A stretch of 63,835 nucleotides of DNA, counting the filler, from Deltaproteobacteria bacterium (GTDB lineage Bacteria; JAEEML01), in assembly GCA_016283195.1 (NCBI GenBank). It is 6 parts of 6 records of this genome, joined end to end, with 100 filler letters (N's around TTAATTAATTAA, not from the genome) between each part and the next. Parts side by side here need not be neighbours in the genome. Positions count along the whole stretch, not along the records: positions 59,388 to 63,835 come from JAEEML010000138.1; 5 more parts are not named here. One strand, given 5' to 3'. This document shows, one piece after another, positions 1 through 63,835 of the stretch (position 1 is the first letter of the stretch; every line of letters starts with the position of its first letter). The notes below the pieces were generated by a model. That model ran no database searches and was not told the origin of the DNA. It worked only from the letters and a program-made list of their open reading frames with translations. The position numbers and the translations under genes were made by a program.

Positions 1-193
1 TAAGCCGGGCATCGCTCACAGCCATGGAAGCCACTTGGTTGATAGGTGTCGGAGTGCCGTAATAATCAACGCGCACATCGTCTAAAATAGCCAGGTTAGC
101 CCGGCCAGTGCGCAGTTTGGAAAGGTCGCTTCTAAGGGACCTGACGGCTTGTTCGATAGAAGATTTAAAATCGCTGTAAATACCGTTAATCAT
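1..193 (-). CDS. frr: Ribosome recycling factor (5' part; runs off the window)
   Basis: Manual translation from ATG at 193: MINGIYSDFKSSIEQAVRSLRSDLSKLRTGRANLAILDDVRVDYYGTPTPINQVASM, with the RRF motif RTGRAN...VDYYG; lies downstream of pyrH. Confidence 0.95.
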   Translation of the reverse strand, partial: MINGIYSDFKSSIEQAVRSLRSDLSKLRTGRANLAILDDVRVDYYGTPTPINQVASMAVSDARL

Positions 194-203
194 TATAAAC
201 TCC

Positions 204-920
204 TTAAACTGTGACGGTGGTGCCTTTGTCTTTTCCGCAAAGCACATCTTTAATGGCGCCATCTTCTTTCATATTAAATACCGATATGGGCATCTTGCTG
301 TCCATGCAAAGTGAGACAGCGGTTAAGTCCATAACTTTAAGATTTTTTTCTAAAATTTCTTTATAGGTGATGGTGGCAAAACGCTTGGCAGCCGGGTTTT
401 TCACTGGGTCGCTGTCGTAAATGCCATCCACTTTGGTACCTTTAAACATAATATCGGCTTTTATTTCAGCGGCACGCAAAGCGGCGGCGGTGTCGGTGGA
501 AAAATAGGGATTGCCGGTGCCGGCGGTAAAAATCACCACTTCGCCGGCATTAAGAGCGGCTATAGCCTTTTCGCGGATAAAGAGCTCGGCTACTTGGGGA
601 ATATGTAAACTGGACATCACCCGGGCTTTAGCCCCCAGGCGCCGGAGCTGGTCCGCTATGGCGAGGCCATTCATCACTGTGGCCAGCATCCCCATATAAT
701 CGGCAGTGGCTCTATCCATGTCTTTGGCGCTTGTGCTCACCCCGCGAAAGAGGTTGCCGCCGCCGACCACTATGCCAACCTGAGTGCCAAGCGCTGTAAT
801 TTCAACTATTTGCCGGCAAGTTCTCTCTAGCATACTGGGATCTATACCGCTTGATAATTCGCCTTCCAGCGCCTCGCCGGAGAGCTTTAAAAGAACTCTT
901 TTGTATTTTGCGCCGCTCAT
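204..920 (-). CDS. pyrH: Uridylate kinase
   Basis: KYKRVLLKLSGEAL, VGGGNLFRG, GTGNPYFSTDTAAALRA motifs; start taken at ATG 920 (ORF extends to 932). Confidence 0.97.
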   Translation of the reverse strand: MSGAKYKRVLLKLSGEALEGELSSGIDPSMLERTCRQIVEITALGTQVGIVVGGGNLFRGVSTSAKDMDRATADYMGMLATVMNGLAIADQLRRLGAKARVMSSLHIPQVAELFIREKAIAALNAGEVVIFTAGTGNPYFSTDTAAALRAAEIKADIMFKGTKVDGIYDSDPVKNPAAKRFATITYKEILEKNLKVMDLTAVSLCMDSKMPISVFNMKEDGAIKDVLCGKDKGTTVTV

Positions 921-1054
921 GGAATCCCCCACAAAAAGCCGATAAATGGCTACCCGAAAGTGGGCCTTCTGTCAATATTTGGACTTTATACAACTATTTA
1001 ATTGTCAAAAAGCTTTCCTTTGCATAGGCTCTACTAGGCTTTTTTTGAAGGTGC

Positions 1055-3418
1055 ATGATTATGTCGGAACTTGATGATTATAAGCAAAAAGTAAAAGAGC
1101 AACTTACTAAAATTTGCCGGGTTATCGCTCAAATATCGGCCGGTAATTATAGTGAGCATTTAAATCTTTTCCCTATAGCTACCGAAGAATACAGCGAATT
1201 TTTGTTTGGTCTCGATATCTTGCTGAATGACCTCATAAAAACGCGCCGCGATTTGGAAATCCAGCAGGCTTATCATAAAACCCGCGCCGAAATTTGGCGC
1301 CGGGCTTCCATGGCTTATGATTCTCCGCAGGAAATGCTCGATAATTTGTTAAGTGTTCTCATTGAGGCTTTTAATTTGGATGTAGCCGGTTATTTGGTGG
1401 CCGGTAAAGAGGATGAAAATTATCGTTGTTTGGCCGCCAAGGCAACGGAAGAGATTAATTACACTGTTTTTTCTCTCCCTAAAAGCTTTATTTCTCCCCC
1501 CTCCGCCGAGTGTAGTTATTGTACTATTGCTTTGGGCGATGAGTCGCCGCTTTTTCATGGTGATGCGCCGGATGAACTGCGTATCAGTGCCGATGCCGTA
1601 CGCAAACTAAAACTCAAATCCATGATGGGCGTTTTTGCTTATGATGCCGTCAGCAGTGCCAATGTCGGCGTGGTTATCGGCAGTAAAAATAAGCGTCAAT
1701 GGAATACCCATGAAGAGCACACCATAGCTTCAATGACGATGATTTGCCATGCGCGAACCTTGCAACTTAAAATGAAAGAGGAGCTGGCTACAGCTAATAT
1801 GCGCCTGGAAAAAGAGGTGGCGGCGCGTACCGGAGAGCTCAATAATCTCAATATGCGCCTCACCAACGACCTTATTTACAGAGAGCAAGTTGAGCGCAAA
1901 CTCCGCGAAAATATGGAACTTTATCGCGCTCTGGTGGAAACGATTCCCGATTCTATTCTGGTTGTGGTCAGCGATGGCACCATTAGGCGCATCAATTCGG
2001 CCTCTTTGAATGTTTTCCACGCGCGGAACGAAAAAGAGCTTATAGATCATAATATTGCTGAATTTATTGAAGAATATGACCTTACAACCACCAAAGCTTA
2101 CAAGACTTTGGAGCGCCAGGTGAAATGCTGTGACGGCAATAGCTGCCTATGCGAAATAACCATTACCGATATTGTCTTTTCCGGGCCTAATCAAGATGCG
2201 GCTCGCCTCTGCCTGGTGCACGATATAACCGAGAGACGGCGCCAGGAAAGTGAGCTTGCGCGCATTCAAAGTCTTGAATCTATTGGTATTTTAGCGGGCG
2301 GTATAGCTCACGATTTTAATAACATCCTTTCCGGTGTGGCCGGCAATCTTTATTTGGCCCGGGAGCTTTATCCCAAAGAGCCGCAAAAATCACTCTCGCT
2401 TTTGGATGTAGCCCATCACTCTATTATAAAAGCCAAACATTTAACCGGGCAACTCCTGACTTTTGCCAAAGGCGGCGCTCCCATTAAAGAAACATTATCC
2501 ATTAAAAATATTTTAGACGAAGCTGCAACTTATGCTTTGGCCGGCTCAAAAATGGCCTACCATTTTGCGGCCAATAACAAATTGAAACTGGTGGAGGGAG
2601 ATCCCACACAACTGGTGCAGGTTTTTAGTAATTTGCTTTTGAATGCCGCTCAGGAGATGCAGCAGGGGACGATTGATCTCGAAGCCGAAACAGTTGATAT
2701 AAAAGATTATGATGAGGAACATTCCCTGCCGGACGGAACTTATGTCCATATTATGGTGGCCGATCGCGGCGGTGGTATTTCCGCCGAGAAAGCGCCTTAT
2801 ATTTTTCACCCTTATTATACCACGAAAAAACAAGGCACCGGTCTTGGGCTTACAGTGGTTTATTCTATTGTGCAACATCATGGCGGTGTGGTTTATCATG
2901 CTCCGCGAGATGGCGGAGGGACGATTTTTCATGTTTTTCTACCGGCCAGCAATGTGGAGGAACAACCACTAAAAGTAAAAGAAAAATCATCGGTTACCGA
3001 TAATGTGGAAATCACCAATAAGCGCCTTTTGCTCATGGACGATGACGAAGATATTTTGACTATGCTTGGCGAACTCTTTACTTTTATGGGCTATGAACCA
3101 TCCCTCGCCAAGAACGGTGAAGAAGCTCTGAAAATATATAAAGAATCCCAGGCCAAAAAGCAGCCTTTCGCAGTGGTTATTTTGGATTTAACCATTACCG
3201 GCGGCATGGGCGGCAAAGAGACAATCGGCGAATTAAAGCAACTTGATCCCGATGTTTATGCCATTGTAGCCAGCGGATACTCCAACGATCCGGTGCTGGC
3301 CAGTTATAAAGAATACGGCTTTAAGGATATTTTAACCAAACCCTATACTATGGAAGAGTTAAAAGAAGTTTTGAAAAGAGCTTTTAATTCCAAGCAACTT
3401 CAGGAACCGGAAGCCTGA
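1055..3418 (+). CDS. Hybrid sensor histidine kinase (GAF-like/PAS/HisKA/HATPase/REC)
   Basis: H-box AGGIAHDFNNIL, QVFSNLLLNA, DRGGGI, GTGLGL, C-terminal receiver LLMDDD...ILDLTI...KPY. Confidence 0.93.
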   Translation: MIMSELDDYKQKVKEQLTKICRVIAQISAGNYSEHLNLFPIATEEYSEFLFGLDILLNDLIKTRRDLEIQQAYHKTRAEIWRRASMAYDSPQEMLDNLLSVLIEAFNLDVAGYLVAGKEDENYRCLAAKATEEINYTVFSLPKSFISPPSAECSYCTIALGDESPLFHGDAPDELRISADAVRKLKLKSMMGVFAYDAVSSANVGVVIGSKNKRQWNTHEEHTIASMTMICHARTLQLKMKEELATANMRLEKEVAARTGELNNLNMRLTNDLIYREQVERKLRENMELYRALVETIPDSILVVVSDGTIRRINSASLNVFHARNEKELIDHNIAEFIEEYDLTTTKAYKTLERQVKCCDGNSCLCEITITDIVFSGPNQDAARLCLVHDITERRRQESELARIQSLESIGILAGGIAHDFNNILSGVAGNLYLARELYPKEPQKSLSLLDVAHHSIIKAKHLTGQLLTFAKGGAPIKETLSIKNILDEAATYALAGSKMAYHFAANNKLKLVEGDPTQLVQVFSNLLLNAAQEMQQGTIDLEAETVDIKDYDEEHSLPDGTYVHIMVADRGGGISAEKAPYIFHPYYTTKKQGTGLGLTVVYSIVQHHGGVVYHAPRDGGGTIFHVFLPASNVEEQPLKVKEKSSVTDNVEITNKRLLLMDDDEDILTMLGELFTFMGYEPSLAKNGEEALKIYKESQAKKQPFAVVILDLTITGGMGGKETIGELKQLDPDVYAIVASGYSNDPVLASYKEYGFKDILTKPYTMEELKEVLKRAFNSKQLQEPEA

Positions 3419-4304
3419 TTTCTTCGCTACGGGGCTGCGGCCTAGCTTGGTCTCTTGCTGTCCAGAGTCTAAAGGCGCCCGATTTAACCAGCGCTTGTAA
3501 AAGTTCGGCATGGAGAGCATGGCCGCCTTTATATATTTCGACAGCCCCAATAAGCGGCGCTCCTAAAAGAGCTAGATCACCAACGGCATCCAGTGCTTTA
3601 TGGCGCACAAATTCATCGGGATAACGCAAGCCGCCGGGATTAAGAACATTGTAATTATCTATAACAACAGCGTTTTCAAGAGAACCGCCCAAAGCCAGAC
3701 GGCGTTCTTTTAAAGCCTCTATATCTTTTAAAAAGCCGAAAGTGCGGGCCCGCGCTAATTCTTCGGTGAAAACGGCAGTGGAAAAATCAGCGGCAAAAGT
3801 TTGCCGGCCGATTAAAGGATGAGGAAAATCAATAACATATTTTAAAGATAGGGTAGAAGCCGGGGAGATGGTAGCCCATTTGTCATTAAGGCGCACCGTA
3901 ACTTTATCGGTGACTACGGCAAACTTTTTTTGGGCTTTTTGTTTTATTATACCGGATTCTTGCAACATACAAACGAAAGGAGCGGCGCTGCCGTCCATAA
4001 TGGGAACTTCCGGCCCGCCGACTAATACGCGAGCATTATCGATACTTAAGCCCATAAAGGCGGCCATTAAGTGCTCGATAGTTTTTATGGCATTTTCCCC
4101 CTGGCCGATGGTGGTAGCCAGTTCGGTGCGGGTAACGAGGTCGTAGCGAGCCGGCATAACCAGAGGATCTTTAATATCGGTGCGCTCAAAAGTGATGCCG
4201 TGGCCAGCCGGGGCGGGAAGTATCTCTAATCTAATGGATTTACCGGTGTGCAGCCCGATGCCGACACAACCTATTTTTTCACGAATGGTGCACTCTCTCA
4301 CCAT
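3384..4304 (-). CDS. lpxC: UDP-3-O-acyl-N-acetylglucosamine deacetylase
   Basis: GIGLHTG, TIEHLMAA, PIMDGSA, ARARTFGF, EFVRHKALDAVGDL; AAGGAG RBS before ATG at 4304. Confidence 0.97.
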   Translation of the reverse strand: MVRECTIREKIGCVGIGLHTGKSIRLEILPAPAGHGITFERTDIKDPLVMPARYDLVTRTELATTIGQGENAIKTIEHLMAAFMGLSIDNARVLVGGPEVPIMDGSAAPFVCMLQESGIIKQKAQKKFAVVTDKVTVRLNDKWATISPASTLSLKYVIDFPHPLIGRQTFAADFSTAVFTEELARARTFGFLKDIEALKERRLALGGSLENAVVIDNYNVLNPGGLRYPDEFVRHKALDAVGDLALLGAPLIGAVEIYKGGHALHAELLQALVKSGAFRLWTARDQARPQPRSEEIRLPVPEVAWN

Positions 4305-4538
4305 AAAATATTTCTCCTTTGGCCATTGAATTGGCCGGATACCACTCTCAAATTCGTTGCAAAAAACATACCAACTTTTTACCCGGGCCAAAGGCCTAGG
4401 ACGGAGAGCGGTAACATGGTGCTTTTAGCTTTATAACGGCTTGCAATGAGGCCAAAAAGCGCAAGCAGACCGCCTTCTAGCATACAACTTTTTAAATGGC
4501 AAGATTAGGGAAGAAAATTGCAAAGTGCGACAAAAATG

Positions 4539-5303
4539 TCAGGGTAAGTATTGTACAACAATAACGGAGATATTGTCTTGGCCGCCGTTTTCGTTGGCTC
4601 TATTGATGAGCTCACGGCAGCAGAGTTCCAAGTCTTCGCCGGCAGCGAGGGCCGTTTTTAAAATGAGATCATCGGGCACCATGCCGGAGAGGCCGTCGGA
4701 GCAAATTAAAAAGCGGTCATAAGGGCGCGGCTGCACTTTGGTGATATCTACATCGACAGTCTCTTTCATGCCAAGTGCCCGCACAATGACATTTTTATGC
4801 GGAAAAGCGGCAATTTCTTCCGGTGTGAGCTGATGTACTTTGAGATAATCATTTAATAGCGAGTGATCTTCGGTGATTTGCTTTATTTGGTTATCTCTAA
4901 TCATATAGCCGCGGGAGTCGCCCACATGGCCAAACATGGCTCCCTCGCGTGTTGGCATAAAGGAGACAATAGTGGTGCCCATGCCGCGAAAACGGCCATC
5001 GTTGCGGTTGGTTTCAAAGATGCGGCGGTTGGCCAGTTTTATGCCGTTTATAAGGCGGTTTTCTTCCATCGTCTTGGAACGGTCTTCTTTGTAAGGCCAA
5101 GTAATTTCATCGTTTTTGGCACTATCCATAATAAAATTGGCTAGTGATTCAATGGCTATTTGCGAAGCTACTTCGCCAGAAGAATGGCCACCCATGCCGT
5201 CGGCAACAACAAAGAGGTTGTATTCCGGCAGAAGGAAAAAATTATCCTCATTGTGGCCGCGTTTCATGCCTACATGGCTAGTACCAGCGTAATTAATTCT
5301 CAT
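4539..5303 (-). CDS. PP2C-family (Stp1/IreP-type) Ser/Thr protein phosphatase
   Basis: VGMKRGHNED, VADGMGGH, GMGTT, HVGDSR, CSDGL, GGQDNIS motifs. Confidence 0.95.
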   Translation of the reverse strand: MRINYAGTSHVGMKRGHNEDNFFLLPEYNLFVVADGMGGHSSGEVASQIAIESLANFIMDSAKNDEITWPYKEDRSKTMEENRLINGIKLANRRIFETNRNDGRFRGMGTTIVSFMPTREGAMFGHVGDSRGYMIRDNQIKQITEDHSLLNDYLKVHQLTPEEIAAFPHKNVIVRALGMKETVDVDITKVQPRPYDRFLICSDGLSGMVPDDLILKTALAAGEDLELCCRELINRANENGGQDNISVIVVQYLP

Positions 5304-5391
5304 ATTTTATCCCAAAATAAGCTGCCAACTCCGTTTAGCAGACGGCGCAATTCTAGCACCTAAGAAAAGGTGTGTCAAACGTAAGTGCTAA

Positions 5392-6381
5392 TTAGAAACG
5401 GCCGCCAAGCATAATGCCACCGCCGTTTGGGAGCATGGCCGGGGCAACGGAGATTTGCATTTTTTGCTTTTGATTTTCGTATTTTTTCACCTGCTTGGTG
5501 ATGATGCGGCGTGTAAGTACCAAATCCACCAGTCCCCAAATAGCCATAGTCGGCAGAATGATAAGGGCATTCATATAACTGCTGACCATAAAAGCTAAAT
5601 ATTTATCATCTTCGGTTCCGTTATCTTGCACGCTCCTTAGGGCAATCAGCAAGGGGAAGGCAATAGAGACGACAGTGCGGATGCAGGAGCTGATAATGGC
5701 ATATTTAGCCGATTTGCCAAGAGCCAGGAAGTGCCCCAAAACCGGGCCGAAGCCCAATGTGGCACCAACTAAAATAAGACCGCCGTAATATAAAGCGCCT
5801 ACCTTTTTTTCTTTGGCAATAAGCTCTGCGGCATATACACCTACTTCTGGAGCACGGAAAATAGCCCCCAGCATAACGCCGCCCACAAGCCCGGTAGATA
5901 TAGCCGTCATAGCTGCCGACATCATACTGGCGGAAATGGCTGTTCCCAATAGAGTTGCGCCAACGGCAATACCCACTGCCGCGCGGGGTTTATAGGCCAG
6001 TCTTCCGGGTTTTGGTACAGGGAGAGCATCCGGATTTTGTGTGGCGACACCGTCATTTTCTGCTGTATCTTGGCTTATAGCGGCGGAATCCTCCAGCGCC
6101 TTATTACCGTTATCTTCTTCACTTGCTGCACCGGCACTTAAATTTTGCCCGTTTTCATCTTCTTGGGCTTCTCCTTCCGCTTCGTCCTCCTCCGCTCCAG
6201 AGACTGCGGGGGCGGCAGTGTCGCTTTCATTAGCGCCGAGAGCACGGCCCTCTTCTTCCGCTTCAAGCGCGTCATGCGCGGCGGCGGCGTGGTCTTTGGT
6301 GACCGCTTTATCTGCGGCTGTAACTGTTTGCCCCAGGCTGAAAGAGCCTATTAAAATAGCTAAAATAGTTGTCTTAATCAT
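5392..6381 (-). CDS. Secreted/membrane hypothetical protein, paralog 3 of a tandem family
   Basis: Signal peptide, acidic low-complexity linker, PG.LAY.P motif, hydrophobic Gly-rich helices, C-terminus GGGIMLGGRF. Confidence 0.8.
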   Translation of the reverse strand: MIKTTILAILIGSFSLGQTVTAADKAVTKDHAAAAHDALEAEEEGRALGANESDTAAPAVSGAEEDEAEGEAQEDENGQNLSAGAASEEDNGNKALEDSAAISQDTAENDGVATQNPDALPVPKPGRLAYKPRAAVGIAVGATLLGTAISASMMSAAMTAISTGLVGGVMLGAIFRAPEVGVYAAELIAKEKKVGALYYGGLILVGATLGFGPVLGHFLALGKSAKYAIISSCIRTVVSIAFPLLIALRSVQDNGTEDDKYLAFMVSSYMNALIILPTMAIWGLVDLVLTRRIITKQVKKYENQKQKMQISVAPAMLPNGGGIMLGGRF

Positions 6382-6439
6382 TTTAATCCTCCATTGTTTT
6401 ATATGATTATTTTTTAAGTTTTTTTAAAAAAGTATAAAA

Positions 6440-7204
6440 TCAGAAACGGGCCCCCAGCATAACGCCGCCGCCGTTTTCCATAAAGAACGGCGCCATTTTA
6501 AGGTCCACTAATTTTTTATCGGCTCCTTCATATTTCTTTACTGCTCTTTTTAAAATCATGGGAGTAAGAGCAATATCGACAATACCCCAGACAGCCATTA
6601 TCGGTACTAAAAAGTAAAGCGAGTAGTTAGTAGCAATGAGGAAAGAGGCTTTATCCATGGCTTTTTCTTTGGCACAGATGATAAGGCCGCTTAAAAACGG
6701 CAGGCCAACTGTGAGCACAGTGCGGCTTAAAGACATAATAAAAGCATATTTTGCCGCTTTGCCGAGAGCTACGAATTGCCCCAAAACAGGAGCAAAACCC
6801 AGAGTGGCGCCCATGAGAATAAGCCCGGTATAAAAAAGAGCGCCGATGTGCTTATTATTGGAGAGAAAAGCAATACCTTCCTGGACAACCGCCATATCTT
6901 TGGCTACGCCGCCTTTAACGGCATAACCGGCTACTCCGGCGGCAAAAGCCAGTTGCGAAGCCAGAATTAAAGCCGTTGGCGTGATAATGCCCAGGAGCAA
7001 TGAACCGGCAGAAATACCTGTAGCAATGCCCGGATGGTAAGCGAGTTTTCCCGGTTTAGCTGTGTTAGAAGCCGCAGGAGCAACGTAAGCGGCATTATTA
7101 ACACTGTTTTCGTTTTCATTTACGGCCGAGTTGCTCTCGGCAAAAGCCGGCGCAGTTGCCAGAATAAAAGATAAAAAGAGCAGAGTAAGTAGTTTGTTAA
7201 ACAT
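6440..7204 (-). CDS. Secreted/membrane hypothetical protein, paralog 2
   Basis: Signal peptide (APAFA), PGKLAYHP, GATLGFAPVLGQF, C-terminus GGGVMLGARF. Confidence 0.8.
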   Translation of the reverse strand: MFNKLLTLLFLSFILATAPAFAESNSAVNENENSVNNAAYVAPAASNTAKPGKLAYHPGIATGISAGSLLLGIITPTALILASQLAFAAGVAGYAVKGGVAKDMAVVQEGIAFLSNNKHIGALFYTGLILMGATLGFAPVLGQFVALGKAAKYAFIMSLSRTVLTVGLPFLSGLIICAKEKAMDKASFLIATNYSLYFLVPIMAVWGIVDIALTPMILKRAVKKYEGADKKLVDLKMAPFFMENGGGVMLGARF

Positions 7205-7241
7205 TGGTAATCCTTCTAAAATACTTTGTTAATCATATCTT

Positions 7242-8090
7242 TTAGAAACGGCCGCCCAGCATAATGCCGCCGCCTTCATGGTTAACGTAGGGGGCCACGC
7301 TTATGTGCCGCTGCTGTTTATATTTTTTGACATGGTTAGTTAAATTGCGCTTAGTCATGGCCATATCCACAATGCCCCAAACAAAAGCGGCCGAGAAAGA
7401 AACAATAGCCCCAATCCCGACAGTGGCAAAGAAACCCTGGCCATCGTAATTTTTATCAGCCAGTACATAGATATAACCGGCCAGGAGCGGCGGGATAATA
7501 GCTACAGCTGTGCGGGCTATAGCCATGCCGTAATTGGCATATTTACCGATAGCCAGGAATTGGCCAAAAAGCGGGCCGAAACCTAAAGTGGCGCCGATAA
7601 AAAAGAGGCCGGAGTAATAGGCAAAATTGCGCCCGTAGTTATATTTGTCATAACCTTCTCTGGCCGGGAGGATCATCATCGGCGAAAAGGCTATAAGCCC
7701 CAGCAAAGTGGCGCCGACAGAAATAGCTGCCGCGGCGCCAGGTTTATAGGCTAACATACCGGGAGCGGTTAACGGTTTGCTCTTGGGAACAGATACGGCT
7801 TTGGCTTTTTGGCCTTGCAATTCGTCTTTATTTATCTCTTTTGGGCTTGGTTCGGCAGCTATTGCCGGTTTGGCCAGAGGTTCCGCCTTATTTTCTACTT
7901 GAGTGTTTTCATCTTTGTCTGCTTCATCTTTTGCCGGCAGGCCGTTTTCTTCTTTTGTTAGGGCTTCCTGAGCTTCTTCGGCGTGCTCTATGGTTGCTTC
8001 TTGTGTGGCCGGTGCTTCCGCCCCCTCGCCTTCGGCCTGAGCGAGAGTTAAACTGCTGATTAGAATACTCATGGCTAGTGCTTTTAACAT
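7242..8090 (-). CDS. Secreted/membrane hypothetical protein, paralog 1
   Basis: Signal peptide, acidic linker, PGMLAYKP, GATLGFGPLFGQF, C-terminus GGGIMLGGRF; GGAGG RBS. Confidence 0.8.
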   Translation of the reverse strand: MLKALAMSILISSLTLAQAEGEGAEAPATQEATIEHAEEAQEALTKEENGLPAKDEADKDENTQVENKAEPLAKPAIAAEPSPKEINKDELQGQKAKAVSVPKSKPLTAPGMLAYKPGAAAAISVGATLLGLIAFSPMMILPAREGYDKYNYGRNFAYYSGLFFIGATLGFGPLFGQFLAIGKYANYGMAIARTAVAIIPPLLAGYIYVLADKNYDGQGFFATVGIGAIVSFSAAFVWGIVDMAMTKRNLTNHVKKYKQQRHISVAPYVNHEGGGIMLGGRF

Positions 8091-8265
8091 GGTAACCTCC
8101 CTGTTTGTTTAAGAATAAAAACAAACAAGAGAGAAATTACCACATATCCCGAGAACAGCGCAACTATCATCATTTTACGCCTGTTATCATAGCAATACTC
8201 GGCCTTTAATTGATAAAGTTTTGAAGACGTGTTAGAGAAGATCGGAAAGGTTTTAGGCAGAAAAA

Positions 8266-9663
8266 ATGGCCGAGAAGAAACAAATCCTGGTAGTTGACGA
8301 CGAAGAGAGTATGCGGGAAATGCTGGCTTTAATGCTCGCCCATGAAGGCTATGAAGTAACCGTGGCCTTGGGCGGCGAAATGGCTATAAAAGCCTTAAAA
8401 ACCAAGCGGTTTACTATTATGCTTTCTGATGTGCGTATGCCCTCCATGGACGGGCTTACATTGCTCAAAAAAATCAAAGAGGAGCATATAAATATCCCGG
8501 TTATCATGATGAGTGCCTTTGTGGACCATGATACAGCCATCGAAGCCCTTAAACTGGGAGCTATTGATTATATCTCGAAGCCCTTTAAAAAAGACGAAGT
8601 GGTGCTGAAAATTCGCCTGGCCGAAGAGCGGGTAAAACTAGCCGAAAAAACAGCTATTTTAGAGGCCGAAAACAAGCAACTAAAAGGGCCTATGTCGCCG
8701 CCGGAGATTGCCAGAGCGCGCTTTATCGGTGCCAATGAAAAGGTGCAGAAATTACTTAATATGGTAATAAAAATAGCACCTTATAAGAGTACTGTGCTGA
8801 TTCAGGGCGAGTCCGGTACCGGTAAAGAGATAGTGGCCAGGCTTCTCCATGACCTCTCGCCGCGTGCCGGCGCACCTTTTATTGCCATAAATTGCGGGGC
8901 CATTCCGGAAAATCTTTTGGAAAGCGAATTATTTGGCCATATTAAAGGGGCCTTTACCGATGCCCATCGCGATAAAAAGGGCCTTATTGAAGAAGCCGAT
9001 GGTGGCACACTATTCTTGGATGAAGTAGCCGAATTGCCTCTTTCTTTGCAAGTGAAATTACTGCGCTTTTTGCAAGAGGAGGAAATTCGGCGTATCGGTG
9101 ATAATAAAGATATTAAACTTGATGTGCGGGTGGTGGCCGCCAGTGCGGTGAATATTGCCGAGGCAGTGCACGAGGGCCGTTTTAGAGAAGATTTATTCTA
9201 TCGTTTAAATGTTTTGCAAGTGGCTATTCCCCCTTTAAGAGAGCGACGGGAAGATATTCCGCTTTTAGCTGCCCACTTTGTGGCTCTAAGCAATCGGCGC
9301 CATGAAAAAAATATCAGCGGCTTTACGCCGGAGGCAATGGAGCTTATGGTTAATTACTCCTGGCCCGGCAATGTGCGCGAACTGGAAAACAGTGTGGAAC
9401 GGGCAGTGGTGCTTTCCGATACGCCGCTTATTGAAGCCGATATTTTGCCGGAGAAATATGATCCCAAAGAGGAAGAAAGCGCGCCGCTTTTAAGTTCCGA
9501 TCCGGAAGTTTTTTCCATTAAAGAAGCCACAGCCAGATTGGAGCGCGAGCTAATTATAAAAGCGCTCAAAAAAACTGATGGTAATCGCACTAAAGCTGCG
9601 AAATTGCTAGATTTAAGCCACAGGGCTCTCTTATACAAGCTCCATGATTATAATATAAAATAG
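8266..9663 (+). CDS. Sigma-54-dependent response regulator (NtrC/AtoC family)
   Basis: Receiver ILVVDD, Walker A GESGTGKE, GAFTDA motif, WPGNVRELEN, C-terminal Fis-type HTH. Confidence 0.96.
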   Translation: MAEKKQILVVDDEESMREMLALMLAHEGYEVTVALGGEMAIKALKTKRFTIMLSDVRMPSMDGLTLLKKIKEEHINIPVIMMSAFVDHDTAIEALKLGAIDYISKPFKKDEVVLKIRLAEERVKLAEKTAILEAENKQLKGPMSPPEIARARFIGANEKVQKLLNMVIKIAPYKSTVLIQGESGTGKEIVARLLHDLSPRAGAPFIAINCGAIPENLLESELFGHIKGAFTDAHRDKKGLIEEADGGTLFLDEVAELPLSLQVKLLRFLQEEEIRRIGDNKDIKLDVRVVAASAVNIAEAVHEGRFREDLFYRLNVLQVAIPPLRERREDIPLLAAHFVALSNRRHEKNISGFTPEAMELMVNYSWPGNVRELENSVERAVVLSDTPLIEADILPEKYDPKEEESAPLLSSDPEVFSIKEATARLERELIIKALKKTDGNRTKAAKLLDLSHRALLYKLHDYNIK

Positions 9664-9677
9664 TACATTTAGAGCAG

Positions 9678-9705
9678 TTGACGCTAACTAAAGAGTGTAT
9701 AGAAT
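9678..9705 (+). promoter_or_regulatory. Candidate sigma-70 promoter of ftsH
   Basis: TTGACG-16nt-TAGAAT about 40 nt upstream of the ftsH start. Confidence 0.55.
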
Positions 9706-9746
9706 GACCGAGGCGGCTTTTACCAGCCGGCGAAAGGATAATAAGC

Positions 9747-11260
9747 GTGAAACAGGTTCCTAAGACTTTTCTTGTTTGGACAATACTAATACTCTCCTTT
9801 TTAGGCTTTTATTCGTTTTTTCAGCAAAAAAAGCAAGGAGCAGTGCAGGAAGTACCCTTTAGTCAGTTTTTAGAGCAGATTAATGCCAATCAATTGGCCG
9901 AAGTGGAAATAAAGAATAAAAATCACTATTTCTGGCAAACCAAAGAGGGCTCTTTTGAGGCTGTCGGCTATTTTTCCGATGAAGTGGCCAAAAAACTCGA
10001 TGAAGCCAAAGTAGCTTATAAATTCACCGATGATGAAGATACCTCCTTTGTGCAGTCGATGTTCATCACCTGGCTGCCCATGGTTTTGCTGCTCGTTATT
10101 TTTATTATTTTTATCCGCCAATTTCAAAACGGCATTGGCGGAACAATGAATTTTGGCAAGAGTCGGGCGCACTTAAATGAAGGCAAGGATAAAGTTACTT
10201 TTGCCGATGTGGCCGGAGTTGAAGAGGCCAAAGAAGAGCTCGATGAAATAGTGGATTTTTTGAAAGATCCCAAAAAATTCACTAAACTCGGCGGCCGTAT
10301 TCCCAAAGGTGTGCTCCTTATGGGCCCGCCAGGAACAGGCAAAACCCTTTTAGCCAAAGCCATTGCCGGCGAGGCCGGTGTGCCCTTCTTTTCCATTTCC
10401 GGATCCGATTTTGTGGAAATGTTTGTCGGCGTGGGCGCGGCCCGCGTGCGCGACCTCTTTGAACAAGGTAAGCGTAGCGCCCCGTGTATCATCTTTATTG
10501 ATGAAATAGATGCCGTGGGTCGCCATCGCGGAGCCGGACTAGGCGGCGGGCATGATGAGCGCGAGCAAACATTAAATCAGCTTTTGGTAGAAATGGACGG
10601 CTTTGAACCCAATGACGGCGTTATTCTCATTGCCGCTACCAACCGCCCGGATGTGCTGGATCCGGCTCTCTTAAGAGCCGGCCGCTTTGACCGCCGGGTT
10701 ACCGTGCCGCGCCCCGATGTCAACGGGCGCACCGAAATTTTAAAAGTTCACACCCGCAAAGTGCCGGTGGATGATGATGTAGAACTCGAAGTCATTGCCC
10801 GCGGTACACCAGGCTTTTCCGGTGCTGATTTGGAAAGCCTGGTCAATGAAGCGGCGCTACTTGGCGCCCGCTATGACCACCAAAAAGTCACAATGACCGA
10901 CTTTGAAGAGGCCAAAGACAAAGTGCTCATGGGCTCGGAAAGAAAGAGCATGATTATCTCCGAAAAAGAGAAAATCAATACTGCTTATCACGAATCCGGC
11001 CATGCTATTGTAGCCAAACTTTTGCCCAATGCCGACCCGGTGCACAAAGTAACCATTATCCCGCGCGGGGCAGCTCTTGGCCTTACTCAGCAGCTCCCGA
11101 CAGAGGACCGCTATAGCTATTCCGGTGATTATGCCCGCGATCAGCTGGTTATTCTCCTGGGCGGCCGCGTGGCCGAAGAGCTGGTTTTAGGCGAGCAGAC
11201 TACCGGAGCCGGCAACGATCTTAAACGGGCTACCGAGCTGGCCCGCAAGATGATTTGCGA
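9747..11260 (+). CDS. ftsH: ATP-dependent zinc metalloprotease FtsH (3' truncated at contig end)
   Basis: Two TM segments, [47 protein letters not shown] zinc motif. Confidence 0.98.
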
Positions 11261-11360
11261 NNNNNNNNNNNNNNNNNNNNNNNNNNNNNNNNNNNNNNNN
11301 NNNNTTAATTAATTAANNNNNNNNNNNNNNNNNNNNNNNNNNNNNNNNNNNNNNNNNNNN
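11261..11360. other. Artificial contig spacer
   Basis: 100 nt of N with central TTAATTAATTAA (stops in all six frames). Confidence 0.98.
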
Positions 11361-11531
11361 CGCATTGGCGACGAGGGGCGAGCCGTGCGCTATTTTCGCG
11401 CTCAGGCCAGCGGCTATTTTAAAGCCTTTCGCGGGGCAGCCACTGCCCGCAAACAACTTTCAGCCGCCCAAACGGTAACAGATGTGGAAAACCTTTTACA
11501 TTTGGCTGCTGAGGCCGACGCAACCATCTAA
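11361..11531 (+). CDS. C-terminal fragment, probably a tRNA-dihydrouridine synthase (DusB-like)
   Basis: Manual translation RIGDEGRAVRYFRAQASGYFKAFRGAATARKQLSAAQTVTDVENLL resembles the DusB C-terminal helical domain. Confidence 0.55.
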   Translation, partial: RIGDEGRAVRYFRAQASGYFKAFRGAATARKQLSAAQTVTDVENLLHLAAEADATI

Positions 11532-11560
11532 AGCACATTCAAACAACAGCTATTTGTTCA

Positions 11561-11640
11561 TACCCGCAAAAATAGGGCTACTAGTTCTCCCGCTCCTGTG
11601 TTACTAATAGCGGGAGCGCGAGTAGCGTTTTTGCGGAGTA
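11561..11640 (+). promoter_or_regulatory. Long imperfect hairpin overlapping the RBS of the DUF1667 gene
   Basis: Nested pairings CCGCAAAAA/TTTTTGCGG, GCTACT/AGTAGC, CTCCCGCT/AGCGGGAG; GGAG at 11635-11638. Confidence 0.55.
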
Positions 11641-11645
11641 AAGTT

Positions 11646-12005
11646 ATGCCAGAGATACAATATACCTGCATTTCCTGCCCTATGGGCTGCCCACTGACTC
11701 TAACTGTCGGAGATGACGGTGCCCTCACGGTAAGCGGCAACAGCTGCAAGCGCGGCGAAAATTACGCCAAAGAGGAATATAGCGCCCCCAAGCGGGTCAT
11801 CACCGCCACCGTAGCCTGCTCTGCGCCGGAATTTCCGCGTATTCCCGTTAAAACAGCCACCCCGCTCCCCAAACCCATGGTGGCCGATTTATTAAAAGAG
11901 CTCAAAAATGTGCACCTGAGCCTGCCGGTGGCTGTTGGCGATGTGGTGATAAAAAACTTTAACGGCAGCGGAGTTAATATAGTAGTTACTAGGAGTTGCC
12001 AATAG
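11646..12005 (+). CDS. DUF1667 family CxxC metal-binding protein
   Basis: TCISCPMGC...VSGNSCKRG...PKRVITATV...PVKT motifs; GGAG before ATG 11646. Confidence 0.85.
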   Translation: MPEIQYTCISCPMGCPLTLTVGDDGALTVSGNSCKRGENYAKEEYSAPKRVITATVACSAPEFPRIPVKTATPLPKPMVADLLKELKNVHLSLPVAVGDVVIKNFNGSGVNIVVTRSCQ

Positions 12006-14375
12006 ATGCCCGCTCATAAAACCGTCAGCGATCACCCCGATTTTAATGCTGTTTTAAAAAGTCTTTTAGAAGCTCCGGAGCTGGAAGCCCTGCATCACGA
12101 AGCAGCGAAAGAGGCCATTTTTGCCCCCATCCCCGAGGGAGTGCATCCGGAATTGGTGGCAGCATTAAAGGCGCATGGCATCAGCAAGCTCTATAGCCAC
12201 CAAGCTAAAGCTTTTGATCTGGTGCAGCAAGGCAAAGATATTGTGGTGGTAACCCCCACTGCCTCCGGCAAAACGCTCTGTTACAATTTGCCGGTAATAA
12301 ATAATCTGTATTATTCCGGCAATACCGGCCGGGCTATTTACCTCTTTCCCACCAAAGCGCTTTCCAACGACCAAATGCACGAGCTCATTGACCTGGGGAG
12401 CGGGCTTAAAAATCCGCTTAAAGTGCACACCTTTGACGGCGACACCCCGGGCGATGCGCGGCAAGCTATCCGCAAAATGGGCGATATCATCATCACCAAC
12501 CCCGATATGCTGCATCAGGGCATTTTGCCGCACCACACCAAGTGGGTAAAATTATTCACCAATTTGCGCTTTATTGTCATTGATGAGCTGCATACTTACC
12601 GTGGCGTTTTTGGCAGCCATGTCACCAATGTATTGCGCCGCCTTTTGCGCATCGCCGCTTTTTACGGCGCCAAACCGCAAATTATTTGCTGTAGCGCCAC
12701 AATTGCCAATCCAAGAGAGCTCGCGAGCCGCATGGTGGGCCGCGATGTGGCACTTATTGACGAAAGCGGCGCCCCGCGCGGCGAGCGCTACCTGGCTATT
12801 TATAATCCGCCGCTCATCAACGAAGAGCTGGGCATTCGCGCTTCTTACCTCAAGCGGGCACAGTCTATTGCTCTAAGTTTTATCTTGGCCGGCAGCCAGA
12901 CAATTCTCTTTGTAAAAAGCCGCATTGCGGTGGAGCGCCTCACCAAATTGCTCAAAGAAGCGCTCACCAAGTTGCACAAAGACAGCGAAACTATCCAGGG
13001 TTATCGCGGCGGCTACCTGCCCTCACTCCGCCGCAAAATAGAGGAAGGGCTTAGAAACGGCAGCATCAAGGGCGTTATCTCCACCAATGCTCTGGAACTG
13101 GGCATTGATATCGGCTCACTGGATGTCTGCTGCCTGGCCGGCTACCCGGGCACCATTGCCTCCACCTGGCAACAAGCTGGCCGCGTGGGGCGCCAGGGCG
13201 GCATCTCCTTTAGTGTGCTGGTTACATCGAGTAGCCCCATGGACCAATATATTGCCGGCCACCCTGATTATCTCTTTAAGGGCGCGGTGGAAACAGCACG
13301 CATCGATCCCGATAATCTCATTATTTTGCTCAGCCATTTAAAGTGTGCCGCTTTTGAATTACCCTTTGTTGAGGGTGAAAAATTTGGCGCTTTATCTACA
13401 CAAGAGACAAGCGAACTACTTGAATTTTTGCAAGAAAATGAGATGGTACACTTGAGCGGCGGGCGCTATCACTGGGTCACCGATTCTTACCCGGCCAACG
13501 AAATCGGCCTGCGTTCCATCGCTGAGGGCAATTTTGCTGTCACCGACATCACCGACGGCCACGAAGTGGTAATTGGCGAAGTGGATTACTTTTCGGCGCC
13601 GGAAACCATCCATCCCAAAGCCATTTATATGGTTGAAGGCGTCTCTTATGAAGTGTGCGAGCTCGACTGGGAGGGCCGCAAAGCCTATGTTAAGCGGGCC
13701 ACAGCGGATTATTATACCGATGCCATGACTTATAGCAAAGTCACCATTCTCGATGTGGAAGAGAGCGCGCCCGCCACCCTCTATCAGTGTGAAGCCGGTG
13801 AAGTGCGCATTAATCGCGAAGTGGTGGGCTTTAAAAAAATGAAGTTCGACACCTCGGAAAATGTGGGCTACGACATGATAAAATTGCCGGAGCAGGAGAT
13901 GCATACCAGCGGCTTTTGGCTTACCTTAAATAGCCGCCTCCTGGAAGAGCGCGGCTTAAATCGCCAACAGCAAGTGGATGCTCTTTTGGGCCTAGCCCAC
14001 GCTTTGCACATTGTGGCCGCTGTGGCTCTTATGTGCGATATGCACGACCTCGGCCGCTCAGTGGGCGATAAATCGGCCCAGTGGTTTGCCAAGCCGCCAA
14101 GCGGGCCCAAAAATCTCCTACAAAATGAGGACCTTAGCCAAATAGACAACTTTGAGCCCACTATTTATCTTTACGATAATTACCCTGGCGGCGTGGGCCT
14201 GGCCCCGGCTATTTATGAACGAAAGCAGGAATTTTTGCACAAAACCATGGAACTCATCCGCGACTGCCACTGCGCCCATGGCTGCCCGGCCTGCATCGGC
14301 CCGGCTCTGGGAGTGGACGGCATTAATAAAGATTTGGTGCTGAAAGTGCTGGGGCTTTTGGGGGAGAGCCGGTAA
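12006..14375 (+). CDS. DEAD/DEAH-box helicase with DUF1998 domain (MrfA/YprA/Hrq1-like)
   Basis: TPTASGKT, PTKALSNDQ, DELH, SAT, ALELGIDIG, QQAGRVGR, YDNYPGGVG, CHCAHGCPAC. Confidence 0.93.
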   Translation: MPAHKTVSDHPDFNAVLKSLLEAPELEALHHEAAKEAIFAPIPEGVHPELVAALKAHGISKLYSHQAKAFDLVQQGKDIVVVTPTASGKTLCYNLPVINNLYYSGNTGRAIYLFPTKALSNDQMHELIDLGSGLKNPLKVHTFDGDTPGDARQAIRKMGDIIITNPDMLHQGILPHHTKWVKLFTNLRFIVIDELHTYRGVFGSHVTNVLRRLLRIAAFYGAKPQIICCSATIANPRELASRMVGRDVALIDESGAPRGERYLAIYNPPLINEELGIRASYLKRAQSIALSFILAGSQTILFVKSRIAVERLTKLLKEALTKLHKDSETIQGYRGGYLPSLRRKIEEGLRNGSIKGVISTNALELGIDIGSLDVCCLAGYPGTIASTWQQAGRVGRQGGISFSVLVTSSSPMDQYIAGHPDYLFKGAVETARIDPDNLIILLSHLKCAAFELPFVEGEKFGALSTQETSELLEFLQENEMVHLSGGRYHWVTDSYPANEIGLRSIAEGNFAVTDITDGHEVVIGEVDYFSAPETIHPKAIYMVEGVSYEVCELDWEGRKAYVKRATADYYTDAMTYSKVTILDVEESAPATLYQCEAGEVRINREVVGFKKMKFDTSENVGYDMIKLPEQEMHTSGFWLTLNSRLLEERGLNRQQQVDALLGLAHALHIVAAVALMCDMHDLGRSVGDKSAQWFAKPPSGPKNLLQNEDLSQIDNFEPTIYLYDNYPGGVGLAPAIYERKQEFLHKTMELIRDCHCAHGCPACIGPALGVDGINKDLVLKVLGLLGESR

Positions 14376-14391
14376 TTCGCCCTATTTTCCC

Positions 14392-14419
14392 TTGACCACA
14401 ATTTTGTGCCATCTATCAT
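14392..14419 (+). promoter_or_regulatory. Candidate sigma-70 promoter of the EGF-FISUMP gene
   Basis: TTGACC-16nt-TATCAT upstream of 14451. Confidence 0.4.
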
Positions 14420-14450
14420 TCCGTCTGTTTTTATTGGCCTTTAGAGATAT

Positions 14451-15659
14451 ATGAGGCTTATTATGAGTAATTTAGTAAAAATTTGTTTTGCTATGTCGGC
14501 CTTTGCTTTAATCTCTTGCGGTACCGAACAACCCACCGGTGAAGCGCAGGGGCAAAAAACCAGCAATAACAACCAACCACAACCCAAAACAACCTGCAAG
14601 CCCGGTTTTTATGGCCAGGATTGTAAGGCCTGCACCTGTCAAAACGGCACCTGTGATGATGGCATATCCGGCGATGGCAGCTGTTCTTGTGATGAAGATT
14701 GGATCGGCCAAAATTGTGACACAAAAATACTGTGCCGTCATGGTACTCTTGACCCGCAAACCGGGAATTGCCTGCCTGGGAGCTGTGAGGAGAAATACAA
14801 CGGTGAAAACTGTAATGAATGTAAAGACCAGCTCAAAACCGGGGAAAATTGCGATAAATGTCTAAATTCCCGTATGACCGGCGAGCGCTGTGACATAGAA
14901 ATTCTTTGTAAAAATGGTACTCTCGATACCCAAACCGGCCACTGTTTAAGCGATTCTTGTGATTCCAAATTCATCGGAACCGATTGTGACATAGAAATTC
15001 TTTGTAAAAATGGCACTCTCGATACCCAAACCGGCCATTGCCTAAATGGTAGCTGCGATAGCCTCTTCACCGGTGATGACTGTAATGAATGCGTATATGC
15101 ACCAATGACTGGACCAAAGTGTGACCAGTGCAAAAACAATAAGCTTGGCCCAAAATGCGATATAGATACAGTAAATATAAATGGCCAAACCTGGGCAGCT
15201 AAAAATATGTATGGCACTGTCAGCAATGATGGCAGCAATGTTACTTGCTATGCCAATACCAAGGAAGATAGTAATTTTGAAGCTAACTATGGTTGCCTAT
15301 ATATTTGGGAAGATGCCCAAAAAATGTGTCCAACCGGTTGGCATTTGCCTACAGAGACAGAGCTTAATAAACTGCTTACTTATGCGGGCGGAGCCCGCCC
15401 CACCGGGTCTCAAAATTTACGGGCCACCAGCTGGGAGAGCGGTGCCGATAAATATGGCTTTGGGGCCCTGCCCGCCGGCAAATACTACGGCAACGACAAC
15501 AGCTCCTTCTACGATGCGTTCGGGTCGTATGCCAATTTCTGGTCGCAGAGCGAGGACGATAGCGACAATGCGTTCCGTTTGTCCCTGAGTACCAGCTATG
15601 CGAGCGTGAATACCGCCGCTAAGAGGTACGGCTACTCGGTTCGCTGCATTAAAGACTAA
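14451..15659 (+). CDS. Lipoprotein with EGF-like Cys-rich repeats and a C-terminal FISUMP (Fib_succ_major) domain; candidate DGR target
   Basis: Lipobox-like ALISC; C-x-C...G-x-x-C repeats; INGQTWAAKNM, YGCLYIW, CPTGWHLPT, GFGALPAG, FWS, YSVRCIKD. Confidence 0.9.
   Translation: MRLIMSNLVKICFAMSAFALISCGTEQPTGEAQGQKTSNNNQPQPKTTCKPGFYGQDCKACTCQNGTCDDGISGDGSCSCDEDWIGQNCDTKILCRHGTLDPQTGNCLPGSCEEKYNGENCNECKDQLKTGENCDKCLNSRMTGERCDIEILCKNGTLDTQTGHCLSDSCDSKFIGTDCDIEILCKNGTLDTQTGHCLNGSCDSLFTGDDCNECVYAPMTGPKCDQCKNNKLGPKCDIDTVNINGQTWAAKNMYGTVSNDGSNVTCYANTKEDSNFEANYGCLYIWEDAQKMCPTGWHLPTETELNKLLTYAGGARPTGSQNLRATSWESGADKYGFGALPAGKYYGNDNSSFYDAFGSYANFWSQSEDDSDNAFRLSLSTSYASVNTAAKRYGYSVRCIKD
14889..15045 (+). 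repeat. Intragenic tandem repeat (96-bp period) encoding CDIEILCKNGTLDTQTGHCL
   Basis: Near-identical copies start at 14889 and 14985; a diverged third copy lies near 14715. Confidence 0.9.
15465..15659 (+). other. Putative DGR variable region
   Basis: After PAG-AAA none of the next 51 codons ends in A; variable-loop codons are NNC/NNT around fixed scaffold codons. Confidence 0.6.
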
Positions 15660-15710
15660 CCGTCCTCATTTGACCTCACCATGTTCATAAAAGAAATTAC
15701 ACCCAATCGT

Positions 15711-15731
15711 CCCTCCCCACAGTGGGGAGGG
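15711..15731. repeat. GC-rich palindrome (REP-like or terminator)
   Basis: CCCTCCCCA-CAG-TGGGGAGGG between convergent genes. Confidence 0.6.
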
Positions 15732-15918
15732 GCAAATTTACATGAATTTACAAATATTTTGTGGGGTGAGGTCTGGGTGGCGGCCAAGGCGGCTAGCCCC
15801 GGCTAAGCCAGCGCAAACAAAAGTAGCGGGGTTTCTCCACTAACAGAAAGAAGCAGCATAAAATCAAAGAGTATTATCTCAATAAACTGGCCTTGCAGTT
15901 AAGAAAAGATAGGGCCGC

Positions 15919-16467
15919 TTAAATAGTCAGCAAATTAAGCGCCCACTTGGCGAGTTCGCGCAAAGAGGCTTCATCGTTATCATCGACAGTTATAGTCCAG
16001 TGCCCCTCTTTGGCCAGTTCTTGCAACTTTTCCACCACATCCGGGGCCTGCGGAGCATCAAAAAACTCCTCCTCGCACCCGGCAGCAATCAGCATATCGC
16101 GCATATCACAGGCCAGAGCCGGCTTATATTTATCCTGGCTATCAACCAGGCGGCGAATATCGTCTTCATAGCTATCAATACCGAGGCGCAAAACTGCGAG
16201 TACTGCCCGCGCTTTTTCGGTGGGTGAATCGCTATCAAAGGCATCACTTATGGCAGCGCGCAGCTCATCTTCTTCCAAATGAAGAGCATCAAATGAACAG
16301 TTGACGGCATCCATAACAAAAATGGCCATATCGTCGATATCGGAATCTTTAAAATCATCAACAAATTGCAAAATGGCCATACCACATTCCGGCGGAAGGA
16401 GCGAAATTTCTTTAATTCCCAACATATTGTTACTCTCTTGCAGCTTTTGCCTAAGCGTCATTGCCAC
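15919..16467 (-). CDS. Hypothetical acidic helical protein
   Basis: 182-aa ORF filling the space, no recognised motif. Confidence 0.65.
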   Translation of the reverse strand: MAMTLRQKLQESNNMLGIKEISLLPPECGMAILQFVDDFKDSDIDDMAIFVMDAVNCSFDALHLEEDELRAAISDAFDSDSPTEKARAVLAVLRLGIDSYEDDIRRLVDSQDKYKPALACDMRDMLIAAGCEEEFFDAPQAPDVVEKLQELAKEGHWTITVDDNDEASLRELAKWALNLLTI

Positions 16468-16653
16468 GGCGAAAATCTTCTATCATCTTTATATAACTTG
16501 GTAAAGCCCAAGTAACATTTATATTTTATCACAAAAGTTTTCCAATCAGGCTCAACTTGGGTATTTACTTTTTAACATTTTGTTACAAATAATGTTAATC
16601 GGTGCTCATTCCTATGGCTCAATTCTGAGCCATACATTTTGGGGGAGTAAACA

Positions 16654-16878
16654 ATGCAACACAAAATATGTAAGTATTTTTGGGTAGGCTACGGGCTGGC
16701 ATTTTTATTAACCATTACGGCCTGTAAAAACGATCCCACCGCCGGTAAGACACCGGAAAAAGAGGGAGATGCCTGCTCGCAGGACAACAATTGCCCTACT
16801 CCGCTCATCTGCATAGAAAGTATTTGCCGCAAAGTTTGCGTTGCCGATAAAGACTGCGACAAAACCCAAGCTTGCAAA
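16654..16878 (+). CDS. Cys-rich lipoprotein (3' truncated at contig end)
   Basis: GGGGAG RBS; lipobox ITAC; CSQDNNCPTPLICIESICRKVCVADKDC. Confidence 0.75.
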
Positions 16879-16978
16879 NNNNNNNNNNNNNNNNNNNNNN
16901 NNNNNNNNNNNNNNNNNNNNNNTTAATTAATTAANNNNNNNNNNNNNNNNNNNNNNNNNNNNNNNNNNNNNNNNNNNN
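16879..16978. other. Artificial contig spacer
   Basis: 100-nt N-run with TTAATTAATTAA. Confidence 0.98.
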
Positions 16979-18877
16979 CAAAGCCGAACTGCGCCCCTCT
17001 TGGCTAAGGTTGTAATAAACGCGGTTAAAAGTTTGATAAACAGCGCTGTCGGTATTGATGGAAACCCATTCCAAAGTATAGGCTAAATTGATGCGCCAAT
17101 AGTCATTAAGCCAATAGCCGAAGCCGGGGGAAATACCGGTGGATTCACGCTGAAAATAGTTGTAATATTCTTGAGTTGCATAGGCTTTGCCGGTCATTGA
17201 CCACATGGAATCCAAAAAGTACGGCTCGGAAAATTGCAAGCTAGCCAATTTGCGCCCGTAAGTGCCAAAAGAGAGCTGAGCTTGCAAAGAGAGATATTGG
17301 CCGCGGCCGAAGAGATTGTTTTGGGTGATTTGCCCGGTTAAGACAAAGCCTTCCAAGGTGCTGTAGCCGGCGCCGAGTTGGAAAGTGCCAGAGGGCTTTT
17401 CTTTAATAGTTACAATAACATCCACTACATTTGGCAGAGTTGAAGGCTGAGTGGTTATTTCCACTGTTTCAAAATAGCCAAGTTGATAAATGCGCGCTTT
17501 GGAGCGGTTTATGCCGGTGGCACTATATAGCTCGCCTTCGACAATGCGCATTTCGCGGCGGATGACTTTGTCACGCGTTACTGTGTTGCCAACAATATCG
17601 ATGCGCCCAAAATAGACGAGTGGCCCTTTTTCGATGGAAGTGTTGATGTCAACAGTTAAGTCTTCATGCGGGGTGCTCTCCGGCACGATGTTGGCATAGG
17701 CATAACCCTCGTCCTGATAGAGGGTGGTGATGCGCTGGATATTGTCAAAGAGCTTGCTGCGGTTAAATATTTCACCCTTTTTGACGGTGAGCATATTTTG
17801 CAAAATTTCCGGGCTGCTAACTACTTTGCCATCTTTATTTAGGAGATCCATCTCGCCGGAAAAAGTGAGCTCGCCCAGTGAGTACTGCGGCCCCTCTTCA
17901 ATGGCAATGCTGATGTAAAGCCTTGAAAAATCATTGGAAATAGTGACTTCCGGCGGGCTGATTTTTACCTGGATATAGCCGTGGTCGTAATAGAGCGCTT
18001 GCAGGCGGAGAATATCCATTTGCAAGTTTTCGTCTTTAAAAGTGCTGGTGCCCATGATGGCGCTTATTATATTGCTCTCGCGCGTTTGCATGGCTTTTTT
18101 GAGCTGTTTATCGGAGAGAGCTTCGTTGCCGATAAAAGTAATGGAGTGGATTTTAACTTCCTTGCGTTCTTCAATGTTAAAGACAATATCCACCATGGAG
18201 CCGTCGTCCGTGGGGGTAACCACACTGTTTACTTGCACCAGGTAATAGCCTTTTTCTACATAGGCAGCTTTGATTTTTTCTTCGTTGCGGCGCAGATCGG
18301 CGCGGTTTAAAACCGTAGCAATTTTGAGATCTATTTCTTCGTCTAAGTCGTCTTTATCTAATTTTTGGTTGCCCTCATAAGTGATGGTGCGGATAGTTGG
18401 GTGTTCAACTAGATAATAATAAAGGATAATTTCATCGCCGGAGAATGATATAAAAGCCGATACTTCTTTGAAAAAGCCCATGCGGTAAATAGTGCGGATA
18501 TCTTCGGAAACAGCCTCCGGGGAGAAAAAGTCGTTGGGTCTGACGCCTATTTTTACCAGCACGCTATCTATAGTGAGATAGCGCAGACCGCGGATTTTTA
18601 TCTCGGCAATGCGCTTTTGAGTTATCTTGGCTATAATGTCGGAATCATCAATAAAATCAACAGGCATTAGCCCTTTGGTGTCGGGCATTATGTCTTCGGC
18701 TGAGAGATCTCTCAAGGCAGCCCTGGTGGGCAAAGGAGACTCTTCCTCGCCTTCAAAGAGGTCGCCGCCATTTTCCCAATTGGCGCCATCCCCATACTGG
18801 GCTATTGCAACGCTTTGCCAGGTTGTAAATGTGGCAACCAAGCAAAATAAAAGAAGTTTTATATCATTCACGAGCAA
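16979..18877 (-). CDS. bamA: Outer membrane protein assembly factor BamA (3' truncated)
   Basis: Five POTRA repeats (e.g. GNTVTRDKVIRREMR), start of barrel GTFQLGAGYS, NNLFGRGQ, FSEPY. Confidence 0.96.
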
Positions 18878-19554
18878 AGCTCCACAAATTTTCCGTTTTC
18901 CAGCAAAAGCTGCCTTGGCATTGAAGCTGCCAAGGCGCGATTGTGGGTGACTAATATCAAAGTAATGTGATGACGTCTATTAAGATCGAACAATAAATCG
19001 TGAATTCCTTGTGCCGTTTTGTCATCTAAGTTGCCGGTGACTTCATCAGCCAGGAGCAGTGGCGGTTTCATTACCAGGGCGCGAGCCAAAGAAACGCGCT
19101 GTTGTTCGCCGCCGGAGAGCTCGCCCGGGCGGTGATCCAGACGGTGGCTCATATTTACTTCTTCCAAAACTTCGGCGGCCAGTTTTCTTGCTTCGGCCGG
19201 AGATTTGCGGGCGATGAGTGCCGGTAGCATGACATTTTCTATAGCGGTAAATTCCGGCAACAGATGGTGAAACTGAAAGACAAAGCCAATGTTTTTATTG
19301 CGTATTTCTGCAAGTTCTGCGCCGCTTAGATTAGTTAATTCATGGCCGGCTACGGTGATTGAGCCACTGTCCGGAGTGTCCAGAGTGCCCACCATGTGCA
19401 AAAATGTGCTCTTGCCGGCTCCGGAAGAGCCGATGATGGAGACCATCTCGCCGGCCGGGATTTCTAAATCAATGCCCTTTAAAACCTCTATTTCACGTTC
19501 TTCGAGGTAATATTTTTTATAAAGGTTTTTTATGGAAATCATAGGGTTATCCAT
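18868..19554 (-). CDS. lolD: Lipoprotein-releasing ABC transporter ATP-binding protein
   Basis: [35 protein letters not shown]; lies between lolE and bamA. Confidence 0.92.
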
Positions 19555-21406
19555 CGCGCAGACCCTCAACCGGATTATAGCGCTCAGCTAGCCTTGAGGG
19601 GAATACCGCAGCCAAAAAGGTGATAGCCAGGGCGCTTACGACAATGAGAACAACATCGAGAACTTCCAGATATACCGGTAGCTCGTCTATATAATAAACC
19701 TCGGGATCCAGCCAAACGCCGAAAGTTTTGGTGAGGTAGCAGAGGGTAATGCCCAGGAGCGTGCCTAATAGTGTGCCCAGCGCTCCAATGATAAGCCCCT
19801 GAAAAACAAAAACTTTCATCACTGTTAGGTCGCTGGCGCCCATTGATTTTAAGAGAGCGATGGCCTGGCCCTTTTCCATTACCGACATAGTGAGTGTGTT
19901 GATGATGGAAAAACTGGCCACCAGCACGATAAAAATGAGCACCACAAAGGTAACCACTTTTTCCAGTTCCACACTGGCGAGGAGCGCTTCGTTTTTGCGT
20001 TTCCAATCGTGGATGCGGTGGGGATAGCCGCCCAGAGTTTTGAGCACAGTCGGCGCTATGCGCTCGGTATCTCTAGCCTCTTTAAGGCGGATACCGATGC
20101 CGCTCACAGTCTCCGGAGTATCAAAAAAAGCCTGCGCGGTGCTAAGCGGTATATACATGAATTTAGAGTCGTATTCATACATACGGCTATTGAAAATCCC
20201 GCCTACGACAAAAGAGCGGCTCTTGGGAATGGGGCCAATTGGTGAGAGCTCTTCGTGGATGGGGGAAACTATGCGGATGGTGTCGCCGATGTCGGCGGAG
20301 AGGATGCGCATAAGTTCGGTGCCGATGAGAATTTTAGTCGGTGTGGTATCGGCAATAGTTATGCCGGGCAGGGGGCTCTTTTGTTGCTTTTTCTCTCCTT
20401 GGTAATCTGGGTCTAAAAAGTCGCAATCGCCAAGCTCAACGTGGTCAAAAATATTAATAACTTTGGCAGCTTCGTTTTTGCGGACTCCAAAGAGCATGGC
20501 TCCAGCCAGATTGGTGTCGCTGGCTACCATCACTTCGCCCATGAGGTATGGGTAAGCGGCTACTACTTGATCTAACGCCTCGACATCTTTAACTTTTTCG
20601 TCGTAGTCAGTTATTTGATAGCCCTCATAGGTGGAGGCAGTGAGGTGGGCATTGGCGCCAATCATTTTTTCAATCATATCGCGTTCGAAACCTGAGAGCA
20701 CACCAATGCTGACAATCATCAGGGCGACGCCCAAAGTAACGCCGAAAATAGAAATAAAAGTGACAGTTGAAAGAGCCGCAGTTTTTTTTGCTCGCACAAA
20801 TCTCCAGGCAATGAGCCGCTCTACATAGGTGGAATTATTGGCATTTTTTTCGCCGGTGAAAAGATAGGTGAGGCAGGCAGCCACCTCCAGAATGAGGCCG
20901 CCGGCAAGAGGTGCGGCCACCAAAAAGCGCAGTTCCGGCGAAGCAATACCCACCAGATAATAGCGCGGATAAAAGACAGCTATAGCTATTTCAGTGGCGA
21001 TAAAAAGAGCCGCCAGCAGTGAAAATGGCGAGAGTTTTTTGGCTCTAAATGTGGGCCAAAAGCCGGAGATGGCACAGGAAAAGGCAATGCCCAGCCAGGC
21101 TATGGCGCTATGGCGGGCTATGGTGCCGCCCAGCAAAATAAATGCCGCGAGGAAAAGGCCGTTTAAAAGCACCAGCATGGTGGCGGTCCAGGCGGTTAGT
21201 TTAGGCGAAAGGGCGCTTTGCCTAATATTAAGAGCCTCTTTGGACCGCTGCTTCTTAAGGAGGCGCGCTATAAAAAAGATTAGAAAATCGAGCCCACAAA
21301 AGGCGCAAAAGAGAATAAGGCTGAAAAGACGGGCATCTTTAGCCAGCTCTTCGGGAGTTGGACCGGCGAGGTGAAAAAGGGCAGCAATGTGACTAAATGT
21401 AAGCAC
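19547..21406 (-). CDS. lolE: Lipoprotein-releasing ABC transporter permease (LolC/E) with an extra N-terminal membrane domain
   Basis: ISIFGVTLGVALMIVSIGVLSGFE, IALLKSMGAS, YYIDELP, PVEGLR; GGAGA RBS before GTG 21406 (ORF extends to 21505). Confidence 0.9.
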   Translation of the reverse strand: MLTFSHIAALFHLAGPTPEELAKDARLFSLILFCAFCGLDFLIFFIARLLKKQRSKEALNIRQSALSPKLTAWTATMLVLLNGLFLAAFILLGGTIARHSAIAWLGIAFSCAISGFWPTFRAKKLSPFSLLAALFIATEIAIAVFYPRYYLVGIASPELRFLVAAPLAGGLILEVAACLTYLFTGEKNANNSTYVERLIAWRFVRAKKTAALSTVTFISIFGVTLGVALMIVSIGVLSGFERDMIEKMIGANAHLTASTYEGYQITDYDEKVKDVEALDQVVAAYPYLMGEVMVASDTNLAGAMLFGVRKNEAAKVINIFDHVELGDCDFLDPDYQGEKKQQKSPLPGITIADTTPTKILIGTELMRILSADIGDTIRIVSPIHEELSPIGPIPKSRSFVVGGIFNSRMYEYDSKFMYIPLSTAQAFFDTPETVSGIGIRLKEARDTERIAPTVLKTLGGYPHRIHDWKRKNEALLASVELEKVVTFVVLIFIVLVASFSIINTLTMSVMEKGQAIALLKSMGASDLTVMKVFVFQGLIIGALGTLLGTLLGITLCYLTKTFGVWLDPEVYYIDELPVYLEVLDVVLIVVSALAITFLAAVFPSRLAERYNPVEGLRDG

Positions 21407-21626
21407 CGATTCTCCGCTTTGCGGCCTCAAAAAAGCCCGGTAAAATCTAAAAAATTTATTTTTAAGCCCAACTGGCTGGTGGTTAAACACCCAAAAAAGC
21501 TCCACCGGCCCAAAAGTGCGCGGGGAACGGGCGACTATTTAGCACTATGGCACCTTATTTTTCAAGGCTTCATTGGTTTTTTATGTGTGAAAAAAACAGA
21601 GATGTAAGGAGCCACATTTTGGCGCC

Positions 21627-23144
21627 TTAGTTCACCGGCTTCATGGTGGGGAACAAAATAACATCGCGGATGGAGGCGTTATTGGTTAAGAGCATAATCA
21701 GCCGGTCTATGCCGATGCCGCAACCGCCGGTTGGTGGCAGGCCGTATTCCAGAGCGCGCACATAGTCATAATCGCACTCGTGGGCCTCTTCGTCGCCAGC
21801 CGCTTTTTGGGCCACCTGCTCCTCAAAGCGGGCCAGCTGGTCGGCCGGGTCGTTGAGCTCGCTAAAGGCATTGGCCAATTCGTGGCCAGTGACATAGAGC
21901 TCAAAGCGCTCCACCAGGCGCGGGTCGCTCTCTTTTTTGCGCGAAAGCGGCGAGACATCTTTGGGAAAATCCATGATAAATGTTGGATTTACCAGCTTTT
22001 CTTCGCATGAAGCTTCAAAAATGGCCGCCACCAGCTTGCCGTGAGTCACCACTTTTTCTTCTATGCCCAGGCGCCCAGCCACCGCTTTGGCTACCTCAAA
22101 GTCATCAAAAACATTTTCTTCTATGCCGCCGATTTCGCGGATGGCCTCAGCCATGGTGAGGCGCTTCCACGGGCGAGCCAGCGAGACGCGCTTATCGCCA
22201 TAAGGCAAATAGCGCACGCCGTCTTCCACTTCGCCCAGGTTAAGATTATCGGCCACAGTACAAATGAGGTCTTCCACCAGATCCATGAGTTTTATGTAAT
22301 TGCTATAGGCTTCGTAAAACTCAATAGTGGTAAATTCGGGATTGTGAGTGGTGTCCATGCCCTCGTTGCGGAAGCAGCGGTTAAGCTCAAAAACGCGGTC
22401 AAAGCCGCCCACTACCAGGCGCTTTAAATAGAGCTCCGGGGCAATGCGCATATAAAGCGGAATATCAAGAGCGTTGTGGTGCGTTTTAAAGGGGCGGGCT
22501 GCCGCGCCGCCGGCCATGGTGTGCATCATCGGCGTTTCCACCTCGATATAGCCCTTATCTTCCATAAAGCGGCGCACCTCACTCACAATTTTGGAGCGCA
22601 GCATGAGCGTTTTGCGCGATTCTTCATTGACCACCAGGTCAACATAGCGCTGGCGATAGCGGGCTTCCGGGTCGCTAAAGGCATCAAAAGTCTGGCCGTC
22701 TTTGCGCTTTACCACTGGCAACGGGCGGATGGCTTTAGAGAGCAGGCGGAAGGAGTCGGCGTGAATGGTGAGTTCGCCGGTTTTACTCTTCATCAAGTAG
22801 CCGCTAAGGCCAATAATATCGCCAAGATCGGAGAGCTTAAAGACGCCAAATTCTTTCTCGGTAAGGTCGTTTTTGCTCACATAGGCCTGGATGCGCCCAG
22901 TGCGATCCTGAATACGCAAAAAGGCCGCTTTGCCAAAGGAATTTAGAGCCATAATGCGCCCGGCAACAGCTACCACAATGTGTTTTTCCCTAAGCTCTTC
23001 GCCATCTTCCGCGCCGTACTTAGCCGCAATTTCGCTGGCTAGAGCATTTGGCTCAAAATCATTGGGGTAAAACTTTTCGCCGAGGGCCAGGGCGGAGGCC
23101 AATTTCTCTTTTCTTACCGCTATTTGCTCGCTAACTTCTTCCAT
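21627..23144 (-). CDS. lysS: Lysine--tRNA ligase (class II)
   Basis: RYRQRYVDL, GGAAARPF, LRIAPEL-like YMRIAPELYLKRL, HNPEFT, GLPPTGGCGIGIDRL. Confidence 0.98.
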   Translation of the reverse strand: MEEVSEQIAVRKEKLASALALGEKFYPNDFEPNALASEIAAKYGAEDGEELREKHIVVAVAGRIMALNSFGKAAFLRIQDRTGRIQAYVSKNDLTEKEFGVFKLSDLGDIIGLSGYLMKSKTGELTIHADSFRLLSKAIRPLPVVKRKDGQTFDAFSDPEARYRQRYVDLVVNEESRKTLMLRSKIVSEVRRFMEDKGYIEVETPMMHTMAGGAAARPFKTHHNALDIPLYMRIAPELYLKRLVVGGFDRVFELNRCFRNEGMDTTHNPEFTTIEFYEAYSNYIKLMDLVEDLICTVADNLNLGEVEDGVRYLPYGDKRVSLARPWKRLTMAEAIREIGGIEENVFDDFEVAKAVAGRLGIEEKVVTHGKLVAAIFEASCEEKLVNPTFIMDFPKDVSPLSRKKESDPRLVERFELYVTGHELANAFSELNDPADQLARFEEQVAQKAAGDEEAHECDYDYVRALEYGLPPTGGCGIGIDRLIMLLTNNASIRDVILFPTMKPVN

Positions 23145-23213
23145 AATAACCTCTTATTGCTATTGATGCATCCGCCGACAGTGCCAAACGGAGCAGGCGC
23201 TTTATATGCCTTT

Positions 23214-23427
23214 TGCGGCGGAAAGACAAGGGGGGAGCGCTTGGCCTTTTTGCGCCATCATCTCCCGGCACTCTCTGCCTGCGGCGCCCTCACCCCACAG
23301 GTAGTGGAAATTATGGCATATCACCCTCTCCATTTTTACAAATAGAGAGGGCTCATCTTGTTGAATTTTCACATATTTTGTTGAGTGAGGTGCAACGGAA
23401 GTAGCGGAGGTTTTCCCCAAAAAAGAA
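23214..23427 (-). repeat. Intergenic repeat-family copy (MITE/REP-like)
   Basis: Reverse complement of 23402-23427 equals 60451-60476 (26 nt exact); rc of 23214-23225 equals 60508-60519; rc of 23288-23299 equals 15760-15771. Confidence 0.75.
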
Positions 23428-23444
23428 AGGTATAAATCTAACTC

Positions 23445-23978
23445 TTACATGCACTGAAGATTATTATTAATAACGATTTCGCCGGAGCCTGTGGCCAAAT
23501 CTATTTTCCCGGACCAGATTTTCTTTTCGCCGTTATTATCACCGTAGCCATCTGTCTTTTTGGTAAAAGTCAGATTAATGGATGCATCTTCATCAATAAC
23601 GGCACTCGTTTTTAAGTCGTAGCGACAAGAACCGCATTTGTAGCCATCTTTGGAAGTATCCTTGGCCAGGCTTACCAAAGAGTAGCCTTTATCATCTTTA
23701 GTGAGCGCTAAGGAATATTCCCAGTCGGGGCCGCAATCATTGCAGAGGTTATCGTGCATGAGGCTAAGAGTTTTGGTGCCTTTATCGTAGGCCCAGAGCA
23801 GGCGCTCGGTTTGGACATCGGCATCGTCTGCCTGAAGAGCCTGCTTAATGGCAACACTGGCAAAGGGCAAATCTTCCCGGCACTTCGACACTTCCGTTTT
23901 TTCGTTGAGCTGGCTTGAACCGCAAGCGGCTAAATTAAGCATGACTATGCCCAACATAATAGCACAGATTTTCTTCAT
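23445..23978 (-). CDS. Hypothetical lipoprotein
   Basis: MKKICAIMLGIVMLNLAAC lipobox; CNDC and CGSC pairs; GAGGA RBS. Confidence 0.8.
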   Translation of the reverse strand: MKKICAIMLGIVMLNLAACGSSQLNEKTEVSKCREDLPFASVAIKQALQADDADVQTERLLWAYDKGTKTLSLMHDNLCNDCGPDWEYSLALTKDDKGYSLVSLAKDTSKDGYKCGSCRYDLKTSAVIDEDASINLTFTKKTDGYGDNNGEKKIWSGKIDLATGSGEIVINNNLQCM

Positions 23979-24102
23979 GGCGATTTCCTCATTTCTTTTG
24001 TGTAACCATTTGCCGTTATTGAGTAAATAAATAACAGCACTACCCAGCATATTGGAGATGGCTACTTGGTGTCAAGTCACTAGAATTTTAGAGTATTTTA
24101 GC

Positions 24103-24831
24103 TTAGTTAAACTCTGCTGTCTCTTCTCCTGCTTTATCTTCCAAGAGGGTATTTAATTTTTTGAGCAGCTCTGGCCAGGAGAAGTAGCCCTCCTTGGGTA
24201 CTCCGGCGTCATTTATGCCCCAAAAGGGGATATGGGCCGCCTTGGCTCCAGCTTCATCAAGAGCCGGGCTGTCGCCTATTATGAGACTGTTGCTTCCGGC
24301 CACTTTGAAACTATCCAGCGCGGCCTGAAAGGCAATAGGGGCGGGTTTTAATTGGCCAAATTCTTCGCTGGAGAGCAAAAGATCAAAGAGCTCTGCGGAA
24401 AGTCCCAGGGCGGTGAGGCGCTCGGCAATGTGGTCATAATCGGAGACGATAAAGAGTTTTATTTGTTTCTCTTTGGCCTTTATGAGCCACTCTTTGAGCC
24501 CGGGGCGGGGCTCGGCTTTTTTTTGCAAAAGAGCGATAAAAGCCCGCCAAAATTCTTCATTGTACCACTCTTCTGCCCGGTTTTTGGAAATATGGGCTCG
24601 CGCGGCCAGTTGGTGGAAGAGGGAGAGCTTTAGGTGGTCGCTATCGCTAAAGAGCTCATGGCGGACGGTTTGGCGCACCGCGTTAAAATGGCGCAAAATG
24701 CCGATGGAGCGCCAGAGTTTTAGGGCCATAAAGAGCTTTTTTGAGCCCTTTAAGCTGTAAAGAGTGCCATCCAAGTCAAAGATGACAGCTTTTTGCGGCC
24801 CTTTAGGCTTTTGCGGTGCCTCGGCACTCAT
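24103..24831 (-). CDS. HAD-superfamily hydrolase
   Basis: IFDLDGTL motif I, KPAP, IGDSPALD; ATGA overlap with the upstream gene. Confidence 0.9.
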   Translation of the reverse strand: MSAEAPQKPKGPQKAVIFDLDGTLYSLKGSKKLFMALKLWRSIGILRHFNAVRQTVRHELFSDSDHLKLSLFHQLAARAHISKNRAEEWYNEEFWRAFIALLQKKAEPRPGLKEWLIKAKEKQIKLFIVSDYDHIAERLTALGLSAELFDLLLSSEEFGQLKPAPIAFQAALDSFKVAGSNSLIIGDSPALDEAGAKAAHIPFWGINDAGVPKEGYFSWPELLKKLNTLLEDKAGEETAEFN

Positions 24832-25646
24832 GCGGCAGTTTGGCCCTCCGACTGCGGAGATGATATAGCTGACTGGGCCGCCGGGGCGGCTAGGGCCAAT
24901 CTTTCGGCATCGTGGCGCTTTAGAGCCGCTTCTATTTCATCGTGGTAACTAATGGCAGCGGCGGCGCCGTCTTCCAAATAGCGGGGAGCGATAAATTCCA
25001 AGCTGATGAGGGTTTTTTTGCGCCCGAAAAGTTCCACCAGTTGGGGGAACATTTTGCGCTTTACATCCCATTTGAGCTGGGCGCGATCCGGCAGGTAATC
25101 AATGACCACGCCCTCAACCAATTTGTGCTGCCGCGCCGCTTCAATTAAGCTAAAGGGCTTAAAAGGCTGGCGTTCGGCACCGGGGCTGGCGCCGCCTTCG
25201 GGGAAGATAATCAGGCGCTCGCCGGCAGCCATGGTGGCGCTAACTTTTTCGCGGGCCGAATGGCGCGAATCGGCACTCTGGCGCTCCACAAAGAGGTGGC
25301 CCATCTTTTCCAGCGCCGGGCCAAAGTAAAAAACTTTGCGCATTTCGGCCTTGATGAGGAAAAGAGCGGGAAAAACACTAAGTAAAACAGGCACATCCAA
25401 GAAGCCCATGTGATTGGCAATGACGAGGTCGCCCATGGGGCCCTCATGGGGCGGGGCAATAACTTTAATGCCCATAATGCGGCACAGGGCTTTGCCCCAG
25501 CGGCCGATGAGGTCGGTGCCCTTTTTTTTGTCCCAGCCGCCATAGCCTAAAAAAGCGCGAATACGGATGCGGTAATAGTAAAAAAGAGTGGCAAAAAGAG
25601 CTATCGGCGCGCGGTAACTAACGCGCACAAGATCACCTATTTTCAT
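24828..25646 (-). CDS. Lysophospholipid (PlsC-type) acyltransferase
   Basis: ANHMGFLD (NHxxxxD), FVER, FPEG motifs. Confidence 0.9.
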   Translation of the reverse strand: MKIGDLVRVSYRAPIALFATLFYYYRIRIRAFLGYGGWDKKKGTDLIGRWGKALCRIMGIKVIAPPHEGPMGDLVIANHMGFLDVPVLLSVFPALFLIKAEMRKVFYFGPALEKMGHLFVERQSADSRHSAREKVSATMAAGERLIIFPEGGASPGAERQPFKPFSLIEAARQHKLVEGVVIDYLPDRAQLKWDVKRKMFPQLVELFGRKKTLISLEFIAPRYLEDGAAAAISYHDEIEAALKRHDAERLALAAPAAQSAISSPQSEGQTAA

Positions 25647-25655
25647 AAAATTCCT

Positions 25656-28600
25656 TTACTTTGCAGACCAAGGTTTACAGGGCTCTTCTTTGGGCGCCGG
25701 CGGAGTGAATTCGCCATCGCCACCCACATCTATCCAGATGGGGTTGGTGAGAGCATAGGGATAAACGCGCTGCACATAACTTGGTTTAAAGCGCCCCCAC
25801 TTATTGAGAGAAACATCCATACTGTCAGCTAAATCTTTGACAACATTGAGAATATTGGTGGCAGGTAGCTCTTTGAAAGTATAGACCGGCCAGAGGCTAT
25901 TACGCCCTTCATCGTCGCCGTAGGCTTCAAGAACTACCCAGCTGTCTTTATCCAGTGAGAGATTGTGGGTGAGCTCCAAAAGATAGCGGCCGTTACTGAG
26001 CTCGCCGGGGAGGCCGTCGGCTTTGGTCCACTCTTTGACTACTTCGCCGTTGACCCAGAGCACCAGGCGATCCACCTTTATCCAGTGGGCACTTTGCAAG
26101 GTTACTTTGACTAATACCTGGCCGTTTTCGGCTTTTAATTCATCGCCGATGAGGGCTACTTCACCGTTGCCGTTGCCGCGCTCGTCGGAATCTATTTCCA
26201 TATTGATAAAGGGGCCGTTGGAGACAATAGCGCGGTGCTCTTTTACCGCACTCACCAAATCGCGCTCATCGAGAGCCCGCACCAGCTTTTCGCCAACGCG
26301 CATATAGGTGCGGTTTAAACCAACTTGATCTTCCAAAATTTGGTGGCTGTCGGATGCGCCGACGGCTGTGTACCTATAACCTTGATTCAAAAGGTTAAAC
26401 CAATCATCCACCCCGCCGGGGTAGGCTCTTTGGCCATTAGCTTCCACCAAATATTTGCCTGGGCCGTTGCCTTCCGGCAGGTGGGCATATTCATCGCTTT
26501 CGGCATCAAGGGGCATTTTCGCGGCGTGCAATAAATCGAGGCGCATACCGTTAAGAACCTCTATGCCATCGAAATCAAAGCTAAAATTAGAGCATTTATA
26601 CTGGCCGGTGCTAACTGATTCGCGGTTTAAATATTGATTGGCAGCCGGGCGCGGCATACCGGTTTCGGTATCCAGGTTATAGGCATTGAAGTAGCCCATA
26701 AAGGTGTCGCGTGGGTGGTTGACGATCACGACAGTTCCTTCCGGGCCGTATTTGCCTAAAGAGCGCACTTCTTCCAAGAGTTCAAGGGGATTCATATAAA
26801 ACCATTCAAAGCCGGAAGGCTCCGGGAAGCCGGCGATGCGTTGCGGTTTTTTGAGATAATCCGGCAGAGCATTATATTTATCCCAATCGGCTTTGGGAGC
26901 GTCTTCGGCTGGTTCTGGCACCCAGGGGCTTTTGCCATGCACGGGCGAATCGGGATCATAACGCAGCGGCCAGCCGTTGAAGTGGCCCATTTCTAAGCAG
27001 GTGTACTCTACACCCACAATAGGTTTGACCCAATCATTTAGCGCCAGTTTATCGGCTGTCGGCCCATAATCCGTGATGTAATTGTGGTCGGTGGCCACGG
27101 CGAAATCCATGCCTTCACCGGCGATGGCTTTGACCCGCTCATCAAGCGAAGTGAAGCTATCCAGCGAATTTACCGAGTGAATATGCAAGTCGCCGGATGA
27201 ATAGCCACTGGTATCAACCACGCGCTTTAAAGTGACGGAAATTTCACTCTCGCCGCCGGCGGTGAGAGTGACAGTGCGCCGCTCCTGGCTATATTCCGGG
27301 CCCCGGCTTACGACTACCGTATAATTGCCCGGGCGCACATCGGCATCTAAAAAGCCATCATTAGTATTAAACATTTTTTCAATAAATTCGCGGTTACTGT
27401 AGCCGTCGTTTAATACGTGGCTTAAATCATTGGGGCGGCGTTTTTCACCAATGGAATAATCATAAAGAAATTCCATCGGTTCCAGGCCAAGATGCGTTTC
27501 ATCGTATTGGCCGACCAAAGTAATTTTGGCTGGCATGGGCTCATTATTCTCGTTTTTAATTTCCACCATCAGGCGGGCCGGCAGGCCGATAGATAGCTCA
27601 ACTTTGCTCTCTTTACCCTCGCTGATTGTGACAGGCACCGCCTCGGCTTTGCTGGTGGAGGGCGCAGTTTCCGATACTACGCGCATAGTATATTTGCCGG
27701 CTGGCAGGCGACCTTTAAAGTTGCCGTTTTTATCGGCTGTATATTGAGAGAAGGGCAGCCCATCTTCATCAAAGACAACAACCGAGGCCAAAGCTTTGGG
27801 CTCTAATGTGTCGCCGCTATAGACAGTGCCGCTTAAAGTGCCGGTTTTTTGGCCGAAAAAGTCTTGGTATAAATCGCGAATTGAGCCGACATCGCCATTG
27901 CCGACAGCAAAATATTTTACAATGGTGTAACTTTTATGGGCTTCCAGCGATTCCGGTAGCCAAGTGTGATAAGCGCCGGTGAGGCCATCCATTAAAAAGG
28001 GCACTTCCAAGGAGTGGTCGGTGGCATTTTTATAATAATCATGATTCATTAGGGCATAGTTGCGCTCATTGGGTTTTACCCAAATGCCATAAGAAACTTC
28101 CGGGCCGGCAGTGGCAATAAAATCAGTGACGAGGCCGGGCAGAGCGGGGAGGGCCAGCGGTTTAAAATACTCTCTATCAATGGCATATTGCACATCAAAC
28201 CCGGCAACCCCGGGCATAAAAACCACATTACCGGCGCCAAAAAGTAAAACATCGCCGGCCGGCAGAGGCAGTTGCAGTTTTAGACCCTTTATAAAGGACC
28301 CGGCCAAAGCATTTACGAGTGACATAGAGAGGTCGAGCTCCTCATCGCTCTTATTGATGACAGTTGTGTGAACTTCAACGTATTGTTTGCCGCTTTCCAG
28401 CAAATAATCAACCTGAAATTCTACTTGGTCATGATCCATGATGAGCGGCATATATTTATCAATGATGGAGACAACATCGCCGGGAGTGCCATGAACTCTG
28501 AGGTGAGCTGTGCCGCTTTCCTTGCCATCATCAATAATTTCCATGTGATCCGGCAGAATACTCATTAAAAGAAAAGCCGGCATCATTTCGCCGAAATTAT

Positions 28601-28907
28601 CTTTACCCTCTTCATCTTCAGGGCGGATTATATCGGCATCTATAATGCCCCCGCCATAAACGCCCATGCCGCGCGAGAGACCGGGACGCTGGACAATTAC
28701 GCGAATTTTATCGTTTTTTAATAAATAGTCGCCAATATCGCCCAAGGCATTGGGCCCGCCTATCAGCTCACTTTTTTTGGTTATTATTTTTAGTTCCGCA
28801 GTTTTTTGAGCGCTATTAGTTGTATTATCATTTTTTTCACTGCCACAACCTGCAGATAAAAGTATGAGAGTTGTAAAAAAATAGGCGAAACTTTTTTTTA
28901 AAAGCAT
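25656..28907 (-). CDS. CehA/McbA-family PHP-like metallohydrolase lipoprotein with carboxypeptidase-regulatory-like domains
   Basis: Lipobox SAGC; GDLHIHS, ATDHN, GHFN, NHPR, GASDSH, ALTNPIWID. Confidence 0.85.
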   Translation of the reverse strand: MLLKKSFAYFFTTLILLSAGCGSEKNDNTTNSAQKTAELKIITKKSELIGGPNALGDIGDYLLKNDKIRVIVQRPGLSRGMGVYGGGIIDADIIRPEDEEGKDNFGEMMPAFLLMSILPDHMEIIDDGKESGTAHLRVHGTPGDVVSIIDKYMPLIMDHDQVEFQVDYLLESGKQYVEVHTTVINKSDEELDLSMSLVNALAGSFIKGLKLQLPLPAGDVLLFGAGNVVFMPGVAGFDVQYAIDREYFKPLALPALPGLVTDFIATAGPEVSYGIWVKPNERNYALMNHDYYKNATDHSLEVPFLMDGLTGAYHTWLPESLEAHKSYTIVKYFAVGNGDVGSIRDLYQDFFGQKTGTLSGTVYSGDTLEPKALASVVVFDEDGLPFSQYTADKNGNFKGRLPAGKYTMRVVSETAPSTSKAEAVPVTISEGKESKVELSIGLPARLMVEIKNENNEPMPAKITLVGQYDETHLGLEPMEFLYDYSIGEKRRPNDLSHVLNDGYSNREFIEKMFNTNDGFLDADVRPGNYTVVVSRGPEYSQERRTVTLTAGGESEISVTLKRVVDTSGYSSGDLHIHSVNSLDSFTSLDERVKAIAGEGMDFAVATDHNYITDYGPTADKLALNDWVKPIVGVEYTCLEMGHFNGWPLRYDPDSPVHGKSPWVPEPAEDAPKADWDKYNALPDYLKKPQRIAGFPEPSGFEWFYMNPLELLEEVRSLGKYGPEGTVVIVNHPRDTFMGYFNAYNLDTETGMPRPAANQYLNRESVSTGQYKCSNFSFDFDGIEVLNGMRLDLLHAAKMPLDAESDEYAHLPEGNGPGKYLVEANGQRAYPGGVDDWFNLLNQGYRYTAVGASDSHQILEDQVGLNRTYMRVGEKLVRALDERDLVSAVKEHRAIVSNGPFINMEIDSDERGNGNGEVALIGDELKAENGQVLVKVTLQSAHWIKVDRLVLWVNGEVVKEWTKADGLPGELSNGRYLLELTHNLSLDKDSWVVLEAYGDDEGRNSLWPVYTFKELPATNILNVVKDLADSMDVSLNKWGRFKPSYVQRVYPYALTNPIWIDVGGDGEFTPPAPKEEPCKPWSAK

Positions 28908-29014
28908 TCCTAGCCTCCAAATTATTAAAAAGAGCAAAAATAACAGGTTACGCCGGTAACCTCGGCAGGGAATTATAGCACAGGTAGCGGCAAAAGTCGC
29001 TTTTTTTATGGTAT

Positions 29015-30259
29015 TTAGTGTTTTTTCTTGGCAAAAAGATCGGCAAAAGTGCCAAGTTTTTGGCTCTTTTGGGCTTTCATAAAGGAGGCGAGCTCGGCTT
29101 TTTCCTGCTCTTCCTCAGTGAGCGCTTTATCGGCAGCCACTTTGGCCTCGGCAGCAGCGGCTAGCTCTTCCTGATACTCTTTGCTAGCTTGCTTGATGGA
29201 GAGGGAAAGGCGGTGCTTTTCGCTATCAATTTCCAAAACTTTGGCGGCGATGCTTTGGCCCACATTCACCACTTCGGCCGGGCGGGCAATACGCCTTGTG
29301 GCCATTTCGCCAATATGGCAGAGTCCTTCAATGCCGGGAAGCACTTCGATAAAAGCGCCGAATTGCACAAGGCGCACCACTTTACCGGTGACAACGTCGC
29401 CTTCGTGAATCTCATTATCCACCGTGCTCCAAGGGTCGGCTTCCAGAGCTTTCATGGAGAAAGAGAGGCGCTCTTTGCCGTTTTCTTCTTTAATGGCAGT
29501 GAGTTGCACGCGCACTTTTTGGCCCACCGAGAGCAGGTCTTCCACTTTGTCCTGTCTGGCATGGGAGAGCTCGGAAATGTGCACCAGGCCTTCTATGCCG
29601 CCGATATCCACAAAAGCGCCGAAGGAGCGGATGGAAGAGACTGTGCCTTCGTATTCTTGGCCGATAACCAGCGTATCGCGCAGAGCGGCCGCTTTTTTGG
29701 CTTTTTCGGCATCAAGAAGTTTTTTCCTGGAGAGCACCAGCTGGCGGCCGCCGTTTTTGTATTCAGTAATGATAAAGTTAAAAGTTTCGCCCACATAGAT
29801 ATCGCCGTTTTCCACAAAGGCGCTATCAATTTGGGAGATGGGGCAAAAGCCGCGCACACCGGCGATGGATACATCAAAACCGCCTTTATTACGGCCAGTT
29901 ACCTTGCCTTCAACCGGCAGGTGGCTGTTAAAAGCGTTCTCCAAAAGGGCTTCCTGGCCGGCGCCTTTTTTGAGGCTTTTCGAAAGCAGCGGAGTGCCGT
30001 CTTTCATGGAGATGACCACGGCTTCGATTTTGTCGCCGATTTGGAAAAGCGGTTTTCCTTCGTTATCTAACAGCTCATTTAAGGCTAAAAGAGCTTCGCC
30101 CTTGCCGCCGTAATCCAAAAAGAGAAATTCTTTATCGGCCATGACTATGGTAGCCGAGACCTTGTCACCAACATGCAAGCGGCGTTTTTGTTTACCTTCT
30201 GACTGGGCAAAAAGTTCGGCAAAGCTTTCCATGCTGCCTTCGTTATTTTGTTCGCTCAT
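29015..30259 (-). CDS. Ribosomal protein S1-like protein (four S1 domains)
   Basis: SFAELF N-terminus, GFCPISQID, FGAFVDIGGIEGLVHISELS, FGAFIEVLPGIEGLCHIGEM; probably a short rpsA paralog. Confidence 0.9.
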   Translation of the reverse strand: MSEQNNEGSMESFAELFAQSEGKQKRRLHVGDKVSATIVMADKEFLFLDYGGKGEALLALNELLDNEGKPLFQIGDKIEAVVISMKDGTPLLSKSLKKGAGQEALLENAFNSHLPVEGKVTGRNKGGFDVSIAGVRGFCPISQIDSAFVENGDIYVGETFNFIITEYKNGGRQLVLSRKKLLDAEKAKKAAALRDTLVIGQEYEGTVSSIRSFGAFVDIGGIEGLVHISELSHARQDKVEDLLSVGQKVRVQLTAIKEENGKERLSFSMKALEADPWSTVDNEIHEGDVVTGKVVRLVQFGAFIEVLPGIEGLCHIGEMATRRIARPAEVVNVGQSIAAKVLEIDSEKHRLSLSIKQASKEYQEELAAAAEAKVAADKALTEEEQEKAELASFMKAQKSQKLGTFADLFAKKKH

Positions 30260-30350
30260 GAATATATCCTTTCGAGCCTTGGCCTATTGGCCAAACGGCG
30301 GGCGCAGTTTATGAGAGAGTGAATTGGATTTCAAGAGGGATTTGCAATTA

Positions 30351-33071
30351 TCAGTTATTTTGATAAAAGCGGGCGGTTTTATAGCACTCTTTGGTCCAAG
30401 AGCCGGCGCTGCCAATAATTTTGCCAACCATGCCGGACATCTCATCGGCATCATCGACATGTAGGGTGTCAGCCGGCGGCTGAAGGCAACCATTCCAAAG
30501 CTCATTCGGCAGGTTGGAGATATTTTCATCAAAGATGAGTTTGTCGCCTTCCCATTTGGCCGCTTTGTTGCTCTTGCCCGGCGACGGCACCAGCGTGTAT
30601 CCGGCAGTGAGCGGGAAAGTGCGCATATTGTCGGTAAAATCGCCTTGGAACTTATATTTTACCGCCATGCCCAGATAGGGTGATAATTTTTTAAACTCTT
30701 CCTCATCTATTTTCTGCTGTTCGTTTCTTACTTTGTAGGCTGGCCTGTCACTTTCGATAGTATAAGTAATTGTTTTAAATTCGGCTATATAGGGCTTTTC
30801 GGTTAAAATTTGAGCATCGGCTGCCCCGCGACTGTTTTTGTAAAGGTCTATGAGAATTACTTCTACCTTATCATATAAAGAATCTATGGTCTCTTTTAGG
30901 TTTTGGTTACTTTCGTTAAAATCATCTCTTTTTTGCTCATAAACCTTCATTTTAGCATCAAATTTCTCTTTTTGGGCGCGGGTTATGTTTTCGGCTGTAA
31001 GATTCATATCCACCATGGCCTTGAAGGCAGTCAGCATGGCTTTTTTCTTTTGATCGCGCCCTGTTTTCAATTTGTTTAAAGTTTGGGCAGTTTTTGGCCA
31101 GTATTGGGTGGCATCGGCAACTGAGTCTTCCCAATCTTTGGTGGGATCTTGTTTAAGCCAATTGCGTAACTGTTCGTAACCATTATTGAATGCTTCTATT
31201 TCTTTTATAACATTATCGCGCTCTTCAAAAAGCGGGTCAAGAGTGGCGGCTATCTTTTTGCTTACGGCCATGTAAGTATAATTTTCATGCTCTAGCACTT
31301 CAGTCAGCTCTTTAATGCGTTCATGATGGCCGCTATCATCTAGTAGATGTTTAAGCTCATTGGCCCTTGCCTCAGTGCCACTAAAGGCCAGTTCGCCTAT
31401 CTTTATGAGTTTTATGTATTCTTTTTGCTCATCCAGGGTGAGATATTTGCTATCCACAATTTGCTGCCAGGGATTTTGGTAATTTTCGGTGAAGTTCCTT
31501 TCGTTTTCGGCCCTGGTTGCCAGAACGGTTTTGGCCTTTCCTTTGACACTGCTATCTGAATTGAAAATGGATACAAGTTCTTCTCTGAAATCTTCGTCCT
31601 CTAGTAGCGCCAGCACTCCCATGCCAAAAAGCAGGACGAACAGCAAAAATAGGCAGCCGCAGCCCTTGGCGCAACCGCCTTTTTTGGGAGAGCTACCGGC
31701 GCTTCCTGCAGGTATAGGTGCGGAATTAGGCTTATCCCCGGAACTCTCATTATGCTGATGAGGGATAAATGAGGAGCGCACTCTGCGGCCCAAAGCCTGG
31801 CTCTCCTCGGCGGGGCTCAAAATGCGGCCGCTGTAAAAAAGTATATCGGTGCGGGTGCGTTCTATTTTGTAAACTTCCCCGTTATTTAAGGCAATAGTGA
31901 CCAAGAGATCATCACCTACGGCCGCCGCATAAGGGAAGGTGCCTTTAAGGGCATTTATGGTGGTGCGGTTTACCTCGGCTACCTGGTAAGTTTCCTCATT
32001 AATATCTATATTATCGCCTGGTTGCAAGCGATTCCACTGCTGAATATTGCCGGCCGGCAGATGTTCGGCGGCGGCCAATATAAAAGTGCCAAGTTCGCTT
32101 TTTTCCAGGTAAAAAAATTCCTCGCAATCTTTATCGGTCAAAATGTAAAGCTGGCTATGCTTGGCATTGATGCAGTGAAACTGGCAGGCTACGACATGGT
32201 AGATTACATCATTAAATTTAAATGTTTGATTAAGGTTATAATCAAAGTGCGCCTCCCCGCTGCTGGCATGAGATTTGCCTAAAACCTGAATTTCTTCATG
32301 GGCAATATCGTTTAAAACACCGCAAGAGGGGCAGGTCATCATTACTGCTTCATCCGGCGGCTTGGGCAGGGCAGTATGGCAAGCGGCGCAAGTATATTCT
32401 GTAGGAGTATCCAGCTCTTCAGCACTACTTTCGCTTTCTTCCTCTTTATTAAACTCCAAAAGCTCATTGTTATAAAGAAGCAGACTAAATTTACCGCGTG
32501 AATTGCAATAAATCTGAGCTACCCGCTGACCATCGGGGGAGAGGGCAATATAGTAATTGAGATATTCGCCCGGCAATATGGCAAAGGGTAATTCGCCTTT
32601 AACGGCGATGCACTTTGTTCTATCGGCAGCCAGAATGGCCAGGTTTTCTTCACCTAAGGTGATGCTATTGCCCAGCGCCGGGTGCTGCCAGCCCATCAGC
32701 TCTTCGCAATTTTGGGCAATGGGGCAAAGGCGAATATAATCGTCGCTGTTTTCGAGAAGCGGGCATTTGGTGTCGCTCATTAAAATAGCGTAATCATCAC
32801 CATAGCGCACAAAACATTCGTCGTAGTAACCACGGCTATAGCTAAAGCGCATCCAACCCAGTACTTCAAAAGAAACATTGTTAATAGTTCCTGTGCTGCC
32901 GATGCTCCAATAGGGCTCAGGTTCATCGGGATTTATTTTAGGGCCGTTTTGCACAAATTGAAACTCATCCCAGTAGAGAATGCTGTGGCAATTCTTACAG
33001 GTAGTCATGATGATACCGGGATTCTTTACCTCATTGGATGTACCGCAGGCAGGGCAATTGATTGTTTTCAT
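30351..33071 (-). CDS. Zn-ribbon/DUF4178-like protein with a central TM helix and a C-terminal coiled-coil domain
   Basis: CPACG..CKNC and CAAC..CPSC ribbons each followed by a GELPF/GTFPY-containing unit; GCAKGCGCLFLLF TM segment. Confidence 0.7.
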   Translation of the reverse strand: MKTINCPACGTSNEVKNPGIIMTTCKNCHSILYWDEFQFVQNGPKINPDEPEPYWSIGSTGTINNVSFEVLGWMRFSYSRGYYDECFVRYGDDYAILMSDTKCPLLENSDDYIRLCPIAQNCEELMGWQHPALGNSITLGEENLAILAADRTKCIAVKGELPFAILPGEYLNYYIALSPDGQRVAQIYCNSRGKFSLLLYNNELLEFNKEEESESSAEELDTPTEYTCAACHTALPKPPDEAVMMTCPSCGVLNDIAHEEIQVLGKSHASSGEAHFDYNLNQTFKFNDVIYHVVACQFHCINAKHSQLYILTDKDCEEFFYLEKSELGTFILAAAEHLPAGNIQQWNRLQPGDNIDINEETYQVAEVNRTTINALKGTFPYAAAVGDDLLVTIALNNGEVYKIERTRTDILFYSGRILSPAEESQALGRRVRSSFIPHQHNESSGDKPNSAPIPAGSAGSSPKKGGCAKGCGCLFLLFVLLFGMGVLALLEDEDFREELVSIFNSDSSVKGKAKTVLATRAENERNFTENYQNPWQQIVDSKYLTLDEQKEYIKLIKIGELAFSGTEARANELKHLLDDSGHHERIKELTEVLEHENYTYMAVSKKIAATLDPLFEERDNVIKEIEAFNNGYEQLRNWLKQDPTKDWEDSVADATQYWPKTAQTLNKLKTGRDQKKKAMLTAFKAMVDMNLTAENITRAQKEKFDAKMKVYEQKRDDFNESNQNLKETIDSLYDKVEVILIDLYKNSRGAADAQILTEKPYIAEFKTITYTIESDRPAYKVRNEQQKIDEEEFKKLSPYLGMAVKYKFQGDFTDNMRTFPLTAGYTLVPSPGKSNKAAKWEGDKLIFDENISNLPNELWNGCLQPPADTLHVDDADEMSGMVGKIIGSAGSWTKECYKTARFYQNN

Positions 33072-33271
33072 TAGCGTCTCCGTACAAGGTCGATAATCAG
33101 TGTTAAAAACTCCGTGTTTTTAGCAAGCGGCGCTCTTAGCATTTGGCAAAATTAGCCAATAACACTCTAGTAACAATTTTTATATTTGTCATTAAAGATT
33201 ATTGCAGCTACAATGTCCATGTTGTTATGCGAATGTACTTTGGGCATACGCAGTTTTTACGAGGAGGTAAA

Positions 33272-33889
33272 ATGAAAAGATTATTTGTACGCAGTGTTTT
33301 GGCGGCTCTCTTGGTGTTGCCGCTGGTTTCGGCTTGCGCGCCGAGCAGTGTTGAACGCGAATGTGTAGCCTGGATTAACAGCTGCTCGCCGGATATTGAT
33401 ACCAGCTGGGCCGAGCCCATTACAGCCGAGGGCTTGCCAAATCTTTTTAAAGTGAGTCCGGATATTTACCGCTCAGCCCAGCCCACTAAAGGTGGCTTTA
33501 AGTCGGCTGAGGCGCTGGGTATTAAAACGGTGGTTTCTTTGCGGCAAAGCGAGCGCGATCAGGCTTTAAACAGTGCTGATGGTACCAGCTTAAATCTTAT
33601 TCATGTGCCTCTTGTTACTTCCAGAATAAGCGATGACGATATAATAGAGGTGATGAAAATCCTGCGTGATGCTCCGAAACCTATTCTTATTCACTGCCGC
33701 CATGGTGCCGACCGCACCGGGCTCATGAGTGCCATGTATCGCCTGGTTTTCCAAAATTGGGCTAAATCTTGCGCCAAAGAAGAACTTTTAAACGGCGGTT
33801 TCGGCTTTCACACCATGTGGACCAATATTCCCAAAAAGATTGATGAGATTGATGTTGCCGCGCTGAAAAAAGAGATTAATCCCCGGTAA
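33272..33889 (+). CDS. Dual-specificity/tyrosine phosphatase family lipoprotein
   Basis: Lipobox VSAC; IYRSAQP, IHCRHGADRTG P-loop; GGAGG RBS before ATG 33272. Confidence 0.9.
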   Translation: MKRLFVRSVLAALLVLPLVSACAPSSVERECVAWINSCSPDIDTSWAEPITAEGLPNLFKVSPDIYRSAQPTKGGFKSAEALGIKTVVSLRQSERDQALNSADGTSLNLIHVPLVTSRISDDDIIEVMKILRDAPKPILIHCRHGADRTGLMSAMYRLVFQNWAKSCAKEELLNGGFGFHTMWTNIPKKIDEIDVAALKKEINPR

Positions 33890-34004
33890 GTTCACCTGCC
33901 GCTGCGTGCGGTGCCCACGCCTTCATTAGATGAAAATATTGGAAAATATAGAGGAAAAAGAAATTTTAACTAACTAAAAATGGTACTATGAGGGCGGTTA
34001 GTCC

Positions 34005-34283
34005 CTAATGCAGCGCGCGAAGAAGGCGTTTTTGCCGCAAGTAACCCGCCACCACTTGCATATCGGCCGTTTTAAATTTAGCTATTTGCTCTTCACTTAA
34101 AAAGGCCAGGGGCAGAAGGTTTATTTTATAATCGTTAAAATATGGTTCAAGCCCTTGTGGCAGTTTTACAAGTTCATGCAAAGAAAGATAATTATTCCAA
34201 TCTGTTACCCCAAAATAAACTACCAGGGTTATTACCGGCACAACGCTTTGGCGTTTTTTGGCGACCAGTTCTTCCAGCTGGGT
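34005..34283 (-). pseudogene. Fragment of an Rpn-family (PD-(D/E)xK nuclease/putative transposase) gene
   Basis: PVITLVVYFG...W...SLHEL...YFNDYKINL...FLSEEQIAKFK matches the mid-region of Rpn-like proteins; no N-terminal part, bounded by a REP-like element. Confidence 0.6.
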
Positions 34284-34287
34284 GCTT

Positions 34288-34416
34288 CCCTCACCCGGCG
34301 CTTACGCGCCACCCTCTCCACCTTAGCGGTAGAGAGGGTAAATTATCATGTATTTTCCAATGATTCCCCCTCGCCGCATTTGTAAAAATGGGGAGAGGGG
34401 GCCAGGGGGTGAGGGA
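34288..34416. repeat. Inverted pair of REP-like palindromic elements
   Basis: CCCTCACCCGGCGCTTACGCGCCACCCTCTCCACCTTAGCGGTAGAGAGGG and an inverted copy CCCTCACCCCCTGGCCCCCTCTCCCC...GGCGAGGGGG. Confidence 0.75.
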
Positions 34417-34459
34417 AATAATGTGGTTAGTGGGTGAGGGATGCAAAAACAGGCAAAAT

Positions 34460-35788
34460 TTAATTCAATATCGGCGACCAGGCCGGAGAATCGATATCGC
34501 CAGCTTTGGAACTAATGAGCCTTTGGCCGCTGCCGTCAAGGCGCATAATATAAAGATTGCGTCCCCGGCCGCTGCGGTTAGAGGTAAAGACAATGTGGCG
34601 GCCGTCCGGCGAGAAAGAGGGCGCTTCGTTGTTGTGGCCTTCATCCTGAGTTAAGCGGGTGATGACGTTATTCTCCGGATTGACCATAAAAATATCAAAC
34701 ATATTGAGCTCATCGCGGGCCGAGAAGACAATTTGCCCGCCGGGTACAGGCGACCAGTCGGGCTCTGTATTGTAATTGCCCTGGAAGGTGAGGCGGCGCA
34801 CATCGCTGCCGTCCGGCTTCATGGCGTAGAGCTGCGGATTGCCGCTTCTGGAGCTCACAAAGACTATCTGGGTACCATCGTGGTTCCAGTGGGGGGAGAC
34901 ATCTTCGCCCCAATGATTGGTGAGGCGGGTGAGCCCTTTGCCGTCGCTGCCGATGCTATATATTTCTCTATTGCCGTCTTTACTCATGGTGAAGACCACT
35001 TTTTGGCCGTTTGGCGATAAATTGGCTCCCATATTGAGCCCTTTGGCGCCAGAGAGCAAAGTGAGCTTTTTGGTGGCTAAATTGTAACGGTAAAGATCCG
35101 GCTTATCGTTCACATAAGAGGTGACAAAGAGCTCCTTGCCATCGTTTGACCAACTGGGCATTAAGTTTAATTTGCCGTTGGCGAGAACTGCCTCAGCATT
35201 GGCGCCGTCAAAATCGCAAATATAAACTGCTCGCCCCTGACCATTGGGCGCGGCGGCCACAAAGGCTATTTTGGTGGAGAAAATCGAGCGTTTGCCGGTA
35301 AAAAACTGGTACAGATCGTCGGCAAATTTGTGCACCAGCGCGCGATGCTCTTTGAGGCGCCCCTCATAGTGTTTGAGCAGTATTTCACGCTGAGCCATCA
35401 CATCATAAAGGCGAAAAGTGATTTTTAAATTGTCCTTATTTAAGCTGTAAGCTCCGCGAATGAGGCCGCTGGCGCCCACTTTTACCCAGGAGGGATATTC
35501 CGGATTGGTCCAGGGTTCGGTTTTGGGGGCCAAATAGGCGGCCTTGTTAATTACCGAAAAAATGCCGCTTATTTCCAGGTCGTTGCGCAAAATATCGCCC
35601 AGTTTCAGGCCCAGGCCCTCTTGAGTTTCCATGCCCTTCATTTCCACCACATCGGGCACGGCCATGGGGTAGGGGACAAAATTGGGGTCTTCCAAATCCA
35701 CTACAAAGCGTTGCGCGGCGGCGGTATCTACCAAAAGAAGAGTAAAAACAAAAAATGATAACGATAAGAAATTAAAGAATATTTTCAT
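34460..35788 (-). CDS. tolB: Tol-Pal system beta-propeller protein TolB
   Basis: Signal peptide, ILRNDLEISGIF, FSTKIAFV, PD40 repeats PSWS/PHWN/PDWSP/PSFSPDG. Confidence 0.93.
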   Translation of the reverse strand: MKIFFNFLSLSFFVFTLLLVDTAAAQRFVVDLEDPNFVPYPMAVPDVVEMKGMETQEGLGLKLGDILRNDLEISGIFSVINKAAYLAPKTEPWTNPEYPSWVKVGASGLIRGAYSLNKDNLKITFRLYDVMAQREILLKHYEGRLKEHRALVHKFADDLYQFFTGKRSIFSTKIAFVAAAPNGQGRAVYICDFDGANAEAVLANGKLNLMPSWSNDGKELFVTSYVNDKPDLYRYNLATKKLTLLSGAKGLNMGANLSPNGQKVVFTMSKDGNREIYSIGSDGKGLTRLTNHWGEDVSPHWNHDGTQIVFVSSRSGNPQLYAMKPDGSDVRRLTFQGNYNTEPDWSPVPGGQIVFSARDELNMFDIFMVNPENNVITRLTQDEGHNNEAPSFSPDGRHIVFTSNRSGRGRNLYIMRLDGSGQRLISSKAGDIDSPAWSPILN

Positions 35789-36916
35789 GCTTTTTGCTCC
35801 GCTAACAGGCCCTTACGGCCACAGATGAAAACGAATACTATCAGGATTAGACATAAAATGCCACTACCCCAAAACGGTACCCCCCAGCCAAAACGCTCGC
35901 CGATATAGCCGGAGATGATAGATCCTACAATAGTTCCGCCCATTTGCACAAAGTTAAAAAAGCCGGTGACGCCGCCCAGGCGCTCCGGTTCAAAGAGGCG
36001 CACCAGCCCCATAAAGAGCACTAAAAAGACCAGCCCGTCGCCTATGCCGTGGATGGCCCGAAAGGCGAGCGAGAGCCAGATGGGGGTAAAAGTCATGCCG
36101 ATTAGGGAAGCGCCGGATAAAAAGAGGCCCAAAATAATGAATTTGCCTGTCATGCCGGGGCGGTCGACATATTTCATGGCAATGAGCACGGTGAAGGTGA
36201 GCACGATAAGTTCCACGCCCATGTAAAGGCCCATTTGGCGATAGGTGAGCGCCAGAGTATGGTGCAAAAAGAGGCCGTAACAGGTGTACTCGGCGCCCCA
36301 GTGCAGGGTAAAGATAAAAACCCATATAGCCATAAAGATGGCTTTGGGATTTTTGAGCTCTCCCGCGTAATCGCTTATGCTCACTTTGTCCAGGGTGACA
36401 TTGGGCAATTTTAATGACATGGGGATAAAAATAAGCGAGAGCGCGGCTACAGCCAAAAGAAAGTATTTAAAATTAATGGTGGCTAAAAGATAGCCGGATA
36501 AAAAGGTGCCGATGGCCTGGCCCACATAGCGAAAAGCGTGGTAACCGGCTATGCCTTGGGCGGTTTGCGGGCCGTTATTGCCCTTTAATACCGCCACATC
36601 GAGGCTCAGTTTAAAGGTGGCGACAGCCAGGCTCATGATAAAATAGACGGTGACATAAGGCGGGTAGGCGGTGAAGATGGCCATGCCGCCATAGCCGGCA
36701 GCCATAAGTAAAGCCGAGATAATAAGAATAGTGCGGCTTTTCAGGCGGTCGTTTAAAAGGCCGGCCGGGATGGAGCACAAAACGCCGGTGAAAGCGCCCA
36801 AAGAGTACAAAAAGCCGATTTGGCTGCCGCTAAAGCCCAAATTTTCTTTGAAAAAGATGGTTAAAAAATAGCCGATGGGTGCCGTGACCATGAGGAGCAG
36901 GGCAAACATCAGCGAG
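35785..36916 (-). CDS. MFS transporter (5' truncated at contig end)
   Basis: About 12 hydrophobic helices, GLLNDRLKSR and GYIGERFG motif-A-like loops. Confidence 0.88.
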
Positions 36917-37016
36917 NNNNNNNNNNNNNNNNNNNNNNNNNNNNNNNNNNNNNNNNNNNNTTAATTAATTAANNNNNNNNNNNNNNNNNNNNNNNNNNNN
37001 NNNNNNNNNNNNNNNN
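36917..37016. other. Artificial contig spacer
   Basis: 100-nt N-run with TTAATTAATTAA. Confidence 0.98.
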
Positions 37017-37645
37017 AAATCACCGGCCAGGTAAACATTAGCCGCTCCGGTGTTAACATAATGCACAGTAAAGGTTTTATCCTGAAATTCCTCCGGCTGA
37101 TGCATTTCACTCTTTGCCCAGCAAAGACCGGTATTTTTGTCGCAAGTTTCATCGCTGTTGCAATCCGCAGCACCGGTGCAGGGGGAAACTTCGCAGGAAT
37201 TAACGCCATTAGCGCAAATATAAGCGGTGGTGCAGCCTTTGGCATCGGTAATAGCGTCACCCACACACCAGGTACAAGAGGAAATATCAGGGCAATCTTT
37301 AGGGCCGATATTTTTTTGGCAATAGCCGGCTACACAAAGCTCGTCCGCTTTACATTTTGTAGTGCAATTACCGCAAAAATCGTGGTCATTTAAAGTATTT
37401 ACACATTGCGTGCCGCACTGGGTAAAAGGCGCATCACAAGAGGCTACGCAATGGCCGGCGGTACAAAATTCGTCTTTTTCACAGGTATGCCCACACTTGC
37501 CGCAATTTTCGCGAGCACTATTTAAATTTACGCATTTGTCGCCACATGGCGTTAGGCCGGAAATACAATTTAATTCTTCATGCTCATTTTTGCAGGCTGA
37601 AAGGGCTAAAACAATAGCACTTAAACAAAGCCATTTTTTCATCAT
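37017..37645 (-). CDS. Cys-rich lipoprotein (myxobacterial-type CGxC repeats) followed by a CBM48/glycogen-binding-like start; 3' truncated
   Basis: Lipobox LSAC; CVNLNSARENCGKCGHTC and CVNTLNDHDFCGNCTTKC; FTVHYVNTGAANVYLAGD. Confidence 0.78.
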
Positions 37646-37817
37646 TTTTCAACTCCAGATTACTAGAAGCGTTTTCCTAAGGCGGAAAACGACTTCTATA
37701 TTACTTGTAAAAGATGAAATTGACAACCAAGGTCTGGCCAAAAGTTTAAAAGAGTTGTATTAGAGAATGGCCCTGATGGTCGGGGTATATTTTTACGGTC
37801 AAGGAGGACTATTTACT

Positions 37818-38882
37818 ATGGCCATAGAATCTATTGCCGATTTCATTGATCACCATTACCGCCACTATAATTCCGCTTTTTTAAAGGAAGCTGCTCAAGC
37901 CTATGTGCGCCACATTGATAATGGCGGCAAAATGTTTTTGGCTATGGCCGGTGCCATGAGTACCGGTGAACTGGGGCTTTCCCTGGCCCGCATGATTCGC
38001 GAAGGGCACATCGCTGCCGTTTGCTGCTCGGCCAACAATCTGGAAGAAGATATTTTCAACATGGTTGCCCATGACAAATATAAACGCATTCCCAACTGGC
38101 GCAATCTCACTCCAGAAATGGAAAAAGAGCTGGAAAAATCCGGCTATAACCGCGTCACCGATATTTGCATTCCCGAAGACGAAGCCTTCCGTGCCGTGGA
38201 AGACAAAATGATCGAACTCTGGAAACGGGCCGATAAAAACGGGCAGCGTTTCTTCCCGCATGAATATTTTTACCAACTGATTGATGAAGGCCTGGTAAAA
38301 GATTCTTATCAAATTCCCGAAACCGACAGCTGGGTTATCGAAGCCTGCAAAAAGAAACTGCCCATTTTCATCCCCGCGTGGGAAGATTGCACCATGGGTA
38401 ATATCTTCTGCAAACACGTTATGGAAGGCGATATTTCCAATTTCCATGTGGTGAAAACCGGTATGGAATACATGGCCGAGCTGGCCGATTGGTATTGCAA
38501 AACCACCATGGGCAAAGGCTTAAAAGAGCTGCCTGTTATGGACGGCCACAGCACAACTCATGTCGTGCGCCCCGAAGATCCCGCTTGCAAATGCACTGTG
38601 GGCTTCTTCCAAATCGGCGGCGGCACAGCCGGTGACTTCCCCATTTGCGTGGTGCCGATGATTCACCAGGATCTCTGCCGTCCCTGCCCATACTGGGGCT
38701 ATTTCTGCCAAATCAGCGATTGCACCACCAGCTACGGCTCTTACTCCGGCGCTTTCCCCACCGAGAAAATCACCTGGGGTAAGCTGGATGTGGATACACC
38801 CAATTTTATGATTGAATCCGATGCTTCTATCGTGGCACCGCTCATCTTCACTTATGTGTGCGAGCGGGCGAAAAAACACTAA
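37818..38882 (+). CDS. Deoxyhypusine synthase-family protein (probable homospermidine synthase)
   Basis: AGAMSTGELG, ANNLEED, NRVTD, QIGGGTAGDF, SYGSYSGA.P.EKITWGK, ESDAS; AGGAGG RBS. Confidence 0.92.
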   Translation: MAIESIADFIDHHYRHYNSAFLKEAAQAYVRHIDNGGKMFLAMAGAMSTGELGLSLARMIREGHIAAVCCSANNLEEDIFNMVAHDKYKRIPNWRNLTPEMEKELEKSGYNRVTDICIPEDEAFRAVEDKMIELWKRADKNGQRFFPHEYFYQLIDEGLVKDSYQIPETDSWVIEACKKKLPIFIPAWEDCTMGNIFCKHVMEGDISNFHVVKTGMEYMAELADWYCKTTMGKGLKELPVMDGHSTTHVVRPEDPACKCTVGFFQIGGGTAGDFPICVVPMIHQDLCRPCPYWGYFCQISDCTTSYGSYSGAFPTEKITWGKLDVDTPNFMIESDASIVAPLIFTYVCERAKKH

Positions 38883-38890
38883 GGTTTTCT

Positions 38891-39793
38891 ATGCAGTTAC
38901 AGGAACTGGCCAAAGAAGAACACGCGGCACTGGTGCTTAGCCGCGCCATGGACCGGGGGCGGCTGCATCATGATTATCTCATTTGTGCCAGCGATATTGC
39001 CGAGGCCGAAAGCCTGGTGCGCGTTTTTTTTGCCGCCTGCAACTGCGAGCCGATGAACGGCCTGGAATGTTGCGGTGAATGTCCCACTTGCGAGGCCATT
39101 TTAGACCCGGAGCGCGAATATCCGGAGCTCATGCTCTTTGATGCCACCCAGCAAAAGCTGGGCATTGACGAAGTGCGCACTATCGAGGGGCGTCTTTCTC
39201 ACTATATAAATCAGGGGCGGGCACGGGGCATTATCATCAGAGGCATGGAGCGTTTAACCACAGAGGCCCAAAACTGCCTCTTAAAAATTGTGGAAGAGCC
39301 GCCGGAAGCCACTTATTTTTTCTTTATTACCACTAATATAAACGGTGTTTTGCTCACTATCCGCTCCAGGTGCCAGATTTTGCGCCTGAGCCCTGCTCCG
39401 CTCACTGTGGCCCAAATAACGGCCGGTAATACTAATTTGGAGGCAATAAGCGAACTTTTGCTAAAAGCGGCCACTAAGAGCATAGAGGCGGTTATGGAGG
39501 CTGCGCAGCAAATTCCCGAGAATCGCTTTGAAGCCTCTATTGTGCTGGATTTATTGGAATTACGGCTAAGAGATATTTTAGCCGGGCGCGCCGGCCTTAG
39601 CGGGAGCGATTACATTTGCGACCAGGACTGGCTAAATAATAACGGCCCGATATTTGCTGATATTCCGGCCAAACGCCTCTTTAGCGCTCAAAATATTTTG
39701 GCCAAGGGGCGGCGCTACCGCGACAACAATATTAACTGCCGCTTATTAGGTGAAAGCGTTATTCTGAGCCTTATCAACCAAGCGGATTTGTAG
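38891..39793 (+). CDS. holB: DNA polymerase III delta' subunit
   Basis: RLHHDYL, C..CGECPTC, IDEVR, AQNCLLKIVEEPP, TIRSRCQ; holB-ricT-metG context. Confidence 0.85.
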   Translation: MQLQELAKEEHAALVLSRAMDRGRLHHDYLICASDIAEAESLVRVFFAACNCEPMNGLECCGECPTCEAILDPEREYPELMLFDATQQKLGIDEVRTIEGRLSHYINQGRARGIIIRGMERLTTEAQNCLLKIVEEPPEATYFFFITTNINGVLLTIRSRCQILRLSPAPLTVAQITAGNTNLEAISELLLKAATKSIEAVMEAAQQIPENRFEASIVLDLLELRLRDILAGRAGLSGSDYICDQDWLNNNGPIFADIPAKRLFSAQNILAKGRRYRDNNINCRLLGESVILSLINQADL

Positions 39794-39812
39794 AATAATT
39801 AAGGAGATTTTC

Positions 39813-41234
39813 ATGGAGGAAGGTGTAAACACCGTCCTTGAAGACAATGATAACACAGCGGAAGATGCCACTGAATTTGCCGGCGATACCGCTATAGGCG
39901 AAACCGCGGCAGAAAACTCTGCCACCCAAGATGCCGAGCAAGACGAGAGTGCCCCTGTTAACCGCTGCCAACACTGCATGGTGCGTTTGCGCTTTGCCGG
40001 CCGTTGTGCCGAATATTGCGCCGATACTTTAAAAGTAAATAACGGCGATGATGTGGTTATCGACAGCGACAGCGGCCTCACCATGGGCAAGGTGCTCATG
40101 CATAAAGACTGCGATGCCTGCCACGATGATTGCCCCTTGCCCAAAATCAGCCGCCTGGCCGAAAAAAATGATCACCAACTTTTTGAAGAGAACCGGGCCA
40201 GGGAGCGCGAAGCTTTTATCTTTTGTCAGGAGCGCATAGTTGAGCGCGGCCTGCCCATGAAGCTTTTGGGCGTAGAATTTATGCTAAACGGCACCAAGGC
40301 CATTTTTTATTTCTTCTCCGACGGCCGCGTGGACTTTCGCGCTTTGGTAAAAGACCTGGCCCAACGTTTTCGCACCCGCATCGAAATGCGCCAAATCGGT
40401 GTACGCGACGGCGCTAAGATTTTGGGAGGCCTGGGTATTTGCGGGCGTGAACTCTGCTGTGCCAGCTGGCTCACCACCTTTGAGCCGGTTTCCATCCGCA
40501 TGGCCAAAGATCAAAATCTGTCTTTAAATCCGCAAAAGGTCTCCGGTCTTTGCGGGCGCCTCATGTGCTGTTTGGTTTATGAACAGGCCACTTATACCCT
40601 TCTGCGTAAGGGGCTGCCCAAAATCGGCAAAAAGGTACTCACACCGGCCGGCGAGGGGCGCGTACGTGAGGTTAATGTTATTCTCCGGCAAGCCAAGGTG
40701 GATATTGAAAACGAAACCCATATTTTTACCGTTGATGACGACGGCAATTTTGTGCCTGTAGTTATTACCGGAGAAAATAACAAGGTAAAACCAATAGATA
40801 GCCGCTCAAGTCGTCAGGAGATCATGGAATCCCCGCCCATACCGCCAATGCCGATGGATGATGATAGCTCTGTCTCCTCTTCCGGGAAAACGGCGCTGGC
40901 CGCCAGGAAAGAGGAGCCCAAAGGCAACCAGCCGCAAAACGAAGCGGAACCGGAAAAAGCCGAACATGCGAAACCGGCCATCCAAGAGGAAGATAATAAT
41001 CATTCTGAGCCGGAAACAAGGCGAGATAACAGAGAATTTAGAGATAACAGAGGTCCGCGACACGGCCAAAATATAAGGCACCGCGATAATCGCCGCGGCC
41101 CTGGAGAAACGGAACGCCCTTCCTATGAAGGCGCCAGACAACACAATAAAAACCGTCATAACCGCCACATGGGCGGGCGGCCGCACGGTCCAAGAAACGG
41201 CAGCAACAACCAAAACAGAAGCGGAGAAGAGTGA
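39813..41234 (+). CDS. ricT: PSP1-domain protein (RicT/YaaT) with a disordered C-terminal tail
   Basis: GRVDFRALVKDLA, RIEMRQIGVRD, GICGRELCC, SGLCGRLMCCL. Confidence 0.93.
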   Translation: MEEGVNTVLEDNDNTAEDATEFAGDTAIGETAAENSATQDAEQDESAPVNRCQHCMVRLRFAGRCAEYCADTLKVNNGDDVVIDSDSGLTMGKVLMHKDCDACHDDCPLPKISRLAEKNDHQLFEENRAREREAFIFCQERIVERGLPMKLLGVEFMLNGTKAIFYFFSDGRVDFRALVKDLAQRFRTRIEMRQIGVRDGAKILGGLGICGRELCCASWLTTFEPVSIRMAKDQNLSLNPQKVSGLCGRLMCCLVYEQATYTLLRKGLPKIGKKVLTPAGEGRVREVNVILRQAKVDIENETHIFTVDDDGNFVPVVITGENNKVKPIDSRSSRQEIMESPPIPPMPMDDDSSVSSSGKTALAARKEEPKGNQPQNEAEPEKAEHAKPAIQEEDNNHSEPETRRDNREFRDNRGPRHGQNIRHRDNRRGPGETERPSYEGARQHNKNRHNRHMGGRPHGPRNGSNNQNRSGEE

Positions 41235-43250
41235 ATGAGCAAAAAAACTTTGGTAACTTCAGCACTTATTTATGCCAATGGCCCGGCCCATCTGGGCCAC
41301 ATGGTGGAATACCTGCAAACTGATATATATGTAAAAGCCCTAAAGCAGCTGGGCGAAGATGTGATTTATGTCTGCGCCGATGATACGCACGGCACACCTA
41401 TTGAAATAAACGCCGCCAAAGCCGGTATGACGCCGCAGGAATATATCGCCTCCTGGCATCAAAAACACAAAGAGGATTTTGATACTTACGGGGTGGATTT
41501 TGACAGCTTTTCCACCACCAACAGCGAAGAGAATCACTTTGTCACCAACGAGATTTATAAAGCTCTCTCAGCTAAAAATGTCTTCCAAACTAAAGAGGTG
41601 GACGGTTTTTACTGTGAGCACGACAAGCGCTTTTTGCCCGACCGCTATGTGCGCGGCATTTGCCCCAAATGCGGGGCCGAAGATCAATATGGCGATGTAT
41701 GCGAAAAGTGCCTCTCCACTTATGAGCCGACGGAGCTTAAAGAGCCCAAATGCGCCATTTGCCATAATACGCCGGTGATAAAAAGCTCCAAGCATCTCTT
41801 TTTATCTCTCTCGGAATCAGCTGATTTTCTTCAGGAATACATCAAAGGCGCTCTAGGGGAAGAGCTCAAAAATCATGTGCAAAAATGGATAGATGAAGGG
41901 CTTAAATCCTGGTGCATCAGCCGCGACGCGCCCTACTTCGGCTTTGAAATTCCCGATATTCCCGGCAAATACTTTTATGTGTGGTTTGATGCGCCAATCG
42001 GTTACATCGGCTCCACGGTTACCTATTGTAAAGAGCACGGTTTAGACCCATTTAAAGAGTATTGGCAAAATGACGAAGCACGCATTGTACATGTAATCGG
42101 TAAAGATATTGTCTATTTCCATTCGCTCTTTTGGCCCACAGTGCTAAAAAATGCCGGCTATCACCTGCCGGATACCATTCAGGTACACGGAATGCTCACT
42201 GTGGACGGCAAAAAAATGAGCAAGAGCCGTGGCACCTTTATCCCGGCCAGGGATTTTGCCGCAGTGGTGGACCCGGAGTATCTGCGTTATTACTATGCCA
42301 CCAAACTTAGCGAAGGAGCTGAAGATATTGACCTCGCCTTTGGTGAGTTTCAAAACCGTATTAATGCCGAGTTAGTTAATAAAATTGCTAACTTAGTGCA
42401 TAGATCTGCTACTCTTATCGAGCGCAACTTCGGCGGCAAATTGGCCGCTTTAAATAAAGACGAGTTTAAAGATATTATAGCCCAGGTTGAAGCTAAGCTA
42501 GCGGAAATCAAAGAGCTGTATCCCAAATTCCGCTTTAGCGAAGTAACTAAAAATATTTGTGAAATAGCTGATATCGGCAATGGGCTCATGCAGGACAGAA
42601 AGCCCTGGGAGCTGGTGAAGAGCGATCCCGATAAAGCACAGCAAATTCTCACTATGGTAGCCCATATTTGTCAGACTTTTGCCATAGCTCTAAAGCCCAT
42701 TACTCCCAAATTTGTGGCCCGGGTAGAAGAGATTTTGGGCCAAAAAGAACCTTTAACCTTTAACACGCCGCTCTGGAGCATGAGTGAGCCCATGCGCGCT
42801 CCCAAACATCTGGCGCAGCGTTTTGACAAGCAGGTACTGGAGGACCTGGTAACCAGGATGGCTAAGCAAATGGAAGAACAAACAAAAGCGGCCGAAGAGG
42901 CGCCGAAAAAGCCTTTTGAACCCATTGAAGCGGAAATTCCCGCTGATACTTTCTTTAAAGTTGACCTCCGGGTCGGCAAAATTTTAACAGCCGAAAACAT
43001 CAAAAAAAGCAAGAAGTTATTAAAGCTCTCCGTGGATTTGGGTGAGCCGGAGCCGCGGCAGATTCTCTCCGGTATAGCCTTAACCTTTAAGCCGGAAGAT
43101 CTCATTGGGCGCAAGGTTATCGTGGTGGCCAATTTGGCGCCGCGCCAGATGATGGGGCTTGATTCTTATGGCATGATCATTGCCACAGGCGAGCCGACAG
43201 CTATTAAACTCGCTACAGTGGACGGCGAGCCAGGAGATCGCATATCGTGA
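41235..43250 (+). CDS. metG: Methionine--tRNA ligase
   Basis: YANGPAHLGH, Zn knuckle, YVWFDAPIGY, KMSKS, C-terminal tRNA-binding OB domain. Confidence 0.98.
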   Translation: MSKKTLVTSALIYANGPAHLGHMVEYLQTDIYVKALKQLGEDVIYVCADDTHGTPIEINAAKAGMTPQEYIASWHQKHKEDFDTYGVDFDSFSTTNSEENHFVTNEIYKALSAKNVFQTKEVDGFYCEHDKRFLPDRYVRGICPKCGAEDQYGDVCEKCLSTYEPTELKEPKCAICHNTPVIKSSKHLFLSLSESADFLQEYIKGALGEELKNHVQKWIDEGLKSWCISRDAPYFGFEIPDIPGKYFYVWFDAPIGYIGSTVTYCKEHGLDPFKEYWQNDEARIVHVIGKDIVYFHSLFWPTVLKNAGYHLPDTIQVHGMLTVDGKKMSKSRGTFIPARDFAAVVDPEYLRYYYATKLSEGAEDIDLAFGEFQNRINAELVNKIANLVHRSATLIERNFGGKLAALNKDEFKDIIAQVEAKLAEIKELYPKFRFSEVTKNICEIADIGNGLMQDRKPWELVKSDPDKAQQILTMVAHICQTFAIALKPITPKFVARVEEILGQKEPLTFNTPLWSMSEPMRAPKHLAQRFDKQVLEDLVTRMAKQMEEQTKAAEEAPKKPFEPIEAEIPADTFFKVDLRVGKILTAENIKKSKKLLKLSVDLGEPEPRQILSGIALTFKPEDLIGRKVIVVANLAPRQMMGLDSYGMIIATGEPTAIKLATVDGEPGDRIS

Positions 43251-44308
43251 GAAACAATAATAACAATAAGCAAAGAAATACAGCCGGTAAAAATAGCCGC
43301 CGCGAAGCCCTACCGGAAGACAAAAAACGCCCTGCTCTGCCGCGTCATGGTGATGAGCGTAAAGCCCTGCCCGGCGGCCGCCGCAATTCCCAAGCTTTGC
43401 CGGGGCGCAAAAGCGGCGCGGCGCTGCCGGAGCACAAAATAGCCCGGGCGCTTCCGGACCATAAAGCCCCCGGGGCACTGCCGGCGCACAAAACACCCAG
43501 AGCGCTCCCGCCAAGAGATGAGCCCAAAGCTCTGGAAGCCGCCACGCCAAAGAGCAAAAAAGATCTGGCCGGCGACCAGGAGATTATTTTTGGCATTCAT
43601 GCCGTTGAGGAGCTTTTAGAGACCAAGCCCAAACAAATCAGAGCTCTCCATGTTATCGCCGGCAGTGTCGGGTATGCCGTGGGCCGCCTCTTGGCCCGGG
43701 CCAAGGAGCTCGGCGTCTCCGTGCGTATGGATAGCAAAGAGGCCTTTAAAGCGCTGGCCCCCCAAGGCAACCATCAGGGCATTTTTGCCATTGTGGATTC
43801 TATTGAATATCTCTCGCTGGATGAAGTATTAGAGCGCTTCCCGGCTGATAAAAAGCCGCTTTTGGTTATACTTGACGGCATAGAAGACGGCCATAATCTT
43901 GGTGCTATCATCAGAAGCGCCCATGCCTTTGGGGCCAGCGCGGTGGTTACCGCCGAGCGCCGCAGTGCCGCTGTCTCGGGCTTCGTGGCCAAGGCGGCCG
44001 CCGGTGCTCTCGCACACTGCCCGGTGGCCAGAGTGGGCAACCTGGCTCAGGCCATGGATCGGCTGATTGAAGAAAATTACACCTTGGTGGCCACCACCGT
44101 GGAAGGCGGCCGCCTACCGTGGGAAATCCCGTGGGATATCGGGCCGATAGCGCTCGTTATCGGCGGCGAACATGCCGGAGTGCGCCCCATCATAAAAAAG
44201 CGTTGCCACCAGCTCATGACTATTCCCATTGCCGAAACACAGGAATCACTCAACGCTTCTGTGGCGGCGGCCATTGCCCTCTATGAAGCAGCTAAGGCCA
44301 GAAAATAG
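43247..44308 (+). CDS. rlmB: 23S rRNA (G2251-2'-O)-methyltransferase with an N-terminal ALP-repeat extension
   Basis: IFGIHAVEE, HQGI, LDGIEDGHNLGAIIRSA, GGEHAG, ESLNASVA SPOUT motifs. Confidence 0.9.
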   Translation: MRNNNNNKQRNTAGKNSRREALPEDKKRPALPRHGDERKALPGGRRNSQALPGRKSGAALPEHKIARALPDHKAPGALPAHKTPRALPPRDEPKALEAATPKSKKDLAGDQEIIFGIHAVEELLETKPKQIRALHVIAGSVGYAVGRLLARAKELGVSVRMDSKEAFKALAPQGNHQGIFAIVDSIEYLSLDEVLERFPADKKPLLVILDGIEDGHNLGAIIRSAHAFGASAVVTAERRSAAVSGFVAKAAAGALAHCPVARVGNLAQAMDRLIEENYTLVATTVEGGRLPWEIPWDIGPIALVIGGEHAGVRPIIKKRCHQLMTIPIAETQESLNASVAAAIALYEAAKARK

Positions 44309-44318
44309 TTCTAACTGG

Positions 44319-44347
44319 TTGACTAAAAAGCGCAAAAATAATAAAAT
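44319..44347 (+). promoter_or_regulatory. Candidate sigma-70 promoter of the double-FISUMP gene
   Basis: TTGACT-17nt-TAAAAT; GGGAG RBS downstream. Confidence 0.55.
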
Positions 44348-44395
44348 AAAAAGCAGAAAGCTCTCCGCAGTTACAAGGAAAGCTAGGGAGAAAAC

Positions 44396-46198
44396 ATGAA
44401 AAAAATTGTGTTTGTGACCTCGTTGATGTTGTGTGCTCTAATGGCTGTAAACTGCAACAATGAAGACTCTAAGCCTCAGGACGGTAACACCAAAACCGAC
44501 AGCGGCAAAGAGCAAAAACCAACCAAACCGAGTGATGGCAACAGCGATGCCAATACCGACAAGCCAAAGCCGCAAAAATGTGACCCAGGCTTCTTTGGTT
44601 CTGAGTGCACTAAGTGCCAGGATTGCGGCCCCAATGCCACTTGCAATGACGGCAAAAGCGGCGATGGTTCCTGTATTTGCAAAAACGGCTTCTTTGGTAA
44701 TACTTGCACAGCCTGCCCCAATTGCGGCGAGCATGGCACCTGCGATGACGGCAACAAAGGTGGTGGCTCCTGTATATGCAAAAGCGGCTATAAAGGCACA
44801 CTTTGCGACGAAGCCGACGAAGATATTATAAATACCAATTTCAGCAAATGTACCCGCCCGGGCGGCGAATATAATCAAGTTACTGCCGATTTCTGCCAAC
44901 TCACAGATACTCGTGACAAGCAAAAATACCAGGTTGCCCTTATCGGCGAGCAAATTTGGACAGCCGAAAATATGCGCTACGCCGTCCCGGAACACTTTTC
45001 GGCAGGTAACGAATCCGCAAACGACAACACCTATGGCCTCTTATATAATTATAATGTGGCTCAAAATGTTTGCCCTACCGGTTGGCATCTGCCCACAAAG
45101 GCCGAGTTTGAAGTTCTTCGCGACTATGTCAAAGCCAACAGAACCAGTAGCTCTCTCTTAATCGCCTTCCTGGCTAAAAGTGCCTTATGGACTAATCATT
45201 CTAACGAAGGCAACGATGATTTTGGCTTCAGTATGTTACCGGCCGGTATCAAAAATATTTCCGAAGTTGATGGCAGCAGCTCTTTTGACAACTTAGGCAA
45301 AGCTGCCTTCATTTGGACTGCTACCGCCAACCCGGTTGTCGCTAATCCAGATGATGAAGAAGAAGAGGAAGAGGAAGCAGAAAAGGCTTATTTCTTCGGT
45401 GCTACCCTCACCAGCCAAATCTCAATCAGCAGTATTAGAGAAGATAGCGCCCTTTCGGTACGTTGTTTGCAGGATATCGACAATTGCGGCGAGCACGGCA
45501 CTTATAGCCGAGAACTGGCCAGATGCGTATGCTCCGATGATTATGTCGGTGATAAATGTGATACTAAAGTTGTAGTTACTCCCAGCGGCAACAATTTCAG
45601 CAAATGTACCATGAAAAACGGCAAATACGACCAGGCAAAAGATAGCGACTGCGTAATCACCGATACCCGCGATAATGAAAAATACCAAGTCGTACTAATC
45701 GATAAACAGGTGTGGCTACGTGAAAATATACGCACCAAACAGGGCGTGCAAAGCTCTTACCATTCTGCCAATAATGATAGCAAAAATGATAAAACTTACG
45801 GCCTCTTATATATGTGGAGCGATGCCAAAAATATCTGCCCCGAAGGCTGGCGTTTGCCTACAAAAGCCGAATTTGAGGATCTATTGCGCTATGCCGGCGA
45901 TGAATCGGATATTCAATTGCTCAAATTAAGAGCCGAAAAATGGACTGTGAATGATTGGGGTGAAGAAAAGAGCGGCATGGATTCTTTCGGCTTTGGTGCT
46001 CTGCCCGCCGGCCGCTGGGATGGCCGAGAAAGCGAACCGGAGCAATTCGGCATGGATACCAGTTTTTGGTCCGGCGAGGAGCCGCCAGATAACAAAACCT
46101 TAGCCTATTATTTATACCTGAGCACCGAAGAACTGGAAGCCACCGTAGCCCGTTCTACCAAAAATGATTGGAACTCTGTCCGCTGCATAAAAGAATAA
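44396..46198 (+). CDS. Lipoprotein with EGF-like repeats and two FISUMP domains
   Basis: AVNC lipobox-like; CNDGKSGDGSCICKNGFFG repeats; two TDTRD..Y..V.I..Q.W..EN / YGLLY / CP.GW.LPT / LPAG / SVRC units. Confidence 0.9.
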   Translation: MKKIVFVTSLMLCALMAVNCNNEDSKPQDGNTKTDSGKEQKPTKPSDGNSDANTDKPKPQKCDPGFFGSECTKCQDCGPNATCNDGKSGDGSCICKNGFFGNTCTACPNCGEHGTCDDGNKGGGSCICKSGYKGTLCDEADEDIINTNFSKCTRPGGEYNQVTADFCQLTDTRDKQKYQVALIGEQIWTAENMRYAVPEHFSAGNESANDNTYGLLYNYNVAQNVCPTGWHLPTKAEFEVLRDYVKANRTSSSLLIAFLAKSALWTNHSNEGNDDFGFSMLPAGIKNISEVDGSSSFDNLGKAAFIWTATANPVVANPDDEEEEEEEAEKAYFFGATLTSQISISSIREDSALSVRCLQDIDNCGEHGTYSRELARCVCSDDYVGDKCDTKVVVTPSGNNFSKCTMKNGKYDQAKDSDCVITDTRDNEKYQVVLIDKQVWLRENIRTKQGVQSSYHSANNDSKNDKTYGLLYMWSDAKNICPEGWRLPTKAEFEDLLRYAGDESDIQLLKLRAEKWTVNDWGEEKSGMDSFGFGALPAGRWDGRESEPEQFGMDTSFWSGEEPPDNKTLAYYLYLSTEELEATVARSTKNDWNSVRCIKE

Positions 46199-46341
46199 AT
46201 CTAATCTTTAAATACCAAGTCAGCCGAAAATTTCTTTCACAAAATATACAATAAAAGTCTGGTAACCTACGCGCTTATCATGTAAAAGAGTGCCGCCGGT
46301 TTATGGAAAATATTTTTGTGCCGGCCAATTGAGGTCATGTA

Positions 46342-47781
46342 ATGAAAATTAGCCTATATAATTCTCAAACAAGCAACAAAGAAGAACTCGTTCCCCAGGT
46401 TCCGGGGAAACTGGGGATTTATGTCTGTGGGCCAACTGTTTACGACATGAGCCATATCGGCCATGCCCGTGTTTATGTGGCTTTTGATACTATCATCCGC
46501 TTTTTGCGCAGCCAGGGCCTTGATGTCACCTATGTGCGTAATTTCACCGATATCGACGATAAAATTATTAAAAGAGCGGCCGAAAAGGGCCAGGATCCCT
46601 TTGAACTGGCCAGCCATTTTATCGACGAATTCAACAAAGACATGGATGATCTCGGTAATAAGCACGCCGATATAGAGCCGCGTGTCACCAAGCATATTCC
46701 AGAAATTATTGATCTTATTTCAATTTTAGTTAATAAAGGCTTAGCTTATGAATCCGGCGGCGATGTCTATTATGCTGTCTCTAAATTCCCTGGCTATGGC
46801 AAATTATCGGGCCGCAAATTAGAGGATATGCTGGCCGGTGCCCGCGTGGAGCCCGGCGACAAAAAGCGCGAGCCGATGGATTTTGCTCTCTGGAAAGCGG
46901 CCAAGCCGGGCGAGCCTTCATGGGATAGCCCATGGGGCAAAGGCCGTCCGGGCTGGCATATTGAGTGTAGCGCTATGAGCGTCAAATACTTAGGCAAGAC
47001 GCTGGATATTCACGGCGGCGGCAAGGATTTGCTCTTTCCCCACCACGAAAACGAGCTAGCCCAGAGCGAAGGTGCTTTTGATGTGCCCTTCTGCCATTAC
47101 TGGATGCACAACGGCTTTGTTAATGTCGATGGCGAAAAAATGGCCAAGAGTTTGGGAAATTTCTCAACAATTAGAGATATTTCCACTAGTTACCACCCGC
47201 AAGCCATCCGTTACTTTTTGCTCACCACCCACTATAGAGCGCCCATCAACTTTACGCTTGACCAAGTAGAAGAAGGCGAGCAACGCATTAAATATATGGC
47301 AAGTACCATAGAAAAAGCCGAAAGCGTACTGGCCGGCGAGCCGGAAGCTAGCCCAGATTTCAGCAAAATAGATTGGTATAATACTTTTATTGCCGCTATG
47401 GCCGATGATTTTAACACTGCCCAGGCTTTGGCCGCTCTTAGCGCTCCTTTTAAGCAATTAAATGAATTGGCTTCAAAACAGGGCAAAAAGTTAAAAGCCG
47501 CCCTGCCGCAAATTGCCGAGCTCTATGCCGCGCTTAAAAAACCACTTGAAATACTTGGGCTTTTACAAACCCCGGTTAAAGACATCCTAGCCGGAATTTT
47601 GAGCCGCCGCATTATGCGCCGCCATATAGATGTCGCCAAAGTGGAAGCTTTAATTGCCGAGCGCAATCAGGCCAGAGCCGATAAGAACTGGGCGGAAGCC
47701 GATAGATTGCGCGGAGTTTTGCAAGAAATGGGCATAGAACTTCTCGATGGCCAGGATAAAACCACTTGGGAAGTAATCTAA
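46342..47781 (+). CDS. cysS: Cysteine--tRNA ligase
   Basis: CGPTVY, HIGHAR, DFALWK, GRPGWHIECSAM, HGGG.DL.FPHHENE, KMAKS. Confidence 0.98.
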   Translation: MKISLYNSQTSNKEELVPQVPGKLGIYVCGPTVYDMSHIGHARVYVAFDTIIRFLRSQGLDVTYVRNFTDIDDKIIKRAAEKGQDPFELASHFIDEFNKDMDDLGNKHADIEPRVTKHIPEIIDLISILVNKGLAYESGGDVYYAVSKFPGYGKLSGRKLEDMLAGARVEPGDKKREPMDFALWKAAKPGEPSWDSPWGKGRPGWHIECSAMSVKYLGKTLDIHGGGKDLLFPHHENELAQSEGAFDVPFCHYWMHNGFVNVDGEKMAKSLGNFSTIRDISTSYHPQAIRYFLLTTHYRAPINFTLDQVEEGEQRIKYMASTIEKAESVLAGEPEASPDFSKIDWYNTFIAAMADDFNTAQALAALSAPFKQLNELASKQGKKLKAALPQIAELYAALKKPLEILGLLQTPVKDILAGILSRRIMRRHIDVAKVEALIAERNQARADKNWAEADRLRGVLQEMGIELLDGQDKTTWEVI

Positions 47782-47832
47782 AATAAATATTTGCGCTGTA
47801 ATTGGCGCACTTTTGTCACAAAGGAGTGAACA

Positions 47833-48186
47833 ATGGATAACGAGATTCTCAGCAAAGCCGAAGTTGATTTATTTGCCAGAGCTATGTACTTCGTGGCCAC
47901 CGTCGATGGCGTTGATGATAGCGAAGTTGCCGTTATTGATGAATTTTTAAAAGATGCCGGTTACCCGGATATGATTAACAATATTGATAAAACTGTCTTC
48001 CACCCGGCAGAAGTGCCCACCGTTTTGGAAACCACCGACAAGCGCCGCCTGCTTTTAAAAGTGCTCTTTGTGCTGATTAAAGCCGATGGCAAAGTAACCG
48101 ATGCCGAAAAGAAGAGAATTTTTGCTATTGCCGATACTGTGGGACTCACCAGCTCCTTAGATGAGCTGGAGGCCTCTATTTCCTAA
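47833..48186 (+). CDS. TerB-like (tellurite resistance family) protein
   Basis: VATVDGVDDSE and IKADGKVTDAEK repeated metal-binding helices. Confidence 0.75.
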   Translation: MDNEILSKAEVDLFARAMYFVATVDGVDDSEVAVIDEFLKDAGYPDMINNIDKTVFHPAEVPTVLETTDKRRLLLKVLFVLIKADGKVTDAEKKRIFAIADTVGLTSSLDELEASIS

Positions 48187-48225
48187 AATATCTTTATCGG
48201 AAATAGTGTTTCCGGAGAATTTTCT

Positions 48226-49254
48226 GTGAGCTGGTATAATCGTCTTTTTGTTGTTGATATGGCCATAGACCTTGGCACCTCTTATACTATTATCTATGTG
48301 AAAGATGAGGGTATTGTCTGTTGTGAGCCATCTGTTGTGGCCATGCAGGATGAAGGGCACGGTATAAAAAGAGTCTGCGCTGTCGGTAGCGAAGCTAAAG
48401 AGATGATCGGCCGCACACCAGACAGTGTTATCGCTGTTAAGCCGGTTAAAAACGGCGTTATTGCCGATTTTGAAGTTACCGAAGCCATGCTCCGCGTACT
48501 CATTGCCAAAGCCATTAAAGGGCGCACTTTTGCCAAACCCCGGGTGATTGTCTGTGTACCCCATGGTGTCACCGAGGTGGAAAAAAGAGCCGTTAAAGAG
48601 AGCGTACAGAGCGCCGGCGCCCGTGAAGTTTATCTTATCGAAGAACCAATGGCTGCCGCTATCGGCGCCGGCCTCCCCATTACCGAGCCTTCGGGCAATA
48701 TGATTGTGGATATCGGCGGCGGCACTACTGAAGTGGCTGTTATTTCCCTGGCCGGTATCGTCTATTCCCGCTCTTTGCGCCAGGGCGGCGAGAAGATGGA
48801 CGAAGCCATAATTCAGCATATTAAAAAGCGCTATAATTTATTGATTGGCGAGCCCACAGCCGAGGCTTTAAAGAAAAATATCGGTTCGGCCAAGCCGCTC
48901 AAGGAGCAGCTCACTTATGAAATAAGAGGGCGCGATGTCCTGGCCGGTGTACCCCGCTCCATTGTGGTCACTTCCGAAGAAATATGCGAAGCTCTTTCTG
49001 AGCCGGTGCAGAGCATTATCGAGCTGGTAACTACAGCTCTCGAGCGCACTCCGCCGGAGCTGGCAGCCGATATTGTCGATAAAGGCATTGTGCTCACCGG
49101 CGGCGGCGCCTTGTTAAAAAATATGGATGCCCGCCTGCGCGAAGAGACAAAACTGCCGGTAATGATTAGCGATGATCCGCTAAACGCGGTGGTTATCGGT
49201 AGCGGTATGGCCTTGGAGCAACTGGATCTTTTGCGTAACGTCACCATTTCTTAA
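48226..49254 (+). CDS. mreB: Rod shape-determining protein MreB
   Basis: AIDLGT, EPSVVA, EEPMAAAIGAG, DIGGGTTE, LTGGGALL. Confidence 0.98.
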   Translation: MSWYNRLFVVDMAIDLGTSYTIIYVKDEGIVCCEPSVVAMQDEGHGIKRVCAVGSEAKEMIGRTPDSVIAVKPVKNGVIADFEVTEAMLRVLIAKAIKGRTFAKPRVIVCVPHGVTEVEKRAVKESVQSAGAREVYLIEEPMAAAIGAGLPITEPSGNMIVDIGGGTTEVAVISLAGIVYSRSLRQGGEKMDEAIIQHIKKRYNLLIGEPTAEALKKNIGSAKPLKEQLTYEIRGRDVLAGVPRSIVVTSEEICEALSEPVQSIIELVTTALERTPPELAADIVDKGIVLTGGGALLKNMDARLREETKLPVMISDDPLNAVVIGSGMALEQLDLLRNVTIS

Positions 49255-49271
49255 GAGGGTGCTTACTGTTT

Positions 49272-50120
49272 ATGAAACGCTGGCAGCAAATAGTAGTGAG
49301 TTTACTACTAATGGCTGTCCCCCTGCTTGTCTTCATCAGCAGCAAACGGACGCCACAGGATCACACTCTGCTGGACAGAGTGGTGCTAACGGCTATTCTC
49401 CCCTTGCAACTGGGCGTTGAGACGCTTTTTGATAAAGCAGCAAGCGCGGTTAATTACTACGCCGACCTGCGCTATACTTATGAGGAAAACCAATTACTTA
49501 AAATTAAATTAGAGCAGCAGCGCATTATAAATCTCATGGCCAAAGAAGAGTATTTGGAGAATAAGCGCTTAAGAAAACTGCTTAATTTCAGCCATAATCC
49601 CGGCTTTTCTCATCTAACGGCCGAAGTGGTAGCCACCGGACCGAGCCCCTATTTTCACACTATAACTATAAATCGCGGTCTAAATGACGGCGTAACCCTT
49701 GGTGCAGCGGTAATTGTGCCCAGCGGCATTATTGGCCGCGTTGTGGCTCTGGCGCCCAAAAGTGCCGAGGTTTCGCTTTTAACCGATCCAAACTCTAGTT
49801 TTGATGTGCTGGTGCAAAGAACCAGAAGCCGCGGCCGCGCTGTGGGGCTGGGCGATGAAAACAGCTTTAGAGCCTCATTGGATTATATTCTGCGCACCGA
49901 TGATGTGGCTCTTGGCGATACTGTCATCACTTCGGGGCTTGATGGCCTTTTTCCTAAGGGCCTGCCTGTTGGCACCATTGTCGAAATTCACAAGCACCAC
50001 TTTGGCCTCCACCTGGAACTTATTTTAGAAGCGGCCGCCGATTTTGAACACCTTGAGGAGGTGCTTATTCTCCTGCCGCGAGAAGCTCCCAGTGATCCTT
50101 CTTTGGAGGCGGCTCCATGA
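49272..50120 (+). CDS. mreC: Rod shape-determining protein MreC
   Basis: ENKRLRKLL coiled coil, ITINRG, VITSGLDGLFPKGLPVG. Confidence 0.95.
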   Translation: MKRWQQIVVSLLLMAVPLLVFISSKRTPQDHTLLDRVVLTAILPLQLGVETLFDKAASAVNYYADLRYTYEENQLLKIKLEQQRIINLMAKEEYLENKRLRKLLNFSHNPGFSHLTAEVVATGPSPYFHTITINRGLNDGVTLGAAVIVPSGIIGRVVALAPKSAEVSLLTDPNSSFDVLVQRTRSRGRAVGLGDENSFRASLDYILRTDDVALGDTVITSGLDGLFPKGLPVGTIVEIHKHHFGLHLELILEAAADFEHLEEVLILLPREAPSDPSLEAAP

Positions 50121-50641
50121 AATGGCTTTTACTCATCCTTAGCCATCTGCTTTTAGCCGCTTTTTTTACCGCCACCGGACACGCTTTAAATATGTGGTCC
50201 ATCTTGCCGGTAATGTTTGTGCCTTTTTTGGTGTTCTGCGCCTTAAAGCGCTCTTTTTTTTCCACTTTGTTCTGGGCTATTGTCCTGGGCTATTTTTTAG
50301 ACCGCCTCTCGCTGGCACCAACCGGTTTTTATATGCTGCTTCTTACCTGGAATAGCGCTATTATTCATTTTATGGGTTCCTTAGCCAATATTCCCGAGCG
50401 CCTGGCCCTGGCTATATTTTCCACTATTTTACAGCTGCTCATTATGTTATCGGCCCGTCTTTTAATGGCTCTTAGCGGCCTTACTCTGGCCTATCCCAAT
50501 ACCATAAGCGCACTTATTTTTCCGGAGCTTATTCTGGCGGCCATACTGGCACTGTTGCTATTTCCCTGGTATAATTTTGTTTTTGGCCTAAACAGCAATC
50601 ACCATAGCCTTGAGGACAGATCTGATGTCTTTATTGGCTAA
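50117..50641 (+). CDS. mreD: Rod shape-determining protein MreD
   Basis: Hydrophobic 174-aa protein with a GYFLD motif between mreC and mrdA. Confidence 0.8.
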   Translation: MKWLLLILSHLLLAAFFTATGHALNMWSILPVMFVPFLVFCALKRSFFSTLFWAIVLGYFLDRLSLAPTGFYMLLLTWNSAIIHFMGSLANIPERLALAIFSTILQLLIMLSARLLMALSGLTLAYPNTISALIFPELILAAILALLLFPWYNFVFGLNSNHHSLEDRSDVFIG

Positions 50642-52607
50642 TTCTTCGCCGGGAACATCTGCCCACTATGAAAATAACTGGCTTATACTTGCCGGCTTTG
50701 CTTTTTGTGCTCTTTCGGCCATTTTAGTGATTATCGGCCGCCTCTATTTTTTGCAATTGGTGCGCGGCGAGGAATTTACCCAGCGCAGCGAAACAAATTT
50801 TATCCAAAAAAGCCGCCTCTCGGCCGATCGCGGTTTCATCTATGATAGTTACGGCCACTTACTGCTGGATAACCGCCCCACCCTGGATGTAACCATCACC
50901 GCCGCTTTCGTTAAAGACCAAAAAGCCACTTTAGAACAGCTGGCAACACTACTCTCTCTTGACGAAGCGACCATAAAATCTTTGGGAACCAAACTGCGCA
51001 AATTGCGCGGTCTGGATCGCTTTGTGCCCACTCTGGTAAAACGCGATATCACCTTTGACGAACTGGCAAAACTGGAAAATGCCCGCATGCTCGCCGGTCT
51101 AGACGGCGTGGATATTGAAGAAGGTCTGGCCCGCCGTTATCGCTATGGCAATAGCGCCGGCCATGTTTTGGGCTATATGAACGAAATAGGCCCCAAAGAA
51201 CTGGAGCAGCGCAAAAAAAGCGGCCAGGATTACCGCCAGGGTGATATGATTGGCCGCATGGGTTTGGAATCGCAATATGAAGAGCTTTTGCACGGCAAAA
51301 ACGGCTTTCGCCTCAATGCCGTCGATTCCCATGGGCGCCGTCTTAGAGGTCTCACCGGCCGCAAATTGTTACAGGGCATGATTTCCCAACATAATCCCGA
51401 GCCCGGTGAATCGCTTATTATCACTTTGGATATCGAATTACAGCAAGCGGCCGAAGAGGCTTTTAGGGAAAAGGGCGCTATAGAAGGCGCCATGGTGGTG
51501 GTGGATATCAATACCGGCTATATTCTGGCTATGGTCTCTCTGCCACTACTCGATGTGGAAAATATCTCCGGTAGTCCGCCGCCTTCCTTTTGGCAGGGGC
51601 TCATAAATAACCCCTATAAGCCGCTTTTAAATCGTACTATTCAAGAGCACTATTCGCCGGGCTCAACTTATAAGCCCATCACCGCTCTGGCCGGCCTTAA
51701 AAACGGGGCCATTACCACAAAAACCAAATATCACTGCCCGGGATTTTTCACTATGGGCCGTTCGCGCTGGCGCTGTTGGAACGACTGGGGCCACGGCAGC
51801 GAAGATTTACACAGCGCCATGAAGCACTCTTGCGATGTTTATTTTTACAATGTCGGCGCCGAAATTGGCCTCGATGCCCTGGCGGCCATGGCCGCTGATT
51901 TGGGCTTCGGCAAACGCAGCGGCCTGGAACTCGGCATCAGGAAAGCCCCAAACGGCCGTTTGTTATATGATGAACAACCGGGTATTATCCCCACCTCGGC
52001 CTACCGCGCCCGCACCAGCGGCGGCTACCAAAAAGGCGATGTGGTTAATAATTCCATAGGCCAAGGTGATACCAATGTCACTCCATTGCAACTGGCCATG
52101 GCTTACGCCACCATAGCCAACGGCGGCACTTTATTAAAACCGCAACTTTTACTGCGCACCGAAGATAGCCACGGAAAGTGGCATAATTTGGCTCACCCCA
52201 TTGTGCGCTCAAAATTGGCTATTGCCCCGGAAGACTTAGAAGCGGTGGTAAAAAGCATCTGCGCCGTGGTTGGCGAACCGGGCGGCGGAGTCTATCATAG
52301 GCGTTCTAAAAAACTGAATATCTGCGGCAAAACCGGCACGGCCCAGGTTATCCGCATCGGTAGGGAACGCATAAAAAAAGATGAAATGGAGTACCAAACC
52401 CGCGACAACGCCTGGTTTGCCGCCTTTGCTCCGGCCGAAGATCCGCAAATTGCCGTGGCCGTAGTCAACGAACATGGCGGCAGCGGCGGCAGTGCGGCAG
52501 CTCCCATCGCCATTAAAACTATTGAAGCCTGGTACGATTTAACCTTAAAAAGGGGCACCGGCCTCTCTTGGCATAAGCGCTGGATTATGTCCGGCGGCGA
52601 GGAATAA
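50625..52607 (+). CDS. mrdA: Penicillin-binding protein 2
   Basis: RGFIYD, YSPGSTYK (SxxK), SCD, KTGTAQ. Confidence 0.96.
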   Translation: MSLLANSSPGTSAHYENNWLILAGFAFCALSAILVIIGRLYFLQLVRGEEFTQRSETNFIQKSRLSADRGFIYDSYGHLLLDNRPTLDVTITAAFVKDQKATLEQLATLLSLDEATIKSLGTKLRKLRGLDRFVPTLVKRDITFDELAKLENARMLAGLDGVDIEEGLARRYRYGNSAGHVLGYMNEIGPKELEQRKKSGQDYRQGDMIGRMGLESQYEELLHGKNGFRLNAVDSHGRRLRGLTGRKLLQGMISQHNPEPGESLIITLDIELQQAAEEAFREKGAIEGAMVVVDINTGYILAMVSLPLLDVENISGSPPPSFWQGLINNPYKPLLNRTIQEHYSPGSTYKPITALAGLKNGAITTKTKYHCPGFFTMGRSRWRCWNDWGHGSEDLHSAMKHSCDVYFYNVGAEIGLDALAAMAADLGFGKRSGLELGIRKAPNGRLLYDEQPGIIPTSAYRARTSGGYQKGDVVNNSIGQGDTNVTPLQLAMAYATIANGGTLLKPQLLLRTEDSHGKWHNLAHPIVRSKLAIAPEDLEAVVKSICAVVGEPGGGVYHRRSKKLNICGKTGTAQVIRIGRERIKKDEMEYQTRDNAWFAAFAPAEDPQIAVAVVNEHGGSGGSAAAPIAIKTIEAWYDLTLKRGTGLSWHKRWIMSGGEE

Positions 52608-52610
52608 GCG

Positions 52611-54239
52611 ATGTCTCTCTTTGCCCGTCTTTTGCGTATTCGCTGGCCGCTCTTTTTTGCTGTCCTGGCCGTTTGCCTGCTCGGCATATATAATTTGGAA
52701 TCGGCAGCCCGCAGCACCAATCCCGATCTTTACCTCACTCAGCTTCTTTGGCTGGGGCTCGGCGTTGTTACCGCGCTCTCGTGCGCGCTCATAAATTACC
52801 GCTTTACCCGTTATTTTGCTTACTTTATTTATGGGGTTATCTCTTTTTTACTGGTACTCACCCTGGTAAAGGGCACGCCCATTAACGGTGCTAGGCGCTG
52901 GATTAATTTAGGCTTTATGAATCTGCAAGCCTCAGAGCTCATGAAAGTTGCTATAATTATTACTCTTGCGCATTATTTAAGCCAGCATTGGGTGGGCAAA
53001 AAAATGACGCTTAGAGAGCTTTTAAGGCCTTTAAATATCTCCCGCCCTCTAGCCATCACCGCTATCATTATTTTTAAACTAAAAGCCCCCTTTATGCTGG
53101 ATCCTTTGGGCGAACTAGCGCGGCTCACGCGTAAAAAACTGGCTGCCCCCCCTGTCCCGGCCGAATTTTTGTGGTTTAGAATAACAATTATTTTAATAAT
53201 AACCGCTATTTTAGTTACTTTTATCATCTTGCGCATACTCTCGGCCAGGCGCCCTGATTTGGTAAACCCGGTGAGTAAATCGGCTGTGCGTTTGCAAATT
53301 ATCTCGGCCTCTTTTATAGCCCTTGGCCTCTCTTTATATATTGTTTTCACCAAAAGCGCCTTTATCCGCGACCCGGTAGCCTATATTTTAGCTACATTTT
53401 ACCGTGAAAGCGGGCCCGGCGGAGTTTACGAACAATTTACTCCACACTACTGGCTACCTGTAATTCTCTTTTTATTATCCGCTATTTACCTCATTTTATG
53501 CCTTCTTTTAATCAGAGCCCGAGGCTGGCAAACCCAGCGCGACCTCATCGCTCCCATAGATATTATCGGCCTGCCGGCGCTGCTCATTCTTGTTGAGCCT
53601 GATTTGGGCACCACCCTCATTTATTTGGCTATTGCCGGCACTATGTTGCTCTATTCCGGCGTCAACAGGCGTTCTCTCGCCATCTTGTTTATTGCCATGG
53701 TCTTTGGCGCCGGTATTGCCTGGATGGGCATATTAAAGGATTACCAACGTCAACGCATCACCACTTTTTTGGACCCCGAGCAGGATGCCAAGGGCTCCGG
53801 CTACCACTCCATCCAATCACTGATTGCCGTGGGCTCCGGCAAACTTTTTGGCAAGGGGCATGGTGGGGGAACCCAAACACAGCTGCGTTTTTTGCCGGAG
53901 CAGCACACCGATTTTGCCTTTAGCGTCTGGGCCGAAGAAATGGGCTTTATGGGCTGCCTTTTGCTGCTTTTTTGCTATGCTCTTTTAATAGCTCTTTTGC
54001 TCTGGACCGCCTACAAAGCCGCCGATGCCTATGGCAGCCTGCTCTGTGTGGGCACCACCGCCTTCATTTTCTGGCACATGGTGATAAATATCGGCATGGT
54101 CACCGGCCTCCTGCCCGTTGTCGGTGTAACTTTACCCTTTTTTAGCTACGGCGGCTCATCGCTCGTCACTCTCTGGCTAACTATTGGCCTCACTCTCTCC
54201 GTATCCATCCCGGAGCGTTTCTTCGACGGCGCGCAGTAA
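52611..54239 (+). CDS. rodA: SEDS peptidoglycan glycosyltransferase RodA with a large internal insertion
   Basis: GARRWI, QASELMK, EPDLGT, YQRQRI, GSGYH, LPEQHTDF, GVTLPFFSYGGSS. Confidence 0.95.
   Translation: MSLFARLLRIRWPLFFAVLAVCLLGIYNLESAARSTNPDLYLTQLLWLGLGVVTALSCALINYRFTRYFAYFIYGVISFLLVLTLVKGTPINGARRWINLGFMNLQASELMKVAIIITLAHYLSQHWVGKKMTLRELLRPLNISRPLAITAIIIFKLKAPFMLDPLGELARLTRKKLAAPPVPAEFLWFRITIILIITAILVTFIILRILSARRPDLVNPVSKSAVRLQIISASFIALGLSLYIVFTKSAFIRDPVAYILATFYRESGPGGVYEQFTPHYWLPVILFLLSAIYLILCLLLIRARGWQTQRDLIAPIDIIGLPALLILVEPDLGTTLIYLAIAGTMLLYSGVNRRSLAILFIAMVFGAGIAWMGILKDYQRQRITTFLDPEQDAKGSGYHSIQSLIAVGSGKLFGKGHGGGTQTQLRFLPEQHTDFAFSVWAEEMGFMGCLLLLFCYALLIALLLWTAYKAADAYGSLLCVGTTAFIFWHMVINIGMVTGLLPVVGVTLPFFSYGGSSLVTLWLTIGLTLSVSIPERFFDGAQ
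54201..54238 (+). repeat. Direct repeat copy 1 (att-like; 3' end of rodA)
   Basis: GTATCCATCCCGGAGCGTTTCTTCGACGGCGCGCAGTA is identical to 55556-55593. Confidence 0.95.
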
Positions 54240-54326
54240 TTTTCTAATCTGACTTCTTTTCGACCAAAGATTAATTAGCGAGACGTGTCCAAAAATTAAT
54301 TGGTTGTCACAACCCAAAAATTTTCC

Positions 54327-54355
54327 TTGACTTTTGGCTAATTGCTCCGCATGAT
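54327..54355 (+). promoter_or_regulatory. Candidate sigma-70 promoter inside the islet
   Basis: TTGACT-17nt-CATGAT; AAGGAG RBS before 54420. Confidence 0.45.
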
Positions 54356-54419
54356 ACCACTTAATTCCTTAAAGCTGGTGCCTAAAGTGCCGAGCTATTT
54401 TGTCTAAAGGAGAGAAAAG

Positions 54420-55034
54420 ATGGCAAAACGAAGTCGAAGGCTAATTTGTGGGCTCTTAGCACTACTGTGGTTTTTAGTGCCACACAGTGCAGATGCGCGA
54501 ATCGTTATCAACGAGGTTATGGGCAAGCCGCTTCATCAAAGTACCGCCGGGCGTTATGAATTTATTGAACTTTATAATAGCGGCAATGCTGTAGTTGATA
54601 TAAGTGGCTACATTCTGACGGATTCTGCCGATTATGCCGATATGTGCAGCGACCCTTTACCAACCAGCACAGCAGATCACGAGGGCTTTTTCATCATTCC
54701 AAGTGGTACTTACATCGGAGCTAATGACTATCTAACCCTATGGCACACAGCTATTCCCGGAGTAACGGACAACAATAAGAGTGTTGTTTACTCCGGTGCC
54801 AACGTTGCCAGTATTGTTATTAACGACCATGGTGATGATCTTCATATCCTACGTTGCCAGAATGGCACACCAGTGGTGGTTGATGAGTTTGTTTTTTCTT
54901 TTGATTTCAACCCTAATATTTCTTTAGAAAGGGTATCAGCCGATGATTCCAGCAATAATATGTCAAACTGGTATGAATCAATAAAATTCACTGAAGAAGA
55001 TACTGAAGGAGCAACCGATTACATAAGAGGATGA
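54420..55034 (+). CDS. Secreted lamin-tail-domain (LTD) protein, possibly truncated
   Basis: Signal peptide (SADA), IVINEVM, EFIELYNSG..VDISGY.LTD, NDHGD, SLER. Confidence 0.8.
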   Translation: MAKRSRRLICGLLALLWFLVPHSADARIVINEVMGKPLHQSTAGRYEFIELYNSGNAVVDISGYILTDSADYADMCSDPLPTSTADHEGFFIIPSGTYIGANDYLTLWHTAIPGVTDNNKSVVYSGANVASIVINDHGDDLHILRCQNGTPVVVDEFVFSFDFNPNISLERVSADDSSNNMSNWYESIKFTEEDTEGATDYIRG

Positions 55035-55453
55035 GTAGCAATATTTTGAAAATACTTTGTGGGAGTATTCTCATTTGTTTCGGTACAATTACTTCTTGTT
55101 GCAGCACAGAAGAATGTGGTGCTATGCCCATAATGATTTGTATTTCAACAATCGATGCGCAGAATGTACCTTTCAAAACTTATTTGCGAAACGAAGAAGG
55201 CCTGATTTTAACAGAAAACTCACCAATCCAATTTTCTAATGGCCGATATTCAAATTGCACTACAATGTCATGGAGAAATGATGGGTCCTACGAATTAAAA
55301 GTAGAAAGTAATGGCTACAAGCCATATATTGGACAAGTGGAGGTGGTTCATGATTACTGTGGACGCCCTCTTACCAATATATATCAAATTGTACTAGACA
55401 AAGAAAACCAGTCTATTCAACAGTCGCATATTCAAAAGGATAATTGCTTATAG
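55031..55453 (+). CDS. Hypothetical lipoprotein-like protein
   Basis: Hydrophobic N-terminus ending ITSCC; ATGA overlap with the LTD gene; GSYELKVESNGY beta-sandwich-like motif. Confidence 0.65.
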   Translation: MSSNILKILCGSILICFGTITSCCSTEECGAMPIMICISTIDAQNVPFKTYLRNEEGLILTENSPIQFSNGRYSNCTTMSWRNDGSYELKVESNGYKPYIGQVEVVHDYCGRPLTNIYQIVLDKENQSIQQSHIQKDNCL

Positions 55454-55555
55454 CCCCTGCTGTCCTACACCTTTCGTAACAATCAAAGCACCATAGTTTC
55501 AATAAAGCAGGATATCTGAGAGATTCATGCTCCTAAAAGGACTAACATCCTCTCT

Positions 55556-55593
55556 GTATCCATCCCGGAGCGTTTCTTCGACGGCGCGCAGTA
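55556..55593 (+). repeat. Direct repeat copy 2 (att-like)
   Basis: Identical to 54201-54238; extends to 44 bp with one mismatch. Confidence 0.95.
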
Positions 55594-55713
55594 GAAAGCA
55601 CCAACAACTTTCTTGCCAAACCAAATTCATTTTGCTATCGTTCCGCCAGCCTGCCCGAGAGACTGATGGCTGGTCTCGTCGGCGCCGGGCAATCACCAAT
55701 TATGGAGGTTTTC

Positions 55714-56480
55714 ATGTTGAGTCACGATGGAAGCAAAAGAACCACAAACGCTAAATTACTGAGCTGGGTTGATGAAATGGCCGCCCTTTGCGAGCCGGAT
55801 GCCATTTACTGGTGCGACGGTTCCGAAGAAGAAGCGCAAAGATTATACGATGAGCAAGTTAAAAAAGGCTCTTTTATTAAATTAAACGAAGAAAAACGCC
55901 CAGGTTGCTACCTCGTGCGCTCCCATCCCAGTGACGTGGCCCGCGTGGAAAAACGCACTTTCATCTGCACCAAAACCAAAGAGGGCGCCGGCCCCACCAA
56001 TAACTGGGTTGACCCGGACGAAATGCGCGCCACTCTTAAAAAATGCTTCAAAGGCTCCATGCACGGCCGCACCATGTATATCATTCCATTCTGCATGGGC
56101 CCCTTGGGTGCCGATGCTGCCCAAATCGGCGTGGAAATTACCGATTCTCCTTATGTTGTGCTCAATATGCGCATTATGACCCGCATGGGCCAAAAAGTGC
56201 TCGATGTTCTTGGCGATAAGTTCTTTGTGCCCTGTATGCACTCTGTGGGTTACCCCTTGGATAACCGCCCCGATAAACCTTGGCCCTGTGCCGAAAATGT
56301 CGATGACAAATATATCGTCCAGTTCCCCGAAACTTATGAAATCTGGTCCTTTGGTTCAGGCTACGGCGGCAACGCCCTCTTAGGTAAAAAATGCTTTGCT
56401 CTGCGCATCGGTTCCGCTATGGCCCGCGATCAGGGCTGGCTGGCTGAGCACATGCTCATCCTCGATGTGGAAGATCCCAA
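55714..56480 (+). CDS. pckG: Phosphoenolpyruvate carboxykinase (GTP), 3' truncated
   Basis: [56 protein letters not shown]. Confidence 0.97.
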
Positions 56481-56580
56481 NNNNNNNNNNNNNNNNNNNN
56501 NNNNNNNNNNNNNNNNNNNNNNNNTTAATTAATTAANNNNNNNNNNNNNNNNNNNNNNNNNNNNNNNNNNNNNNNNNNNN
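56481..56580. other. Artificial contig spacer
   Basis: 100-nt N-run with TTAATTAATTAA. Confidence 0.98.
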
Positions 56581-56903
56581 AAGGCTTTTCAGGAAAGAAT
56601 TGCGAGGACTGTGCCGAGGGCTATTATGGTTCGTCCTGCACCAAGTGCCCGGTTTGTAACAAAGAAAATGAATGCAATGGCACGTGTAAATCCGGTAAAA
56701 CCGGTGAAGGCCTAGTCTGCGATTGGGGTTATGAGTTAAGCACTGGTTGCACCACCTGCCAAAATGGGTTTAAGTTTTTTACTCCAGAGCCTGGATATCC
56801 TCGCATGTGTTTGATTCCATGCAATTCTAATGCCAATTGTCCAGCTGGTGTAGAATGCTATGACCCGCCGAACCCCAGCTACTGTATGAAGTACCATGAA
56901 TGA
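56581..56903 (+). CDS. C-terminal fragment of an EGF/laminin-like Cys-rich protein (not in the ORF track)
   Basis: Frame from 56583: GFSGKNCEDCAEGYYGSSCTKCPVC...CLIPCNSNANCPAGVECYDPPNPSYCMKYHE-stop. Confidence 0.8.
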
Positions 56904-57174
56904 TAATCATTCCCCCACCAATTCAATCCAGGAAATATAAGCTGAGCCCTCCCCGAAACTGCGGTGGCTAGTGGTGGTCAGCTGACTAATAGCTCTACCC
57001 TGTTCACTAAGGCGCCACTGCGCCCCACTTGAGCCTATTGGTGGAGCTTTTTAATCTGCACAAAAACCTGGGGCGGAAAGAGTGAAAATGTGCTATAATG
57101 CGCGGCGGAGTTGTCTGCGCCTGAAAGCCGGCCGGCTCTAAAAGGTAAGCCAATTTAATATTACGGAGTAACGC

Positions 57175-58356
57175 ATGGAATTTCTTCACGAAAAGCTGAG
57201 CAATTTAAAAACCAAAGTACAAAATAACGAGCCTGTCACCATTATGATTATCGGCCTGGGCAGCGTGGGTACTTTTTTGCTGGATTTTCTTATAAGCCTC
57301 GCTGATCCGCAGCTTAAAATAGTTGTGGCCGGCCGTAATGCGGCCAAAATGCAGATGGATGTGAATATTGTGCGCACAGCCGCTGCCATCCGCCGTGAGC
57401 TGCGGAGCCCGGTGGAGATCATCGGCGACTGCGATTTAAACGATGTGGCCAGCGTGGCCAAGGCCATTAAAAAAGCCAGCCCCGACTTTATCGTCAATAG
57501 TAGCCGCGTCTATTCCGGCCTGAAATACGGCAGCATTTCCTGGAGCAATTTGCGGGCTTATGGCATTTGGTCGCCTCTTGCCATCCGCTATGCCAAAAAT
57601 ATCATGGCCGCCTATAAAGAGGCCGGCAGTAAAGCCATAACCATCAACACCTCCTATTCCGATGCCGTTATTCCCTGGCTCAAAGCGGCAGGAAAGCCCT
57701 ATTTTGATTTTGGTAGCGGCAATTTAAATCACCTCATTCCGCGCATGAAGTTTTTTATGGCCGCTAAATATGGCATCAATAATTTAAACGATATTGATGT
57801 CACTCTGGCTGTCAGCCATTTTCATGATGTGGTTATCTCCAAAGAGGGCCAGGCCGAAGGGCAAAAATTACTGCTTAATTTCAAACATAACGGCAAAGAT
57901 CTGCCCTTTAATCAGGATGAGCTCTTAAAAGCCTGCGCTATTCCCATGCCCACCGACCAAAAGCGCAACATGATGAACGCTTCCAGCAATTTTGATATAA
58001 TTACGGCTATTTTAACGGCTCTTCGCGAGAACAAAGTGACCAAAATTCATGCCCCGGGCGCCTTTGGCGAAATTGGCGGCTATCCGGTTTTAATTGACGG
58101 CAATTTCGCCAAAGCCTCTTTTGATACCGCACTCTTTAGCCTGGAAGAGATGCGCAAAGCCAACCGTAAATCCATTTATCTGGACGGCATAGAGAATGTG
58201 GAAAGCGGCACTCTCACCTATACCGATGAGCTTTTGGCTAAAGTTAAAAAGGCCTTTAATGTGGAGCTTCCCAAGAAGGTCGCCTTTGAAGACATCGAAA
58301 AAACCGCCGATTTTATTATAAAAAATATTATAGAGCCCTTTGCGCCACAGAAATAA
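57175..58356 (+). CDS. NAD(P)-binding Rossmann-fold protein (saccharopine dehydrogenase-like)
   Basis: IMIIGLGSVG glycine motif, VVAGRN, APGAFGEIGGYPV; TGCTATAAT upstream. Confidence 0.7.
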   Translation: MEFLHEKLSNLKTKVQNNEPVTIMIIGLGSVGTFLLDFLISLADPQLKIVVAGRNAAKMQMDVNIVRTAAAIRRELRSPVEIIGDCDLNDVASVAKAIKKASPDFIVNSSRVYSGLKYGSISWSNLRAYGIWSPLAIRYAKNIMAAYKEAGSKAITINTSYSDAVIPWLKAAGKPYFDFGSGNLNHLIPRMKFFMAAKYGINNLNDIDVTLAVSHFHDVVISKEGQAEGQKLLLNFKHNGKDLPFNQDELLKACAIPMPTDQKRNMMNASSNFDIITAILTALRENKVTKIHAPGAFGEIGGYPVLIDGNFAKASFDTALFSLEEMRKANRKSIYLDGIENVESGTLTYTDELLAKVKKAFNVELPKKVAFEDIEKTADFIIKNIIEPFAPQK

Positions 58357-58379
58357 AACCCAAGCTTTTAATTAAAAAT

Positions 58380-59279
58380 TTACCAGCCGAGGAATTCTTT
58401 ATAAGGAATATCCGGCTCCAAAATATATTGCCCGTGATGCTGGCCGCGTTCTTCTACAGGCGGAAAGGCCATATAGTCGCCGTAAGTTTTAGTAAGAATA
58501 TTCCGGTAGCCGGCAGGAATAGGGAATTTGTATCCGGCAAATTCGCCTTCTACGGCACTGGCAAAATCAGCGGCCTCCCAGGTGTTTATTTGGAGCGGCT
58601 CGGCAGTAAAGAGCATGATGGCCACTTTATCTGTTTCGCGGTTATTGTACATTGTGGCCAGGCGCTGTATTTCCTCAAAATCTTTTATATGATCGCGATG
58701 ATATGCCGCCACCCGCTGCCTGTTTTTTTCGTTTAGTTCCGGATTGGTCAGGCGCATGAAGGTGCCGTTTTCGATATTCAGGCGGTTTATTTGTTCATAG
58801 CGCTCAAGGGCGCCGGCGGCCACAAAATTGTCTAAGGGGAAAATGTCGATAAATAGGCCCTGGTTCATTTTTTGGTACTTAATAATGGGGCTTATAGCGC
58901 TGGTATTGGAATTGCGCAGGCGCGCATAGGAGGCAGCGTAGTTGCTGTCAGTGTAGGGGGTTTGCAAGAATATGGGCTCGCGGAATTCGTCTTTAAGCTT
59001 GATGAATTTTTCGTAATCCGCACGCGGCATGGCAATATCGGCATCGTCATCCCAGGGAATGAAACTTTTATGGCGAATTGCCCCAAGCAGCGTCCCCGAG
59101 ATGAGAAAGTAGCGCAGGTGGTGCTTTTGGCAGACTCTGTCCAGTTGCAGCAAGAGGTCCAGTTCGACAGCCCAGATTTTTTTCCTCTGCTCGGTAACAT
59201 GAAACTCGCAGAGAATTTCTTCTTTTAAAAAATCCGGCGGGATGGTGCCTTCTGCCACTATTCTTTCGGGTTCGGTCAT
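58380..59279 (-). CDS. LicD-family phosphotransferase
   Basis: GTLLGAIRHKSFIPWDDDADI, IDIFPLD, YGDYMAFPP. Confidence 0.93.
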   Translation of the reverse strand: MTEPERIVAEGTIPPDFLKEEILCEFHVTEQRKKIWAVELDLLLQLDRVCQKHHLRYFLISGTLLGAIRHKSFIPWDDDADIAMPRADYEKFIKLKDEFREPIFLQTPYTDSNYAASYARLRNSNTSAISPIIKYQKMNQGLFIDIFPLDNFVAAGALERYEQINRLNIENGTFMRLTNPELNEKNRQRVAAYHRDHIKDFEEIQRLATMYNNRETDKVAIMLFTAEPLQINTWEAADFASAVEGEFAGYKFPIPAGYRNILTKTYGDYMAFPPVEERGQHHGQYILEPDIPYKEFLGW

Positions 59280-59287
59280 GGCCTTAG

Positions 59288-59387
59288 NNNNNNNNNNNNN
59301 NNNNNNNNNNNNNNNNNNNNNNNNNNNNNNNTTAATTAATTAANNNNNNNNNNNNNNNNNNNNNNNNNNNNNNNNNNNNNNNNNNNN
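59288..59387. other. Artificial contig spacer
   Basis: 100-nt N-run with TTAATTAATTAA. Confidence 0.98.
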
Positions 59388-60268
59388 AAACGCTATGGAA
59401 AGACTTTAATAAGTGGTTTCTTTCCGGCACTCTGGATATTTTAAAAGCGGTGCTAAGCATCATGGATAAAGTAGCTAAGATGTTACCACCGAAAGATGAT
59501 AGCTCTGAAGAAGCTCGTAAGTTCCGCTGGCAACGTGAAGAGTTTTTAACCAAAATAGCCAGGAAGGCCATTAAAGAAAATAATCCGCAACTACTAAGTC
59601 TTATTGTAAATAATACAAAATTTGACATAAATGCACTGGATAACCATGGTTATGACTCTGCTGGTCACTTTTTGGAGCGAGCTATTAGGTCTAATGAAAC
59701 TGAGATAGCCAAAATACTTATTAAAGCCGGTATAAAAACTAATGTATCCTATCTGCGTAATGAACATAGCCCACTTATGTGGGCGGCAAGTCGTGATGAA
59801 GCAGAAATAGTTAAAGCGCTCTTAGAAGCCGGCGCCGATCCCGATTATCACCCAGAATTCAATAATGATAAAATAGAAAATGGTGATGTGTATAATAGCC
59901 CTACACCACTGATGTTGGCCGCGAGAAACGGTGCCAGCGAATCGGCCAGCCTGCTGATAGAAGCCGGCGCCGATATAAATAAAGAAGATTTATTTGGCGT
60001 AACTCCGCTGATGAAGGCTTTGGTGCGCGGCTATACTTCTATAGTTCGCCTCCTCATCAAAGCGGGGGTAAACCCCAACCAGCGCCTTAATGAGTTTGGG
60101 GTAACTCCGCTGATGGTGGCCAGCGCTTTTAATTATCAGGATATGGTCAAAATGCTGCTTGAAGAGGGGGCAGATGCCAATATAGCTAATAAATTCGGGA
60201 AGAAAGCGCGGGATATTGCCAAAGATGAGGAGATGAAAAAGATACTGAGCGGCGGCAGAGGAAAATAA
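59388..60268 (+). CDS. Ankyrin-repeat protein (5' truncated)
   Basis: SPLMWAA, TPLMLAA, GVTPLMKA, GVTPLMVA, LL.AGAD repeats; frame open back to the contig start. Confidence 0.92.
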
Positions 60269-60450
60269 GACAGCGGGTCGCACATATTTGTCGGCTCCTT
60301 CCCTTCACTAAGCATTGGATTATACGCTTTCATAATGTCTTTGTCACCTTCCGGCGGCCCGCTCAACAGTAATTAGTGAAAATAGCGGTCTCCTTTTTCT
60401 TAGCTGTTATGCCAGTTTCTTCCCGCTACTAATTCTTGATTTTATTCTTA

Positions 60451-60840
60451 TTCTTTTTTGGGGAAAACCTCCGCTAATTTCGAAGCGCTCAGGTTTTCCC
60501 CAAACCCCTTTCCGCCGCACGACAAAGGGACACCCTTGGAACCCGAACGTTCAATGAAAATGGCTTTGTTTATGATATGTTACAAAATTGGTCACTTCTG
60601 GTGTGCCTTAAAAGCCAGAGGCCCCACTTGAGATCGGGTATGGATAGCCTGCCTCTGGCTTAGGCGGGGCTGCGCCCCGGCACCCCGCTAGGGCTCAGTT
60701 GTCAAATACCATTCGGATCGCGATCCGCCTTACGGCGGAATAGTTTTGGCCGGCGGCCGCTGCGGCTGCGCCGCTGGCTGGCCTCCGGCTTAAGCCTCCT
60801 GCTACGCTGGGGGCTGTTCGCCTGGCGCTTCGCGCCTGGC
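60451..60840. repeat. Dense array of GC-rich palindromes (REP/MITE-like)
   Basis: 14-bp IR 60457-60470/60491-60504; 11-bp IR 60612-60622/60651-60661; GGGGC-TGC-GCCCC; TCCGCC-TTAC-GGCGGA; 60820-60840 hairpin. Confidence 0.8.
60820..60840 (-). other. Putative DGR target-recognition hairpin
   Basis: Minus strand GCC-A-GGCGC-GAA-GCGCC-A-GGC immediately after the TGA of the FISUMP gene. Confidence 0.6.
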
Positions 60841-61045
60841 TCACGGAGAGTCCTTGAGGCAACGCACGGAAAAAGCGTAATTCTTGACGTCGATGCCTAC
60901 ACCCGCATAGCCATCACCCAAGATCAGGCGGCAGGCGTCGTGGCTACTGCCCTCGCGCTCCGTGGCCGACCAGAAGTAGGCGTAGTAACCGAAACGGTAG
61001 TAATCGCCACCGTAGTAGCGGCCGGCGGGAAGCGCCGAAAAGCCA
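60841..61045 (-). other. Putative DGR variable region
   Basis: Abrupt switch from A-rich to A-poor sequence; 38 of 48 codons after PAG end in C/T and only one in A. Confidence 0.72.
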
Positions 61046-61449
61046 AAATCATTTTCCGCTTCATTTTTTGCTTCTAGCCAGTGTGGTGATTTGGCTGCCA
61101 GAGCTAAAAAGTTATTTTGACTAGTGCGATTAAGTTCCACATATTTTAAAAGTTTTTCAAAATCTGTCATTGTTGGCAAATGCCAACCGGCCGGGCAGAC
61201 TTTTAAAGCATTTTCCCATGAATACAAGAAGCCATACATTTTGTCGTTTTCATTATCACCATCAGCGGACCAATGGGGTAAACCCTTAAAAGCCATATTT
61301 TCGGCCATCCAGGTTTGATTGCCGATTTTTACTGTTCGGTAAACATGGCCATCACGTGTATCGGTAAAAGAGCCGTATTGCTGGGCAAAAGCTGTTGCCG
61401 GAGTGACTAATAAAAGAGAAAAAGCAAATAATTTAAAAAGATTGTTCAT
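60841..61449 (-). CDS. Secreted single-domain FISUMP protein; candidate DGR target
   Basis: Signal peptide (ATAFA), FTDTRDGHVYRTVKIGNQTWMAEN, YGFLYSW, CPAGWHLPT, GFSALPAG, FWSAT, FSVRCLKD; GGAGG RBS before ATG 61449. Confidence 0.93.
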   Translation of the reverse strand: MNNLFKLFAFSLLLVTPATAFAQQYGSFTDTRDGHVYRTVKIGNQTWMAENMAFKGLPHWSADGDNENDKMYGFLYSWENALKVCPAGWHLPTMTDFEKLLKYVELNRTSQNNFLALAAKSPHWLEAKNEAENDFGFSALPAGRYYGGDYYRFGYYAYFWSATEREGSSHDACRLILGDGYAGVGIDVKNYAFSVRCLKDSP

Positions 61450-61491
61450 TGCTGCCTCCTGGGTTTTAGTGTGCATCGAAGTAGCTTAATT

Positions 61492-61827
61492 TTAAATTTT
61501 AGTGATAGTACTTGTTGTTCCGCCTTGTATAGTAATATTCAGATTAGTAAGGTTAATCCATGTTACAAGAACTTTGGATTCGGAGCCCTTCTTGTCGTTA
61601 TTACTGATAACAACGCCGACTGCCCTGATTTCGGTTGTTTTTTTGGTTTCGCGAAAGTGTTTTAACAAGAGAACATCACCGATTTTAATACTATTGATAG
61701 CAGTATCATAATTTGTGAAAGCGCTTTGTTTATAGTCCGTTGTCCAATAGTTTTGTTGAATAAAATCATCAGACATGTCTTGTGTACCATTTTTCCACAT
61801 ATAACCTACCAAATATGCATTAGCCAT
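61492..61827 (-). CDS. AT-rich hypothetical protein
   Basis: GAGG RBS; 111 aa; SIKIGDVLLLK...IRAVGVV...VLVTW resembles PUA/EVE-like beta domains. Confidence 0.6.
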   Translation of the reverse strand: MANAYLVGYMWKNGTQDMSDDFIQQNYWTTDYKQSAFTNYDTAINSIKIGDVLLLKHFRETKKTTEIRAVGVVISNNDKKGSESKVLVTWINLTNLNITIQGGTTSTITKI

Positions 61828-61940
61828 ACTAACCTCCTAGCACCATTCGTGCCCCAAAATTTTTGTACCTCTTGCAAGAGGTAGTCTTATTGTTAACACA
61901 ATAAGACTAATATAATTGCCAAGCGGCGCCTGGACTAAAA

Positions 61941-62027
61941 TTGGCGCGATCGCCCGCCTGCGGCGGGCGCCAAATTGACCGAGAGGCCGGAGTAGGGTGC
62001 AGGGGCAGCCGCCCCGCCTTAGTGAAC
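61941..62027. repeat. Palindromic repeat-family copy, inverted relative to 60662-60688
   Basis: CGCCCGCC-TGC-GGCGGGCG stem; rc of 61992-62019 resembles AGGCGGGGCTGCGCCCCGGCACCCC at 60662; rc of 62015-62027 equals 57002-57014. Confidence 0.65.
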
Positions 62028-62174
62028 TCCAGTTGAAAAAAACAGTATAAAAGGTTATATACCGAGCGTTTCTGGTGGTTTTACCAGTTTTGCTTAGTAG
62101 AAAAAGCCATCCCAGATTTGACAAAGTGGCAGCAGGAGAGAAAAACACTAAGAAAGAATTCAAGGAAAAAACGC

Positions 62175-62933
62175 ATGAAATTAATATATTCACTCTTATC
62201 TGTAACACTTTTGACTGCCTGCACCGTTCCGGCACTCCAAAGTAACAACCAACCGGCGGAGGAAAAAGGAGCCATGACGCCGCCAGACGCCATAAAGCAC
62301 GACCCGGCTCATCCGCCCATTGATTGCCCCTTGCGCAAACAGGGCATCGACCCCGGCAAATTAAAGCCCTTTGAACAAATGGAAGCCTATATCAACTTTT
62401 TGGATCAGGAGAGTCGCAAGGTTTGGCAAAAACCGCAGGAAGTGGTGGCCGCCATGCAGCTAAAAGGCCATGAACGGGTGCTCGATTTGGGGGCCGGCTC
62501 CGGCTATTTTTCTTTCCCCATTGCCGAAAAGCTCCCGCTGGGGCGCCTTTTTGCCGCCGATGTAGAGCCGGAAATGGTGCGCCATATTCACCACAAAGTT
62601 ATGGCGCAAGGCATTAAAAATATTGAAGTATTGCTCATAGACCCCGAAAAGCCCAAGTTGCCGGAAAATATAGATTTGGTTTTTATTTGCGACGTGTTGC
62701 ACCATGTAAAAAATCCTAAGGACTGGCTAACTGGCATCACGGCACAGCTCCCGATTGGCGCACAAATACACATAATTGAGTTTAAGCCGGGCGACCTGCC
62801 AAACGGCCCGCCGGAGAGCGTCAAAATGGCTCCGGAAAAGTTAATAGAAATCGCTCAAAGCTGCGGGCTAAGGCTGGAGAAGCGCCTGGATGAGCTTTTG
62901 CCATACCAGAATTACTATGTGTTTAAAAAATAA
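62175..62933 (+). CDS. Class I SAM-dependent methyltransferase, lipoprotein
   Basis: Lipobox LTAC; WQKP.EVV, VLDLGAGSGYF, AADVE, CDVLHH, LPYQ. Confidence 0.88.
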   Translation: MKLIYSLLSVTLLTACTVPALQSNNQPAEEKGAMTPPDAIKHDPAHPPIDCPLRKQGIDPGKLKPFEQMEAYINFLDQESRKVWQKPQEVVAAMQLKGHERVLDLGAGSGYFSFPIAEKLPLGRLFAADVEPEMVRHIHHKVMAQGIKNIEVLLIDPEKPKLPENIDLVFICDVLHHVKNPKDWLTGITAQLPIGAQIHIIEFKPGDLPNGPPESVKMAPEKLIEIAQSCGLRLEKRLDELLPYQNYYVFKK

Positions 62934-62968
62934 GATAACATCATGAATTTAAAGAGAAAAAAGATAAA

Positions 62969-63061
62969 ATGCTGAACTCTTTGGTGGTGGCACTTGGCGG
63001 GGTGCTTGGAGCCTTGGGGCCTAAAACTCTCGCTATTGGTGCTGATGATAGAAAAGAGTAA
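62969..63061 (+). pseudogene. Possible remnant of a fluoride channel (FluC/CrcB) gene
   Basis: MLNSLVVALGGVLGALG matches the FluC TM1 GGxxGA motif, but the ORF is only 30 aa. Confidence 0.35.
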
Positions 63062-63073
63062 TTTGAGAAAAAC

Positions 63074-63835
63074 ATGAATTTTTTGCACCATTTACTTTTT
63101 ATGTTTGAAAGCGAATATGAGGCGGCGCTTTTAGATGAACTCACCCGCCTTTATCCTGATGGGCAACATATTGCCCACTTTGGCGGCTGGCTAGATAGCC
63201 GTTTTAATGGCGAAATAAGCGGGCTGCCCTGGGCTTTTGCCCGCCAGGTATTAGTGGATCCAATTGATATTAAAGGCTTATCCATCAGCCAGACTGCCCA
63301 GGCCATTCATGAGGCGGCCATGGCTAAATTGCCAGATTCTGCCGGCCCGCTAAGAGTGCATATTTTTGGCCCGGAGCAGGAGTCCGGCTCGGTAGCCTCC
63401 GCGCGCGGGCGCATTTTAGCCGGCGAGCTGGAAAAATTTTGGGCTAAAAAGCAGCGCCGCCTTTTGCGCGCCTGGCAAAAAGATGAGGAGGCGCCCTGGG
63501 CGGAGGATGAGTCTCTTATTCAGGTGGCTCTTTTAGCGCCGGAAAATTGCTGGCTCACAGTGAATACAGCGGCTGAGCGGCAGCAAATCGGCCCAACTCT
63601 CTCGCGTTACCCGGCCGGGCTGGTGCAAGTGCCAATTGACCACAAGCCGCCAGCCAGAGCTTACCAAAAACTTCTGGAAGCCCAGCGGCACCTGGGGCGC
63701 TATATTACTAAAGGTGAAACCTGCGTTGATTTGGGGGCCGCACCCGGTAGCTGGAGTTACGTGGCTCTGGCCCAGGGCGCCAGGGTGATTGCTCTTGACC
63801 GCGCCCGCCTGCGCGATGATTTAATGGACAATAAG
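63074..63835 (+). CDS. RlmM-like 23S rRNA 2'-O-methyltransferase (FtsJ fold), runs off the window
   Basis: Manual translation: ...WAFARQVL...PPARAYQKLLEA...CVDLGAAPGSWSYVALAQGARVIALDRA. Confidence 0.8.
   Translation, partial: MNFLHHLLFMFESEYEAALLDELTRLYPDGQHIAHFGGWLDSRFNGEISGLPWAFARQVLVDPIDIKGLSISQTAQAIHEAAMAKLPDSAGPLRVHIFGPEQESGSVASARGRILAGELEKFWAKKQRRLLRAWQKDEEAPWAEDESLIQVALLAPENCWLTVNTAAERQQIGPTLSRYPAGLVQVPIDHKPPARAYQKLLEAQRHLGRYITKGETCVDLGAAPGSWSYVALAQGARVIALDRARLRDDLMDNK

Follow-up and report, generated by a model that had tools for sequence, protein, structure and literature searches.

Results

Genes and features at the locus

The window analysed here, by which we mean the whole stretch of 63,835 nucleotides (filler included) from Deltaproteobacteria bacterium (GCA_016283195.1), is divided by runs of N into six contigs, and three FISUMP genes, g1, g2 and g3, are located on contigs 2, 4 and 6 (Table 1). 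In a profile search, PF09603 was found above the cut-off in 3 of the 51 ORF translations of the window (Fib_succ_major, PF09603 / TIGR02145, curated cut-off of 33.9 bits), with scores of 93.5 bits for g1 (E 2.5e-26), 175 bits for g2, over two domains (E 2.6e-51), and 106.2 bits for g3 (E 3.2e-30); EGF families were also matched in g1 and g2. The neighbouring genes are unrelated (a MrfA-type helicase; SpoU/CysRS; an ankyrin protein), in agreement with the original observation of three FISUMP genes on three contigs, each inserted singly. The database form of g1 (P0130, 398 aa) starts 12 bases further in than the ORF, and that of g3 (P0010, 202 aa) starts at 61449. The signal-peptide and lipobox assignments are putative, the N-termini having been read by eye; the lipobox-like signal of g1 (Cys after ...ALIS) was likewise read from the sequence and is not a tool prediction. 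The MreB of the window reached a best identity of 69%, to Myxococcota genome bins, and its MetRS had no relative above 35% identity. An Rfam search over the window gave no match.

Table 1. Positions of the FISUMP genes and of the features assigned to them, counted from the first base of the window.
Feature	Position	Strand	Description	Basis
g1	14451..15659	+	FISUMP protein with putative lipobox-like signal, EGF-like repeats and a single Fib_succ_major domain at the C-terminus	Profile search
g1 VR-like core	15480..15635	+	52 codons, 1 A-ending; own scaffold	Codon counts
g1 constant 3' end	15636..15659	+	SVRCIKD and stop	Sequence
g2	44396..46198	+	EGF-repeat protein with two Fib_succ_major domains and ordinary codon usage	Profile search and codon counts
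g3	60841..61476	-	Short, putatively secreted FISUMP protein	Profile search; N-terminus read by eye
g3 VR core	60871..61020	-	50 codons, 1 A-ending; one of at least seven dispersed cassettes	Codon counts and family alignment
g3 constant 3' end	60841..60870	-	SVRCLKDSP and stop; IMH-like by position	Putative IMH role
GC-rich inverted repeat	60820..60840	-	GAA loop, 9-bp arms with one mismatch	Directly past g3 stop

Depletion of A-ending codons in g1 and g3

Codons were counted between PAG and SVRC in each domain. A-ending codons were depleted in the g1 segment (1/52 versus 72/335 upstream, p 1.2e-4) and in the g3 segment (1/50 versus 44/144 upstream, p 4e-6), while neither domain of g2 deviated significantly (16/69 in domain 1 and 13/54 in domain 2). 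The GC3 rose from 0.42 upstream to 0.79 in the segment of g1, whose core has third positions C27 G14 T10 A1, and from 0.34 to 0.74 in g3. Thus two genes carry a DGR-type codon structure and the third does not, as had been observed; the counts given earlier for g1 and g2 (1/52 and 13/54) were reproduced, whereas the g3 segment has 50 codons and not 48. The gene g2, both domains of which look normal, is an internal negative control. Amino acid composition was rejected as the cause of the signature, since the depletion persists on residues able to take an A-ending codon, both in g1 (1/24 versus 72/204 upstream, p 7e-4) and in g3 (1/28 versus 44/92, p 5e-6); the same control was not significant in g2 (13/35 and 16/48). 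Among the 16868 50-codon windows of the stretch, 63 have at most one A-ending codon, 23 of them in g3, 19 in g1, 18 in a RodA/FtsW gene, 2 in mreB and 1 in cysS; therefore, this statistic is unusual but not unique to FISUMP genes.

The g3 cassette belongs to a dispersed family

A metagenome scan with a seed of 18 unchanged bases of the g3 segment retrieved 71 loci, none of them template-like, and nine of these have g3-like FISUMP ends (L263, L200, L213, L217, L224, L233, L246, L248 and L255). L263 is the window's own contig, and six further distinct FISUMP genes were obtained (seven records, two alike in cassette), which come either from this assembly series or from one sister series. The count of seven cassettes omits L248 on account of its cassette being identical to that of L200, the same gene in another assembly; L213 was set apart as divergent. 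L236 and L259, whose SVRC-type end is more remote (64-67 nt alike), were excluded as well. The constant 3' end of g3 is the same, codon for codon, in L263, L200/L248 and L233.

In the seven cassettes, 28, 29 and 10 of 50 sites were variable at codon positions 1, 2 and 3, compared to 80, 72 and 93 of 97 in the upstream 110 codons of the same genes, where the gene bodies are saturated (mean DNA identity 0.52). The variation in the cassettes is concentrated in the first two positions of NNC/NNT codons, and the base most often found at the variable sites is A (186, against 122 G, 96 T and 59 C). Among codons for invariant residues, synonymous differences occurred in 2/15 in the cassette versus 12/13 upstream; when the six seed codons were excluded, 2/10 cassette codons still differed synonymously (p 7e-4), with a mean third-position identity of 0.90. 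As read from these alignments, the variation in the g3 family is the pattern that a DGR produces by mutagenising the adenines of a single template common to all members. A process with no retroelement, namely gene conversion among paralogues combined with diversifying selection on surface residues, could be proposed instead, given that FISUMP paralogues are numerous and that recombination could spread a 3' block; however, conversion would homogenise all sites, and not leave variation at positions 1-2 with A commonest and synonymous sites frozen, and the corresponding segment of L095 is moreover a proven VR, with alignments to TRs seen in two genomes (see below), so that we regard this explanation as highly improbable.

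Some of the differences in the family cannot stem from the adenines of one template, e.g., the third-position C/T differences and the eight private non-A changes of L224. The number of such private changes per family member ranges from 0 to 8; g3 itself shows three, at the 118 sites invariant in the other six, which is in keeping with recent writing. The architecture of the siblings varies (plain, EGF-stalked and TIR-fused), and EGF repeats occur in g1 and, among the siblings, in L233 (Pfam), P0027 and P0030 (precomputed Pfam column), which bears out the expectation that some targets are carried on EGF-repeat stalks. The only link of the siblings to one another is shared intergenic repeats of 89-97% identity (81-97% with three weaker stretches), and they may belong to related genomes and not to one. 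Over residues 22-126, g3 and P0011 are identical at 102/105 positions, but in the cassette at only 18/48, a mosaic pattern.

A g3 model with a pLDDT of 90.7 was used for structural comparison, a shallow-alignment model (pLDDT 55.7) having been discarded. The closest structure was TvpA (2y3c; Z 10.7, rmsd 3.8, 157 aligned), followed by Lcl-C, TaqVP and Mtd (Z 9.4, 8.7 and 7.8, respectively), and the best Foldseek match was Lcl-C (E 2.9e-3); a PDB search by sequence profile gave no match. The model thus predicts that the g3 VR sits in a C-terminal C-type-lectin-like fold, as in DGR variable proteins.

The g1 cassette has a different scaffold

It had been predicted that a single template was unlikely to serve both g1 and g3, on account of their 3' scaffold codons (TCG GTT CGC TGC ATT AAA versus TCC GTG CGT TGC CTC AAG), which are as quoted in the sequence. 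Of 38 third positions that do not vary within the g3 family, only 23 are the same in g1, and one template for both genes is therefore ruled out. A decayed g3-type relic is also an unlikely origin of g1, although the test is weak (A at just 1/15 changed third positions). The g1 body matches the L217 gene at 75% identity as far as window base 15490, which lies ten bases inside the VR core, and the L217 cassette is of g3 type although its body resembles g1, i.e., L217 is a mosaic. No sibling with the g1 scaffold was found among 245 proteins compared, and a g1-derived seed gave 0 matches in the viral collection.

The simplest reading of this different scaffold, and a plausible one, is that g1 has a second template of its own. 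Alternatively, g3 and its siblings may be the true targets of one template in one genome, and g1 an ordinary FISUMP C-terminus with a bias acquired, e.g., by an old transfer from a GC-richer donor. It is consistent with this that the g1 cassette is a singleton, that no GC-rich inverted repeat adjoins its constant 3' end (a stem-loop, of 11 bp in the predicted fold and of 8 bp when read by eye, starts 50 nt past the stop), that its signature ranks only 9th among 95 FISUMP ends, that a milder rise in GC3 is common in such ends (median +0.14; 14/95 at p <1e-3), and that the RodA stretch is equally A3-depleted by chance or composition. Nevertheless, the g1 signature persists on A-capable codons, its segment begins at the same PAG boundary and resembles VR/TR segments at the DNA level, which g2 does not, and the L217 mosaic indicates that a g1-type body accepts cassettes; we thus consider g1 as an ordinary C-terminus to be quite unlikely and retain a second template as the preferred reading.

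Comparison with a verified FISUMP-type DGR

L095, a viral contig, carries a verified FISUMP-type DGR, with a 203 nt TR/VR pair in which about 18/19 mismatches (0.95) fall at template A, and the A-poor segments of g1 and g3 cover the same domain stretch as its VR. The candidate variable regions of both genes (VR1 and VR3) have DNA-level matches to other VR/TR segments, with identities of about 60-76% to those of L095 and of the Fibrobacter genome bins, while the domain ends of g2 have none. A close relative of the L095 reverse transcriptase (RT) is present in 4 of the 5 genomes holding the strongest-signature FISUMP genes, and in two of those four (G002 and G003) the TR can be aligned with a FISUMP gene located on a different contig; mismatches at template A amounted to 31/40 for L114 and 30/48 for L123. 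For L118 and L147 the signature is present and an RT occurs in the genome, but no TR match was found, and G001 (Bacteroidetes) has a strong-signature gene for which no TR and no DGR-type RT were found.

The GAA-loop repeat past the g3 stop has the same place and loop as that behind the verified L095 VR. Its fold z-score is only -1.4, and it is not conserved in the g3 siblings. By a criterion set post hoc, such a GC-rich repeat lies behind 4/14 strong-signature FISUMP ends versus 0/72 others; in DGRs, a GC-rich inverted repeat occurs in only 34% (PMC5758913).

Searches for RT, Avd, template and read variation

Profile searches of the 51 window ORFs found no match to reverse-transcriptase families or to Avd, for the latter also in the two short ORFs next to g3 with E allowed to reach 0.1, and neither low-stringency BLAST nor an A-mismatch scan detected a TR in the window; all three components would thus lie outside it, as originally stated. 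No reverse transcriptase was found in 30 ORFs flanking the siblings, and when 79 FISUMP loci of species genomes were scanned for A-mismatches, 0 local TR/VR pairs resulted. The g3 seed scan returned 0 matches in the viral collection and 61 loci in species genomes, none of them template-like (the widest matches, L302, L313 and L269, span 40-97 nt). A blastn search of both cassettes against phages and plasmids gave no match; tblastn of g3 against phages found two unannotated records at 30% identity. A seed-bearing template should have surfaced in these scans had the scanned collections contained one. Five sequencing runs contain part of one contig (shares 0.05-0.17), and reads from four of them yielded exact-match pieces of 113-246 nt at a depth of 2-4, too thin to gauge variation or habitat; the cassette is represented only by short partial pieces, possibly from paralogues.

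These results bear on whether the cassettes are fixed relics, products of a former DGR or of one in a donor genome, with RT and template gone or dead in this organism and the segments now evolving as ordinary coding DNA. The absence of RT, TR and Avd from everything searched (window, seed scans, phages and plasmids) would agree with this, as would the identical cassettes of L200 and L248 in two assemblies, the private non-A changes of the family members, and the cases of G001, L118 and L147. Against it, the cassette synonymous sites are nearly frozen while the gene bodies are saturated, and therefore the last writing was recent; besides, A-ending codons have not been regained in g1 and g3, and the absence of RT and TR concerns the window and the searched collections. 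Therefore, we consider fixed relics unlikely.

Discussion

Our findings suggest that the g3 cassette was probably written in trans by a DGR, whose same or near-identical template served at least six other genes, with a second template for g1 and with g2 as no target. A template repeat located elsewhere would be transcribed, random bases would be incorporated opposite its adenines on reverse transcription, and the resulting cDNA would replace the 3' cassette (the last ~50 codons) of g3. The same or a near-identical template would have written the cassettes of at least six otherwise unrelated FISUMP genes on other contigs; the g1 cassette, of the same kind and on another scaffold, would most simply derive from a second template, and g2 would not be a DGR target. 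The RT, Avd and the template(s) would act in trans from outside the window. Of the dispersed, multi-template DGR network originally proposed, the g3 family of at least seven dispersed cassettes with adenine-type variation stands, whereas more than one template is something that we infer, because the g1 cassette is a singleton. We likewise infer that the element may be still present and active, that the siblings may share one genome and that g1 may have its own template. Prey or host surface recognition as the role of these proteins is speculation.

A broader, doubtful reading is that one uncultured, Myxococcota-like gut bacterium possesses a trans DGR network with at least three templates (g3, g1 and P0011 types) and at least nine scattered FISUMP receptors, with cassette swaps between bodies. 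P0011 appears in it as a near-identical orthologue of g3 with a third cassette type. The receptors would include EGF-stalked lipoproteins and a TIR-fused form and, if this reading were true, would rank together with the largest dispersed repertoires of hypervariable receptors known from one cell.

Metagenome surveys of DGRs seek the VR beside the RT and hence miss remote targets (Roux et al., 2021; PMC8144416). Orphan targets of this kind could be sought on a large scale by flagging candidates with a within-gene codon signature and then using a short scaffold seed to retrieve the cassette family, whose variation pattern would betray the retroelement even without an RT. For this organism, the analysis suggests a repertoire of variable lectin tips borne by proteins that are secreted, lipid-anchored or, in the TIR case, perhaps involved in signalling.

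DGRs, CLec2/FISUMP targets, action in trans and several templates per genome are already described, and the comparisons with published systems that follow rest on parts of the cited papers. Judged from sequence, the window would represent a trans-acting, multi-target DGR of the CLec2/FISUMP class whose RT and template are unseen. The targets of this class (CLec2, or category 'd') include DUF1566 and DUF823 as well as Fib_succ_major, with LdtA of Legionella as the exemplar (Wu et al., 2018; PMC5758913). Published work describes both FISUMP/DUF1566 and remote targets, so that the original statements that Fib_succ_major domains are known DGR targets and that targets may be remote are in print (PMC5758913, PMC4159848). 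The window resembles the CLec2 class in its candidate C-terminal VR in a Fib_succ_major/Lcl_C-like CLec domain, in its putative lipoprotein or secreted targets, and putatively in a constant 3' end, sometimes with a GC-rich inverted repeat (PMC5758913); it differs in that the targets are scattered singly among housekeeping genes, some of them EGF-stalked, with RT and TR unseen. EGF-like stalks on DGR variable proteins were not found in the part of the literature covered, which is no proof of absence.

Among the systems analysed here, L095 and the Fibrobacter bins G002-G005 share with the window the same domain and VR span, L095 and L114 have, like g3, a GAA-loop inverted repeat behind the stop, and remote FISUMP targets are located on other contigs. 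Their scaffold is of the FWSSTE or FWTATE type, in contrast to FWSATE in the window, and the host lineage is unlike Fibrobacter, as its MreB indicates. In Treponema denticola, TvpA and seven remote targets depend on a DGR whose RT and TR are known (PMC5758913); it is like the system proposed here in having one template for many non-adjacent targets, although TvpA is of the FGE-sulfatase type and 12% identical to g3. In Thiohalocapsa PB-PSB1, several templates, trans-written targets and TIR-bearing targets were reported, together with the idea of an 'antigen sensor' (10.1101/2023.09.22.558884). Most of its targets are cytoplasmic sensors linked to STAND/MoxR, and their variation in situ is proven, whereas those described here are mostly putatively secreted FISUMP proteins with predicted activity; nevertheless, multiple templates, writing in trans and TIR targets are features that it shares with the reading proposed here.

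Results

When 51 ORF translations of the window were compared with Pfam, three matched the Fib_succ_major domain (PF09603), namely those of the FISUMP genes g1, g2 and g3, which lie among unrelated housekeeping or unknown genes (see table). The N-terminus of g1 reads like a lipoprotein signal. The best matches of MreB, in Myxococcota genome bins, reach 69% identity, and for MetRS no relative exceeds 35%; the source organism therefore belongs to a poorly sampled lineage. Besides the EGF repeats, other eukaryote-like domains occur in Stig1-like cysteine-rich, lamin-tail-domain and ankyrin-repeat proteins. An intergenic repeat of about 90 nt is present in three copies on three contigs, each behind the 3' end of an opposite-strand gene, and had no match in Rfam.

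Coordinates of the features discussed, in the window and in related loci
Feature	Sequence	Position	Strand	Description
Contigs	Window	1-11260; 11361-16878; 16979-36916; 37017-56480; 56581-59287; 59388-63835		N spacers between
g1	Window	14451-15659	+	402 aa; EGF-type repeats; FISUMP (Pfam)
g2	Window	44396-46198	+	600 aa; EGF repeats; two FISUMP domains (Pfam)
g3	Window	60841-61476	-	211 aa (202 aa in database form); FISUMP (Pfam)
RodA/FtsW gene	Window	52611-54239	+	Low-A codon windows
Eukaryote-like domain proteins	Window	37019-37645; 54420-55034; 59450-60268	-; +; +	Stig1-like, lamin-tail-domain, ankyrin-repeat
Repeat of ~90 nt	Window	15820-15907; 23349-23436; 60395-60480	+; +; -	Intergenic, three copies
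Recurring intergenic stretches	Window	15664-15776; 33922-34407; 60278-60708		Also on sibling contigs
Stretch behind g3	Window	60270-60840		~570 nt, non-coding
Part of stretch behind g3	Window	60451-60708		Also behind L200 gene
TIR_2-FISUMP gene	L246	1899-3287	-	463 aa
VR	L095	4279-4481		End of FISUMP-type gene
TR	L095	5472-5674		Followed by RT ORF
Tandem FISUMP genes	L098	9074-12534		Three genes

The original observation that codons ending in A are depleted in the PAG-SVRC segments (the cassettes) of g1 and g3, with g2 as an internal control, was confirmed. Such codons number 1/52 in g1, against 72/335 upstream in the same gene (p 1.2e-4), and 1/50 in g3, against 44/144 upstream (p 4e-6), while the two domains of g2 showed no significant change (16/69 and 13/54). 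Because residues lacking an A-ending codon (Y, N, D, F, C, H) are numerous in these segments, the count was repeated on A-capable residues only; the depletion persisted (1/24 versus 72/204 in g1, 1/28 versus 44/92 in g3, g2 unchanged), which rules out amino-acid composition as its cause. Of 16868 windows of 50 codons counted along the whole stretch, 63 hold at most one A-ending codon, and 42 of these fall in the g1 and g3 segments; since 18 overlapping ones fall in the RodA/FtsW gene, the statistic by itself is not specific to cassettes of diversity-generating retroelements (DGRs).

For comparison, 95 domain ends from 68 sources were scored, from a set of FISUMP-bearing loci, 11 of them viral and 79 from species genomes. 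A rise in GC3 is frequent in FISUMP ends (median +0.14), and p fell below 1e-3 in 14 of the 95, with g3 ranking second and g1 ninth. A pair of template repeat (TR) and variable region (VR) was present at 2/11 viral loci and within 10 kb at none of the 79 species-genome loci. One viral locus, L095, is a textbook DGR: about 18/19 TR-VR mismatches (0.95) lie at TR adenines, and the VR covers exactly the A-poor stretch of g1 and g3, from GF.(A/V)(L/F)PAG to SVR. A close relative of its reverse transcriptase (RT), with 57-96% identity, occurs in four of the five genomes holding the strongest-signature FISUMP genes, all Fibrobacter bins (G002-G005); the fifth, the Bacteroidetes bin G001, has no close relative. 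In two of these four bins the signature gene and the RT are on different contigs, and the gene aligns to the AAC-rich TR of its own genome, with 31/40 mismatches at template A over 191 nt in G002 (L114, with RT locus L186) and 30/48 over 189 nt in G003 (L123, with RT locus L187); such remote targets among FISUMP genes thus seem common in the Fibrobacter phylum. No TR match was seen for the genes of the other two bins (L118, L147). The codon signature therefore enriches for DGR-type cassettes, remote ones included, and does not prove a live template. G001 also carries three tandem FISUMP genes (L098). The cassettes of two of them are 73% identical, with mismatches of mixed type; no template was found in this bin and its RT matches are all at or below 31%. 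The family may be one of orphan or relic cassettes.

An unchanged stretch of 18 bases of the g3 cassette (the FWSATE codons), used as seed in a metagenome collection, hit 71 loci, mostly chance matches, nine of which are g3-like FISUMP ends: the sixth contig of the window itself (L263), seven loci of the same assembly series (L200, L213, L217, L224, L233, L246, L255) and L248 of a sister series. Two loci with a more distant SVRC-type end, similar across just 64-67 nt (L236, L259), were excluded. For the codon-by-codon alignment of seven genes, L248, whose cassette is that of L200, was removed and the divergent L213 was set apart. In the cassette, 28, 29 and 10 of 50 sites vary at codon positions 1, 2 and 3, against 80, 72 and 93 of 97 in the 110 codons upstream; synonymous change affects 2/15 invariant-residue codons against 12/13, and mean pairwise DNA identity is 0.77 against 0.52. 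As the seed forces identity of its own six codons, these were removed in a recount, which gave 28, 29 and 10 variable sites of 44, synonymous change in 2/10 invariant-residue codons (p 7e-4 versus upstream) and an average third-position identity of 0.90. The variable sites carry A most often (A 186, G 122, T 96, C 59), and the implied template of this family would be rich in AAC and AAT codons.

The seven genes differ in architecture and neighbourhood; KilA-N/PIN, Psd/UppS, ROK and HydF genes are among the neighbours, and none of 30 flanking ORFs encodes an RT. In the L246 protein, a TIR_2 domain at the N-terminus is followed by a C-terminal FISUMP domain with g3-type cassette; a YhgA-like transposase lies beside the gene, and the protein could be a sensor-effector fusion. 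The EGF-stalked targets originally proposed found support: L233 combines EGF-type repeats with a g3-type cassette, and two database proteins with EGF and FISUMP domains (P0027, P0030) have the g3-family scaffold at the protein level.

The shared 3' cassettes would have arisen from one template by adenine-specific mutagenic retrohoming, since the gene bodies are saturated, synonymous sites are frozen in the shared 3' block, and variation is confined to positions 1-2 of NNC/NNT codons. Gene conversion or ordinary divergence could be invoked as the source of a shared cassette, but neither produces this combination. Against this reading stand the identical cassettes of L200 and L248, from two assemblies, and private non-A changes, which number 0-8 per family member (three at 118 sites in g3). 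The closest structure to the g3 model, which was built on 78 homologues (pLDDT 90.7), is that of TvpA, a DGR variable protein (Z 10.7, rmsd 3.8, 157 aligned), with Lcl-C, Bd2740-C, TaqVP and Mtd also ranking high; Foldseek alone returned only Lcl-C (E 2.9e-3). The g1 and g3 cassettes match VR/TR segments of distant organisms at the DNA level (60-76%), and neither g2 domain end does. We regard the g3 cassette as very probably DGR-written, and the presence of a live DGR in this genome as somewhat more probable than not.

A GC-rich inverted repeat whose loop is GAA follows the g3 stop immediately, and one likewise follows the L095 VR. Repeats of this kind were found at 4/14 strong-signature ends and 0/72 others; we give this little weight as DGR support, since the criterion was chosen after looking, the fold z-score behind g3 is only -1.4 and the g3 siblings lack the repeat. 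The non-coding stretch behind g3 has an unusually high GC content and repeated motifs of the CTAAGCC type, and part of it is found again behind the L200 gene at 89%. The recurring intergenic stretches are found at 73-97% on L200, L217, L224, L233 and L246. Shared intergenic repeats, at 89-97% (81-97% with three weaker stretches), are the sole link of the siblings to one genome, which also counts against the reading.

The g3 template was rejected as the source of the g1 cassette, whose identity to the g3 family is 0.57 and whose length and constant 3' codons differ; at family-invariant sites g1 agrees at 17/21, 16/20 and only 23/38 for codon positions 1, 2 and 3. The expectation that one template is unlikely to serve both was thus borne out. 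A decayed g3-type copy is also unlikely, since g1 has not regained A-ending codons (A in only 1/15 changed third positions, a weak test). As far as window base 15490, which lies ten bases inside the VR core, the DNA of g1 is 75% identical to that of the L217 gene, yet the L217 cassette is g3-type; the database protein P0011 matches g3 at 102/105 of residues 22-126 but at 18/48 in the cassette, which has indels and a third scaffold, common to P0029. These mosaics show that cassettes move independently of gene bodies, as would be expected if the lineage had several templates. No sibling with the g1 scaffold occurred among 245 fetched proteins, and a separate template for g1 is an evenly balanced possibility.

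No RT or Avd-like family matched the window ORFs, the small ones next to g3 included (E up to 0.1), and no template was seen within the window; seed scans of three collections and searches among phages or plasmids likewise yielded none of the three. If the collection contained a template with the seed, the scan should have hit it; the template may be unassembled or absent. Sibling contigs break inside or at the cassette gene, as repeats do in short-read assemblies: L255 ends within its cassette and L200 begins within its FISUMP gene, so the template locus may have escaped recovery. In four public runs, reads cover one contig of the window in short pieces only, at depth 2-4.

Discussion

The predicted dispersed, multi-template DGR network diversifying FISUMP surface receptors stands in part: the g3 cassette belongs to a dispersed family with an adenine pattern, while RT, Avd and template appeared in no search and g1 lacks a sibling. 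Published surveys provide parallels. Category 'd' (CLec2), which accounts for 14% of 372 DGRs, comprises the Fib_succ_major/DUF1566 targets; its example is the Legionella lipoprotein LdtA (PMC5758913; PMC4159848). In the same 372-DGR survey, 45 DGRs have non-adjacent targets, with seven in Treponema, and non-A substitutions and inverted repeats occur in 23% and 34%, respectively (PMC5758913); metagenome surveys admit missing remote targets (PMC8144416). In Thiohalocapsa, several DGRs per genome, trans-written targets and TIR-bearing targets are described (bioRxiv 10.1101/2023.09.22.558884); the TIR-bearing cassette gene of L246 resembles the last of these. None of the literature matches listed joined DGR with 'EGF-like', which does not prove absence. 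The system is thus of an already known kind; less usual here are FISUMP targets with EGF stalks or a TIR fusion, and how large the dispersed family is.

Follow-up and report, generated by a model that had tools for sequence, protein, structure and literature searches.

One gene in the stretch of DNA analysed here (the window, 63,835 nucleotides) ends in a tract that was very probably written at some time by a diversity-generating retroelement (DGR), a known bacterial means of varying a binding surface. The balance leans slightly towards the tract also being a live target of a DGR in the same genome. The product of the gene is best explained as a secreted binding protein with a C-type-lectin fold that belongs to the FISUMP family. 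With the DGR placed elsewhere in the genome, the gene would be a remote target. The window consists of six contigs joined via N44-TTAATTAATTAA-N44 linkers, and the gene lies on the last of these (59388-63835), a complete metagenome contig of 4448 bases to which one record of the metagenome_contigs collection, L079, is identical over 4448 bases. The original prediction had proposed a DGR variable region with a target hairpin, and this proposal is now supported by a sister tract on another contig (L078), by the asparagine columns of related templates, by a shared hairpin motif and by the predicted fold.

The target gene occupies 60841..61476 on the minus strand, where it forms an open reading frame of 211 aa. 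Its likely start is the second ATG, at 61449, which gives a protein of 202 aa, and it is this 202-aa form that is found as database entry P0001. The protein is a full-length FISUMP/Fib_succ_major member, as both family profiles score far above their cut-offs: PF09603 matches with an E-value of 3.2e-30 and 106.2 bits (cut-off 33.9) over profile positions 1-187 of 187, and TIGR02145 (NCBIfam) with 160.9 bits (cut-off 41.65) over profile positions 1-176 of 176. Judged by eye from the translation, residues 10-31 (61384..61449, minus strand) resemble a signal peptide, with a hydrophobic core ending in AFA and no lipobox cysteine. In the predicted structure of the protein, pLDDT is low (51-59) at model residues 1-20.

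Placement of the host relies on its LysRS and assumes that the LysRS contig and the contig of the finding come from one organism. This LysRS reaches no more than 48% identity to those of the 236 matching Fibrobacterota genomes (296 searched), 52% to those of five other genomes and 55% to the named proteins found, and two further LysRS relatives stand at 92% and 84% identity. No tRNA or tmRNA genes were found in the window.

The variable-region tract covers 174 nt at 60850..61023 on the minus strand (codons 152-209), beginning at the ALPAG glycine and finishing at the RCLKD aspartate, two codons short of the stop (TGA at 60843-60841). Composition switches abruptly at the tract, and the switch is not due to amino-acid content. 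Third-position A is found in 44 of the 151 codons that precede the tract (codons 1-151) but in 1 of the 58 within it (Fisher p = 2.6e-6), the background in seven large genes of the window being 20%. NNY codons make up 83 of the 151 codons before the tract versus 46 of the 58 inside it (p = 0.0014), and A on the coding strand amounts to 32% in the N-terminal part versus 14% in the tract. Counted per 100 nt, the GC fraction is 0.58-0.71 over 60588-61037 versus 0.31-0.45 over 61038-61837. The codons quoted in the original prediction read as written in 60841-61476 (minus strand), the compositional switch that it described is present in the sequence, and its count of 38 of 48 codons ending in C or T is exact for codons 153-200. 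The last 27 nt of the tract (60850..60876, minus strand), which encode AFSVRCLKD, are identical in the window and L078 and constitute, by analogy with known systems, a candidate IMH-like homing end.

Used as an anchor, this 27-mer has exactly two matches in metagenome_contigs, one on the window's own contig (L079) and one on L078, a contig of 6294 bases that shares its record-name prefix with the window's contig and belongs to the same assembly. The original prediction had looked to a second copy of its two anchors for the template; an exact second copy of both does exist on L078, but it is a variable region and not the template. The L078 tract (3052-3219, minus strand) ends a different gene, which encodes a 457-aa protein with an N-terminal TIR_2 domain (E = 1e-12), a hydrophobic span (by eye) and PF09603 (E = 1e-27). 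Upstream of the tract, the window and L078 domains are ordinary paralogues: their DNA is 63% identical, and 19 of the 54 codons for the same residue differ synonymously.

Inside the tract, 36 of 56 aligned codons are identical between the two genes, and these include every non-variable codon. Counted over codon positions 1, 2 and 3, the base differences number 15, 13 and 1 (29 in all), which places 28 of them at positions 1-2, and the only third-position difference is A against G. In 23 of the 29, one copy has A, and of the 20 codons that differ, 19 take the form NNY in the window and L078 alike. Inside the tract, 1 of 37 same-residue codons differs synonymously, versus the 19 of 54 upstream (Fisher p = 1.8e-4). 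Changes at codon positions 1-2 that yield NNY products and no stops are the pattern that a DGR would be expected to leave.

At the differing sites A is present on both sides, seven times in the window and 16 times in L078, so neither tract is the template of the other; AAY codons are retained at six places in L078 and at one in the window. Just 5′ of the tract, all three third-position differences (in three codons) are without A, and the 5′ border is placed at 61023 accordingly. The L078 tract is 6 nt shorter than that of the window, which argues against both being fresh copies of one template of one length. The 21 adenines common to both tracts suggest that many template adenines were left unchanged or are held by selection. 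Homology between the two contigs stops at the Asp codon of RCLKD, and no hairpin directly follows the stop codon on L078, the nearest lying about 45 nt away. The comparison supports the L078 tract as a second variable region, presumably written from the same or a near-identical template, rather than as the template itself.

Loci in which FISUMP targets stand beside their template and enzyme were found in Fibrobacterota. The set comprised 296 genomes, centred on the genome of locus L002 with the phylum read as Fibrobacterota, and RVT_1 matches occur in 115 of them, a tally that takes in the unpublished genome G254, on which no other result depends. Among 20 regions examined around reverse transcriptases of DGR-like size and score, 11 contain repeat pairs in which 70-100% of the mismatches have A (or T) in one copy, and five of these 11 translate to peptides of the ALPAG...FWSATE...SVRC type, like that of the window. 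With a profile built from four tails (A2), three further loci of this kind were identified: L179, L180 and L185, the last of which combines one template with three variable regions. The same profile has matches in 196 of the 296 genomes, and a single genome can have as many as 218 first-look candidates. Comparison with the window drew on genomes G158, G122, G200, G140, G094 and G228 and on loci L139, L140, L179, L141, L180, L185, L136 and L148.

In L139 and L179, a target with PF09603, the same domain as in the window's protein, is followed on one strand by an accessory gene of 267 or 273 aa, the template and the RVT_1 gene, the target lying about 1 kb upstream of the template and RVT_1 gene. 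Loci of this type show that, in these genomes, precisely this portion of FISUMP proteins does undergo template-driven rewriting. As in the window, the variable region of the Fibrobacterota loci closes the gene, extending from ALPAG to SVRC/L.KD. Their template and RVT_1 gene follow about 1 kb downstream, whereas none of these is found on the window's contig. The tract peptides are 32-54% identical to that of the window, whose host is not a close relative (LysRS at most 48% identical).

The Asn codons of these templates fall on the columns at which the window and L078 differ. In the L179 template, Asn occupies 17 of the 19 differing columns versus 4 of 40 agreeing ones (p = 3e-9). The corresponding counts are 17 of 19 and 5 of 41 for L136, 16 of 19 and 6 of 41 for L185, 14 of 19 and 5 of 41 for L148, and 12 of 19 and 3 of 41 for L139, and the p-values across the five proven templates range from 1e-5 to 3e-9. 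Like the two tracts compared here, proven template-variable pairs can differ by indels, with for example 18, 6, 5 or 3 gap columns, and a single non-A mismatch (T against C) separates template from variable region near the 3′ end in L139 and L140.

Directly 3′ of the stop codon, 9 nt past the tract, lies a GC-rich hairpin with a GAA loop (60820..60840, minus strand). It is present at 60840-60820 precisely as the original prediction spelled it: GCC, A, GGCGC, the GAA loop, GCGCC, A and GGC, which amounts to 5+3 bp around an A-A mismatch. Folded as DNA, it reaches -9.1 kcal/mol (z -2.96), and 2 of 200 shuffles were as stable. The wider motif TGAGCC-N(8-26)-GCGAAC, at 60816-60843, has one match in the window against 0.10 expected, and it was found in 10 of 185 loci. 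Four of these ten matches are hairpins past a FISUMP stop, namely those on the window's contig and at L139, L140 and L141, which thus have in common the order of TGAGCC, hairpin and GCGAAC after the stop. The other six, located in the antisense of a conserved QTWMAEN coding region, were rejected as chance matches. At the variable-region ends of L139 and L140, the TGAGCC seen in the window recurs at the stop, and a short GC stem closed by a GAA loop separates it from GCGAAC(A/G)G. In L141 these flanks are kept, but the stem, still complementary, has another sequence and its loop has 4 nt. The hairpin element is absent from the matching template ends.

A hairpin of this kind has a precedent in Bordetella phage BPP-1, where, as described in PMC3240598, one located 4-34 bp past the variable region is needed for efficient homing. 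The hairpins presented there have GC-rich stems of 7-10 bp; in BPP-1 a 4-nt GRNA loop is critical, and it is the structure of the stem, not its sequence, that matters (PMC3240598). The spacing of 9 nt and the GC stem in the window fit the range given for BPP-1 (PMC3240598). In detail the two elements differ, BPP-1 having an 8-bp stem and a 4-nt GAAA loop, whereas the window has 5+3 bp with an A-A mismatch and the 3-nt GAA loop, which does not fit the GRNA consensus. Both BPP-1 (Mtd) and the window place the variable region at the 3′ end of a gene for a C-type-lectin fold. However, avd-TR-brt adjoins the target in BPP-1 and none of these stands beside the window's gene, and the BPP-1 target is a phage tail fibre, whereas the window's is a gene of a bacterial chromosome.

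The fold of the target protein was modelled with AlphaFold from an 82-row alignment (pLDDT 92.6). The best structural match of the model is TvpA (PDB 2y3c; Z 10.4, rmsd 3.7, 155 residues aligned), and further matches are the C-terminal domain of Lcl (Z 9.4), TaqVP (Z 8.3) and Mtd (Z 7.7). These Z-scored matches came from a wide VIA search, while Foldseek alone returned no match at E ≤ 0.001 (best E 7e-3). TvpA, from the host-associated Treponema denticola, is a DGR variable protein with the same fold as that predicted for the window's protein, although sequence identity between the two is just 12%. Within this fold, TvpA is a member of the formylglycine-enzyme-like branch. In the model, pLDDT is 96-99 across the junction of the AT-rich and GC-rich parts of the gene. 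The tract thus lies at the 3′ end of an open reading frame predicted to encode a C-type-lectin fold, as would be expected of a DGR target.

Searches for the template and the reverse transcriptase extended from the window to several sequence collections. No template was found in the 63.8-kb window by a repeat finder, by both anchors with up to three mismatches or by word-7 BLAST of 60780-61100; these searches returned just short paralogue matches (36 nt at 81% and 32 nt at 81%), which were rejected as template. A template repeat was likewise not found on L078. Scanned exactly, the 27-mer anchor had no match in genome_contigs or viral_contigs, and in metagenome_contigs it returned no template, just the two variable regions, while an 18-mer internal anchor had no exact match in viral_contigs. 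These scans use exact words, so a template differing inside the anchor would be missed, and the 27-mer lies at the extreme 3′ end of the tract, a place at which template and variable region need not agree. BLAST of phages and plasmids gave nothing, and profile A2 matched 168 patterns in viral contigs, none of which was confirmed. No RVT_1 or Avd family member was detected in the 43 window open reading frames of at least 140 aa or in the three L078 open reading frames scanned.

With two candidates per genome scored, the tract DNA matched 14 of the 296 Fibrobacterota genomes at E ≤ 1e-6, the best match being 74% over 95 nt. The 19 loci inspected (L080-L098; 15 from this search and four from another) have A-poor coding tails, and none is template-like. 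In genome_contigs, 77 loci contain relatives that are at most 44% identical, except for the partial L076 (65% over its best segment). Two borderline A-biased self-BLAST pairs in L016 and L048 (53 and 52 nt) were set aside as too short and weak. Four public runs from gut or sediment were examined as sparse, low-depth contigs; they showed no read-level variation in the tract, a result that at this depth speaks neither for nor against such variation. One contig of run X3 (record 20, 193 nt) has 0 differences from the window over 60993-61185, and X3 may be the source sample; a contig of run X2 tracks 61059-61434 with 24 differences and then continues with sequence unlike the window. The template that the original prediction spelled out is only approximate, with AAY placed at several codons that are identical in both variable regions.

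In a DGR, the reverse transcriptase would copy a template repeat to cDNA and misread template adenines randomly. Here, the cDNA would replace the stretch bounded by the conserved ALPAG codons on one side and by the invariant 27 nt on the other, and the hairpin just past the stop would mark the integration site. About 20 template AAY codons could each become any NNY codon, by which the ligand-binding face would be varied and no stop codons would arise. We infer that the organism possesses the cognate template and enzyme and that rewriting of the site continues.

A somewhat unlikely alternative is that the tract is a relic: a DGR would have written it long ago, or before transfer from a donor, the genome would since have lost the working template and reverse transcriptase, and the tail would now evolve like any other coding DNA. 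Neither a template nor a reverse transcriptase turned up in any DNA searched, the two tracts differ in length by 6 nt, just one AAY codon remains in the window's tract, and the genome G224, whose tract type is the closest, does not appear in the list of those with an RVT_1 match, all of which would suit a relic. However, the genes of the window and L078 are both intact, as is the hairpin, which matches those of live loci. In addition, the 37 same-residue codons show no synonymous differences without A, which indicates that little time has passed since writing.

The tract could also have arisen with no retroelement at all, through C-terminal gene conversion between paralogues followed by diversifying selection on the binding face of the lectin, the NNY-rich and GC-rich make-up then being a habit of FISUMP genes. 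FISUMP tails of such shape are indeed widespread, as the matches of profile A2 in 196 of 296 genomes attest; the third-position bias recurs, in another sequence type, in a paralogue within the window (14451-15659), and G224 paralogues are similar upstream of the tract too. Yet the double-domain paralogue at 44396-46198 is without this bias, which is therefore not a constant of the family, and selection leaves unexplained why adenine is involved in 23 of the 29 differences and why 28 of them fall at positions 1-2. This origin is also made improbable by the near-absence of synonymous change (1/37 versus 19/54, p = 1.8e-4), by the coincidence of the variable codons with Asn codons in real templates (p as low as 3e-9) and by a hairpin motif outside the coding sequence that proven targets share. 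An assembly artefact, in which the AT-rich N-terminal part was misjoined to a GC-rich tail at ALPAG, is scarcely credible. The window is built from metagenome contigs, and in P0002 an N-terminal part that matches the window's protein at 127 of 139 residues precedes a different tail (29 of 61). But the X3 contig spans the junction at 60993-61185 with 0 differences, in a run that may itself be the source sample; the GC-rich block has lower-GC DNA on both sides, and two wrong joins would be needed; and the reading frame and domain are continuous, with pLDDT 96-99 at the junction.

P0002, a protein from another sample that is 77% identical to the window's protein, shares 127 of 139 N-terminal residues with it and 29 of 61 in the tail. 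The P0002 tail and that of P0020 are identical at 42 of 61 positions with no gaps, while their N-terminal parts share 64 of 122, so that, on protein-level evidence, tails appear to travel as modules of a given template type. P0018 and P0019, which have other architectures, carry the window's tail type. A supposed paralogue end near 34000 in the window proved to be a Transposase_31-like fragment and not FISUMP.

A further reading, an unlikely one, is that the variable tract and its 3′ recognition element form a portable module by which one retroelement recruits targets across paralogues and lineages. The cDNA of a DGR could then overwrite any FISUMP paralogue that keeps the ALPAG and SVRCLKD ends. 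If true, this would explain P0002, a near-identical orthologue whose tail belongs to another template type and is shared with an otherwise 52%-identical protein, as well as the occurrence of one tract in both a TIR-transmembrane protein and a small secreted protein. It would further explain a hairpin element common to an unplaced gut lineage and Fibrobacterota, and the hundreds of FISUMP tails that resemble variable regions.

FISUMP targets of DGRs are already in print, and the window's tract is one more, with a known mechanism. Table 2 of PMC4159848 gives nine Fib_succ_major proteins as DGR targets in human-microbiome data, and 43 targets with this domain are counted in a survey of MAGs (PMC11661182). 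Among the Pfam domains listed for the survey targets, Fib_succ_major and DUF1566, the window shares the former (PMC4159848; PMC11661182). As presented in these sources, the survey targets were called from template-variable pairs near a reverse transcriptase, whereas the window's tract stands alone on its contig (PMC4159848; PMC11661182).

What the present case adds is a remote DGR target, well supported, from a gut bacterium that is uncultured and has no close sequenced relatives. It also illustrates that a lone variable region is recognisable without its template, from codon-position statistics of a sister copy, related templates and a shared hairpin element. Template-free recognition of this sort is useful for fragmented metagenomes, since standard DGR callers need a nearby reverse transcriptase. 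In the sister target on L078, a membrane span links the variable lectin domain to a cytoplasmic TIR domain, an arrangement like that of a receptor. DGR targets with TIR domains have been published for other architectures (PMC10907252).

A separate observation concerns the DNA beyond the hairpin. The GC-rich block extends about 240 nt past the stop, to about 60600, a feature absent from the original prediction. By GC scan and RNA fold, 60600..60819 (minus strand) is a structured, GC-rich (63-71%) non-coding stretch, and an Rfam scan of the contig at E ≤ 1 gave no matches, this stretch included. The RNA fold of 60590-60850 reaches -120.1 kcal/mol (z -3.06) and is more structured than shuffles. 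The last hairpin of the stretch, together with the T run after it, is probably a terminator. A second GC hairpin follows the first one at L139, L140 and L141 too.

The sister copy of the tract, on a second contig of the same assembly (L078), belongs to a gene for a 457-aa protein (3049-4422, minus strand) that carries TIR_2 (E 1e-12) and FISUMP domains. Besides TIR_2, this sister target contains a low-complexity linker, then a hydrophobic span (judged by eye) and then the FISUMP domain, whose tract is of the same type as that of the window target. The protein has a receptor-like layout, with the variable lectin outside and the TIR inside. It also matches a family of Thoeris type III TIR proteins weakly (E 6e-10, under the family cut-off).

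Downstream of the sister target, L078 encodes an intact Transposase_31 (YhgA/Rpn-like) protein of 297 aa (1765-2658, minus strand). Fragments of such genes occur in the window at 60278-60349 and 34023-34283, and the former is 97% identical to the intact L078 gene over 72 nt; the window and L078 targets therefore share a kind of neighbour, which is broken in the window. A 35-nt GC-rich match (94%) between window 61936-61970 and L078 885-919 sits outside the genes common to both contigs.

Two further FISUMP paralogues are encoded in the window. One, a 402-aa protein with EGF-like repeats (14451-15659, plus strand), ends in 67 codons whose third position is 3% A and 52% C. The sequence of this tail is of a different type from the target's tract, and no hairpin lies directly 3' of its stop codon; this tail is a possible second variable region, derived from a different template. 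The other, 600 aa long and carrying two FISUMP domains (44396-46198, plus strand), served as an internal control, and the third-position bias is absent from both of its FISUMP tails.

The tails nearest to the window's type are those of a Fibrobacterota genome, G224, in which two paralogues have identical 195-nt tails (L183 422-616 and L184 1044-1238) and differ by 10% over the 400 nt upstream. The list of genomes with a match to RVT_1, the reverse-transcriptase family, does not include G224. In two Fibrobacterota DGR loci with PF09603 targets, the accessory genes encode proteins of 267 aa (L139 6536-7339, plus strand) and 273 aa (L179 4288-5109, plus strand) that share 29% identity and have no Pfam family. 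The C-terminal third of one of them weakly matches the model of the DGR accessory protein Avd (E 3e-4; 21 bits, where the cut-off is 80).

Around the window target, a 111-aa ORF on the same strand (61492-61827, minus strand), with no Pfam or NCBIfam family, ends 15 nt ahead of the target ORF in its longest version. The stretch of about 170 nt at 60517-60685 has no Rfam match and is absent from L078; in gut-metagenome runs it is found on at most five different contigs per run at about 90% identity. It resembles an intergenic element present in multiple copies. A short intergenic repeat (60395-60504, 23396-23436 and 15820-15907; 88% over 42 nt, 72% over 89 nt) lies 3' of both biased-tail FISUMP genes and in one place elsewhere.

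Linkers of the form N44-TTAATTAATTAA-N44 occupy 11261-11360, 16879-16978, 36917-37016, 56481-56580 and 59288-59387; since the window consists of six separate contigs strung together, adjacency across any linker is not genuine. Judged by its LysRS gene (21627-23144, minus strand), the organism appears to be a member of a poorly sampled lineage: among 5.8 billion proteins this synthetase has just two close relatives (92% and 84%), beyond which identity falls to 55% or less, in mixed phyla.
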